A DNA stretch of 50,303 bases from Callorhinchus milii (taxonomy: Eukaryota): the NCBI RefSeq assembly GCF_018977255.1, contig NW_024704840.1:124001-174303 (forward strand). Direction: 5' to 3'. Both the position numbers and the translations under genes were made by a program. Of this stretch, positions 1 to 50,303 are shown in pieces. Positions within the stretch are counted from its first letter, which is position 1. Every line of letters begins with the position of its first letter. The notes beneath the pieces are model-generated. The model was not told the origin of the DNA and ran no database searches. It saw only the letters and a list, made by a program, of their open reading frames with translations.

Positions 1-780
1 TGGCGAGCAGTGGTGGGGATGATCAAGCGGGGAGCACACCCCGTTGTGGCGTAACACAGAGGGAATGTGAGCCTTGGGTTTCTAAAGAGGGAATTTAGTC
101 ATAGTGGGGTTGAGCACAGGGGGTGGTAAGAGCGCGGAGGTTAAGAGCACAAGGGGAGGATTAAGTACAAGCTTTGGGGAGGTGAGCGCAGGCGGAGTGC
201 ATAGGGGATGAAGTCAAGTCGAATGGTGAATAAACCGGAGGTAATCAAAGGGCAGAGTGGACCACAGGAGAGGTAAATGAGGGAGAGGTCATATGGGTTG
301 TAAACACATGGTGGGAAGCACAGGAGGATAAGCACAAGGGGGAGTAGCACAGGGTCGAAAGCACAGGAGGTCACAAGGCGGTGAGAAGCAGGGTTGAGCA
401 GACGGGGTGTGAGCTCAATAGGGGTTCAGCAAAAGACGTGTGTGCATAGAGTGGGAGTGATCACCTGCAGGGTCAGAACCGGTGGGTGTGTGCACAGGGG
501 GCTGAACACAAGAAGTCTGAGCACAGGATGTGTAAGAACAGGGAAGTGTGAGAACATGGCAGGGTGAACAGCAAGAGAGATGCTGAAGAAAAGTGGTACA
601 GGCGATGAGTAGAAAGTGAGGAGAGTACAGTGGGGCAGAGCACAGGGGGTGAGCACAGAAGTATACGGAGAGCACCGGGGGGCGAGATGCATTGGGAGTG
701 ATCACAGCTGCTTTGAGAAAGATACGATTTGAGAAAGGTGCTGAACCAGCGCCACAAATCCTCTGCTGAACGTGTGTGAC
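1..780. repeat. Purine-rich degenerate tandem/low-complexity repeat (GAGCACAGG-like units)
   Basis: Recurrent gagcacag/gaacacag motifs about every 20 bp in a G/A-rich strand; overlapping ORFs are low-complexity and have no recognisable domain. Confidence 0.6.
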
Positions 781-895
781 ACCTCTTCTGCTAACCCAGA
801 GTCACACGTCCGCAGTTTGTTATGGTACAGATTGTGTTAATTGTATACAGGTTTGAAGCTGTGGCTGTGGAAAGTTTATTGTATGTACTTGGCAG

Positions 896-1147
896 GAGGT
901 AAGCCCCCCAGACTGGTGAACGGAGAGAGCCGGTGTGCAGGGAGAGTAGAGCTGTACAGCAATGACACTTGGGGGAGAATTTGTGGAGACACCCTGAGCA
1001 TGAAGATTGCCGGAGATATTTGCAATTATTTGCGATGTGGATTTGCTGTAACAGCCTCAAGTGACGCTCGCTTTGGAGAAGGATCGGGGCCTGTGTTTGG
1101 TCGGCCTGACTGCGCACACGGACTGGACGGTGGCATAATCTGTTCAG
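896..1147 (+). CDS. SRCR (group B-like) domain exon, internally shortened
   Basis: Acceptor ttggcag|ga. Translation KPPRLVNGESRCAGRVELYSNDTWGRICGDTLSMKIAGDICNYLRCGFAVTASSDARFGEGSGPVFGRPDCAHGLDGGIICS shows RLVxG, CxGRVE, WGxxC, FGEGSGP and GxxCS motifs. The 3' end is uncertain. Confidence 0.8.
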
Positions 1148-4100
1148 TTATAGACCACAACTACAACAAAGTGCCATTGATATGGGTGGGGTGGGGGGAG
1201 TAGGCCCAATGAAATTTTAATTTGGGGATTGTTGGCAAAGTCAACAGGAAAATAATCCCTTCCGTTATTGAATGTCGTCATGAGATTTGTTACCACTACC
1301 TGAACACGCAGTCAAGGCTACACGCAACTCCAGCTCACACTGACCCCGAGCTCACACTGACCCCGAGCTCACACTGACCCCGAGCTCACACTGACCCCGA
1401 GCTCACACTGACCCCGAGCCCACACTGACCCCGAGCTCACACTGACCCCGAGCCCACACTGACCCCGAGCTCACACTGACCCCCCGAGCTCACAGTGACC
1501 CCGAGCTCACAGTGACCCCCCCCGACCACAGTGACCCCGAGCTCACAGTGACCCCGAGCTCACAGTGACCCCGAGCTCACAGTGACCCCGAGCTCACAGT
1601 GACCCCGAGCTCACAGTGACCCCGAGCTCACAGTGACCCCGAGCTCACAGTGACCCCGAGCTCACAGTGACCCCGAGCTCACAGTGACCCCGAGCTCACA
1701 GTGACCCCGAGCTCACAGTGACCCCGAGCTCACAGTGACCCCGAGCTCACAGTGACCCCGAGCTCACAGTGACCCCGAGCTCACAGTGACCCCGAGCTCG
1801 CAGTGACCCCGAGCTCGCAGTGACCCCGAGCTCGCAGTGACCCCGAGCTCGCAGTGACCCCGAGCTCACAGTGACCCCGAGCTCACAGTGACCCCGAGCT
1901 CACAGTGACCCCGAGCTCACAGTGACCCCGAGCTCACAGTGACACCGAGCTCACACTGACCCCGAGCTCACACTGACCCCGAGCTCACATTGACGCCGAG
2001 CTCACAACTGACCATGAGTTCAGATTGATTTGAGCTCAAACTCAGCCCGAGGTCACATTATACCGACCCCCAGCTCACATTGAGCTCGAGCTCACACTGA
2101 CGCCCAGCTTATACAGAATCGAGTTCACAATGACCCCCAACTGACTCTGACCCTCGAGCTCACGACGAACCCGAGCTTAAACTGTCCCCGAAATCACACT
2201 GACCCTGAGCTCAATTGACCTCGAGCTCAAACGGAGCCCGAGCACACGCTACACTGACCCCCATCTTGCACTGACGTTCCAGCTTACACTACTACCCAGC
2301 TCACACTGAGCCTCGAGCTCTCACTGATCCCGAGTTCACACTGAGCCACACCCAGCACTGAGACCGAACTCACAATAACAAAAGCTCACACGGAGAACGA
2401 GCTCACACAGACCCCAAGCACATATTGATATCGGAGCTCACATTGACCACGAATTGCTGCTGACTCCGAGCTCACACTGAGCCCCCGAACTCACACTGAC
2501 TCCCAACTCACACAGACACGTAGCTCAGAGAAAGGCTGCACCCAAATTCAAAATGCGGTTCTTCTGTCAGTTTACAGCTAACTCTGACTTCGCATTAACC
2601 CCGATCTCACACTGACCCTCAGCTCACATAGACACTGACTCTGAGCTAACACTGATTCTGAGCTAACACTGACTCCGAGATAACACTGACTCCGAGCTCA
2701 CAGAAAGTCTCACCCAAACATCAAAAAAATGCTTCAATACGGAGGAATTGCAGCGTCAAACCAAGACACGTAGTTGGAACAACCCACATTTCTGTCTCGT
2801 ATTAAACCTCAGACAGAAACAGTCTCACAGAGTGAGGCTGGGCTTATTTTCGACAATGATGTTCACTGTCACAGAACAGATCAGAGTGAGTGTTTGTGAG
2901 ATTATCTTTACTGTGTTTTGATTTCAGATCCACTTCAGAAAGCCATCATTTCCCTGAAGCCAGATTCCCGGGTGTTTGTGAGAGGGGAAAGCGCTCAGAT
3001 CTCATGTTCTGGGAATTATCCTGACAGCAAATTCTCTTTATACATAAACGGCAAGTTTTTAACATCACGGACAACTCCGGAAAACATCCAAACGGCAAAT
3101 TTCACCCTATCGGATTTCAGTGCAGGAAATTACACGTGTAAATACACTACACATATAGACGGACGAGAGTTCACATCCCCAGCGAGCGAACGAGTGGGAA
3201 TCTCTTTGTGGGGTAAGATCTGAGTAAGATTTCACGGAATAACCTGTTTGTGTTTCTCTCACGAATCTGTTAAATGGCCGTTCGCTGCCGTTGGTTTATG
3301 GTAGAGTTAGTCACAGATCCACCCTCCAACTACAACTGCCACCCACACCGCTCAACACCCATGCTCACCCTTGTACCAACCACTCAAAGATAAAAGTCTC
3401 CTTCCATTCCTCACTTTCCTCCTTATTCCATTTTACACATTCTATTCCCCAACCCTTCATTACTTCTATTACTCATCCTCACGCACATTCTATTCCTCCC
3501 ATCCACGCATTCTATTTTTCCTACACACTGACTCTCACGCACAGTCTCCCTCCCTCCCACACCTTTTACTCTCCTCTCCCTCCTGTGGAAGTCTTGCTAC
3601 CTCATGGATGTATCTATACTGTCTGATTCCAATCCCGCTTCAGTCAATGATTCCCACCATCTTACTCCACTGTATGTGAAGTCGTTGCACCTAAATTTTC
3701 TGTTTGTTCCCCTGGATGTGATCGTATCCTGTTATTTAAATGCATCTGAAGGTCAGTTGAGAGTTTCTGTCTGCATTCCCGGTCACACGACCCTGGCTAT
3801 AGCTTTGTGTTACATCAGGCCACGGCCTCACTGCCCTCCACGGCCACCCCAGTGCCAGCCGTTGACCCCTCCCGAGGTTTAAAGAAACATATGCTCGGTC
3901 CTGTCCTGTAACTTTCGCTTAACCCTTGCCTCTCCCAGTCTTCATGATGCTTCCTTCAGGCTGAGAAATAAGCAAGTAGACAGTTTTCCTCTGAACCGAA
4001 CAGTTTTCATGTCACGGAGCGAGTGTTTTTGAGATGATCTTTAGTTTAATTCCAGAACCGCTCCAGAAACCCACCATTTCCCTGAAGCCAGATTCCCGGG

Positions 4101-7100
4101 TGTTTGTGAGAGGGGAAAGTGTTGAGATCTCATGTTCTGGAAATTATCCAGGCAGTAATTTCTCCTTATACAGAGAAAGGAAGTTGATCTCATCACAGTC
4201 GGCTCCAGAGAATAACAACACGGCAACATTCGCCCCATCGCAAATCAGTGCAGGAAATCATTCGTGTAAATATGCTAAACAGACAGTCGCACGCGAGCTC
4301 ACATCACCAGAAAGCGAACGAGTGGGAATCTTTTTGTGGAGTAAGAGCGAGATCTTGAACTCTCTCATCAATTGGTATTCACTGTCCCCTTGTATCCAAT
4401 CACTGCGATCAGAGCGAGCATTCTCACTTTACTCTATATAATTATAGACCTATACAGCACAGAAGGAGGCCATTCGGCCTCTCGACCCTATGCCGACTCT
4501 TCGAAAACAGCTAGCCGATTCAATCCAACGCCCCTGTTCGCTCCGTACCCTCTGTCCCACAACCTGATACCCTCTTACACCTTGATATCATCCCACATCC
4601 CCATTGCCGACCACAAACTCTGTTACTTCCACAACGTCTGTTCCTAACGTCCACCCCTTGGTACCCTCCAATAGCTTCTATTCGCCTCTCCCTCAATCCA
4701 TCCCACACCACCTCTCCCTTCAAAATCCACTATTCCCTTGCCACTCATGTGAAGGTCTCTCTACATCTTGAACGTATCTAGACTATCTGATTCAATCCTA
4801 CCTTGAGGCTATGGGCTCCAAAATCTCAATTCCCTCATTGAGAAGTCGATGCTCCTGAATTCTCTGTTTCATCTTTTGGTTCTGATTTTATTCTGTTGTT
4901 TAAAGTACGCCTGAAGATCACACGAGCAGTTCACATTAAATTCCCATTCTAGCTTCCTAAGCTGGAGCTCGTTGTTGTACAGTCGCTGGCCCCATTGCGT
5001 TCCCTCTCCTCCGCTCTCAGCCGTTGCTCCGCTCCCTCTGTGAAGAGAAACACTTGCTGTAATCTGTTCCGAACCTGCCCCTCAAAACTTTCCGCTCGTA
5101 ATTACGCCTCCTCCAGGCTGGGAAACAAGGAAATGCTCACCTTTACTCTGAACGGAGCAGTGTCTCTTTCACAGAGCGATTATTTGTGAGATAATCGTTA
5201 CTGTGTTTTAATTACAGATCCGCTCCCGAAACCCACTATTTCCCTGAAGCCAGATTTCCGGGTGTTTGCGGGAGGGGAAATCGCAATGATCTCATGTTCT
5301 GGCAAATATCCTGGCAGCAATTTCTCTCTGTACAGAGACGGCGAGTTTATCTCATCACAACCAGCTCCAGAAAATAACCAATCGACCACATTCACCCAAT
5401 CGGACATCAGTGCAGGAAATTACTGGTGTAAATATACTGCACACATAGAGGGACGAGAGATCACATCACCAGAGAGCGATCGATTGGCAATATCTGTGCG
5501 GGGTAAGAGCGAGAGCCTGCACCCTCGCCAACCAATGGTACCTTACTGCCCCCTAGTGTCTATTCACCGCGATCACAGCATACCTCCGCCCCAACCTCCC
5601 ACTCCTTTATAGAAACACAGAATTATTAGCATGGCAGGAGGACATTCAGTGGAATATACTTGTGTTGTTTCTTTGAAAAGAGCTATCCGATTCAATCCCA
5701 CTCTTCCGCTTGTCTACTCTCTCTCCCTCTCTTTCTCTCCGGAAACTTTGCCTTCCCAAATAATTAGCTTCTTTCCCTATCTTTGTGACACGAGTCAGTC
5801 CCCATTCCTCCCTTCCTACTTCCCGCTGATTGCCTCGTTGCCTCCCACAGACAGCCTGCCTCAATCTCTCTCCTTCACAGAAGCTTTCGACCCTCCGTCA
5901 CATATACTAATACCCTCACATACCATGATACACTCCCACACACTTATTGCGTCACACACACTCTGTTACTCCCACACTAATTATTTCTCCATCCCATCCA
6001 CTAAACAACGCCCAAATATTCTAATCCCCTCTTCGTCATTCCATCCTACAGTCCAACGCAATTGAAAAGTCTTAGTCCACTCTCGCTCATGTGAAGTTCT
6101 CAATGAATCTAGAATATCTGATTCAATCCTAGCTTCAGGCAGCGATTTCCACCATCACATTTCCCACTGGTGAATCTCTTGCTGCTTAAATCTTTTTTAT
6201 ATTGCCCGATTGTGATCTGTCACCCTCTTCCCCTCTCCCACCTTTTCAGCGCCAATCTCCCATCCCCTCCTCTCTCCCTACACCACCATTCGCCAGTCCC
6301 ACTCTATCCCGACTCTCCACGTCTCTACCCCACCTCCGTCTACGTTTCCCCCACTTGCTAAGCTCGAGACCCTCTTGTATCATATACAGTGTTGATGCTT
6401 GTATTTCGGTGAGTGCCAAAAGCCAGCATTTAAGTTGAGGTAAATGCTAATGTTTTTCTTGCTAAATGCATAAAACATGTCATTGAGATGGAGCGATGGG
6501 CGTCCATCGCTCCCGCTGGTTTTCATCTCGGACAGGAGATGAGAAGAATTACTCTCTGCCCGTATTGATTTGTCTGCCCTTCCAGGTCCTGGCCATGGCC
6601 CAGCCTGGGCTTTTATGCCAATAGCAGTGAGTGCAACTTGATAGTCGGAAACGCCTGGCTCAGGAACGGGACTCGGGTCCAATCAGTAGTTATTCGATTC
6701 TGATATTCCAAGTCCATCTTTCCCTCTCACCCACCCCACCTCCCCCCCACACCATAAACCACCACTGCACGACTCACCCCTATTTGTTATTATAATCAGG
6801 ATTTGCATTCCATTGAGTTGTTCATGTAACAGTGAGGGTTGATGAAGGAAATTTAGTTGTTCTTGTGTACGTAGACTTTCAAAATGCGTTAGTTAAGGTG
6901 CCAAAACAGTCTGATTGGCAGCATTGAAGGCCATAGGTTTAAGGGAAGTGTATGGAAACATGGATCTAACATTGGCTGGAAGCAGACCGCAGTGGGTAAT
7001 AGTGAACTGTTTTCAGGCTGGAAGAAAGTATACAGTTGTGTCCCCCAGGATACGTTACTAGTGTTAATGTTTTTTGAATATATTAACGATCTATACTTGG

Positions 7101-8789
7101 CTATATATGCAAAATTTTAATGTTCGCAGATGGCACAGAATTTGGAAGTGTTGCAAAAATGAAGGAGGATGGCAGCAGACTGCAGGAGAATACCGACGGA
7201 ATGGTGAAATGGGCAGACACATGGAAGTAGCTAATGCAGAGCAGTGGGAAGCGATAGATTTTCAGAAGAGGAATGAGGAGATGCAATAAACAATAAATGT
7301 GGCAGTTCTCAAGGGGGTGCAGATGCACAGAGACCTGGGTGCACATAAGCAATTCATTGTAGGTGCCGGAACAGGTTGGCGAAGCATCTAAAAACAAGCA
7401 TACATTATACTTGGGTTGATAAATTTAAAATGCAAGAGTAAGTAGCTTCTGTCAACCTCTGGTAACAGTTAGTGAGATGTCAGCTGGGTTAATGTTTCCA
7501 ATTGTTATCACCACACATTATGAAGAATGCTAGAGACTTGTCGCCTTGTGGAGGGTACTGAGGACATTGATCAGGATGAAGGACGTAATTACGTTGAGAG
7601 ACTGGAAAAGCTGTTCTTCTTAGAGAAGTGATTTAGAATGATGTACAGAAAAAGCGGTAGAGGCATGAGGAGGATTGTTTTGATCCAGGGAGTTGGTTGG
7701 AATGCACTGCCTAAAGTGTGGTGGAAACAGATTCGACAACAGCTTTCAAAGCAGCACTAGATATGTACTTAAAAAAGAAAAATAATGCAGGTCTACGATG
7801 TAAGATCGTGTCATTGGGACGGTTTGGTTGCTCTTCAAAAACTCTTCGCCGTACGCGCGAAGTGCGAAATGACCCCCTTCTGTTTTGCAACATTATATTC
7901 TCTATGATTCCACATAAGAGGTTGTGGTACTTGTTCCCCGTATCCGCTGAGTTCCTTCCTCTAATCCTTCTTCTTAACCACCCTTTGTCTGTCCATAATC
8001 TCATTTGTTGTTTTACCTCTTTAGCTGCTCCTATGTTCACATTTCCCACCTGCTCTCCCGTGGTTGGCAAACAAAGGTTCTCTGTGCAGCGCTACCAGGC
8101 GCTATCCTCTGTGAAGGGACCGATATAAATGTTGGATGCTGTTGTTGTAATCGTCCTTTTGATTTGTTAATCAGGAGATAACTTTGCAAGCTGCTTTGCA
8201 TTCCAGCCAGAGCCAAACATCCATAATAATAATAATAATAATAATCCTTGCATTTGATATAGCGCTTTTCGTGTCAGGAGGATATCCCAAAGCGCTTCAC
8301 AGAACACACTGTAAAATGAATTGTATATTTGTGGGCGAACGCAGCAGCCAATTGCGCACAGCAATGTCCCACAAACAGTCGTAGATTGAAAATGAACAAT
8401 TTGTTATTGTTTTTGGTTTTTGGAGGGATTAGCACAGGTTGAACTATAGTAATATCCAGCAGAGGTGATGGATGTTGTGTCTGTGCTTCTCTATAAAATT
8501 GCAATCATTTCAGTCGTGTTTACTCCACAAGGGATGCACATCCCCGCTATATAGATATCCGGCTGACCAATGATACATCGGCCACTCGAATAATCATGAT
8601 TCAGTCACTGACCAGTGTTGTATCTGTGTCTTTTTCACAGGTTACTTGACTACTCAGAGAATTGCGAACGTCGTCCGCCTCATCCTGGTTCTCGCGTTGT
8701 TTCCGGTAATTATTGTCGAGCTCGTGGTTCAACATCGACGAATAAAAAAGGATAACAGTCAAGAAAGGGTCAGTGAAGACACGACCTGA
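896..8789 (+). CDS. Multi-exon type I membrane receptor: shortened SRCR + 3 LRC-type C2 Ig domains + Arg-containing TM + short tail; signal-peptide exon not found
   Basis: Exons 896-~1147, 2928-3212, 4056-4340, 5218-5502, 8641-8789. All acceptors are AG and phase 1; all Ig donors are GTAAGA in phase 1. Ig1-Ig2-Ig3-TM splice in frame to TGA at 8787-8789. The SRCR-to-Ig1 junction is inferred because its donor is not canonical. Confidence 0.75.
1336..2710. repeat. 17-bp minisatellite (CACAGTGACCCCGAGCT / CACACTG variant); near-perfect 1336-1990, degenerate to ~2710
   Basis: Direct tandem copies with 17-bp period; blocks of CACACTG, CACAGTG and CGCAGTG variants. Confidence 0.95.
2928..3212 (+). 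CDS. LRC-type C2 Ig domain exon 1
   Basis: tttcag|at ... tgg g|gtaaga, 285 nt. DPLQKAIISLKPDSRVFVRGESAQISC-SGNYPDSKFSLYING...ANFTL...AGNYTCKY...SPASERVGISLW, with FxLY in place of the C-strand Trp as in LILR/OSCAR/VSTM1-type domains. Confidence 0.9.
4056..4340 (+). CDS. LRC-type C2 Ig domain exon 2
   Basis: tccag|aa ... tgg a|gtaaga, 285 nt. PLQKPTISLKPDSRVFVRGESVEISC...FSLYRE...ATF...AGNHSCKY...SPESERVGIFLW. Confidence 0.9.
5218..5502 (+). CDS. LRC-type C2 Ig domain exon 3
   Basis: ttacag|at ... cgg g|gtaaga, 285 nt. DPLPKPTISLKPDFRVFAGGEIAMISC...FSLYRDG...AGNYWCKY...SPESDRLAISVR. Confidence 0.9.
6830..7780 (+). mobile_element. Degenerate CR1 LINE reverse-transcriptase fragment
   Basis: Frame-broken remnants of VY.DFQ.A..KVP, VPQG, YINDL, FAD.T..G, LQ..D....WA..W, LERLEKL and VG.WNALP..VVE motifs. 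Confidence 0.8.
8223..8431 (-). mobile_element. DeuSINE-like SINE, 5'-truncated (young type)
   Basis: Reverse complement of the tail ctgtttgtgggacattgctgtgcgcaattggctgc...gaagcgctttggga...aaagcgctatatcaaatgcaagga(tta)n. Confidence 0.85.
8641..8789 (+). CDS. Transmembrane + short cytoplasmic exon of the Ig receptor
   Basis: Strong acceptor gtgtctttttcacag|gt (phase 1). GYLTTQRIANVVRLILVLALFPVIIVELVVQHRRIKKDNSQERVSEDTT*: hydrophobic span with Arg near its N-end, Glu near its C-end, then a basic stop-transfer RRIKK. Confidence 0.8.
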
Positions 8790-11329
8790 ACTGTCCACTG
8801 ATCTCTTGAAAGCTCTCGTAATCCAGCTGGTGTCTAGATTACCCTCCGTCTAAATCAGCAGAATCTTTCTCACACTGTTGATTACATTTCTTCCCTTTGC
8901 TTTTGCCTCAAACACCTTGATGCACTCACTTCCCAGTTCTCCGTCTCCTTTTTCCTCCTGTGAGAGTTGAAGAGGGACCTTCAGGGATGAGCGGCAAAAT
9001 GCACCTGCCTATAATCAGACCAATAGCCATTCCCACATTTGATATTGCAGTTGTCACACCAGGGAAACGTCTGAAAGCACTTTTCAAGATGTACTGTTGA
9101 AAGACGAGGTTATTTGGGGGTAAACGCGGCAGCTAATTTGTGCACAGCAATGACCCAGAATCAGCCAGCAAGTTAATCAAACCAAAGAATCGTATGATTT
9201 ATTTTGTAGGCGTACACAGATATATAATAAAGTTGCTTTGCGGTGGATTAAGATGGAATATTTCTTTCTGTTTGATTACTCATTAGCACATCAGCAGGTT
9301 CAGAGGGAGATGGACTTTGGGAATGAAGGATTAAGGTGTCAGTTGGAAATGAAGGGAGACTTAAAATGCGAAACAATATACTATTTCATAGCACACTTCA
9401 CATCAGGAACATGCCTGCAAATGATGTGCACAGCTGACTACACTACCTTGCTGCTATTTGCTTAAAACCATCCATTCCACACTGAGAGCTTCACATATAT
9501 GGTAATAATAAACAGATCCTACTTTTTTACCTTTGCTATAAAGCCTTTCTTACCCGGAGAATTTCTCAAAGGGCTTCACAGAATATACTGTTAAGTGCAG
9601 TGACTGTGAGTTTTTGTGTGATTGCCGCAGCTATTTTTTGCAGAACACTGACAACATGTGGACCTTTCCTTCTGTGTGGAATGGAATCGGTGCTCTCTGA
9701 CAGTGATGCTCCCTGGTCAGCTGTGCTTGGCATTAGAATGACACATAATAGGAATATATTTGTACTTTTGATCAGCTTTGCTCAAATTAAATATGCAGTT
9801 GTAATCGTTTTAATATTTTAACGTTTTTTATTCTGTTAAGCTGACTACTGTGCTGTTTTGGTGTGCATTTTACATATAATAGGGATGATCTGACATTAAC
9901 TCTTTTGCAGCTTTGCTTAAATGAAAGTCCGCTACTAAATTAATTACGCTATAAATCTTTAAAACCTTTGAAGTGAAACAGAGTTGTTTCTGCAGCTCAT
10001 GGCCTTCCTGTGCCTGTGTTTTCCAGCGAGGTTTTAATAACAATTTTGTGAAGTTTCCTTGACTGATATTTGTTGTCCTTCCCTTGCTTGGTTGGATATG
10101 TTGTGAGAAGATGGAATGTAGCAGCAGATATTTTGTACGAAAAGTGGAAAAAACAAACAAGGAAACGGTGTTAACGGTGCAAAGATATAACTTGGGTGTT
10201 GAGTCGTTATTAATGAAGTTCCCTTATCTTCTGTTCTTGCTGATGTGCTCCAACAGTGAAGGAAAGTTTTGTTGGATGGTATCCGTTGTGTAAAAATCAA
10301 GAGCAATGCGTCTGATTGTTTTGTTGTAAAGTGGGTTGATTGGAAATGGGGAAACGCTGTATATGTGTGTGATAATGACTTGTCTCAAGTCGAACATCCT
10401 TTAGTGAGAAGAAGAAGACAATACAGACCAATTGGCAACATTCCCTTTCTATATAAAAATGTTCTTAGTTCAGATCCTACACTCCATAAATTTGATTATC
10501 TCGGTGTTCGATATCTGAAAATCAATAGTTACTGAAGTTTTACCTCCTCTCCTCTCACCTAAGCCTTAATATTTCCGTCTTTGCGTACTCTAGATCCTAC
10601 CTCTAACACCATCTCCAGTTTGTCTGCACAAGTTGCTTCTTCTGGTGCCCCCGCACAGTCTGGTGCAACGCTCTTGAGGGCTCTCTCCTTGGTGGTCTTC
10701 TCTTTAACATTTTCGTGCTCGTTTTTATAGCGGGTGGGATATTTGGTAGCAGAGGGTCATGCTACAGCCTTGTTTCTGTCTGAAACTGTAGATTCAGACA
10801 GAAACAATTGCTGCACAAATTGCTAAAATACATCCTCTCCTCGATTCCTGTTCACACTCTCACTGCCAACGTACCGAGATGTTAAATGAACTCTCCATAA
10901 TTAAAATTTACTATTTTTATTTAACTGCCTTACCTGACTGCATGTTACTTCTTCTGCTTCTGTTCTGCCACACTGAGGACTGCATCAACCCCACAGAAAT
11001 TTAAGCAGCTCCTACTCAAATGCTGCCCCATTGACCAATGGAACCATTGCTCAATGGGAAAGGATGTGCGTACGAGATAACAGCAATAACATGACAATAC
11101 TAACACGCAATTCATGCTGAGTTATATTGCCTGTTGAGCGAGTAACCACACTCCACATTGCGTGTGTCTTCCTTGAATCGAAATGGTAGTTTAAGCTGAA
11201 CAACCCCCAAATGAACCACTCTGCTTATTCCCCAACTCCGAAATAAAATCCTCGTCTGCCATGACCTCTCCACTCCTGTTGTCACCACTTATATTCTTGC
11301 ATTTGTCACACACACTTGGTCACGACAAG

Positions 11330-11630
11330 GATTTTCTCGCCGGATTATCCAGTTTCTCCTTATAATATAAAGACAATGCAGAACTTTCCAGATTATGTCC
11401 TTTTCCACAAAAGGCTCCACAAGTCTGTGACCGCATCTTTCTTGGCTCCGTTTGGTCTCCAAATCCCCCAGCAAATTGGTTTCAAGATCCTAGTCCTCAA
11501 GTTCAAATATAAATATTACTGCCTGAACTCAACCACTGTGACAGCTTCAAATTATAACGACCAGCCTGGTCCCATCATAAGTCAAGCCTCGCTATCTTTA
11601 GAAACTCTACCCTACGTGTCCAACCATCAG
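11330..11630 (+). mobile_element. Degenerate L2-clade LINE ORF2 C-terminal fragment
   Basis: ORF 11316-11798 contains QN...VL...QIPQQIGFKILVLKFK, resembling L2 LHWLPV..RI.FKIL.L.FK. Confidence 0.6.
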
Positions 11631-11643
11631 TTATCGGGCGATC

Positions 11644-11901
11644 CAGATCAGGGCGAAACCTTGGGCAAGTTTCCTTACTCCACACGCCTAATAATAATCA
11701 CTCCAATAAAACAAAAGAAGATCAAAATTGGTCATTTTCAATCTACGACTGTTTGCGGGACATTGCTGCGCGCAATTGGCTGCCGCGTTCGCCCATAAAT
11801 ATGCAGTCAATTCACTTTAAATTGTTTTCTGTGAAGCGCTTTAGGACGTCCGCCCGACGTGAAAAGCGCTATATCAAATGCAAGGATTATTATTATTATT
11901 A
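11644..11901 (+). mobile_element. DeuSINE-like SINE, partial head
   Basis: gggcgaaaccttgggcaagtttccttactcc...ctgtttgcgggacattgctgcgcgcaattggctgcc...aagcgctatatcaaatgcaaggattattatt. Confidence 0.9.
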
Positions 11902-12198
11902 TCGGACAATCTGCCTGCACACTCTCTGTAACTCAATCCCAGAGTACCCTCAAGCCCAACGTGAGGGGCGACTTGTTAATGCCAATTGTTGTTGTTGTTA
12001 TTGAAACCAGGACCAGCTCCATCGCACATCTCTTTCATGGGCCGTATCAAGACCTTCCTCATTCACCTCGCTCTTGTTTATCTTTCTCTTTCCCATCCAA
12101 TTGGCAAATACCGCTTCCTCCGGTCTCAATATTCCATGTTCAAATGTGTGAGTGTTAATTATTTTTACTTTATACAATTCCATGCACTACCGCGCGTG

Positions 12199-12518
12199 AA
12201 TAATAATAATATTCCTTGCATTTGATATAGCGCTTTTCACGTCGTGTGGACGTCCCAAAGCGCTTCACAGAACACACTGTAAAGTGAATTGACTCTATAT
12301 TTGTGGGCGAACGCGGCAGCCAATTGCGCACAGCAATGTCCCACAAACAGTCGTGGATTGAAATTGACCAATTTATTATTGTTTTTGGTTGTGGAGGGAT
12401 TATTATTAGGCTCTGTGTGGAGTAAGGAAACTTGCCCAAGGTTTCGCCCTTCCTGGAATTGAACTCAGGTCTCTCGCTTGCAAAGCGAGTGCTTTAACAC
12501 TGAGCTACAGGACTCCAC
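12199..12518 (-). mobile_element. Full-length young tRNA-Ala-headed DeuSINE-like SINE
   Basis: Reverse complement begins gtggagtcctgtagctcagtgtta (A box), ctcgc-tttgcaa-gcgag anticodon arm, gagttcaattcc (B box), and ends in a (TAT)n tail. Confidence 0.92.
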
Positions 12519-12954
12519 GTATGTAGTTTGATAGAAGCAAATGATAGATGCAAAAAACCTTGACTTTCCAGGGCCCCGGGACGTCTTTCCGACTTGAAGG
12601 GCACGATAAAAGTGTGTAATTTGTTTATTTTGTTGCTCCATTTGTTCTTCTTGTGCTTCCTGTAAAATATTTTCAATTATGTTGCTCCTTTCTTTCTGTT
12701 TTTATTTCATTCTGCGCTTAATTTTATGTATTTTGTGTGTAACTTCTTTTCAATTCACAATAACAAATTTAATCCAAGTGTGACATTTGCAAATCTCAAG
12801 TGGATGATTAACTTGTTTGTTCATATGTCTGGAACTAATTGCACTCATGATGCCAGATGTAGTTTCATGTCCCTATAAGTACAAATTTATTTCAGTGTGA
12901 CGGCAGTGTGTTCATCGAAGTCTCTGCCTTCAGCAACAATATGTAAAACAGAGA

Positions 12955-15900
12955 ATGGATTATCCAACGTTGTACACAGTAATGGCTATTTACTACCCCA
13001 TTCTTGCAGCGGTTGGGATTCCTGGTAAGTCTATTTGGTCGCAATTATCAGCAATGGTCATCAGTTTACTGCATTGGGTGACAGAAGATATTTTGTTAAG
13101 TGACATATCAGGTTATTCATGTGCGTAGAGAAATATGTATGTGTCGAAGGACAGTATCTTTTAATACGGAAAGAAAAAAATGTACTAGGGATTAGATGTA
13201 CGTAAGTCTATGAAAGTAGCATCAGTAGTGGAAAGGGCTGTGTTAAATGGTACAACAAGATTTACAAAGATTGCACGGCACGGAAGGGGGACACTCAGAT
13301 GAATCTGATCATGTTGGTGTTTACAATGGCACCCCCAAGGCACCTCCTAACCTGTCCGACCTCTTCCCTCCACACTCTACACAGAGCGCCTCCTGCTTGT
13401 AACTTGCACCCTCCGCCCCAATATTGGAGGTCGCGCTTTCAGCCACAACGCCCCCTAAACACTGGAACATTCTCGCTCAATACTCCCGCCTTGTCGCCTC
13501 TCTCCCCTCTTTAATGTACCGGCTGAAAACTTTCCTATTCGAACGTGTTTACGGTATCTTCCCCCTTCCCCCCGCCTCGCAATTAGGCTCCGCCACTCTT
13601 GAGCGCTCTGAGACGCTATCCTGCCAGCGGAGCGCTTCATAAGTGGAAATTGTTCTCCGCTGTGTTGTTGTAATCCACTGGCGTCGTTATTCCTTACCAT
13701 AGCCTTGTATTCCCCTCTCATTCTGGCGAATATCTATTTTCCTCTTCAATGCACCGAATAAAATCATCACTTCAGGCAACAAGCTCAACATTCTCTCTGC
13801 CTCTGGGTAGAGCAATTTCTTTTTGATTCCATCATCGCTCACTTACACTTGTGTCCCCTGGTAACGTACTCCCTATAGAATGTCAACAGCTTACCCAATT
13901 GGCACAACCTACACGACACGATAGATCCCGAAATATCTATCCTCCCGACATCCGTGACCAGGATCACTCGATTTCACGTTCTGCATTACCCACCTCAGAC
14001 CGTGTCCCATATCCAACATATAAAACCCTCAGTGATAGACGGATCGATTTCGTAATCGTCACCCTTACTCACAAATCAATTCAAGTCCTGTCACCTCCCT
14101 GAACTCCTCACCTCTCCGAGCTGCTTACATTGCATAACTGTAACCCGGTTTGACTCAGTTGGCTTCCCTTCCATATGTTTCTTATCCTCGTTACCATCAG
14201 TGGCTGTGGTTTGAGACACTACCCATCTGAAACTCCAGAAATCTCTGCCTCAATGCCTCCCCTGTGTATTCTGGTTGCCTGTTTTCCGAACTTGTCTGAT
14301 TACCTTCCTCTTTGATAGAGTCAATGATCACTTCCACAGTGTCTCCTCAGTTTGTTGACAAGACAAGTTGCTTTTCAACACACATGGATACTCCGTGCTT
14401 GAAAGTTATTTTTTTATATGCAAGCTACTTTTGCCGACAGAGTTCAAACAGGAGCGTAGTGCAGGAAAATGAAGCTATATTTCTAACTTTGNAAAAAAAA
14501 CATTGCTAAGGCAGCAGCTGGAAATATGCATTCAGTCTCTTTTTAGGAAACAAGTCAAGGATTTGGTGAGTTAAGAAAAGCTTTACAAGAATGTGATACC
14601 AGGGATGATGGACATTGGTAATGAGGAACGATTGGACAAGTTGGGTCTATTTTCGTTTGAGCAGTGAAGGTTGGTAATGGAACTTATAGAAGTATAAAAA
14701 TATGTAGGATTTTGTAAGAGTGAACAGTGGGAAACTATTTACACCAATAGAGTATCGCTGTCTTGCGGCCAAAGTTACAAGTTAGTCACAAGAAGAAAGA
14801 AATATGGAGCTTTTGTTGATCTTTTTTATTCAGCATGTTGTTGGGATGTGGAATGGCCCAGCTATTGAGGTGATAGAGGCATAGCCCGTTTTGGGATTAA
14901 AGAGGAAACTGGATACATTTTTCAAGAAAAGTGCCTTAGAAGGTGATAAGGATATTTTGGACAGTAAAACCGAACAAAAATTTTCTTCCAGGGGCCAATG
15001 AAGACCCTCTCGGCCGCATGGATTGCTTTGTGTTGTACAGTTCTCTGGTTTTATTATAACTTCTCTGAATCGAAACTGGTTTCCAATCTGCTGTAATGTT
15101 TGTAGCATTTAATCCAGATATACTGTTGATAAAAAGAATTGATTATTTTATATCTGAAAAATCAAATTGAGCCATATTGCGGGAGCTATATAGCAAAAGC
15201 TCCACACAAAATAATTCCCAATATATTTTATTCCTGACAAAGATTACTTCAGATCTTCTACCTTATTGTTATATGGAACAGAGGAATATGATTGCAAAGC
15301 ACAATAACTGTAGTGGGTAATATTATTTTACGTCAAGATTGATTACTTGTATAAGCAAGTGTTTCAATGTTTACTATGGAAGATAAATGGTTGCACGAAA
15401 TTATCAAATTCTTGTTTGCTTATGCTCTGTTATCGCCAGTTCCATTCAATGAAAACGCAACCATATATGACACATCTTTAAATTTTTAACATAGCAATTT
15501 TTATTTGTATAAGTAACGTCTTCTGCTTCTATTGCTTCTCGCAGTTAATTTGCTGGCGATTGCGGTCCTGTTAAGAGGAAAGTGCGGTCTCTCCAAGTGC
15601 ATCACTCGCTATTTGGTAGCCATGGCAGTGGCGGATCTCCTGGTTGTCCTTGTAGATGTGTTGCTGAATAAAATAAACAATCTGTATTTCCCATTAAATA
15701 TCTTATTCTACACTCCAGTGTGTAGTACGAGAGTTGTGTTGTTTTGTGTCGCTATCCACAGCTCTCTGTGGTTCACTGTGGCTTTCACTTTCGATCGTTT
15801 TGTAGCCATTTGCTGCCAAAAGCTGAAACCAATATATTGCACGGAGAGGGTAGCCACAGTGGTTATTGTAACTCTGTCTATTTTCATCTGCTCACTGAGC

Positions 15901-16455
15901 ATTCCCAGCTATTTTGCGTTTGATCCTTACATTATAATTAACAATACCCCATGGTACTGCGCCTTCAAATCAAGCTTTCATAGGTTGGACACCTGGAAAG
16001 CGTTTGAAAGGCTTCAACGTGTTGTTCTTCCCGTGTTTGGTTTTGCTTTCATTTGCCTGTTTAACGCTCTGACTATCAGGCATATTATGATGGCCAATAA
16101 AGTCCGCAGGAGGCTTCGGGGTCAGAGAAATGCTGAGAAAGCAATTGATCCAGCATTGGAGAACCGAAGAAAATCGGTCATTTTACTCTTCGCCATATCG
16201 GGCAGTCTTTTACTGCTTTGGTTAACTTTTGTTTCATATTCCTTCAAATGGCAACTTTCCAATTTTAATTATACTGCAATATTTTCCAATAATAAGCGGT
16301 ACATAGTGCAAGAAACCGGAATCATGCTTCAAACGTTGAGTTGCTGTACCAACACCTGCATTTATGCTTTGACTCAGACCAAGTTCAGAGAAGAGCTTCG
16401 GAAAGGAATAGTTTATCCATTTCATATCGTTGCTAAATTCATAAAGTTATGGTGA
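12955..16455 (+). CDS. GPR139-like: Orphan class A GPCR, chondrichthyan GPR139-like; exon 1 12955-13024, exon 2 15545-16455; 326 aa
   Basis: Exon 1 MDYPTLYTVMAIYYPILAAVGIP g|gtaagt joins cgcag|tt AAT (V-NLLAIAVLLRGKCGLSKCITRYLVAMAVADLL). Seven hydrophobic helices, FTFDRFVAIC (DRY-like), TM7 SCCTNTCIY, intact frame; AATAAA at 16705-16710. Confidence 0.9.
13310..13650 (+). mobile_element. L2-clade LINE 3' end in GPCR intron
   Basis: Remnants GGRAFSH, HWNIL (LWNSL), RLKTFLF, and the tail gagcgctctgagacg...gagcgcttcataa. Confidence 0.75.
13660..14300 (-). mobile_element. CR1 LINE 3' fragments in GPCR intron
   Basis: Reverse complement shows a degenerate WN.LP..V.....F..ALK/LD region and a CR1-like 3' end. 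Confidence 0.5.
14550..14800 (+). mobile_element. CR1 LINE ORF2 C-terminal fragment
   Basis: tttacaagaatgtgataccagggatg...gaggaacgattggacaagttgggtctattttcg...gaacttatagaagtataaaaa resembles FTRMIPG...EERLDKLGLFSL...LIEVYK. Confidence 0.75.
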
Positions 16456-17079
16456 GACTTGACTTCGCACATAGTAGAACTTCACAAATATCAGTGAATG
16501 CATTCACAAAAAGGGAAGCCTTATAACATGATGAACCAATCCGCATTATGCACTTGTTCCGTCTAACTAAGAAGGGATTTTTTGTTGTGTGTTGAAAGAC
16601 AAAACGTCACAAATATGTTATGAAATATATTTGATAATGCTCAATGTGCACTCCTCCACGGAAGCTTTGTGAACTTGTTATTCAGAAGCATTTTATTTGT
16701 TGTGAATAAATACTGGCAACAAAATAAAATATGTTGAATTCTGATGAACATCTATAAAGAACAACAGTTTGGCCCATTCATGAGCTGCTTTCCATCGAGT
16801 TTCTTTCAAATAATAATAAGGATCGCATTTGATATAACGTTTTTCACGTCTTCTAGACATCTCAATGCGCTTCAATGACAATGCTACTTCACATTATACT
16901 ATATGAACGAAACGCGGAAGCGATTTGCGCAACGCAATGTCCCATAAACAGTCGTGTTTTGAGTGACCAAATTGTTAGTGAATTTTTGGAGCCGTTATTA
17001 TGCCGAAAAATATGTTCAGCGAATCGACTACCAACCAGTATCCCACTTGCTTCAAGATTATCAGAGGCTGGGTGTGGTT

Positions 17080-17700
17080 GACGAGTATGTGAGGCTACGG
17101 GGTTAGATGTTTGTGATGGCGTGTGGTTCTGCGAAGGGTTGATGTGGGGGTCAATGTGTGGGTGAGATTTCAGGGGCTGGGTGTGGTTGAGGATGGACAG
17201 GGGCTTGGTTTGTTTGACGAAGGGGAGGAACTGATTGTGGCTGAGGGTGGGGGAGACTGGTTGTCGGCGAGGGTATGGGGCTGGGTGGCTGTGGGGATGG
17301 GGAAGGCATAGGTGTGGTTGAGGATTGAGAGGAGGTGAGTGTAGGTGTGGGTGAGGAACGGGAGTTGCTGAATATCAGTGCAGGTGGGTGTGCTGGGTGA
17401 GGGTATAGGTGAGAATGGGGAGAGGATGGTCGTGGGAGCGCAGGGTGAGGTGTTGGGATTGGGTGTGGATGTGGATGGAATGGTTGTGGGTGCAGATGGG
17501 GAGGGGATGGATGCCAGTGACGAGGTGGTTGGGGGGGGGGGGGCAGATGTGGCTGAGGTTGGGGATGGGCTGGTTGTGGGTAAGGATGTGGAGTGGCTGG
17601 GTTGTTGGTGGGAACCGGGAGGAACTGAGTGTGGGTGTGGCTGAGATGGGGCTGGGTGTTGGTGAGGTTGTGGTGGGATTGAGTGTGGGTGAGGATGTTG
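17080..17700. repeat. G/T-rich low-complexity tract
   Basis: ggtgtgg/ggggatgg repeats, including a 13-G run; all overlapping ORFs are low-complexity. Confidence 0.8.
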
Positions 17701-18559
17701 AGGGGAAAGAAAAATATAAAATACCAAATTACGCTTGTATAGCGCCCTTTACGTCGGATAGACTTTTAAATTGAACCCCTGGATGGCCATTCATCCCCAC
17801 TTTCCAGTATGCCCAAAGCTGACAATAACCACACACTGAATGAGGGGGAATTTAAAATGCCCCCAAGTCCAGGCAGATTGGAGAGGCTTTGTGGGCTGAA
17901 GTACACGCGTATGTGCAATTGTTTTCGGCGCTGCACTGTAATTCCTCCTTGTGTTCACAATACATCAACCCCTTCCAGTGGCTGACAGGTGTATTACAGA
18001 TACCAGTGAATTCACTTAAATTATTCTTACTTTTTCAACAAAGGAACAAACAATCTGCGTTTATTTTCCCTCCATCACGTAAGACCACGAGACGTAGCTA
18101 TTATTCGGTGCTGCACTATAATTGAAAAAATACATTATCATTGCCTTTTAATCTANTTTTTTATAATTAAGCAATTCTTCACTGAATCCGATGTCATTAA
18201 TTGTATTACTCATTCACTCCTTCTGGGTATCATCATCTAATGCTAGAAAGTGGTCAGACAGAGAAATCAAACAGTTCTTCTACATCTCACCGGGTGGCTG
18301 TTGTGCATTTGTTTAACCTTTTACTGTGATTTACAATGTGCTCAAATTGAAAATAAAGCCTGCAGTACTCGTTACCTCCGCCAGGGGGTGATATTATGCT
18401 GTGTAACTGCCCACAATATTCATCATTAAATGACTTGTCCTCCGTGAGGGGATGTAAACACAGGGGTGAATTTGGGTCGATGGGGATTCGTGACGGTGGA
18501 AAACGGGGTTGGGTGGTGTGTTTCTGTTGGGAAGTAGGTTAACCGATGACAAGGTGGAA

Positions 18560-18780
18560 GAGGAGGGTTTTGAGGTGGGTGTTGGAGGAGCCAAGTGGCA
18601 CTTGGAGGAGACGGTGGCACTGCACCCTGAGGGCGGGCAAAGAGTGGCTGAAGGTCCGCCCGACAATGTTGGGGCAGACTTGGCAGGGAATCTGAAGCAG
18701 AAGGAGACTTCTAATCGGAGGGAGCGAGTAGATTGGTAGAGACGTCGGAGGTCTCTGAGGTCGGTTGAATGATAATATAT
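18560..18780 (-). mobile_element. L2-clade LINE 3' fragment
   Basis: Reverse complement has SDLRDL..YQSTRSLR and gtcgggcggaccttcagccac (GR.FSH). Confidence 0.55.
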
Positions 18781-19005
18781 AAGTAATAATTCTCTTATTA
18801 TGATATTATTATTATCGGTTGATGAGATTTAAATAATGCTAATTCTACTTCCAATTTCATTAATAATAATACTCTTTTATTTGATATGGCGACTTATCAT
18901 GACTTTGAAACGTCTCAAACTCTTCACATTATAAAATGCACATTTAACTCACTGTGCATTTTGGGGGGGAAACGTGGCTGGCAAATACACAGCAGTGTCC
19001 CTAAA

Positions 19006-19669
19006 AATAATAATAATAATAATCCTTGCATTTGGTATAGCGCTTTTCACGTCGGAACGACGTCCCAAAGCGCTTCACAGAACACACTGTAAAGTGAATT
19101 GACTGTAAATTTGTGGGCAAACGCGGCAGCCGATTGCGCACAGCAATGTCCCACAAACAGTCGTGGATTGAAAACGACCAATTTCTTGTTATTGTTTTTG
19201 GTTTTTGGAGGGATAATTATAATGTGGAGACCTGTAGCTCAGTGGTTAGAGCACTCGATTTGCAAGTGAGAGACCTGAGTTCAATTCCAGGCAGAGGGCG
19301 AAACCTTGGGCAAGTTTCCTTACTCCACACAGAGCCTAATAATAATCCCTCCAAAAAACCAAAAACAATAATTAAATTGGTGATTTTCAATCTACGACTG
19401 TTTGTGGGACATTGCTGTGCGCAATTGGCTGCCGCGTTCGCCCACAAATATACAGTCAATTCACTTTACAGTGTGTTCTGTGAAGCGCTTTGGGACGTCC
19501 TCCCGACGTGAAATGCGCTATATCAAATGCAAGGATTATTATTATTATTATTATAAGGCTCTGTGTGGAGTAAGGAAACTTGCCCAAGGTTTCGCCCTCT
19601 GCCTGGAATTGCACTCACGTCTCTCGCTTGCAAAGCGAAAGCCCTAACCACTGAGCTGCAGGACTCCAC
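19006..19669 (-). mobile_element. Minus-strand young SINE (19006-19223 tail half, 19555-19669 head half) split by a nested plus-strand SINE
   Basis: The two halves join at the internal ggagggattatt...aggctc site seen intact in the copy at 12199-12518. Confidence 0.9.
19224..19554 (+). mobile_element. Full-length young DeuSINE-like SINE (nested)
   Basis: gtggagacctgtagctcagtggttagagc head, B box gagttcaattcc, (TAT)n tail. Confidence 0.93.
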
Positions 19670-20019
19670 ATTGGACTTACAACATTGGATCGAACAAAAT
19701 TGCCATTGCTAATATTCGTTAATTATTAAACCTAAAAAGGCATCTGCCAATCGAATAACAAGCGTGTTACTGCTCGGTAAGTGGAGGCACGTGTGTGTGT
19801 GGAATAAAGGTACCTGCCTGACATTTCACCCTGTCTAAGAAAATTAAACCGGATTCTCTCTCTTGTGACCATAACCTAACTTTGGGACCATCCCAAACCA
19901 TGGAGACCTGCCCGATATCTCCAATCCTCTCACAATTGGCGGTCGGGCCCCCAGTCTATCCCTCTGCTCTCTGGAAATTAATCGCTAGAAATCCTTCAGA
20001 TTACTGGTTCGATAGGTGT

Positions 20020-20123
20020 TGTGTGTGAGAGACTGAGAGAGAGACTGAGAGAGGGAGAGAGAGAGAGAGATTGTGATGGAGACTGACTGAGGGAGAGACT
20101 AAGTGCATGACGGAGAGGGAATG

Positions 20124-20175
<52 letters not shown>

Positions 20176-20244
20176 GGAGAGAGGGGGAGATTGGGACTCT
20201 GCCTGTTTGTGTGTGTTTGTGTGTATTTGTGTGTTTGTGTGTGT

Positions 20245-20282
<38 letters not shown>

Positions 20283-20347
20283 GAGACAGAAATAAAGAGC
20301 GATGAACTGAGTGAGAAAGAGATAGTGATAGAGGAATAGCGACTGAG

Positions 20348-20386
<39 letters not shown>

Positions 20387-20390
20387 CTGC
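20020..20390. repeat. (GA)n microsatellite cluster
   Basis: Multiple long GA runs interrupted by a GT-rich stretch. Confidence 0.95.
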
Positions 20391-20693
20391 AGCGTTATAG
20401 GGGAGAGTACGTGTGTTCACTTCGCGAGCAGAGAGCAATGTTGGGATTGTTTTCTCATCAACACAATCGCCTCTGTTTACATATCAGTAAACAGGAGTCC
20501 TGGTGTTAGTCGATTCGTGAATGAATTTTGCACAACCAGATATACAGGAAGTGAGCAGTCAGTGAAGGCGTCACCGAGAATATAATCATAACCTTCACAG
20601 CTCACGGCGCTCGAAAAACGTTTCTAACCGTTTATCCGCCTTCAGCTGATTAGCCATTGCATTTTACTAAAGAATTTTGCGTGAGAGTTAAGA

Positions 20694-21506
20694 ATGAAGC
20701 AAAATTTCAAGGCAACATTTATCATTTTGAGTATAATGATATTATTCTTATGTAAGTAGGGAATCACTCACTCTCACTCACTCTGTCTTTATCTCAGTGA
20801 CTCTCCGTCAATCTCAATCTTTCTCTCTTTCACAGTTTTTAACTCTCTCTCTCAGTCTTTCTCTTTCAGTCCCCCTCAGTCTCGATATGATTCAGTCTCC
20901 CCCTCTCTTCTCTCTCTCCATCTCTCTCCGTTGCTCTCTCTCTCGCCCTGTTACTCTTTCTGTTTTTCTCTCAGTATCCCTTTCAGTCTATCCTTGAAAA
21001 AAACAGCGTCCCAACATATTTTGTATAGGTCCCAACATATTTTCCTCCTCAGTCTTTCTGTCTGTCTTAGTCACTCTCTCAGTCTCTCCATCAAATCACG
21101 AAGTCACGACATTTAATAATATGTTCACTCTCAGTCTTTCTGTTTCCTTCTTTCAGTCTTTCTCTCGCTCAGTCTCTCTCTCTCTAATAATAATAAAAAT
21201 TACTATTATTATTATCATCTGCACAGATGCTTTGGCTGAAAGCGATGTATCACAGAGACCCCAGACCGTGAAGCAGCATGAAAATGGAAATGTATCCATG
21301 GAGTGCACCACCACTGAGTCGGGCCCAACCTTTCACTGGTACACACAGTATGGAAACGGCTCCATCCGGTACTTGGTTTGGGGAAAAAGAGACATAACAG
21401 TGAAGGACAGGATAAGAGCTTTGGTTAATACAAAACAGAGAAGCTGCACTCTAACAATCCAAGACGTGCGAGTGTCAGACACCGCCACTTACTTCTGTTC
21501 GGACAG
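20694..21506 (+). CDS. TCR alpha/delta V segment V1 (family A); leader 20694-20751, V exon 21227-21506
   Basis: Leader MKQNFKATFIILSIMILFL t|gtaagt; acag|at. ALAESDVSQRPQ...MECTTTESGPTFHWYTQ...RSCTLTIQDVRVSDTATYFCSD; open frame, followed by 23-RSS. Confidence 0.93.
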
Positions 21507-21545
21507 CACAGTGCTGTGTGTCTAAGAGGGACCTGTACAAAAACA
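21507..21545 (+). other. 23-RSS of V1
   Basis: CACAGTG, 23 nt, ACAAAAACA. Confidence 0.97.
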
Positions 21546-21652
21546 TGCTGAGGTTACTGGAGCTCAAAGTTTAGAGCACTCGCCTCGCAAACGAGAGACG
21601 TGGGTTGATTCCCGGCAGGGCAAAACATTGGACATGTTTCCTTACTCCTTGT

Positions 21653-21978
21653 GCGGAATCCTGTAGCTCAGTGGTTAGAGCACTCGCTTTGCAAGCGAGA
21701 GACCTGAGTTCAATTCCAGCCAGAGGGTGAAACCTTGGGCAAGTTTCCTTACTCCACACAGAGCCTAATAATAATCCTCCAAAAACCAAAAACGACAATA
21801 AATCGGTCATTTTTAATCCACAACTGTTTGTGGGACATTGCTGTGCGCAATTGGCTGCCGCGTTCACCCACAAATATACAGTCAATTCACCTTACAGTGT
21901 GTTCTGTGAAGCGCTGTGAGTCGTCCTCCCGACTTGAAAAGGGCGATATCAAATGCAAGGATTATTATTATTATTATT
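21653..21978 (+). mobile_element. Young SINE inserted inside an older SINE (old head ~21549-21652, old body ~21979-22260)
   Basis: Complete young head and (TAT)n tail; the flanks continue the old-type sequence ttactcc...gcgtctgtttacctagc. Confidence 0.85.
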
Positions 21979-23287
21979 AGGCGTCTGTTTACCTAGCAAT
22001 ACGTAGGTTTTAGTTGATTGGCGGAGCGTCTTTCTCTGGATAATAATTCCTTTACAATAATGATATAATTGTAAAAATGATAAACAGTTCTTTATCTCAA
22101 CGCACAACTGTTTGTGTGACACTGCGTTGCGCAACTGGCTGCCGCATTTAGTCCATAACATGTACAGTCATTTCACTTCACCGTAGAGTCTGTGAAATAC
22201 TATGTGACGTCTCGAAGAAGTGATAATGCGTTATGTCAAATGGAAGGATTATTATTGTTCATTTTATTGGTTTGCTGAGCCGTAACTAGGAACCCGGTTC
22301 TCAATAGATTGGAGTAACGCTTTTTCGGTGGTAATATACCATTNAAAAAATTGGTCGCTCGATCAACGACTGTTTGTCAGACGCTGTTTTGCGCAATTGG
22401 CATTTTCCCCACAAAATACAGTCGATACACTTAACCGTGTATCCCGTGAAGGCCGTATAGACAAATAACTCGGACAAGTGATAAGGCGTTGTATCAAACG
22501 CAAGGTTTATTATAACTCACTGGTTGATATGGATAACCATAGGCGTGGTGATTGGTTTCCATATGTGTCAGACACCAGGGTAACAAAAATAAATGTTAAT
22601 ATATGAAGCGTCATTTAGCGAAACAAATCATGCAACGCAGAAGCTCGTAGAAATGAGTCATGCTTGAAAACGTGTGTTTTGTACCCAAACTCGTGTAATC
22701 CAGAAGTGTAGAAAGGAAAGAGGAGGGTACGAAACTTTCAACTAATTGGGGCAGAGACACATGAGGAACTGCTGACTTCACATGGCTCCTACCATTTCGC
22801 TTTGAACCCTCTCAATGGCTCGTTTCACCTCGTTACCAAATTGAAACCTCCCCCGGGGATGTGAAGCCAACACACATTAGGCCATTTCCAGCCGTCTGCA
22901 CACACTCAGGCGTTTCCACTGAATAACTCGTCCTGCATTCTGTTGACTGTCTATGCCATAATAATCTTTGACCGTTGATAAAGTGCCTTATCTCGTCTCT
23001 GAGGCGTCTCAAATCGATTCATAGAATATCCTCTCAAGTCTTGTGAGCGTGTGTTGGTTGGGCGGCGAAACTCGAGAACGAACCGTGCACCGCAGATTAG
23101 CTCGAAGAGTCGTGGATTGAGTGACAATTTTTTGAGGGATCAATAGCCCTGTAAAGCGATCCGCAGATCGACTCGCAGTCGGATTCCTGTTTACTGTCGG
23201 TTAAAGAGAGACGCGAGGAATAAGGAAAACTGCCTACGGTTTTAAAGGCAATTGTAGTTTCTTCATTGAAGCGCTGAAAGATTGGCT

Positions 23288-23736
23288 ATGAAGCGCGAAT
23301 ACACTTTACTCTTCATCCTCCTGAAAGCTGCCGTGTTCCTATGGGGTGAGTATGTTTCACAGATGAACCCCACTTGCGCTTTCCGAGAAATTATATTTAA
23401 TTCGACCACAATTAACGAGTGAGTTTCACTAACTGATTTTCTTTCGTTTACCAGGAGTCAGTGGTCAGGAGGAAGTCTACCAGACGCCACTCTCTGTGAC
23501 TGTTGGGGAGAAGGAAAATGTGCTTATCAATTGTTCCGCAAAAGGAACGACTCAAACTTTACAGTGGTACAGACAGTATCCGAACCAGGCTCTCAAACAC
23601 TTGGTAACAGGAAAGACAGGAGAGCAGCAGAAGGAGAGGATCACAGCAACAATGAACTATAAAGAGAAGGGCAGTAATCTGAGCATCACAGGCACAGAAG
23701 TGACAGACGCCGCCACCTACTTGTGTGCAGTGGAGA
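23288..23736 (+). CDS. TCR alpha-like V segment V2 (family B); leader 23288-23345, V exon 23455-23736
   Basis: MKREYTLLFILLKAAVFLW g|gtgagt; ccag|ga. VSGQEEVYQTP...INCSAKGTTQTLQWYRQYPNQ...DAATYLCAVE. Confidence 0.95.
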
Positions 23737-23775
23737 CACAGTGACACAGTCACATAGAGAGGCCGTACACAAACC
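23737..23775 (+). other. 23-RSS of V2
   Basis: CACAGTG, 23 nt, ACACAAACC. Confidence 0.97.
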
Positions 23776-24161
23776 CCCAGTGATCAGTCAGCAATTCCCC
23801 TCTTGTTCATCACAATAACTGCTCAGCACTCACCGCACTAAGTTTACCTCAATTCCCTTGTTGATGACGGCCTGTTCGTGTCACGCATGCAGGGCTTTGG
23901 TGTCCTGTAATATTGTGGTTATAACACTCGCCTTGCAATCATTGACGGTCATGAGAGCGCTAAACCCGACCCAAGCTTCCTTTATTTACACTCTCGCCCC
24001 TGTTTATCGAACTATAAGTATTAAATTTTGGCAATACCCCAAAAATGTATTTAATAACAATCATTAAAGCATATTTCACAACTAGATATTTGGGACATTG
24101 CTGTGCACAATTGGCTGCGTAATTTATCCGCAAATCATACTGTCAATTTACTTTACATTAT

Positions 24162-24296
24162 CGAAACACAAAATACTGCAGATGCTGGAATCTGAAACAA
24201 AAACAGAGAGAGAGAGAAAACTCAACAGGTTAGACCCCATCTATTGAGAAAGGAAAGAGAATCATTTTTTTCCGGTCCACGACTCTTCGTCAGAAA
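24162..24296. mobile_element. Probable Penelope-like element terminal fragment
   Basis: aatactgcagatgctggaatctgaaacaaaaacagag...aaaactcaacagg...gactcttcgtcagaa resembles, from memory, a common shark repeat associated with Penelope termini; not database-checked. Confidence 0.45.
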
Positions 24297-25253
24297 TGGG
24301 GTCTGTTGGGTGGGGGAGAAGTTTCTAAGGGCAAGTTAAGGACAAATCCTGTCTCCCACACTCAACTTGTCCTTTTGTTAATTTGCATTAAATTCTTCGA
24401 GGTGCTTTCGGCCGACTAGACGATGCGATAAGATGCTGTATCAAATGAAACGATTAATCCGATATTTCTCCGCTTGATCTGGATTTGAATAACCATAATC
24501 AAGATGATGGGTTTCCACATGTGACAGATTCCCAGTTAACGAAAATAAATGGTAAATTATGAAGTCTGATTCTGCGAACTACACAGTACAGTGCAATGAC
24601 ATGAAGCTGTGAATTAGGCCAGAAAACGCTTTGAACATACAAACCAACCTGTTTTTTACCCAAATGGCTGTAACCCGGAAAAAGAGACCGGAAAGGGGCG
24701 GGAAGGAAACTTTCAACTAACTGGGGCAGAGACATCTGAGAAACTGCTGACTTCACGTGGATCCTCCCTTTTCGTTTTGAACCCTCTCAATGGCTCGTTA
24801 CCAAATTGACAATGTGCCCCCGAGGATGTGAAACCAACACACATGAGGCCATTCACGAGCCGTCTGCACACACTCAGCGGCCTCCACTGAATACCGGGTC
24901 CAACCTTCTTTTTGACTATCTATCTGATAATAATTCTTGCCATTTGATACAGCGCGTATCAAATCAACGAGACAGCACAAATCGCTTGACAGACAATACT
25001 GCAAAGTTAGTGACTGCGTATTTCATGGGCGAAACTCGAGTACGAATTGGACACAGCAGAGATCCTCAAACAGTCGTGGATTGAGTGACAATTTTTTTTC
25101 AGGGACAATTTCAACTGGAACGGTATCCGCAAATCGACTAACAAGCAGGTTTCCTATCTATTATTCGGTAGACAGAAGGGCTTGGAATAAGGAAACCTGC
25201 CTAAGGTTTAAAGGAAACTTGCATTTCTTCACTAAAGCGCTGAAAGATTGGCT

Positions 25254-25702
25254 ATGAAGCGTCAGTACACTTTGCTCTTCATCCTCCTGCAAGCTGCCGT
25301 GTTCCTCTGGGGTGAGCATGTTTCACCGATAAACCCCGCTTGAGCTTTGTGAGTCATTGTATTTACTTCGACCGCAATTAACGAGTGAGTTTCATTTACA
25401 GATTTTCTTGTATTTACCAGGAGTCAGTGGTCAGGATACAGTTTCCCAGTCGCCAGTCTCTGTCACTGTAGGGGAGACGGAACGAGTGATTTTCAGCTGT
25501 TCGGCAACAGGACCGAATAACGCCTTACAGTGGTACAGACAGTACCCTAACCAGGCTCTGACGCACTTGGTAACAGGAAAGACAGGAGAGCAGCAGAAGG
25601 AGAGGATCACAGCTACAATGAACTATAGAGAGAAGGGCAGTAATCTGAGCATCACAGGCACAGAAGTGACAGACGCCGCCACCTACTTGTGTGCAGTGGA
25701 GA
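25254..25702 (+). CDS. TCR alpha-like V segment V3 (family B); leader 25254-25311, V exon 25421-25702
   Basis: MKRQYTLLFILLQAAVFLW g|gtgagc; ccag|ga. VSGQDTVSQSP...FSCSATGPNNALQWYRQYPNQ...DAATYLCAVE. Confidence 0.95.
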
Positions 25703-25741
25703 CACAGTGAGACAGTCACATAGAGAGGCCGTACACAAACC
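25703..25741 (+). other. 23-RSS of V3
   Basis: CACAGTG, 23 nt, ACACAAACC. Confidence 0.97.
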
Positions 25742-27861
25742 TCCAGTGATCTGCCAGCAATTCCCCTCTTGTTCATCACAATAACTGCTCAGCACTCATT
25801 GCCTCTCAGTTTCCCTCAATTTCCTTGTTAATGGCGGGATGTCCATGTCATGTCTGCAGCACATGTGGTGTCCTGTAGCTCAATAGTGAGAGCGAAAGGA
25901 CCTGGTTCGATTCCGGGCTGATTGCTTTTACGGGGTTAATGATTCCTTCAAAATGACAAAACTTATAAAAAATTTAGTCACACAACCCAATGGGACACTG
26001 AAGTTAACACTCGGCTGCTTTGTTTCGCTCACACAGTATGAAGCCAATTCGTTTACCGTATATTATGTGAAGCACTTTGCGGCATCTGGAAGATGCAGCA
26101 ATGTGCAATAGCGAATGAAAAGTTTTTAACTATAATTAAATTTAATCATGTTATTGACCCAGTAATAACCTCAAAGTCCTGCTCTTTGGGGCTAAGCCGC
26201 CATATGTACGAGCCTTTCTGTGGTGTTTTAATCAGCAGGATAACATCAAATACAAAAACTCATATTCAAATACAGCCATATGTAACGGGAAATAAAAAAT
26301 GGGCAGAAAAATATTTGCTATTAAATGTCTCCAATTATACAGGTGATGTAGCTGCAATTCACCAGCAGAAGGCGAACCCAACACACATATAACATGAGCT
26401 GCAACTTATACAGATTGTCAATTTCCTTTCTGCAGCTCGTCTTGCCAGCACTAACAGGTGCTTCCTGTTACAGTTGGCTTTGGTTCCTTCATACACTATT
26501 GCTGCTTCAGCTGAAACATACAAAGGTCTCTATAAAGCATAAGTAACAAAAGGTTTAGTTTACTGAAGAAGCAGCTTCTGTGTCACTTTTTCTATATTAT
26601 TGCCTGTCTCCCAAGTAACCAGTCGCCCTTAATCGGATCTCTCTGCTGTATAATGCTTCTCTCCGGAAATGTTGTCGATTTGGCGACCACAACACTTTTA
26701 GGCAATATATTTATGCAGTATATTGTGGGAAGCGCTTTCAGACGCATCACCGGCATCATATGTCAAAGGAACAAATGCAAACATACATAATATTATTCCT
26801 GGTTCAGGGTAACATTTATATTCAGTGTCTTACCACTGGGTGTTTCTCGGGCGCTTATATTCTGAAAACACACCACTGGCTTGAAAACCTGTGAAAAATG
26901 GTTCAATAAAGCATATTCCTGCACACCGCTTACAACCGTTTTCAGAAGGTTGCTAACCGCATCCCATTGCTTGGTTGACACTTTCCATTCTGAACAACAG
27001 ATATATTCGAAACGTAGATTGTTGGAATCAAAGTTTGTTAACAATTGTAGGGGATCAGTCGACATAACCTACGGGTGTTTCAGGATTCTCTGACTGTTCT
27101 GCTCCCACGATTAATGAAAATTCTATTCCATATACCCGAATCAATCCTAAACCTGGTTTCTACAGAATATAGAGATTTTTGGAATCTCTTTTCCTGAAAC
27201 ACAAATTTCTTCATACAGTATTCCTGCAAGGCGACCGATTATTAAGATCTGTGCTCTTTGCCAAAGCACATCTTGGTCCTATAGGTTGGTGGTTAGACCA
27301 TTAGCCTCGCATGCAGTGGAGATTCACAGCATTGAACAATTCTGCGCAAAATTGCTTGCTGCATACGCTGTTTAACCGACCAGTAAATAGGAACCCGGTT
27401 ATCAGCCGAATGGCGAACAGTTTGCCAGGGGAATAACACCGTAAAAAAGTGGTAAATTGGTCATTCATTCAAGGACTGTATGCGTGGCACAGCTGTGTGC
27501 ATCAGGCTGCCGAGGTTCACTCTAAAAGCACAGTCAAATTATTTTACCGTATATTCCACAGACAATGCGAGACGTGTCCACGACCTGATAAGGCACTTAG
27601 TATTATTATTATTTGTATACTTTGTTGAGTCTTTGTACTCAGGTCTCTCTACACTGTCTCTTTCATGCGTTAATGTAGTTTGCCACAGCGAGGAGAAGTG
27701 AATCTGAATGTAAACGGTAGGAGTATTCGCAATGCACCTCCACCAAAGATCACAGACAAGATAATGACGCGGAGACAAGAGACAACTCCTTAAATGGAGA
27801 AACATTTATCAACCAGACGCTACGTGTAGATAAATTCTCGTTGCATTTCAACGGAAGACAT

Positions 27862-27869
27862 TGACGTGA
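27862..27869 (+). promoter_or_regulatory. CRE-like TGACGTGA 25 bp upstream of the V4 ATG (also at 30514 for V5 and 49588 for V12)
   Basis: Same motif and same offset from the ATG in three family A promoters; CRE-type elements are established in TCR V promoters. Confidence 0.6.
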
Positions 27870-27886
27870 ATCGACGGCAGTTGAGA

Positions 27887-28346
27887 ATGAAGCAGAATTA
27901 CAATGCGAAATATATGATTTTGAATGTAATAGTATTCCTACGGTGTGAGTAGATGATGGTTGTTTGCAAGCAAATGCTTTTATTTCCTGATAAATGGTTA
28001 CAAATTGTCGTGGCAGATGTTTTCCGAATTCCTTTCCAAAAATATTCATTTCTACTTTCTTTCCAGGTGTCTTGGCTGCAAGTGATGTCGCACAGACACC
28101 TCAGGCCGTGACAGTGAATGAAAATAGAAATGTTTCTATGGAATGCAGTACCACTGTGAACAACCCTGTCTTCCAGTGGTACAGACAATATGGAAACGGC
28201 TCCATCCACTTTTTGGTTTTGGGAAAAAGCGATGTAAATATGAAGGACAGGATAAGAGCTTTGGCTGAGCGAAAGCAGAAAAACTGTTCGCTTGCAATCG
28301 AAGATGTGCGAATATCAGACACCGCCACTTACTTCTGTGCGGAGGG
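27887..28346 (+). CDS. TCR alpha/delta V segment V4 (family A); leader 27887-27944, V exon 28067-28346
   Basis: MKQNYNAKYMILNVIVFLR t|gtgagt; ccag|gt. VLAASDVAQTP...MECSTTVNNPVFQWYRQ...KNCSLAIEDVRISDTATYFCAEG. Confidence 0.94.
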
Positions 28347-28385
28347 CACAGTGCTGTGTGTCTAAGAGGGACCTGTACAGAAACA
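28347..28385 (+). other. 23-RSS of V4
   Basis: CACAGTG, 23 nt, ACAGAAACA. Confidence 0.95.
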
Positions 28386-30538
28386 TGTTGGGTTTACTGT
28401 AGCTCAATGTTTAGAGCACTCGCCTCGCAAGCGTGAGGGCCTGGGTTCGTTTTCCGTCCTGGCAAAATGTTGTCCAAGTTTTGTTACACCTCATGCGTCT
28501 GCTCACCTAGTAGTCTGTAGGAAACTGGATGTTAATTGATTGGCATATCTCTTTTCAGGGTGCAAGAATTGTTTAAATCGGAAAAGAAAAATTCTCTTTA
28601 TTCCGCAACAGTTTATGGGACACGGCTGTGTGCAATCGGCTGCCGTATTTTTCCCATAACAGACACAATCCATTCAATTCACAATACAACTGTGAAATGC
28701 TGTGTAATATCTCGAAGACGTGATCAGGAGCCGTATCAACCGCAATGCTTATTATTATTTTTATTGATTTATTGAGCGGGAAATAAGAACCAGATTGATA
28801 AGAGTTTGGATGATCTATTTTAATCGATCAGAAAAGTGGATCACTCAATCAAAAACCGTTTGTGAGAAGCTGCTGTGTGTACTTAGCTGCCAGGTTTTGT
28901 CCACAAAATACACTCTCGATACACTTTGCACTGTAAGGACAGTATAAATTACAAGGAAATTAATAAGGCTTGATATGAAACGCAAAGGCAATTATTATAA
29001 CACACTGGTTGGTTTGGATACTCATAAGAATGGTGATGGGTGTCCCCACACGTGTCAGACACCGGTTAAGAAAAATAAATCTGAATCTGTGAAGAATCAT
29101 TCAGCGAAATAAATCCTACAACACAGTAATTTGTAGAATTGAATGATGCTAAGAAACTTGTGTTTTGTACCCAAACTGTTGTAACCCAGAAGCCATGAGC
29201 GGAGAGCGGCGCTGAAAATATGATCACTGACATAAATTAAAGTGAACTATGTCTAGAGTACTGAAGAGTATTGTTCAGAGCATTCACTTCGCAAGCAACA
29301 AGCCCTGGGTTAAACAACTGGAAATATTTTATTTACCCCACACTAATGCCTCTGTCCTCGTAGCAAAAGCAGGAAAACGGTTGCTCGTCGATTGGCTGAT
29401 CGCTTTCCCACGAGATATAACCCCTAAAGAAAAACTATTTGGTCACTCAATTCATGAATGTTTGTGAGCAATAGACTACCAATTTTCGGCACCGAAAAAC
29501 ACTGTGCATCATTATGCTGAAGGGAATATTCTGCTAAACTTTTTTGACGTTCCAGTGGCATTATTAGGCGCTGTATCAAATGCAATCATTATTATTATCA
29601 CAGCTGTTACTTTGGTTTCAGTAAATGAAGTCCGTTGCCTGAACACCGGTTGTCGCTGGTGCTCTGATATTTTCTCCAGGCAACACTCGCTGAAAATTCT
29701 TCGAAAACTGGTTCAATAACACATATTCCTATACCTTTTCTTTCAATAGTTTTCAGAATAATAGTTGTCACTCCCGTCCCTTTCCTCGGTTTGTACGTCC
29801 CATTCAGAAAAAAAAACAGATGGACTCGAAACATAGATTATTGGGATCGCAGTTCATTACAAGTGCAGGTAATCAGTCCCACAAAATAGGAGTGTGCATT
29901 AGGAATCTCTGGCTGTTCAGATCCCACGATTACTGGAAAATCTCTTACTTATATCCTAAACTATTGTAAAGTTCGATTCTACGGAATCCTGAGAAGCTAT
30001 TGATCTCATTCCCTTAATCACAAAGTTCCTGATACACTATTCTTGCAATTCGCCAATTTCATTGGTAACATTTCCTTAAAAAAGGGCTAAATAAGTCATT
30101 CAAGCCACAAATATTTGTGGGCGACGTCTGTGCGTAATTATCTGCCGCACTGTCCCACAACTTATGCAGTCAATTAACTTTACAGTATACTCCATGTAGC
30201 GCTTTGAGACGTCTCAATGACGTGATAAGGCGTTGTATGAAAAGCAAGGGTTATTGTTATTTTTACCTTTATCTGCTTCAGTCTTTGTAACTCGCTTCCT
30301 CTACACTGTCTCTTTCACACATTACTATGGTTTGCCACTGCGAGGCGAAGGGAATCTCAACCTAAAAGATAGGAGGAGTCGCAATACATCTCCAGCAATG
30401 AACAGAGACAGAGCAATGACGCGGGGATAAGAGTCAACGTCTCAAGTGAACCAACGTTTATCCACCAGGTATTGTCTTTAGATGATTTCTGGTTGCAATT
30501 CATCCGGATATATTGACGTGAATCGAAAAGAGTTGAGA

Positions 30539-30997
30539 ATGAAGCAGATTTTCAGCGCAACGTATATTATTTTGAATTGATCAGTATCGCTTCTGTGTAA
30601 CTACTGTCTGAATTTGGATAAGCAAATTCATTATCACCTGCTAAATAATTACAGTTTATCGCGCCAGACACTATCCTAATTCCTTTGCGAGTATGTTCAT
30701 TTATGTTATTTTTCCAGGTGTATTGGCTGACAGTGATGTTTCACAGTCACCTCAGGCCGTGACAGGGAATGAAAATGGAAACGTATCTATGGAGTGCAAC
30801 ACCACTGTGTCCGGCCCAACCTTTCATTGGTACACACCGTATGGAAACGGTTCCATCCGGTTCTTGGTTTTGGGAACAAAATACATCAATATGAAGGACA
30901 GGATAAGCGCTTTGGCTAATACAAGACAGAGAAACTGCACTCTAACAATCCAAGACCTTCGGGTGAGAGACACCGCCACTTACTTCTGTGCGGAAGG
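30539..30997 (+). pseudogene. TCR V segment V5 (family A): in-frame TGA in the leader; V exon 30718-30997 open
   Basis: Leader 30539-30596 reads MKQIFSATYIILN*SVSLL t|gtaact, stop at 30578-30580. V exon is intact (WYTPY, YFCAEG). Confidence 0.85.
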
Positions 30998-31036
30998 CAC
31001 AGTGCTGTGTGTCTAAGAGGTACCTGTACAAAAACA
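30998..31036 (+). other. 23-RSS of V5
   Basis: CACAGTG, 23 nt, ACAAAAACA. Confidence 0.96.
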
Positions 31037-32811
31037 TTCTCTGTTTACTGCAGCTCAATGGTTAGAGCATTAGCCTCGCAAGCGAGATAATTGGGTTCAA
31101 TATCGGGCAGTGCAAAATGTTGACCAAGTTTCGTTACTCCACATGCGTCTGTATATCCAGCAGTAAGTCGGAATATGGTTGTTAGTTCATTGACGGATCG
31201 TTTTTCCGATGTTGATAATTCCTATAAATAGAGAAAAAAATTCAATCCACAACTGTTGTGGGACACTGCTGCGCGCAAACGACTGCGACATTTCGGCCAT
31301 AACATAAACAGTCAATTTACTTCACCGCACAACCTACCAAATGCTCTGTGTCATCGAATAGGTGATGAAGCGCTGTATTAAATGCAAAGATCCTTATTAT
31401 TTTTAATGGTTTACTGAGGCGGAACTCGGAACCCGATTCACAGCAGTTTGGATGATCTCTTTGTTCGGGTGTAATAATCCATCAACAAAATGGATCACTC
31501 GATCAAAGACTGTTTGAGAGACGCTGCACTATGCACTTGGCTGCCGGGTGTTGTCCACAAAATACACTGTCGATGCACTTTACACGGTACCGTCTGAAGA
31601 CCGTACAGTCGACTCGGACAAGTGATAAATCGTTATGTTAATGACAAGCGCTTTTATGATAACCCAAAGGTTGGTTTGGATAATCATATGCATGGAAATG
31701 GTTTCCACATATGTCAGACACCAGTTTAAGAAAACTATCTGATGATGTATGAAGGATCATTCCGCGAAATAAATCGTACAACACAGTAACTGGCAGAAAG
31801 TTTCCAGCCGTCTGCACACACTCAGGGGCTTCCACTTAATACAACGTCCGACCTCGTTTTAACCGTCTATATCACAATAAATCTTGACATTTGATACAGC
31901 GCTTCATCTCGTCTCCACGATGCCTCACAGCACTGCAGGGAATGCAGTATAATGTGTCGTGACTGTGAATTGTAAGGGCGAAACTCGGGAACCAATTTCA
32001 CACAAATTTTGTTTCAGCGATAAAGTTTTGAGAGGTTGTTAACAGGATTTGTTTTTCAAATGTGCTCACCACATCGAGCACTGTTTGTGAGACGACTTGC
32101 GTGCACATGGGCTGCCGCGTTTAGTCCACATAACAAACAGTCACTACAGTTTAATGCAAAAGCTGAGAAGCGCTATGAGAGGTCACAGTAATGTGATCAG
32201 GAACTATATCAAATGCACGGATTACTGTCACTATAGAAGCAGAGATGTGAAAATCTGCTGTTTGTGAAAGGTGGGGGTTGGGGACTGGGGGGAGGGCGAG
32301 GAGGGATTGTCCTGCCATCGGATAGTTGGCATAACAAGCGTGGACCTGAGTAATAAAAGACAATTAATAAGTACATGATCAGAGTGTCGCCCAACAGAGA
32401 TTTACCTGCCCCGAGACTTGTTTCGTGGCCAGTCCTCGCCTCGTGACATGAAAAGTTAACTGATGAGGATGAGTCCTTCAAGGGAACACAAAAGTGGAAC
32501 TCATGTACAAGCATTGGAGGAATTTAAGGAGGGAGTAACTTGCTCCATGTGTCAGACACCCGGTTCTACAGAGACATGTCAGTGATGGAAGAGAACCAAT
32601 GGAGGAGCGGGATGGCAGAGCAGAGAAGATGAAGAGCAACGAGAGAGACACAAGTTTAGTACGTAACCCTCAGACTTGCTCCTTCACGGCATATGGCAAC
32701 TTCTGCGTATGATTTCTTATTCAGCTCATCACTGTATCGTACTTCCTCTCAGCCAACATTCTCCAACTCCAGGATCAACGCTCTATCAACGCCCGTTGCC
32801 ATTAAATACAT

Positions 32812-33671
32812 ATGACAATGTATATCTATGTGGCAGCCGCCATCGTTATCTTGTCAGGTAAGCCATCAACTCAATAAACATATCTGTATCCCGCAGATAT
32901 TGTCCAATGCCTATTTTCTTGCATTAGATAAGCAAAACGCTGCAGGAATTTTGGCGTTATAGAGTCCTTTAGCTCAGTTGACATAGCACTCGCATCGCAA
33001 GAGAGAGAACCTGGGTTTGAATCCTGGTCAGGGAGAAACCTCAGGTGAATTTCGTTACGACGAACCACACGACGTTGCTTCAATAGCTGTAGGAATCCGT
33101 TGTAAGTGAATTTGCGAATGGATTTTCATGGTAGGAAAATCCCTACGATTTTATTCCGAATTCATTCAATCAAACCACGACTATTCGTGGTCTATTGCAT
33201 AACTGGGAGCTGCATTGGCCCAAGAAATACAATTAAAGTGTTTTCCGTGAAGTACTTTGTAATGTTTCGAAGACACGATGAGTCGTTGTATCAAATAGAG
33301 GCAATAGTATTATTATTAACGTTGTTGTTGTATTGAACTCTGATTTCTGTCTTGTTCTTAGGACATTGTGGCGGAGATTCTGTGTCACAGCTCCAGTCTA
33401 CTGTGACAGTGAATGAAGGGGGAACTGTTTATCTTCATTGTAATTATACAACCACAAGCAACATTCCCAATCTGTTCTGGTACAGTCACTATCCCAACAA
33501 AGCTCCAGAATATATCCTTAATACGTACATCAGGAATAACAAGCAGCAACGTGCAGACTTTGCAAAAGAAAGTTTCTCAACGAATGTGTCTCAAGCGGAG
33601 ACAATCGTTCACATGAATATACTACAAGTGAGAGTTACAGACCCCGCGGTGTATTACTGTGCACTGAGCTC
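32812..33671 (+). CDS. TCR alpha/delta V segment V6 (family C); leader 32812-32857, V exon 33362-33671
   Basis: MTMYIYVAAAIVILS g|gtaagc; ttag|ga. HCGGDSVSQL...HCNYTTTSNIPNLFWYSHY...ADFAKESFS...DPAVYYCALS. Confidence 0.92.
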
Positions 33672-33710
33672 CACAGAGGCACAGATCAGCGATTCCTCCC
33701 TACAAAAACT
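33672..33710 (+). other. 23-RSS of V6
   Basis: CACAGAG, 23 nt, ACAAAAACT. Confidence 0.94.
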
Positions 33711-35355
33711 GTCAGGTGGAGTCCTGTAGCTCAGTATAGAGAGGAATCGCTTCGCTTTGTGCACGTTTCCTTATTCCACGAACAGCTCTGTTCAACGAGC
33801 AGTAAAAGAAGGAACCCGGTTGTTATTCGATTGGCGAATCGATTTCCCAGAAGTAACTACTTCTTCAAAATAATAATATTAATACTGAAGTGTTCACTCA
33901 ATCCAGTGGGACACTGCTGTGAGCAATTGGCTGCCGCGTTTCTCCCACACAATATGCAGTCAACTCGTGTACAGTCTATTCTGAGTAGCGATTTGAAGTG
34001 TCTTGAATACGATATATGGCGCTGTACCAAGTGAATCAATGCAATGAATTTTATTATCATTATTAGATATAATAATGCTACATTCACATAAATAACTTCA
34101 AACGTCTTGCTTCCTTGGGAGTCTCGCCACGTGTGCATGTCCATCTGTGCTGTTTAAATAAGTAGACGTACATCCGAAACAACAACTTTCTTTTTTACAG
34201 CAACATTCGCAACCGGAAAAGATAAGATTAGCCGTGAACTATATGCTGTCAAATATCTCCAACTGTACACGTGCTTTAGCTGCAATCCAACAGCAGATGT
34301 CGCACCAAAACATATATAACATGAGCTGCAACTCAGATAACTTGTCAGGTTCATTTCTGTACCTAATTGACTTGTCAGCAATATCAGATGCTTCCTGTTA
34401 CAGGTGACATACTTCCATCATATACACTGTTACTGGATAAACTGCAATTTACAACGATTTACTTACGGCGTGGCCTTAGGTTACTCAAGAGGCAATTTAA
34501 ATTGCTCATTCTATGTTTTATTGTCTTTCTCCTAAGTAAGAAGTCGCACTTAATGGTGAACAAATGTGCTTCATTTTGTTAGCAGCAATATTTTCGTTTG
34601 TTTTGGTTTCAATGCAGAAGAAGATTAAAGCTGACTTTTTTTCAATATGGTTTAGGTATCTTAGTTTGCAGATTCCTTATTTTGATGCAATGATAAGAAG
34701 GTTTGGCCATCGATAACAATAATAATAATAATAGCAATAATCCTTGCCTTTGATACAGCTCTTTTCAAGTTGGAGGCGGTTCCAAGACTTTAAATGGCAT
34801 TTATGTTAGAAGAAGTGACTGCACATTGTGAGCCAAAATACGAAGCAATATTCAAACATTAATTTCCCCACGAATATTCATAACGTCAATGATCGGTTTT
34901 ATCTGAGTTTTGAGGACAACGCATTCCACACACAGTCCTGTGTTTGACTTTCAGTCGAGACTGTGAGCTCAAAGTGCCGACTTGTCTCCTGAACCAACAA
35001 CATTCTGACTCAGAATAGAAACTACCATCAACAGAGTAAGGTGGTCACCTTAGCCTTGATGATATAAATTAAAGCTTTAATTACTTAGGTCAGACTGCAT
35101 TCTTCAAAATCAGCCAAACTAAAGCAATCACAGCAATGATAATAGACCTTCCACTTTACGCAGCGACTCGTTACTATTCGAGACGTCTCAAGCAGCATCA
35201 CAGAATACAACATAAAGTACATTCTTTGTGGCTGAAAGGCGAATCGATGCTCCCATCCAATTCCAAGCCCATTGGCTCCCAATCGCCAGAAGATCAAATT
35301 TAAGATACTCTGGTGAGTGGGAAACGCCTACAATTGGAGGTAATAAACCAGTGAA

Positions 35356-35363
35356 CACGTCAG
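35356..35363 (-). promoter_or_regulatory. CRE-like CTGACGTG ~100 bp upstream of the V7 ATG (also at 41551-41558 for V9)
   Basis: CACGTCAG conserved in both family D promoters. Confidence 0.5.
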
Positions 35364-35457
35364 ATCAGCCGCTTCCTCACAACTTTTCAGTGAAGCAGCA
35401 ACACAGCGATATACGAAGGAAGAGATTCAGTTATCTGTCCACACCTCAGCAGCCAAC

Positions 35458-36274
35458 ATGACAGCTCTCTGCCAGTTATTGATAGCCATCCTCACCATAG
35501 CCAGTAAGTATGTGTGGACATGCCCAGGGAATGAACTTTACATTATATAATATCAGATTCTTAATGTTTAGAGCACTCACCTCACAAGCGAGAGGACCTG
35601 TGCTCGATTCCCGGGCAACTCGAAATTTCCAGAAAATTTGCCTGAACCTCAAGCCTCTGTTTACCGGCAGTAACTGGGAACCTTGTTGATAGTTGATTCA
35701 GGGATAGCTTTCCGAAGGTAATAATGCATTAAAGAATACATCAATCAACAATAATTTTGTCAATCAATCTATGAAGGTTTGAGCAACACTGCAGCGCTTA
35801 ATTGGCTGCAACTTTTCTCCCTCAAAATATAGAGTCAATTCTCATAATAATGCATTCTGTGTGCGCTTTGAGACGTCCAAACCGTGCGATAACCTGATAC
35901 AGAAATGAAATTATTATTATAATTATTATGATTGCAAATCTCCACTGAACGTTGCTCAGCAAAATGTGTTTTTTTGTTCTTGCAGAAGTCTACGGGCAAG
36001 ATGTGGTAACCCAATATCCTCCCGAGATAACAGATTTTGAAGGACAAAACGTGTCACAGAACTGCAGTTATTCCACAATAAACGCTGCACTCTGGTACAG
36101 GCAATATCCTGATGGAGCTCTTCAGTACTTGTTCAGGATATATGCCTCTGGAAATGTAGACAACCCTCCTGACCGTTTCACTGCCGAGCTGATCAAGGAG
36201 AATAAAGTAATTAACCTGCAGATACTTAGTGCTGTTGTGGGTGACAGCGCTGTGTATTACTGTGCCCTGAACCC
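35458..36274 (+). CDS. TCR alpha/delta V segment V7 (family D); leader 35458-35503, V exon 35986-36274
   Basis: MTALCQLLIAILTIA a|gtaagt; gcag|aa. VYGQDVVTQYP...QNCSYSTINAALWYRQYPDG...DRFTAEL...DSAVYYCALN. Confidence 0.93.
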
Positions 36275-36313
36275 CACACTGTTACAAGAAGGCAGATTCA
36301 CTGTACAAAAACT
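36275..36313 (+). other. 23-RSS of V7
   Basis: CACACTG, 23 nt, ACAAAAACT. Confidence 0.94.
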
Positions 36314-36414
36314 CAGCAGAGAATCATGGCCTCGTCTCACACATTTAAGTTCGTGGTTTGAACAGACTGAAGTGCTTCCACAATTATAACCGGGAGTGTG
36401 GTGTATAGAGTCTG

Positions 36415-36783
36415 TGGAGTCCGGTATTGGTGTGGTTATAGCACTCGTCTGACAAGAGTGTGGACCTGGGTTCGATTCCCCTTCAGGTCAGGGCGGAAAC
36501 TTAGGCAAGTTTCCTTACTCCACCCACTCGCCACGGAGTACCGAGCAATAAGTTGGAATACAGCTGTTAGTCGATTGGGGTATAGTTTTTTTTTCTAGAG
36601 AATATTCCCTTCGTAAAGGAATAATTATAATTTAGTCAATTTACAACAGTTTGTGGGACATTGCTGCGCGCAATTGGCTGCCGCGTTCGCCCACAAATAT
36701 ACATTCAATTCACTTTATAGTGTGTTCTGTGAGGCGCTTTGGGACGTCCTCCCAACGTGAAAAGCGCTATATCAAATGCAAGG

Positions 36784-36817
<34 letters not shown>
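36415..36817 (+). mobile_element. DeuSINE-like SINE (longer type with central segment)
   Basis: Degenerate tRNA head, ggttcgattccc B box, gttagtcgattgg central segment, conserved tail and long (TAT)n. Confidence 0.8.
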
Positions 36818-36819
<2 letters not shown>

Positions 36820-37169
36820 TGCTGTTCGCTGCTGTGTAGAATTGGCTGCCGCGTTTCGCAAACAAAATAAAGCGTCAATTGCCTATCAGGTATATTCAGC
36901 AACATGCTTTGAGACTTCTCGAAGACGTGATAAGGCGCTGGAAATTAACCCAGTGTTAGCTTGCTAACCTCCAGGAGTTACCTAAAATCACACTCAGAGG
37001 ATCCTAAATTTTGCCTCTTGCAAAACTTCAATTAATTTATACACTTTACTGTAGATAATGTGAAGCGCTTTCAGATGTCTTCAAGATGTGTTGAGGCGCT
37101 ATAACAAATGCAAGTAGTATCATTATTGTTAAAACTTTCAGCAACTCAGCAAGCACAAATGGTTATTTC

Positions 37170-37580
37170 AGAGAGACAGAGCGAGACTGAGAGAGAGTGA
37201 GAGAGCGCGAGTGAGTGATAGATANNNNNNNNNNNNNNNNNNNNNNNNNNNNNNNNNNNNNNNNNNNNNNNNNNNNNNNNNNNNNNNNNNNNNNNNNNNN
37301 NNNNNNNNNNNNNNNNNNNNNNNNNNNNNNNNNNNNNNNNNNNNNNNNNNNNNNNNNNNNNNNNNNNNNNNNNNNNNNNNNNNNNNNNNNNNNNNNNNNN
37401 NNNNNNNNNNNNNNNNNNNAGCGAGAGAGAAAAAGAAAGAGAGCGTGAGTGTGTGTGAGAGCGAGAGATAGAGAGAAAAAGAGAGAGGGAGAGTGAGTGA
37501 GAGAGAGACAGAGATAGAGAGAGCGTGAGAGTGATAGAGAGAGAGAGAAAGAGAGAGAGAGAGATGAGAGAGAGAAGGAT
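37170..37580. repeat. (GA)n-rich tract containing an assembly gap (N at 37225-37419)
   Basis: GA repeats on both sides of 195 Ns. Confidence 0.95.
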
Positions 37581-37907
37581 TTCGTTTGCAATATACGGAA
37601 TACTCAATGTGCAGCTTGGAAGCACGGCACTGAATAATAAAAGGAAAACATAAAAAGTAGACTGTTTAAAAATATTGCTACTCTAACCATCACAATTTGT
37701 GTCCCACTGCTATGTGCAATTCGTCGCTTCGTTTTCCCCAAATAAAACGCTGTCACTACACTTGTTAGAATAACCTGTCTAGCCCTTTAAAACGTCTCGT
37801 AGACATGATTAGGCGATATATCACAATATCATTATTGTGTCTCCCAGTTTGATTTGAATCATCATAAGCATGGTCATGGGTTTCCACATATTTCAGATAC
37901 CAGGTTT

Positions 37908-38231
37908 GTGGAGTCCTGTAGCTCAGTGGTTAGAGCACTCGCTTTGCGAGCGAGAGACCTGAGTTCAATTTCAGGCAGAGGGCGAAACCTCGGGCAAGTT
38001 TCCTTACTCCACACAGAGCCTAATAATAATCCTCCAAAACCAAAACCAATAATAAATTGGTCATTTTCAATCTACGACTGTTTGTGTGACACTGCTGTGC
38101 GCAATTGGCTGCCGCGTTCGCCCACAAATATACAGTCAATTCACTTTACAGTGTGTTCTGTGAAGCGCTTTGGGACGTCCTCCCGACGTGAAAAGCGCTA
38201 TATCAAATGCAAGGATTATTATTATTATTAT
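37908..38231 (+). mobile_element. Full-length young DeuSINE-like SINE
   Basis: gtggagtcctgtagctcagtggttagagc head through ...tatatcaaatgcaagga(tta)n. Confidence 0.93.
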
Positions 38232-39224
38232 AACAACAATAAACGTTAATATATGAAGGTTATTCAGCGAAATAATCAGCACAGCAAAATAACTTGTAGT
38301 AATGAATTATGGCAGAAGTTATAATGTTTTGCACTCAAACTCCTCAAACCCAAATGCATAGAGGCCAGAAGGACACTTTCAACTGACTGGGGCAGAGACA
38401 TCTGAGAAATTGCTGACGTCACGTGCCTCTTCCCATTTCGCTTCGAACCCTCTCAATATCTCTTTTAAGCTCATTGCCAAATTGACACTTGCCCCCGGCG
38501 ATGTGAAGCCAACACACATTAGGACATTGCCCAGCCGTCTGTGCACACTCATGCGCTTCCACTTAATATCTCCTCCTGCCTACTTTTGACGATTTATTAT
38601 AAGAATTTTTGCATTTTGAACAGCCCCTTATCTCGCCTCTGAGACATCTTAAACTCTTAGCAGAATATACTCTAATGTGTGGGGATTGTGCATTTCAAGT
38701 ACGAAAGGGGTTATTACCCCCAACAAGGAAATCGACAATCGACTGACAACAAATTTCCGAGTTGATGCTTGGTGCACCGTTGTGTGTGGGGAGTAAGGAA
38801 ACTTGGCCAACATTTTACATTGACGGGAATCGAACACAGATCTCTCGCTTGTGTGGCGAGGGCGTTAAGCAGTAAGCTCCAGGACTCCACGGATGGCACA
38901 CATTTGTTGAACTCATGTATGCGTTTTGGATGAACGGGTGTAACTTACTGCAGGTGTCAGACACTCAGCTAAACAAATGAATGTCAGCGATGGAAGAGAA
39001 CCAATGGAGGAGCGAGATGGCAGAGCAGAGAAGATGACGGACAGTGACAGAGACACAACGTTTGTACATAACGCTCAGACCTGCTCCCTCACAGTATATG
39101 CCAACTTCTGTGTGTCATTTCCTGATCAGCCCTCCTCTCAGTGTCTTACTGACTCCCAGCCAAAATTCTCCAACTACACAATCAACGATCTCTCAACGCC
39201 CCGCGCCATTAAATATATAAGAAC

Positions 39225-40019
39225 ATGTATATCTATTGGGCAGCAGCCATCATTACCTTGTTAGGTAAGCGATAAACTCCCTCGTTAAGTCTGGTCCCTG
39301 CAAATAAAATCTAATGCTTATGTTTTATTGCATACAATAACCAATATGCTGCAGGGCTTTAGCGGTCGACTGGCGGCACAGGTTAAAACCTTCGGCAAGT
39401 ATGCTTACTCCACACACAAGCCGGTGTTGACCTACCAATACGTAGGCTTCCGATTATAAGTCGATCCGCAGATGCCTTTTGTGGTGTGATAAACCTTTNT
39501 AAAAAATTACCTATGATAATATGTGCTCGCCATCCAGAATTTCTGTGCGCATACGATGCGGTGCTTTGCCCAGTAAATACACTTAATGTGAATTACATGA
39601 AGCGCTTGGACATCTCCAATCTGTGATAAGTCGCTATATGAATTGAAAGCTTTCTCAACGTGATTTTAATTATTGTATTGAATGTTGTTGCATTGTGTCT
39701 GTTTCCCAGGATATTGTGGAGGTGATTCAGTGACACAGCTCGAAACTTCTTTAACAGTGAATGAAGGGGAGGATGTTACTCTGCAGTGTAATTACACAAC
39801 TACAAGCACCAGTCCCTATCTGTTCTGGTACCGTCACTATCCCAACAGAGCTCCAGAATATATCCTTAGAAAAGACACCAGCAACAAGTTCCCGGACCAC
39901 GCGGACTTTGCAAAACAACGTTTCTCAACGAATGTGTCTAAAGAGGAGAGAACCGCCCCAATAAATATATTCCAAATGAGAGTTGCAGACTCCGCGAGGT
40001 ACTACTGTGCATTGAGCCC
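39225..40019 (+). CDS. TCR alpha/delta V segment V8 (family C); leader 39225-39264, V exon 39710-40019
   Basis: MYIYWAAAIITLL g|gtaagc (the first ATG of its paralogues is lost, the second is kept); ccag|ga. YCGGDSVTQL...QCNYTTTSTSPYLFWYRHY...DSARYYCALS. Confidence 0.92.
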
Positions 40020-40058
40020 CACAGAGGTACAGATCAGCGATTCCGCCCTACAAAAACT
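40020..40058 (+). other. 23-RSS of V8
   Basis: CACAGAG, 23 nt, ACAAAAACT. Confidence 0.94.
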
Positions 40059-41652
40059 GCCACTTGGAGTCCTGTAGCTCAGAAGTTACACCACTCCCCT
40101 CGAAAGCAGCAACCAAGCGAGATACTTGCGTTCGATTCAAGGCAAAGCGCTTCGAGGCGTTTCGAAGATGTGATTTGGCACTGTAAAAAAAGCAAAGGTT
40201 CTTATTATCATTAAATACGATCATGTTATTTTCACAGAAATAACTTCATATATTTTTTTTCGGGTGGGACCTGCATCTGGAAGTGTCTTCCTCTGCTATT
40301 TGAACAAGGAGGAAAAAATTTGAAACTTTAAATTTAATTTACGTAGCGACATTCATAACGGGAAAGTTATGACGGGCCGAAATCAATTTGCTATCAACTG
40401 TGTCCAAATGTACATGTGCTGTAACTCCAATCCAACAGCAGAAATCGCACGAAAGACACACATAACATGAGCAGCGACTGACATAACTTCTCACGTTCAT
40501 TTCTGTAACTAACATCCTTGGCAGCAATAACAGGTGCTTCCTCTTACATTTGACATAGTTTCCTGATATGCACTGCTGCTACTTCAGCTGAAGTGTAAAA
40601 CCTTTGAAACATTATTATCACAAAACTTAGGTTGCTCAAGAAACATTATTTGCATCACTTTTTATAGGTGTTGTCTTTGTCCAACACTAGCAGCCACCCT
40701 TAAGTGGATCTCACTGCGGTAATAAATATGTTAATTTTTGTTAAGATCAATATGGTCCTTTATATTGGTTTAGCTTGAAAAAGAGATTACAACCGACATA
40801 TTTTAATTTAATTTAAGAATTGAAGAACTATTCCGTACAGCCTGTGAGATGAAACTGCCAAACTGGGTCCAAAACCAACAACATTCAGACGCATAAAAGC
40901 AAGTACCAGTAACAGAGGCAGATTTTCACCTCAGCCACGATGAGAGAAAGTAAACTTTTTTCTAAAGCTGGGCTGCTTGGTTCAAAATCAACCATGTGAA
41001 TGCATTCAGATCAATAATGAAAATAAAAATGAGCATTTCATATGGAACCATATTGCGTCATGGAGACGTCTGAAAGCGCTTCAAAGAATATACTTTAAAA
41101 CAAAATTGTGAGTGGGTGAAACGCGACTACTCACTTCCTGGCCCAGAACCTCTGGTCTCCAATCTGCAGCAGATCAACTTCGTGATCCTCACAGGCGAAA
41201 ATAACATCAACAGAGAAATGTTGTCACCTCAGCCTTGATGTCAGAACGTAAACCTTTATCCCCTCAAAGCTCTGCTGCATGTCTCAACCATTCATCAACT
41301 TAATAAATGCATTCATTTTAACAATAAAGGTTAAAATAAAAATAAAGTTTTCATTTGATGTAGTGACTGATCACATCTTACAGACATCGCAAAGCGGTTC
41401 ACGTAATACATTGTAAGGAACAATGGATGAAAAGTTTGTCAATGTTCCCATCCAAGCCCTGAACCTTTGGCTCCCAGTCGCCATCAGATCAAGTTCAAGT
41501 TCCTCTGGTTAGTGGGAAACGCCTACAATTGTAAAAAATAAACCATTTAACACGTCAGATCAGCCGCTGCCTCACAACTTGTCGCTGAAGCAGCGACACA
41601 GCGATATACAAAGGAAGAGATCCCATTATCTGTCCACACCTCAGCAGCCAAC

Positions 41653-42429
41653 ATGACAGCTCACTGCCAGTTACTGATAGCCATCCTCACCATAGCCAGT
41701 AAGTATGTGTGGACATGCACAGCGCATGATTTTTACATCATAAACATTCCGAAGCATAATGTTTAGAGAGGTCGCCTCACCAGCGAGAGAACCCGAGTTT
41801 GGTTGCAGGGCAATGAAACCTTTCAATGCGTTTGCTGACACCCACCAATCTGTTTCCACAGCATTAAGTAGGAAACATGTTGATAGTCTATTCCCCGATC
41901 GCTATCGGAGGTCAATAACCCATTATCGTATAAATCAATTTACAATAATATCGGTGAAATACTGTGGTGTTCAATACTCTGCTCAGTTTCGCCAAAAATA
42001 TAATCAATTCGCTTTGCAATATATTCTGTGGTTTCTTTGAGACTGATGTACTGTGCGGTAACGTGCTCTGTAAAGTGGATAAAAGCAAATTATAAGTTGC
42101 TCAGAAAAATGTGTTGCTCTTGTTCTTGCAGAAGTTAGCGGGCAAGATGTTGTATCACAGTATCCTCGCGAGAAAACAGAAATTGAAGGGCAAGACGTGA
42201 TACTAAACTGCAATATTTCAAGATTGAATACTGTCTTCTGGTACAGGCAAAACTCGGGCGGAGCTCTTCAATACGCGCTCAGGATATTAACCACTGGAAC
42301 GGTAAACAAATCTCCTGATCTACCTGAACGTTTCACTGCTGAGCTGATCAACAAGAATAAAGTAACTAAGCTGCAGATACTCGGGGCTGTTGTGGGTGAC
42401 AGCGCTGTGTATTACTGTGCCCTGGATCC
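41653..42429 (+). CDS. TCR alpha/delta V segment V9 (family D); leader 41653-41698, V exon 42132-42429
   Basis: MTAHCQLLIAILTIA a|gtaagt; gcag|aa. VSGQDVVSQYP...LNCNISRLNTVFWYRQNSGG...ERFTAEL...DSAVYYCALD. Confidence 0.93.
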
Positions 42430-42468
42430 CACACTGTTACAGGAAGGCACATACCCCGTACAAAAACT
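42430..42468 (+). other. 23-RSS of V9
   Basis: CACACTG, 23 nt, ACAAAAACT. Confidence 0.94.
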
Positions 42469-43167
42469 CAGCAGAAAGTCATGACTTCCGCTCACGTATT
42501 TAATTTGGTGCTTTCAACAAACTGATGTGGTTATACAGTATTAACAAGGAGAGTGGTGTAAACAGGCTGTGCTGTCTTGTTGTGTATGGGATTAAGCAGT
42601 CGTTTTGCAAGCTGGGGGAACCGGTTTCTTTAGNAAAAAACGCTTTTTCCTGCCAGCAGACAGCGGTTGAACATAACAACAAAAGAGAACTAATGCAGCA
42701 GAATGTAGCCCAAAATAGACATACCTCACCAAGTCTTGTCTCTTGCCTGTCAGCACCCAGTAATCTGTTAAATTAAGCAAACACTATGCGTTCCTCCAGG
42801 GAGAAAGAGAAAATTCGTTTCCATAGGCACATTTGCACGCGAAAATGGCATATATGTGGAACTGTTGAATGGGTTTTCGTGAACTGGAATATGGTTGTAA
42901 CTTGGTTCAGACACAATGCTTAACAAAGACATGTCACTGATGGAAGAGAACCATTGGATGAGTTAGATGGCAGAGCAGAGAAGGTGACGCACAACGACAG
43001 AGACACAAGGTTTGTACATAACATTCAGACCTGCTCCCTCACAGAATATGACAACTTCTGTATGTTATTTCCTGTTTAGCTCTCCTCACGGTATCTTACA
43101 TCCTCCCAGCCAACTTTCTCCAACTCCACCCTCAACGCTCTCACAACGTCCCGTGACATTAATACAT

Positions 43168-44016
43168 ATGACAATGTATGTCTATGTGGTAGCAGTGATC
43201 ATTACCTTGTCAGGTAAGCGACAAACTCGCTCTATTAGTCTGCTTCATTTGCATATTTTCCAATGAATATATATTTTTGCATTACATAACCAATACGGTA
43301 CACGACTCATGCATTCCTGCAGCAAACGTGTTGATTTGGGTTTAGTTCCCGGCTTGGACATAGCGAAACCTCAGGCAAGTTTCCTTCTTCCAGAAACGCA
43401 CCACTTTTTACATCGAGATATGTAGGTACCCGTTCGTTGGTCGATCGTCGGATCAGTTTTCGGTGTTAATAATCGCTTAACAGGCAACAGTAATAATAAT
43501 GCTGTCAGTCAATCCATGACTTTTTATTAGGAGAATGTTGTGCGCAATTTGCTGCCACGTGTCGCCCACACAATACACATTCTCAGAATATTCTATGAAG
43601 CATTTGGAGACGCAATGATGTAGTATGGCGCTGTATGAAAAGCAATAATTTGTATAATGATTATTGTTATGGTATTGAACGCTGATATGGGTCTGGTTCC
43701 CAGGATATTGTGGAGGAGACGCTGTGACACAGCTCCAATCTACTGTGACAGTGACTGAAGGGGAGGATGTTTACCTGCAGTGCAATTATACAGCTACAAG
43801 CGGCTACAATACGGATCTGTTCTGGTACCGTCACTTTCCCAACAAATCTCCAGAATATATCCTTAGCACAGACAACAACAACAGGATCAAGAAAGGCGCG
43901 GACTTTGCAGAAGAACGTTTCTCAACGAATGTGTCTATAGCGGAGAGAACCGTCCCATTAAATATATTGCAAGTGAGAGTTAGAGACTCCGCGGGGTATT
44001 ACTGTGCACTGAGCCC
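43168..44016 (+). CDS. TCR alpha/delta V segment V10 (family C); leader 43168-43213, V exon 43704-44016
   Basis: MTMYVYVVAVIITLS g|gtaagc; ccag|ga. YCGGDAVTQL...QCNYTATSGYNTDLFWYRHF...ADFAEERFS...DSAGYYCALS. Confidence 0.93.
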
Positions 44017-44055
44017 CACAGAGGCACAGATCAGCGGTTCCGCCCTACAAAAACT
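44017..44055 (+). other. 23-RSS of V10
   Basis: CACAGAG, 23 nt, ACAAAAACT. Confidence 0.94.
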
Positions 44056-46699
44056 GCCATGTGGGTTCCTGTGGCTCAGTGGTTACAGCACATGCCTCAC
44101 AAGCGATAGACGTTGGTTCAATGACCTGCAGAACGAATCATTGCGCAACTTTCCTTATTCCACACACTGGGCTCTGGTTACCAGCAGCAAATAGGAAGCA
44201 GGTTGTTAATCGTTTGGAGTATCGATTTTTCAGAGTCAATAATTCCTTCTGAATAATAGTGTTGATAATAAATTGGTCACTTCATCCAATGAGACACCGA
44301 TATATACAATGTGCTGCCGTGCTTCGTCCACACAGCCACTGCCACGCTGCGTCACTCAATCACTGCCCCTCACACTATGCAGTCAATTCGTTTACTGCAT
44401 ATTGAATGAAGCACTGAGTGGCGTCTCGAAGATGTGATATGGCGCTGTATCAAATGCAACTATTATTATTGTTGTTATTAACTGTAGTCATGTTATCATT
44501 CCAGTAATATTTAAAAATGTCTTGCATTCTGGGGAGCGCTGCCATGTGCAATATTCTTACTATGCTGCATTAGTAAGTAAGAAAACATCAAAGCAAACAA
44601 TTTCCTTTTATATTGCTTAAACAAAAACTATTTCCTCTATCTATAGAGAAACTGTTACTTCTGGCTTTTGGGGAAATGCAGAATAAGGGTGTATTAGAGC
44701 CAGTCCAGTTAGCAGAAAAATGGTAGGAAAAAATTACGAAAAATTTAAGGAAACCTGGAAAACTTCCACAAGGAATCTGGAGAGGTTGGTTCCATTCATA
44801 TTTTGCCGACTTAGTTGGATACATTCATTTTAGCTCAGAATTTCAAGGGTTACGGAGAAAAGATTAGAATATGTGTTGAGAGATAAATCAGCCATGATGT
44901 AATATAACGTTGGAACAAACTCAAGGACCTGATGGTCTGCTCCTGTTCCTATTTAGCGCTATCCACGTATGGGAGCGTCTTGGCGAGTCACTAAAGAAAC
45001 GAAACAATTTAGTGTATTGAAGTTAAAGAAGAATGAACATTACATTTCATTTAAAGTCTAGTGAGCACATTTGACTTGCGACGAAGTCCTGATGTGAACT
45101 GATTGAATAAGTGTCAATATGTTGTCACTCTGGTGCAAAATGCTCCAAGTCAGTTAATTGTTCAGTCAAACGATATAATCGACGAAATAATAAGGCAAGG
45201 AAATGAATAGAAATGGAGGAGCAAGTGGCACAGCAAGTGTTAGCAGAGAGACACGTCAATGTAAAAGAATGTGAATGACACTAAATATCCGAATGTTCCA
45301 GAGAGGAATAGAAAATAAGGGGAACGAGCAGGGAAATTAGACTAATGCACAAACATCCTGTGGAGAAGATAGCACCAAGGAAAGGCAAGACGGGCCCAAA
45401 ATAATTATGCTATGAAACCTCTCCTATTGTGTACGTGTTGTAGCTATAATCCACCAGCATATGGCGCACTAAATAAAAACACAAATAACATGAGCTGCAA
45501 CTCACATAACACGTCACGCGCCTTTGTGTAACTACCTTCATTTGCAGCAGTAACAGGTGCTTCCTGTTGCAGTTGACATATTTCACTCACACACTATTGC
45601 TGCTTCAACAGATATTTACAAATATTTGCCTAAAGTATTAATACAAGGCCTAGGTTGCTCATGAAACAATTTCTATCTCACCTATTTTCTATTATTGCCT
45701 TTACTTTCGATTAGCAGCCGCTCTTAAATTGTTTTCTCTGCGGTATAGCAATTCTCTGTTGACATTTGTTTACAGTATCGGCTTCTGCCAACCTTTCAGG
45801 CAATGCATTCAAGATCAGAACCACTGACAGTGTGAAAAAAAAATCTGCTCCTCACAGTTTGTTCAGGCAACGACATTAAACGTGAACATTGAGCTATTTA
45901 ATACGTTTATTACTATGCAATTTAAAAAGATCATTGATATGTCATCCCGCAACTGAAACATTCAAAAGCGACCAAACTGCTCACTGTGAAATACAGATTG
46001 GATTATGTTCTGCTGTTCTGGTCTGACACTCTAGAGCAGGCCTGGCTGTCAGTATTGTTGGTGAAGCTTGTCCTACCGAGGAGATATTAAACCCAGGCCC
46101 AGGCGGCTTGCATGAAGGGACTATAGTGATGCCATTGCAATGCTCGAGAAAGTTTTCAACCGGTGTCTGGACAGACTTTCCATCAGTTAAATTCATCTTT
46201 CATTCATAGCTGTTCGTAGGAAAGTGTTGCATACAAATTGTTTGAGGAGGTTAGAGGCGTATCGACTAAACGACAAGGCTGTATTTGATAAAAGCATTTC
46301 TGAACCCGAACACTAAAAACATTAGTAAGGGCATATCTTATTCAACATTGTAATCATAACGATAATAAAAGCAAAAGTTGCATTTGATATACTGCAATAT
46401 TATGTCATTGAGACGTCTCAGAGCACTTCACAGAAAACGCTGAAAAGTGTAGTGACTATATTTTTTTATGCCAATTGAGTACAGCAGTATCCCACAAAAT
46501 GTTGTGGTTTGAGTTCCCTTAATTTGCGGCACTGTGAGAGTGGGTGAGAGTGGCGTGTGGGGTGGANGGGGGATGGTTTGGATGGGTCGTTAGAATATGT
46601 GGGCCAAACTTGGTAGCCAACTGTGTAAAACAGCGGCCCAACATTGTTGTGAATTGAATGACCTGATTGTGTGGCACTTCGTGTGTTTGTGTGGTGGGA

Positions 46700-47130
46700 G
46701 TGGAGGGGGCGGAGCTCTGTGTGGGCGGGGCGGAGTAATGCAACGGCAGTGATTGGGCGATGCGGCTCAGTGCGGGCGGGGCAGCGACTGAGTGACGTAG
46801 CTCTGTGGAAGTGGCAGAGGCTTCGTGGGCGGGGCTCTGTGTGGGCGGGGCGCTGTCCATTAGCGGCAGTGATTGGGCGATGCGGCTCTGTGCGGGCAGG
46901 GCAGTGACTGAGTGACGTAGCTTTGTGGGCGTGGCGGTGGCTGTGTGGGCGGGGCTCAGTGCGGGCGGGGCAGTGGCTGATTGACGTAGCTCTGTATGCG
47001 TGGCAGTGACTGTGTGGGCGGGGCTCTGTGTGGGCGGGGCAGTGATTGAGCGACGTAGATTTGTGGGCGTGGCAATGACTGTGTGAGCCGGGCTCTCTTT
47101 GTGGGCGGGGATGTAACTGTGTGGCTACTG
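46700..47130 (+). promoter_or_regulatory. Tandem GC-box/CRE/CCAAT array directly upstream of the V11 leader
   Basis: About 10 GGGCGG, 3 TGACGT and 2 ATTGG motifs in internally repeated units (46721-46840 resembles 46841-46960); ends ~60 bp before ATG 47187. Regulatory function is inferred. Confidence 0.5.
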
Positions 47131-47186
47131 AGCCAAAAAGCCCCATCAATCCACATTGGGGAGTTAATGTCAGACACGGGATCAGG

Positions 47187-47968
47187 ATGCTGATGTGGGA
47201 GACATGTGCTGTGCTCTCAATCACTCTCAGCTTACTTTACCGTTAGTATCTTTTGTACATCTTCCTTTCTTAATATCGTGTTATACCATTTACAACATTA
47301 TAATATTAATAATCTTTGCATTTGATACAGTGCCTTATCGTATATTCGAGCCGATTGCGAATAGCAGCTTTTATCGAATAATCATGGATTGAGTGATCAC
47401 ATTACTATCTATTTTATTATTGATTTATTATTGAAGGGCTAGTTACCAACTGGAAAAGAGAGGCGCCAATCGGCTGACAAATTTGTTCCTATTGATTGCT
47501 TGGTAAACAGAGGCATATGGAGCAAGGAAAATTGCCTAAGCTTTCGCCCTGCCCCAGTATAAAAGTCGAATCTCTTGCTTGTGAGGCGAATGCTCCCATC
47601 AAACACTACAGGACTCCACGTAAGTCAAATTTTCTGCTCAACAATATTTTCCTTTAAATCACAGGAGTCAGCCTGCAAGACACGGGGAAACAACCGATTG
47701 CTGAAATATCAGTTGAAGAGGGAAAATTTGTGAAATTATCCTGCACCTTAAAGAAAATCAGTGATGCCACCTATCTTTACTGGTACAGACAAGCTTCCAG
47801 AAACGCTCCTGTCTACATACTTCAGTCTGCTGTAGGGAAGGATTATATGAGCCCTGACTTCCCAGATCGATTTTCCTCCATAGTCAATAATACTAATGAA
47901 GATTTCGAACTGAGTATAGTCAACGTCCTGATCAGGGACAGTGCCGTGTATTACTGCGCCAAGCGGCC
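47187..47968 (+). CDS. TCR V segment V11 (family E); probable leader 47187-47241, V exon 47665-47968
   Basis: MLMWETCAVLSITLSLLY c|gttagt (weaker donor); acag|ga. VSLQDTGKQP...KLSCTLKKISDATYLYWYRQ...FPDRFSS...DSAVYYCAKR. Confidence 0.85.
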
Positions 47969-48007
47969 CACACCGCTGCGGTGCTATGGCGGCTCCGTAG
48001 AATAACT
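47969..48007 (+). other. Degenerate 23-RSS of V11
   Basis: CACACCG, 23 nt, AGAATAACT. Confidence 0.7.
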
Positions 48008-49612
48008 TGAACAGGTTAATATGCTGTTTTACGCGAGGGGGCGACGTTGCATTAAAGCAAAAATAACACAACTTTTATATCTGCTTAAATATAGGGAAAA
48101 CCTGTCAAGCCGTTTCGAAACTCATGGAGAAATATTGCTTGAGTTTGAAATCCATGATTTGTAGAATGCAAGCAACGCTTAACATGTGATCATTGCAACA
48201 AATCAGTGAAATATGTCGAGATGCATCAGTGTGTTAGTTAGATATTCACTGCGCAAGGGAGAAGACCGTGGTCCGATTCTCGGTCGGAAGTAAACGTTGC
48301 GTACGTTTCTTTGCTCCACACACATGCCTCTGTATACCTAGCAGAAGGTGGAACGCGGTTGTCAGTCGATTGGCCAATCGCTTTTCCTGGAGTAATAATC
48401 CCTTAGAACATGATATTAACAACAATGATTTTTGTCAACAGACTACCACGTTATGCACCCCAAAACTACAGTCACTACACTGTGCAACATAGCTTGCGAA
48501 GCGCTTATTGTCGTCCCATTGGCATGATAAGACTTTGTATCAAACGAAAACATTAAGATTGGGATAAATATTATTACTTTGGGACCAGCTTAAACAAGGT
48601 ATTGCTGTTTCTGACTACTGGATGCGTTGGTGCGCTATATTTTGACCAGACATCACTGGCTGAAAGGCAGGTGAAATGGTTCAATAAGCCATATTCCAGG
48701 ACTCACTTCGAATGGTTTTCAGAAGTTGCCATCCTAGTCCCGTTCCTTGGTTCATACTTCCCATTCTGAACAAAAGATGTTCTCGAAAGCTGCAGTATTG
48801 GAATCAAAGTTCATTACAAATTGTAGGTGATCAGTCCGCACCATGTAATGGTGCATCAGGATTCTCTGACACTTCTGGTTTCACAGTTCCGGGGAAGCAC
48901 TTTCTTATATCCTAAAAATTCTACACTTGTTCACTGCACAATCTTGAGGACATATCTATCTCATTCCCTTCACCATCAGTTCTCTCATTCGCTGTTCCTG
49001 CAAGTATTCGACTTATCGAAGTCTTTGCTCAGGACACCTGGATCCAATATCTCCGTTTTTAGAGCCCACACTTCGCAATCAGGAGATGTCGTTTCCATTC
49101 TCGTCAGCGCGAAATTTTGGGCAGGTTTCGTTGCTCCACACACCACTGTTTAGCACTCAGATTAGGACGAACATGTTCAGCAGTCGGTTGGCGGATCGCT
49201 TTTACAATTCTTTGAAAAAAATAATAATAAATTGGTTATTCAATCCACGATTCTTTGTGCGATACAATCGTTCCCAATTGGCTTCGCTCTAGAATTACAC
49301 TGTCAATAAATTTTACAGTATATTCTGTGAAACAATTCGAAAAGTATCATTTCCGTCATTGTAACACGGTCTCTCAACACTGTGTCTTTCACACATTACT
49401 ATAGTTTGCCACAGCGAGGAGAAGGGAATCTGAACATAAACGGTAGTAGGAGTCGCAATACACCTCCAGCAATGAACAGAGACAAGATAATGACGCGGAG
49501 ATAAGAGACAACTCCTCCAATGAACAAACGTTTATCAGCCAGACGCTACGTTTAGATAAATTCTCGTTGCATTTCAACGGAAGATATTGACGTGAATCGA
49601 CGGCAGTTGAGA

Positions 49613-50072
49613 ATGAAGCAGAATTGCAATGCAAAATATATTATTTTGAATGTAATAGTGTTCCTACGGTGTGAGTAGATGATGCTTGTGTGCAAGCAAA
49701 AGCTTTTATTTCCTGATAAATAATTACAAACTGTAGTGGCAGATGTTTTCCGAATTCCTTTCCAAAAATATTCATTTCTACTTTCTTTCCAGGTGTCTTG
49801 GCTGCAAGTGATGTCTCCCAGACACCTCAGGCCGTGACAGTGAATGAAAATGGAAATGTTTCAATGGAATGCATCGCCACTGTGACCAACTCTCTCTTTC
49901 AGTGGTATCAACTTTATGGAAACGGCTCCATTCGGTTCTTGGTTTTGGGAAAAACCGACGTAAATATGAAGGACAGGATAAGAGCTTTGGCTGATCGAAA
50001 ACAGAAAAACTGTACGCTTACAATCGAAGATGTGCGAGTATCAGACACCGCCATTTACGTCTGTGCGGAGGG
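49613..50072 (+). CDS. TCR alpha/delta V segment V12 (family A); leader 49613-49670, V exon 49793-50072
   Basis: MKQNCNAKYIILNVIVFLR t|gtgagt; ccag|gt. VLAASDVSQTP...MECIATVTNSLFQWYQL...KNCTLTIEDVRVSDTAIYVCAEG; close paralogue of V4. Confidence 0.92.
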
Positions 50073-50111
50073 CACAGTGCTGTGTGTCTAAGAGGGACCT
50101 GTACAAAAACA
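50073..50111 (+). other. 23-RSS of V12
   Basis: CACAGTG, 23 nt, ACAAAAACA. Confidence 0.96.
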
Positions 50112-50303
50112 TGTTGGTTTTACTGCTACTCAATGGTTAGAGCACTCGCCTCCCAAGCGTGAGGGCCTGGGTTCGGTTTCCGTCCTGGCAAAATGTTGTG
50201 CTAGTTTTCTTACACCTCATGCGTCTGCTCACATGGCAGTCTGTAGGAAAGTGGATGTTAATTGATTGGCATATCTCTTTTCAGGGTGCAAGAATTGTTT
50301 AAA

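What the first reader, a model, noticed from the sequence alone, without database searches (positions are those of the whole stretch)
896..50303. LRC-type receptor and GPCR sit within 12 kb of the first TCR alpha/delta V segment
Seen: gene order is receptor (to 8789), GPR139-like (12955-16455), V1 (20694), all on the + strand, with no V segment found left of 20.6 kb. Known: in mammals the LRC and the TRA/TRD locus are on different chromosomes, and the 'primordial immune complex' hypothesis proposes ancestral linkage of antigen-receptor and NK/LRC-type genes. Inference: this may be direct physical linkage supporting that model, or a young lineage-specific insertion.
Basis: partly seen in the sequence, partly recalled or inferred. 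Interest (0 to 1): 0.8.

Follow-up and report, generated by a model that had tools for sequence, protein, structure and literature searches.

The report
Immune receptor, GPCR beside T-cell V genes
In this chimaera-like fish sequence, an innate-type immune receptor gene and a GPCR gene really do sit just upstream of a row of 12 T-cell-receptor-type V segments, but both belong to fast-duplicating gene families, so the closeness looks lineage-specific and is not proof of an ancient immune gene complex.

Summary
On the + strand the window carries three things in order.

- **Receptor gene (896-8789), 3' part only:** one short SRCR exon, three 285-nt Ig exons and one transmembrane/tail exon. The Ig domains are LILR/KIR-like.
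- **GPCR gene (12955-16455):** intact, two exons, 326 aa.
- **V array (from 20694):** 12 germline V segments. Eleven have 23-spacer RSSs and resemble TCR alpha/delta V. No V lies left of 20.6 kb.

The N gap at 37225-37419 lies inside a GA-rich microsatellite between two V segments. It touches no exon and does not affect the 0.9-21.5 kb linkage.

- The receptor is a chimeric SRCR + LRC-type-Ig receptor of the activating type. It belongs to a family of at least about ten Callorhinchus milii genes with activating and inhibitory forms.
- Its SRCR exon has lost the canonical GT splice donor.
- The GPCR is "GPR139-like" only by automatic naming and belongs to a family with more than 2000 matches, all 120 listed being cartilaginous-fish proteins.
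- One C. milii scaffold has a TRAV-like V pseudogene between two receptor genes, so the families look interspersed in chimaeras.
- Three elasmobranch loci with LRC-type genes showed no V within 10 kb.

Lineage-specific juxtaposition is most likely. Ancestral linkage is not excluded.

The parts
896..1147 (+). Short SRCR-domain exon (third SRCR of the family's architecture). The acceptor AG is at 894-895. The expected phase-1 donor reads TT (1148-1149) instead of GT.
   Evidence: Pfam SRCR, E = 6e-12. It is 73% identical to the short SRCR that directly precedes the Ig domains in C. milii XP_042201732.1. Five of six C. milii paralogous exons keep the GT donor.
1332..2517 (.). 17-bp minisatellite (about 69 copies) in the SRCR-Ig1 intron. 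Many units contain a perfect CACAGTG heptamer.
   Evidence: The same repeat sits at the same intron position in C. milii paralogues.
2928..3212 (+). LRC-type Ig exon 1 (285 nt, phase 1-1).
   Evidence: Pfam Ig_2/Ig_3/ig, splice sites, 88% identical to the C. milii L002 exon.
4056..4340 (+). LRC-type Ig exon 2 (285 nt, phase 1-1).
5218..5502 (+). LRC-type Ig exon 3 (285 nt, phase 1-1).
   Evidence: PDB best match LILRB2 at 5e-13, followed by PIR-B, KIR3DL1, OSCAR, GPVI and NKp46. Profile search.
8641..8789 (+). Transmembrane and short cytoplasmic-tail exon with an Arg near the outer end of the TM segment, then the stop codon. This is the activating-receptor type.
   Evidence: The Arg and the tail are conserved in C. 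milii XP-annotated P0306.
10540..18300 (+). GPCR block. It is colinear (82-85% nucleotide identity) with C. milii contig WEZY01002705.1, which has no V or Ig exon in the 21 kb read. The left edge coincides with the end (10530) of colinearity with a C. milii receptor locus.
12955..13024 (+). GPCR exon 1 (ATG to a phase-1 donor inside TM1).
15545..16455 (+). GPCR exon 2 through the stop codon. The spliced product is 326 aa and intact.
   Evidence: Pfam 7tm_1, E = 1e-16. It is 83% identical to a C. milii 'GPR142' and at most 58% to elasmobranch 'GPR139' proteins.
20694..21545 (+). V1 (family A): leader, intron, V exon, 23-RSS.
23288..25741 (+). V2 and V3 (family B, ending ...YLCAVE), each with a leader and a 23-RSS (23737, 25703).
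27994..31036 (+). V4 and V5 (family A), with 23-RSSs at 28347 and 30998.
32812..36313 (+). V6 (family C) and V7 (family D), with 23-RSSs at 33672 and 36275.
37225..37419 (.). Assembly gap inside a GA-rich microsatellite between V7 and V8. It is intergenic and was not filled.
39225..44055 (+). V8 (family C), V9 (family D) and V10 (family C), with 23-RSSs at 40020, 42430 and 44017.
47658..47960 (+). Divergent twelfth V exon (ending ...YYCAKRP) with only a weak heptamer and nonamer. Its best matches are mostly antibody single-chain Fv constructs and light chains, not TCR alpha.
49613..50111 (+). V11 (family A): leader, V exon, 23-RSS at 50073.

Best explanation
The window covers a real junction in a holocephalan (chimaera-type) genome between two kinds of sequence.

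- **Left side:** the 3' part of a gene for a cell-surface immunoregulatory receptor. It has N-terminal SRCR domain(s), three LILR/KIR-like Ig domains, and a TM segment with an Arg plus a short tail. That build would signal through an ITAM adaptor, as LILRA, PIR-A or OSCAR do.
- **Right side:** a head-to-tail array of 12 germline V segments. Eleven are TCR alpha/delta-type with 23-spacer RSSs.
- **Between them:** a 7.8-kb cassette with one intact member of the expanded 'GPR139-like' GPCR family of cartilaginous fishes.

The receptor belongs to a family with paired activating and inhibitory members that evolves by gene birth and death. In chimaeras this family is interspersed with TCR-type V segments. 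The most likely cause of the juxtaposition is lineage-specific segmental duplication and rearrangement in a repeat-rich, duplication-prone region, with the receptor and GPCR embedded in or at the distal edge of the V region. It is less likely to be a preserved ancestral arrangement.

Shown directly: exon structures, domain types, RSSs, gene order, and the parallel cases in C. milii.
Inferred: adaptor signalling, the mechanism of juxtaposition, and the assignment of the V array to the TRA/TRD locus.
For: - Domain and exon anatomy.
- The family has inhibitory members with ITIM tails and activating members with an Arg in the TM segment.
- Family genes lie on at least seven C. milii scaffolds.
- Window 1-5507 is colinear with C. 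milii MU249905.1 at 80-88% nucleotide identity, but the 3' ends differ.
- Window 1332-10530 is colinear with MU249866.1.
- The homology breakpoint lies at 10530/10540, and the GPCR block is colinear with another contig that lacks V and Ig exons.
- The GPCR family has more than 2000 matches, and all 120 listed are cartilaginous-fish proteins.
- A TRAV-like V pseudogene with a 23-RSS lies between two receptor genes in C. milii.
- The receptor-then-GPCR order recurs in C. milii MU249884.1 and in Heptranchias perlo.
- tRNA-derived SINE copies surround the junctions.
- No V was found near LRC-type genes in Heptranchias, Amblyraja or Cetorhinus.
Against: - Each comparison locus shows at most 10 kb either side of the gene looked up, so absence of V segments there is weak evidence.
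- The receptor-V association is seen twice in chimaeras (the window and a C. milii scaffold), and receptor-GPCR adjacency also appears in a shark. Both would equally fit an old linkage.
- I could not determine the species of the window or what lies upstream of it.
- The lost GT donor of the SRCR exon means this particular receptor copy may be a pseudogene, so 'how it works' applies to the family more securely than to this copy.
Confidence: 0.6

Rival explanations
1. Ancestral linkage. The adjacency is a surviving piece of the proposed 'primordial immune complex', in which LRC/NK-type receptor genes and rearranging antigen-receptor genes lay together before the genome duplications and were later separated in bony vertebrates.
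For: - LRC-type Ig domains next to TCR-type V segments appear in two independent holocephalan sequences: the window and C. milii MU249905.1.
- LRC-type Ig genes occur across elasmobranchs, teleosts, bichirs and reptiles, so the domain type is old.
- In elasmobranchs other antigen-receptor genes (IgH, some IgL, UrIg2) cluster with TCR alpha/delta (PMC12227049).
Against: - No V lies within 10 kb of LRC-type genes at three elasmobranch loci.
- The receptor family is scattered over many scaffolds and turns over quickly (paralogues are 70-88% identical in nucleotides).
- The C. milii V is a pseudogene of a different V family and in the opposite orientation.
- The conserved 5' flank of TRA/TRD in coelacanth, Xenopus and amniotes is METTL3-SALL2, with OR genes added in mammals. 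It is not LRC genes (PMC2275272; PMC12698447).
Confidence: 0.2
2. Assembly artefact. The receptor block, the GPCR block and the V array were joined wrongly through shared SINE or simple-repeat sequence.
For: - Colinearity with C. milii loci switches abruptly at 10530/10540 and ends at about 18300.
- The intervals 8.2-12.5 kb and 16.8-20.4 kb are full of tRNA-derived SINE copies and simple repeats.
- The related C. milii regions are all on unplaced scaffolds, so the region is hard to assemble.
Against: - No N run lies between 0.9 and 21.5 kb.
- Both junction types are seen independently elsewhere: receptor next to V in C. milii, and receptor followed by GPCR in C. milii and Heptranchias.
Confidence: 0.08
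3. The V array is not the distal end of the canonical TRA/TRD locus. It is an orphan or satellite cluster of TCR-type V segments, such as those reported between Ig clusters in the cartilaginous-fish antigen-receptor complex. 'First TRA/TRD V' would then be a misnomer.
For: - There is no D, J or C gene in the window.
- One V (47658-47960) best matches antibody single-chain Fv constructs and light chains and has a poor RSS.
- PMC12227049 reports TCR-type and intermediate V exons scattered among Ig clusters.
Against: - Twelve V segments share one orientation. Eleven have good 23-RSSs and open frames, and they fall into four families with tandem duplication. That is typical of a working translocon V region.
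Confidence: 0.15

Closest known systems
Mammalian LRC paired receptors (LILRA/LILRB, PIR-A/PIR-B, KIR, OSCAR, GPVI, NKp46)
   Same: - The Ig-domain sequence type is the same. These proteins are the best solved-structure matches.
- Each Ig domain is encoded by one phase-1 exon.
- The family has Arg-in-TM, short-tail (activating) members and ITIM-tail (inhibitory) members.
   Different: - The ectodomain starts with one to three SRCR domains.
- There is no evidence of synteny with human 19q13.4.
- The family is known here only from chimaeras and automatic annotation.
FCRLS, the mammalian chimeric Fc-receptor-like / SRCR protein (PMC7940838)
   Same: It is an Ig-like immunoreceptor-family protein fused to type B SRCR domain(s).
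   Different: Per the abstract, FCRLS combines FCRL-type Ig domains with type B SRCR-like domains. Here the Ig domains are LRC-type, the SRCR domains are N-terminal, and the protein has TM signalling tails.
5' end of the mammalian TRA/TRD locus, with olfactory-receptor genes interspersed among the first TRAV genes (PMC2275272)
   Same: A rhodopsin-class GPCR gene lies beside the distal V segments of a TCR alpha/delta-type array.
   Different: The GPCR here is not an olfactory receptor. Its best matches are GPR139 and CCK-A, and both are weak. METTL3 and SALL2 are not in the window.
Cartilaginous-fish antigen-receptor complex, AgRC (PMC12227049)
   Same: Immune IgSF genes other than TCR genes lie physically close to TCR alpha/delta-type V segments in a cartilaginous fish.
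   Different: The AgRC as described holds IgH, IgL and UrIg2. The paper's main text has no match for LRC, LILR, SRCR or GPR139.
WC1/SCART SRCR co-receptors of gamma-delta T cells (from my own knowledge, not tested)
   Same: These are SRCR-domain transmembrane receptors with a functional tie to TCR delta-bearing cells.
   Different: They have no Ig domains. No expression or functional data exist for the chimaera family. This is only a lead.

Membership tests
LRC-type Ig receptors (LILR/KIR/OSCAR/GPVI/NKp46/A1BG/IGSF1) | Ig domains of the LRC sequence type | tested here: met
   With a single exon as query, the first 35 PDB matches are all LRC-encoded proteins (LILRB2 at 4.9e-13), and the first Fc-receptor-like match comes at 1e-3. 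The profile search gives the same order. NCBI names the C. milii relatives IGSF1-like, A1BG-like and OSCAR.
LRC-type Ig receptors (LILR/KIR/OSCAR/GPVI/NKp46/A1BG/IGSF1) | One Ig domain per phase-1 exon | tested here: met
   Three 285-nt exons have AG acceptors and G|GTAAG donors.
LRC-type Ig receptors (LILR/KIR/OSCAR/GPVI/NKp46/A1BG/IGSF1) | Paired activating (charged TM residue, short tail) and inhibitory (ITIM) members | tested here: met
   The window copy and C. milii P0306 have an Arg in the TM segment and a short tail. P0295, P0299 and P0143 have tails with VxYxxV and IxYxxL motifs.
LRC-type Ig receptors (LILR/KIR/OSCAR/GPVI/NKp46/A1BG/IGSF1) | Ectodomain built of Ig domains only | tested here: not met
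   An SRCR exon precedes Ig1 in the window, and C. milii relatives have up to three SRCR domains.
LRC-type Ig receptors (LILR/KIR/OSCAR/GPVI/NKp46/A1BG/IGSF1) | Location in a region syntenic with the human 19q13.4 LRC (framework genes) | tested here: inconclusive
   No other protein-coding gene was recognised in the 50 kb. Wider synteny cannot be reached with these tools.
TCR alpha/delta V gene segments | V-set exon with the conserved Cys...Trp...Cys pattern, preceded by a split leader | tested here: met
   Twelve open V exons. Plausible leader ATGs were found for V1-V3 and V6-V11, though the V7 and V9 candidates have no stop within the 30 aa read. No credible leader was found for V4, V5 or the divergent V.
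TCR alpha/delta V gene segments | Recombination signal with a 23-bp spacer directly 3' of the V exon | tested here: met
   Eleven of 12 have one. There are 13 consensus matches against 0.62 expected.
TCR alpha/delta V gene segments | Closest similarity to TCR alpha/delta V domains rather than Ig or TCR beta/gamma | tested here: met
   Representatives of families A, B and C mainly match TCR alpha chains, plus TCR delta. Family D was assigned only by similarity to the other window V exons. The V at 47658-47960 instead matches mostly antibody scFv and light-chain sequences.
TCR alpha/delta V gene segments | Lies upstream of TRDD/TRDJ/TRDC and TRAJ/TRAC | not testable with these tools
   The window ends at V11, and the source genome could not be reached.
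GPR139/GPR142 | Rhodopsin-class 7TM protein with a two-exon gene split in TM1 | tested here: met
   Pfam 7tm_1 at 1e-16. The spliced product is an intact 326-aa ORF. That GPR139 itself has this gene structure is from my own knowledge.
GPR139/GPR142 | Orthology to vertebrate GPR139 or GPR142 | tested here: inconclusive
   Human GPR139 matches at only 6e-7 over the first 130 residues, and the CCK-A receptor scores 2e-6. The gene belongs to a family with more than 2000 matches, all 120 listed from cartilaginous fishes and named GPR139 by automatic annotation. No tree was built.
Ancestral LRC - antigen-receptor linkage ('primordial immune complex') | The same linkage in independent vertebrate lineages | tested here: inconclusive
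   Present in C. milii as a V pseudogene between two receptor genes. Not seen within 10 kb at Heptranchias, Amblyraja and Cetorhinus LRC-type loci. The two Scyliorhinus loci returned no DNA.

The most novel reading that the evidence does not exclude
The SRCR + LRC-type-Ig paired receptors may be an integral and old part of the cartilaginous-fish antigen-receptor complex. That would mean an LRC-type innate receptor cluster physically inside the TCR alpha/delta V region, giving direct physical evidence for the LRC-antigen-receptor linkage predicted by the primordial-immune-complex model. The receptors might then act as SRCR-bearing co-receptors on T cells that use these V segments.
Probability: 0.18. 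Interest if true: 0.8.

Novelty: new variant of a known kind. Interest (0 to 1): 0.5.

Why it matters
- **LRC origin.** A 2014 survey found no LRC-type (C2-only) receptor genes in sharks and concluded that they arose with bony fishes (PMC4016189). This window and its relatives show LRC-type Ig domains in a chimaera, organised as a paired activating/inhibitory family and fused to SRCR domains. Related Ig domains occur across sharks and rays. That moves the origin of this receptor type to the base of jawed vertebrates.
- **A testable linkage question.** The family lies 12 kb from TCR alpha/delta-type V segments here and surrounds a V relic in C. milii. That turns the 'primordial immune complex' idea into a concrete mapping question for existing chromosome-level assemblies.
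- **If lineage-specific.** The region would still be a useful example of how duplication-prone immune regions collect unrelated multigene families: V segments, paired receptors and an expanded GPCR family.

Tried and rejected
- **Species of the window.** No protein match reached 100%. The best were C. milii at 83% (GPCR), 82% (V6) and 88% (Ig1). The source is probably a holocephalan that is absent from the protein collections, or an unannotated C. milii region. I therefore could not look upstream of the window.
- **Full-length receptor search.** A full-length spliced receptor could not be used as a query without typing a long sequence. I used a three-exon profile instead, then the closest C. 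milii protein.
- **Elasmobranch context.** Both Scyliorhinus loci returned no DNA because the gene models are too long, and the Pristis protein was not on record.
- **Olfactory-receptor idea.** I considered that the GPCR might be an olfactory receptor, echoing the mammalian TRA 5' flank. I rejected this because no olfactory receptor appeared among the PDB matches.
- **SRCR exon from another gene.** I considered that the SRCR exon belongs to a separate upstream gene. I rejected this because C. milii proteins join this short SRCR directly to the first Ig domain.
- **Pseudo-RSS hits.** The RSS-like matches at 19328 and 38010 lie in SINE copies, not V segments.
- **Artefact ORFs.** The ORFs spanning the N gap are artefacts of translating N.
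- **Literature.** Searches for a described shark GPR139 expansion and for described shark LRC or SRCR-Ig receptors found nothing relevant. Supplements of the elephant-shark and AgRC papers are not held, and the primordial-immune-complex paper itself is not held.
Full report
**Observation**

The window is vertebrate DNA, 43% G+C. It has one 195-N gap and six single Ns.

A scan for recombination signals found 13 matches to the 23-spacer consensus, against 0.62 expected from shuffles. Eleven of them directly follow an open V-set exon on the + strand. A profile built from the V exons and run over all six frames finds exactly 12 V exons. All are on the + strand, the first lies in the ORF that starts at 20998, and none lies to the left.

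The V segments fall into four families:
- A: V1, V4, V5, V11
- B: V2, V3
- C: V6, V8, V10
- D: V7, V9

A C-D unit is tandemly duplicated. Representatives of families A, B and C best match TCR alpha chains, with TCR delta also present. The twelfth V (47658-47960) has a poor signal sequence and mostly matches antibody single-chain Fv constructs and light chains.

**The gap**

The gap at 37225-37419 interrupts a GA-rich imperfect microsatellite that continues on both sides. It lies between the V7 signal (ends 36313) and the V8 leader (39225). No exon or frame crosses it. Continuity cannot be proven and I did not fill it. The receptor-GPCR-V1 stretch (0.9-21.5 kb) contains no N run.

**The receptor**

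On the + strand there are five exons:
- an SRCR exon (896-1147)
- three tandem 285-nt Ig exons with phase-1 splice sites (2928-3212, 4056-4340, 5218-5502), 63-64% identical to each other
- a last exon (8641-8789) encoding a TM segment with an Arg near its outer end, an 18-residue tail and the stop codon

The Ig domains are of the LRC sequence type. The best solved-structure matches are LILRB2 (4.9e-13), PIR-B, LILRB1, KIR3DL1, OSCAR, GPVI and NKp46. The first Fc-receptor-like match appears only at 1e-3, and a profile search gives the same order.

A profile search of 1.8 billion representative proteins gave 840 matches. The top ones are C. milii proteins that NCBI names IGSF1-like, A1BG-like, OSCAR, DMBT1-like or CD163-like.

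The closest is C. milii XP_042201732.1. Its build is a signal peptide, two full SRCR domains, the same short SRCR, two Ig domains, a TM segment and a tail with ITIM-like motifs. Another C. milii member (P0306) ends with the same Arg-containing TM segment and tail as the window gene.

So this is a paired activating/inhibitory family. The window holds the 3' part of an activating-type member, and its 5' exons lie beyond the window start.

One defect stands out. Where five of six C. milii paralogous exons have TTC(A/G)G|GT, the window's SRCR exon reads TTCAG|TT, so the canonical donor is lost. A donor shifted by one base, combined with a downstream acceptor in Ig1, would keep the frame. That is my reading of the sequence, not a result.

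**The GPCR**

Exon 1 (12955-13024) and exon 2 (15545-16455) splice in phase 1 inside TM1 to give an intact 326-aa protein. Pfam assigns 7tm_1.

Human GPR139 is the best solved relative, but only at 6e-7 over the first 130 residues, and the CCK-A receptor is nearly as good. More than 2000 proteins match. All 120 listed are from cartilaginous fishes, almost all auto-named 'probable GPR139', and they sit on many chromosomes. The window protein is 83% and 75% identical to two C. milii proteins and at most 58% to elasmobranch ones. 'GPR139-like' is therefore a label, not an orthology.

**Comparison with other genomes**

Six C. milii loci were read:
- **MU249905.1 (L002, L006).** Colinear with window 1-5507 at 80-88% nucleotide identity, then diverges to an inhibitory tail. 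About 1-2 kb past that gene lie a partial V and a TRAV-like V pseudogene on the opposite strand. The pseudogene has an in-frame stop and a good 23-spacer signal. A second SRCR-Ig receptor gene follows.
- **MU249866.1 (L005).** Colinear with window 1332-10530 at about 72-80%, including the Arg-TM exon.
- **WEZY01002705.1 (L001).** Colinear with window 10540-18300 at 82-85%. It has no V or Ig exon in the 21 kb read.
- **The junction.** Homology therefore switches partner within about 10 bp at 10530/10540. The 7.8-kb GPCR block behaves as a separate cassette.
- **MU249884.1 (L003).** Carries receptor exons on both strands and a disrupted GPR139-like gene 11 kb downstream of one of them.
- **WEZY01001424.1 (L004).** Carries receptor exons but no V or GPCR in the 40 kb read.

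Three elasmobranch loci were read:
- **Heptranchias.** An IGSF1-like gene is followed 5 kb downstream, on the same strand, by a GPR139-like pseudogene. There is no V.
- **Amblyraja and Cetorhinus.** LRC-type loci show neither V nor GPCR.

Each locus shows at most 10 kb either side of the gene that was looked up, so these absences are weak evidence.

**Literature**

- In coelacanth, Xenopus and amniotes, TRA/TRD is framed by METTL3-SALL2 and DAD1-ABHD4. In mammals, olfactory-receptor genes are interspersed with the first TRAV genes.
- In elasmobranchs IgH, some IgL and UrIg2 cluster with TCR alpha/delta. The main text of that paper has no match for LRC, LILR, SRCR or GPR139.
- A 2014 survey found no LRC-type genes in sharks.
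- The closest described architecture is mammalian FCRLS, an FCRL-Ig/SRCR chimera.
- I found no paper describing the chimaera SRCR-Ig family or the shark GPR139-like expansion.

**Verdict**

The adjacency is real and is echoed in C. milii, so it is unlikely to be a misjoin.

Four points favour a lineage-specific juxtaposition, with the genes probably embedded among V segments:
- Both non-TCR genes belong to rapidly duplicating families.
- The GPCR block has sharp rearrangement boundaries.
- The window has no J or C gene.
- Nothing comparable was seen at three elasmobranch loci.

My estimates are about 0.6 for lineage-specific juxtaposition, about 0.2 for retained ancestral linkage, and just under 0.1 for an assembly artefact.

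The most durable result is that LRC-type Ig receptors exist in cartilaginous fishes. In chimaeras they are fused to SRCR domains and organised as paired activating and inhibitory forms.

Noticed in passing
window 1140-1150: The splice donor of the SRCR exon reads TTCAG|TT, whereas five of six C. milii paralogous exons read GT. This receptor copy may be a pseudogene or may use shifted splice sites.
   Followed up: partly
window 1332-2517 (also L002 20465-20592, L005 31251-33100): A 17-bp minisatellite of about 69 copies lies in the SRCR-Ig1 intron and is conserved in position in C. milii paralogues. About 20 units carry a perfect CACAGTG heptamer, so there are many cryptic RSS heptamers 19 kb from a V array.
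   Followed up: no
window 47658-47960: A twelfth V exon, ending YYCAKRP, mostly matches antibody scFv and light-chain sequences rather than TCR alpha and has only a weak heptamer and nonamer. It may be one of the 'intermediate' V types reported in cartilaginous fishes.
   Followed up: partly
window 10530-10540: Homology to C. milii switches from a receptor locus (L005) to a GPCR contig (L001) within about 10 bp. This is a rearrangement or duplication breakpoint, or less likely an assembly join.
   Followed up: partly
window 12955-16455; L003 71697-73391; L007 50909-54714: A GPR139-like gene lies a few kb downstream of an LRC-type receptor gene, on the same strand, in the window, in C. milii and in the shark Heptranchias perlo (3 of 8 receptor loci read). 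This could be a conserved gene pair or a side effect of the GPCR family's size.
   Followed up: partly
one search hit list (proteins P0001-P0120): More than 2000 proteins match this GPCR. All 120 listed are from cartilaginous fishes, mostly auto-named 'probable GPR139', often dozens per species on many chromosomes. I found no paper describing this expansion.
   Followed up: partly
window 8223-8431, 11649-11902, 12199-12518, 19002-19556, 21655-21979, 36601-36819, 37905-38231 and others: There are at least ten copies of a roughly 330-bp tRNA-derived SINE. Two copies are called tRNA-Ala by ARAGORN, and five (including those two) reach the Rfam tRNA threshold. The copies are up to 97% identical to copies in C. 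milii, and several lie directly after V-segment RSSs.
   Followed up: partly
window 46707-47096: A G-rich tandem repeat (120-bp, 69-bp and 33-bp periods) lies in the long 5.7-kb spacer between V10 and V11, just upstream of the divergent V.
   Followed up: no
proteins P0305 and P0205: A C. milii model named TRIM17-like combines SRCR, LRC-type Ig and SPRY domains. A carp 'CD163-like' protein also matches the LRC-type Ig profile. SRCR-Ig chimeras may be wider than chimaeras, or these may be fused gene models.
   Followed up: no
L002 29917-31213 (= L006 3058-4354), minus strand: In C. milii scaffold MU249905.1, a TRAV-like V pseudogene (in-frame stop, intact 23-RSS) and a truncated V lie between two SRCR-Ig receptor genes.
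   Followed up: yes

Follow-up and report, generated by a model that had tools for sequence, protein, structure and literature searches.

The exon at positions 8641-8789 of the window, which is the whole 50,303-nucleotide stretch of Callorhinchus milii DNA analysed here (contig NW_024704840.1, positions 124,001 to 174,303), is, judging from its sequence, the real last coding exon of a C. milii receptor gene related to mammalian LILR, KIR and OSCAR. Our preferred reading, to which we give a probability of roughly 0.6, is that this exon encodes an activating-type membrane anchor whose arginine docks on an Asp-bearing dimer of the zeta/gamma type, and that it closes a receptor gene combining an SRCR domain with LRC-type Ig domains. 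All features described below lie on the forward strand.

The exon follows a strong acceptor (tttttcacag|gt), whose polypyrimidine tract and AG (ctgtgtctttttcacag) span 8623-8640, with the AG itself at 8639-8640. A colinear copy of the locus (L001) is identical over approximately 57 bases spanning this junction, of which about 41 precede the exon. The exon starts in phase 1, in register with the phase-1 donors of the three Ig exons before it, and the last of these, Ig3 (5218-5502, phase 1-1), ends with the donor G|GTAAGA and gives the first base of the junction glycine codon. This codon (G5502 plus GT8641-8642) thus makes the reading frame continuous from Ig3 into the terminal exon. Counting the junction glycine as residue 1, the exon encodes in order a six-residue polar stalk (G-YLTTQR, written with the glycine), a 23-residue transmembrane (TM) helix (Ile8-Val30), a stop-transfer stretch QHRRIKK and 12 more residues, and it terminates with a TGA stop at 8787-8789. 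The peptide quoted in the preliminary description of this DNA is the exact translation of 8643-8786. In this regard, the tail comprises 19 residues after the helix, or 12 when counted after IKK, which is how the shorter length of the preliminary description had been obtained, and it contains no tyrosine, in agreement with the proposed lack of ITIM and ITAM motifs. The Kyte-Doolittle mean over 19 residues peaks at 2.77 despite the charged residues; all other forward-strand peaks between 5.5 and 15.5 kb are at or below 2.13, the exon being the maximum of that interval.

Three annotated C. milii proteins end with the same exon; like the other relatives mentioned here, they are automatic gene models. 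The closest of them, XP_042202631.1 (P0007, 'alpha-1B-glycoprotein-like', 422 aa), contains a shortened SRCR domain, three Ig domains and the same TM/tail exon, and its contig, L001, is colinear with 759-13042 of the window at 87-93% DNA identity, introns and flanks included. In this model the last Ig exon is joined to the TM/tail exon via the predicted glycine codon and the same TGA stop is reached, so that the direct splice expected in the preliminary description is predicted in the gene model of the colinear copy. XP_007909116.1 (P0010, 'DMBT1-like') has a signal peptide, a shortened SRCR domain and one Ig domain upstream of the same exon, and XP_007882626.1 (P0006, uncharacterized) carries on it an unrelated ectodomain of V-set plus C2-type Ig domains. 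The three models agree with the window copy in the stop and in the way the Ig and TM exons are joined. The combination of LRC-type Ig domains with a shortened SRCR domain is common to P0007 and P0010, the number of Ig exons varying among the models. The recurrence of the exon in three annotated proteins, together with the strongest hydrophobic peak in 10 kb, rules out a chance open reading frame at 8641-8789.

Additionally, two relatives (P0009 and P0003) have an uncharged TM helix and a multi-exon tail. Charged-TM and uncharged-TM members being both present, the family has the two TM types that are typical of paired receptors. When the uncharged TM exons of these two relatives were used as tblastn queries, neither the window nor L001 yielded such an exon for this gene. 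Beyond the species, the search with the Ig3 frame matched Callorhinchus milii proteins only, and a profile of three copies of the terminal exon, run against 1.84 billion proteins, retrieved C. milii proteins plus one spurious repeat protein. Word-based searches with the exon and the ESM Atlas gave nothing usable, and the PDB gave chance matches only.

As read from the sequence, the gene consists of a shortened SRCR exon (896-1147), three LRC-type Ig exons and the terminal TM/tail exon. Each Ig domain of the window copy is encoded by a single phase 1-1 exon (Ig1, 2928-3212; Ig2, 4056-4340; Ig3), bounded by an AG acceptor and a phase-1 donor of the form G|GT or A|GT, and the Pfam matches of the three exons are Ig_2, Ig_3 and the HIDE1 Ig model. 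Among solved structures, Ig3 matches LILRB2 (4.9e-13), PIR-B (2.1e-9), KIR3DL1 (2.3e-6), OSCAR (4.9e-6), GPVI (1.9e-5) and NKp46 (5e-4), with LILRB1 and LILRA2 also found, and the first FcR-like match (FCRLA) appears only at 1e-3. As LRC members are thus matched ahead of FcR-like proteins, the ectodomain is taken to be of the LRC type. Together with the hydrophobic peak and the recurrence of the exon in gene models, these matches bear out the initial assignment of 8641-8789 as the TM/cytoplasmic exon of an LRC-type Ig receptor. As for the surroundings of the gene, its downstream neighbour is an intronless GPCR gene closest to GPR139, and from about 21 kb on there is a row of V segments matching TCR alpha chains; a synteny check brought no LRC framework genes into view within the window.

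The Asn10-Val-Val-Arg13 motif (AAC GTC GTC CGC, 8667-8678) lies in the outer third of the helix, Arg13 being residue 6 of the 23 at the outer (N-terminal) end, just where the preliminary description had placed an Asn-x-x-Arg signature. The exon was compared over four copies, namely those of the window, P0007, P0010 and P0006, the last three being 79%, 64% and 60% identical to the first. Asn10 is present in all four copies and Arg13 in three, with His in its place in P0006. Also invariant are the T-T-Q of the stalk, Leu20, Ile24, Ile25, Leu28, Val29 and most of the tail, which in all copies reads N-S-x-E-R-V-x-E-D-T-T and then stops. When plotted on a helical wheel, positions 10, 13, 17, 20, 24 and 28 fall within approximately 80 degrees and the most variable positions lie opposite, an arrangement which, over four sequences only, is suggestive of one conserved helix face.

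The second element of the proposed signature, an acidic residue at the inner edge of the membrane, did not survive this comparison. Glu27 (GAG, 8718-8720) is located on the conserved face, three to four residues short of where the helix ends on the inner side, yet the three other copies have Leu at this position (CTG in L001, two base changes away), and P0006 has a Glu four residues beyond it. The acidic residue is therefore private to the window copy and not a signature of the family. At the juxtamembrane position where the window copy has His, two of the three C. milii relatives have Tyr.

The layout of the exon can be set beside what is known of NxxR receptors in tetrapods. In this TM subtype the Arg is essential for association with FcR-gamma and is preceded by Asn, with a D-Y-T block on the outer side and acidic residues on the inner side (PMC6557307). 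The NxxR TM has been called the most conserved element of the LRC and has been traced to amphibians and birds only, while the time of origin of the family and the reason for the conservation of the helix were considered unclear (Guselnikov and Taranin, PMC6557307). In Xenopus, the NxxR TM is also found in FCRL-like and SLAM-like receptors (PMC6557307; for the FCRL-like XFL receptors, PMC2413239 and PMC4536121); in XFL receptors it promotes association with FcR-gamma, which is required or helpful for surface expression of Xenopus NxxR receptors (PMC2413239).

The chimaera exon has in common with these tetrapod helices an Arg in the outer helix with Asn at -3, a polar Thr/Gln-rich stretch just outside the membrane, a short Tyr-free tail and LRC-type Ig domains, the inner acidic residue being shared by the window copy alone. 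As in Xenopus, where the cassette is reused on unrelated ectodomains, in the chimaera it is also found below the distinct ectodomain of P0006. The differences are several. In place of the D-Y-T consensus, the chimaera exon has G-Y-L-T-T-Q, with Tyr and Thr but no Asp, and three extra residues (R-I-A) before the Asn. In tetrapod NxxR members the Y-x-T-T-Q element lies three residues nearer the Asn and the Glu follows the Arg by about 17 residues, whereas Glu27 of the chimaera comes 14 residues after Arg13. Furthermore, stalk, TM, tail and stop are contained in a single exon, the acidic residue is not kept by the other family members, and the host is a holocephalan, in contrast to the amphibian and bird limit of NxxR in the literature searched. 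No sequence homology to tetrapod NxxR exons was detected, either in the profile search of 1.84 billion proteins or in the PDB; a query of 48 residues has little power, so that the lack of matches weighs little against homology.

Among individual receptors, CD89 (FCAR), which is restricted to placental mammals (PMC4016189), invites comparison. Its Arg is near the top of the TM domain, both Asp residues of the gamma dimer are needed, and His in place of the Arg is still functional; in its QNLIR element, the polar Gln and Asn above the Arg may orient the helix (PMC13107469). In the chimaera exon, too, the Arg near the helix top is preceded by a Gln and an Asn, both polar, and the tolerance of CD89 for His parallels the natural His variant of P0006. 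In CD89, unlike in the chimaera, the Gln is adjacent to the Asn (it stands four residues earlier in the chimaera exon) and the tail is longer. The TM and tail of CD89 are encoded by a single exon, as they are here. In NKp46 and NKp30, the Arg is in the top half of the helix and the partners are zeta-zeta or zeta-gamma dimers (PMC13107469). A general rule of receptor assembly pairs a single basic residue with two acidic residues (PMC1440944), and activating KIRs have a Lys in the TM (PMC6557307).

From the depth of the Arg, the Asn at -3, the polar Thr/Gln stretch, the motif-free tail, the LRC-type ectodomain and the natural His variant, we infer that the exon encodes an adaptor-docking anchor, and the adaptor named here is likewise inferred. 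The terminal exon would hold the receptor in the membrane and add a short tail that lacks any signalling motif. Arg13, one helical turn below Asn10, would pair with both Asp residues of a zeta/gamma-family ITAM dimer whose chains are joined by a disulfide bond (an 'RDD' assembly), as in tetrapod LRC, FCRL and SLAM-like receptors, and signalling would be carried out by the docked dimer. The gene would accordingly be the activating-type counterpart, within its chimaera family, of the uncharged-TM, longer-tailed members. The window copy itself may be impaired, its SRCR exon having lost the canonical donor.

With respect to the partner, CD3-zeta exists in cartilaginous fish, and a zeta-type or ancestral zeta/gamma chain is for this reason the cautious candidate. 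Akula et al. did not find FcR-gamma, FcRL or LRC-type genes in cartilaginous fish, using elephant shark and other shark data (PMC4016189), and a zeta/gamma-type dimer is consequently a safer wording than FcR-gamma. The LRC-type Ig exons present here indicate, in turn, that the survey missed at least those, and FcR-gamma may have been missed too. A literature search on shark FcR-gamma, CD3-zeta and LRC/LITR genes gave nothing relevant beyond this survey, and the main text of the elephant shark genome paper is silent on them.

How much the window copy itself can tell about function depends on its state, and in this regard it could be suggested that the exon is genuine but that this paralog is decaying or was disabled not long ago, and that its TM exon, and above all Glu27 as a neutral or mildly harmful change, would be uninformative. 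Some of the evidence points in that direction. The SRCR exon ends in TGTTCAG|TTATAG here and in TGTTCAG|GTATAG in L001, so that a phase-1 donor G|GT has become G|TT and been lost, and the copy may for this reason be impaired. No leader exon was found in positions 1-895 of the window, Glu27 is private and two base changes away from the codon of L001, and dN/dS against L001, the only copy covered by the codon-level comparison, is close to 1 (0.65-0.93) in every exon. The TM exon scores 0.89 (11 non-synonymous differences, 7 of them within the helix, against 4 synonymous ones), and purifying selection on this exon is not demonstrable from the L001 comparison. The amino-acid sequence is thus weakly constrained, and the retention of Asn and Arg by both the window copy and L001 is uninformative; as far as the sequences go, the evidence for constraint on Asn10 and Arg13 comes from the more distant copies and not from this pair. 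Weak constraint would fit a fast-evolving family of immune receptors as well.

Other observations, however, argue against decay, which we regard as unlikely. All five exons are open, and their AG and GT sites are intact save for the SRCR donor; the exons being phase 1-1 throughout, skipping of the SRCR exon would preserve the frame. Over the four exons shared with L001, 85 of 960 bases differ with neither a stop nor an indel, whereas the intron adjoining the TM exon, at a similar mismatch rate, has 26 gap openings over 2.9 kb. Neutral simulations give a 2.4% chance of no stop if all changes are placed on one lineage and 15% if half are, from which it follows that the reading frame was protected through most of the divergence. 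Moreover, Ig2 is alive in the window copy and its L001 counterpart is a dead pseudo-exon, with stops and a lost Cys. Finally, although the window copy had no matching protein in any of the protein searches, their length limits and clustering could have hidden it.

The docking reading has also to be weighed against the notion, which seems to us quite unlikely, that the Asn-x-x-Arg arrangement is convergent, or that its role is not to dock a zeta/gamma dimer but involves a DAP12- or DAP10-like chain, a chimaera-specific partner or an ER retention that limits surface expression. DAP12 partners usually have a Lys near mid-membrane, as is the rule in DAP12-coupled receptors of the activating KIR, TREM and NKG2C type; the chimaera exon instead has Arg as its basic residue, sixth of the 23 in the helix and three after the Asn, which does not match a DAP12-type TM. 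In favor of convergence or of another partner are the spacing of the flanking polar residues, which is unlike the tetrapod consensus, the lack of a detected sequence link to tetrapod NxxR exons and the reported absence of FcR-gamma from cartilaginous fish (PMC4016189), and the variant involving ER retention is in line with the role of unassembled polar TM residues as ER quality-control signals (PMC13107469). Nevertheless, the tetrapod motif occurs in precisely this context (PMC6557307), with Arg in the uppermost third of the helix, Asn at -3 and an LRC-type ectodomain, and the sole variant in the family is His, the residue that supports gamma-chain assembly in CD89 (PMC13107469).

There is a further possibility, that the exon is not terminal and that a donor at 8769, as raised in the preliminary description, leads to downstream exons and a longer, possibly Tyr-bearing tail. 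The candidate site (AGG|GTCAGT, 8766-8774) does exist, its use would leave phase 0, and multi-exon tails occur among the uncharged-TM relatives (P0009). It is nonetheless a weak site, with C at +3 (T in L001), and in each of the three related gene models the coding sequence continues past it and ends at the stop seen here. Beyond the site, all four copies retain six residues (V-S/I-EDTT) followed by the stop, and a candidate polyadenylation signal (AATAAA, 9226-9231), conserved in L001 at 8381, lies approximately 440 bases after the stop. A longer tail is thus highly improbable, and an adaptor-docking anchor with a short tail remains the reading that we favor.

Our findings bear on a lineage in which published surveys reported neither LRC-type receptors nor FcR-gamma. 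In the chimaera, LRC-type Ig exons are joined to an exon with the NxxR layout, which is present in at least four copies and below two different ectodomains. The sequences were already public as automatic gene models, and what is new is the recognition of their identity rather than a new kind of system. If the resemblance to the tetrapod exons reflects homology, the origin of this receptor module moves to the base of the jawed vertebrates. In this sense, we tentatively consider, at somewhat less than even odds, that the last common ancestor of jawed vertebrates already possessed both LRC-type Ig receptors and the NxxR cassette, before the proposed bony-fish origin of LRC receptors and FcR-gamma, and that in chimaeras the cassette has been exchanged between ectodomains that are unrelated to each other (SRCR plus LRC-type Ig in one case, V-set plus C2 Ig in the other), pairing with a zeta-like or ancestral zeta/gamma chain. 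The question is then raised of which Asp-bearing chain serves a lineage where FcR-gamma was not found and, should the cassette indeed be ancestral, the chimaera would offer a system in which to ask what the Asn-x-x-Arg helix does beyond supplying the arginine.

Comparison of the shortened SRCR exon of the window (896-1147) with its counterpart on L001, the colinear contig that carries the relative XP_042202631.1, reveals a difference at the phase-1 donor, which reads TGTTCAG/TTATAG in the window (1141-1152) versus TGTTCAG/GTATAG on L001 (603-614; slash, exon end). The canonical GT has been lost in the window copy and is present on L001, and use of the sole GT near the window donor, at 1147-1148, would put Ig1 out of frame.

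The two copies also differ in their Ig exon units, of which L001 holds four (1208-4901) versus three in the window (2928-5502). The third unit on L001 (~3450-3740), a pseudo-exon that contains two stops and has Tyr in place of a Cys, is left out by the gene model on that contig; its counterpart in the window, Ig2 (4056-4340), is intact. Because the similarity among Ig exons extends into ~50 intron bases ahead of each one, the sequence points to an origin of these exons through tandem duplication of ~1.1 kb units.

At the inner membrane edge, the position of window codon 8733-8735 is occupied by His in the window copy and XP_042202631.1, and by Tyr in XP_007909116.1 and XP_007882626.1, which have the same TM/tail exon. 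In XP_007909116.1 the context of this Tyr, I-Q-Y-R-P-I, matches the ITIM pattern but lies immediately against the membrane. Another C. milii relative, the 'IGSF1-like' P0009 (contig L002, 34706-36538), has an SRCR domain of full length, five Ig domains of the LRC type and an uncharged TM exon, after which come two small exons for the cytoplasmic part; its tail contains no clear ITIM.

Copies of an interspersed repeat (~250-330 bases, 86-91% alike) occur in both orientations at 8225-8431, 12199-12450, 19007-19554, 21655-21977 and 37908-38231 of the window, as well as on L001 (10788-11662), and one of the window copies is located in the intron that immediately precedes the TM exon (8641-8789). 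A run of 195 N (37225-37419) is flanked by simple CT/GA-rich repeat.

Downstream, the interval from the receptor gene to a cluster of at least 11 V-segment exons (~21300-50100), all on the + strand, contains an intronless rhodopsin-type GPCR gene of 307 codons (15532-16455, + strand; Pfam 7tm_1, 1e-16), with GPR139 (2e-6) as its closest relative of solved structure. For one of these V exons (23433-23741), the matches to TCR alpha chains have E-values of 1e-14 to 1e-15. The window therefore takes in the V-segment end of a TCR alpha/delta-type locus, which the LRC-type receptor gene adjoins.
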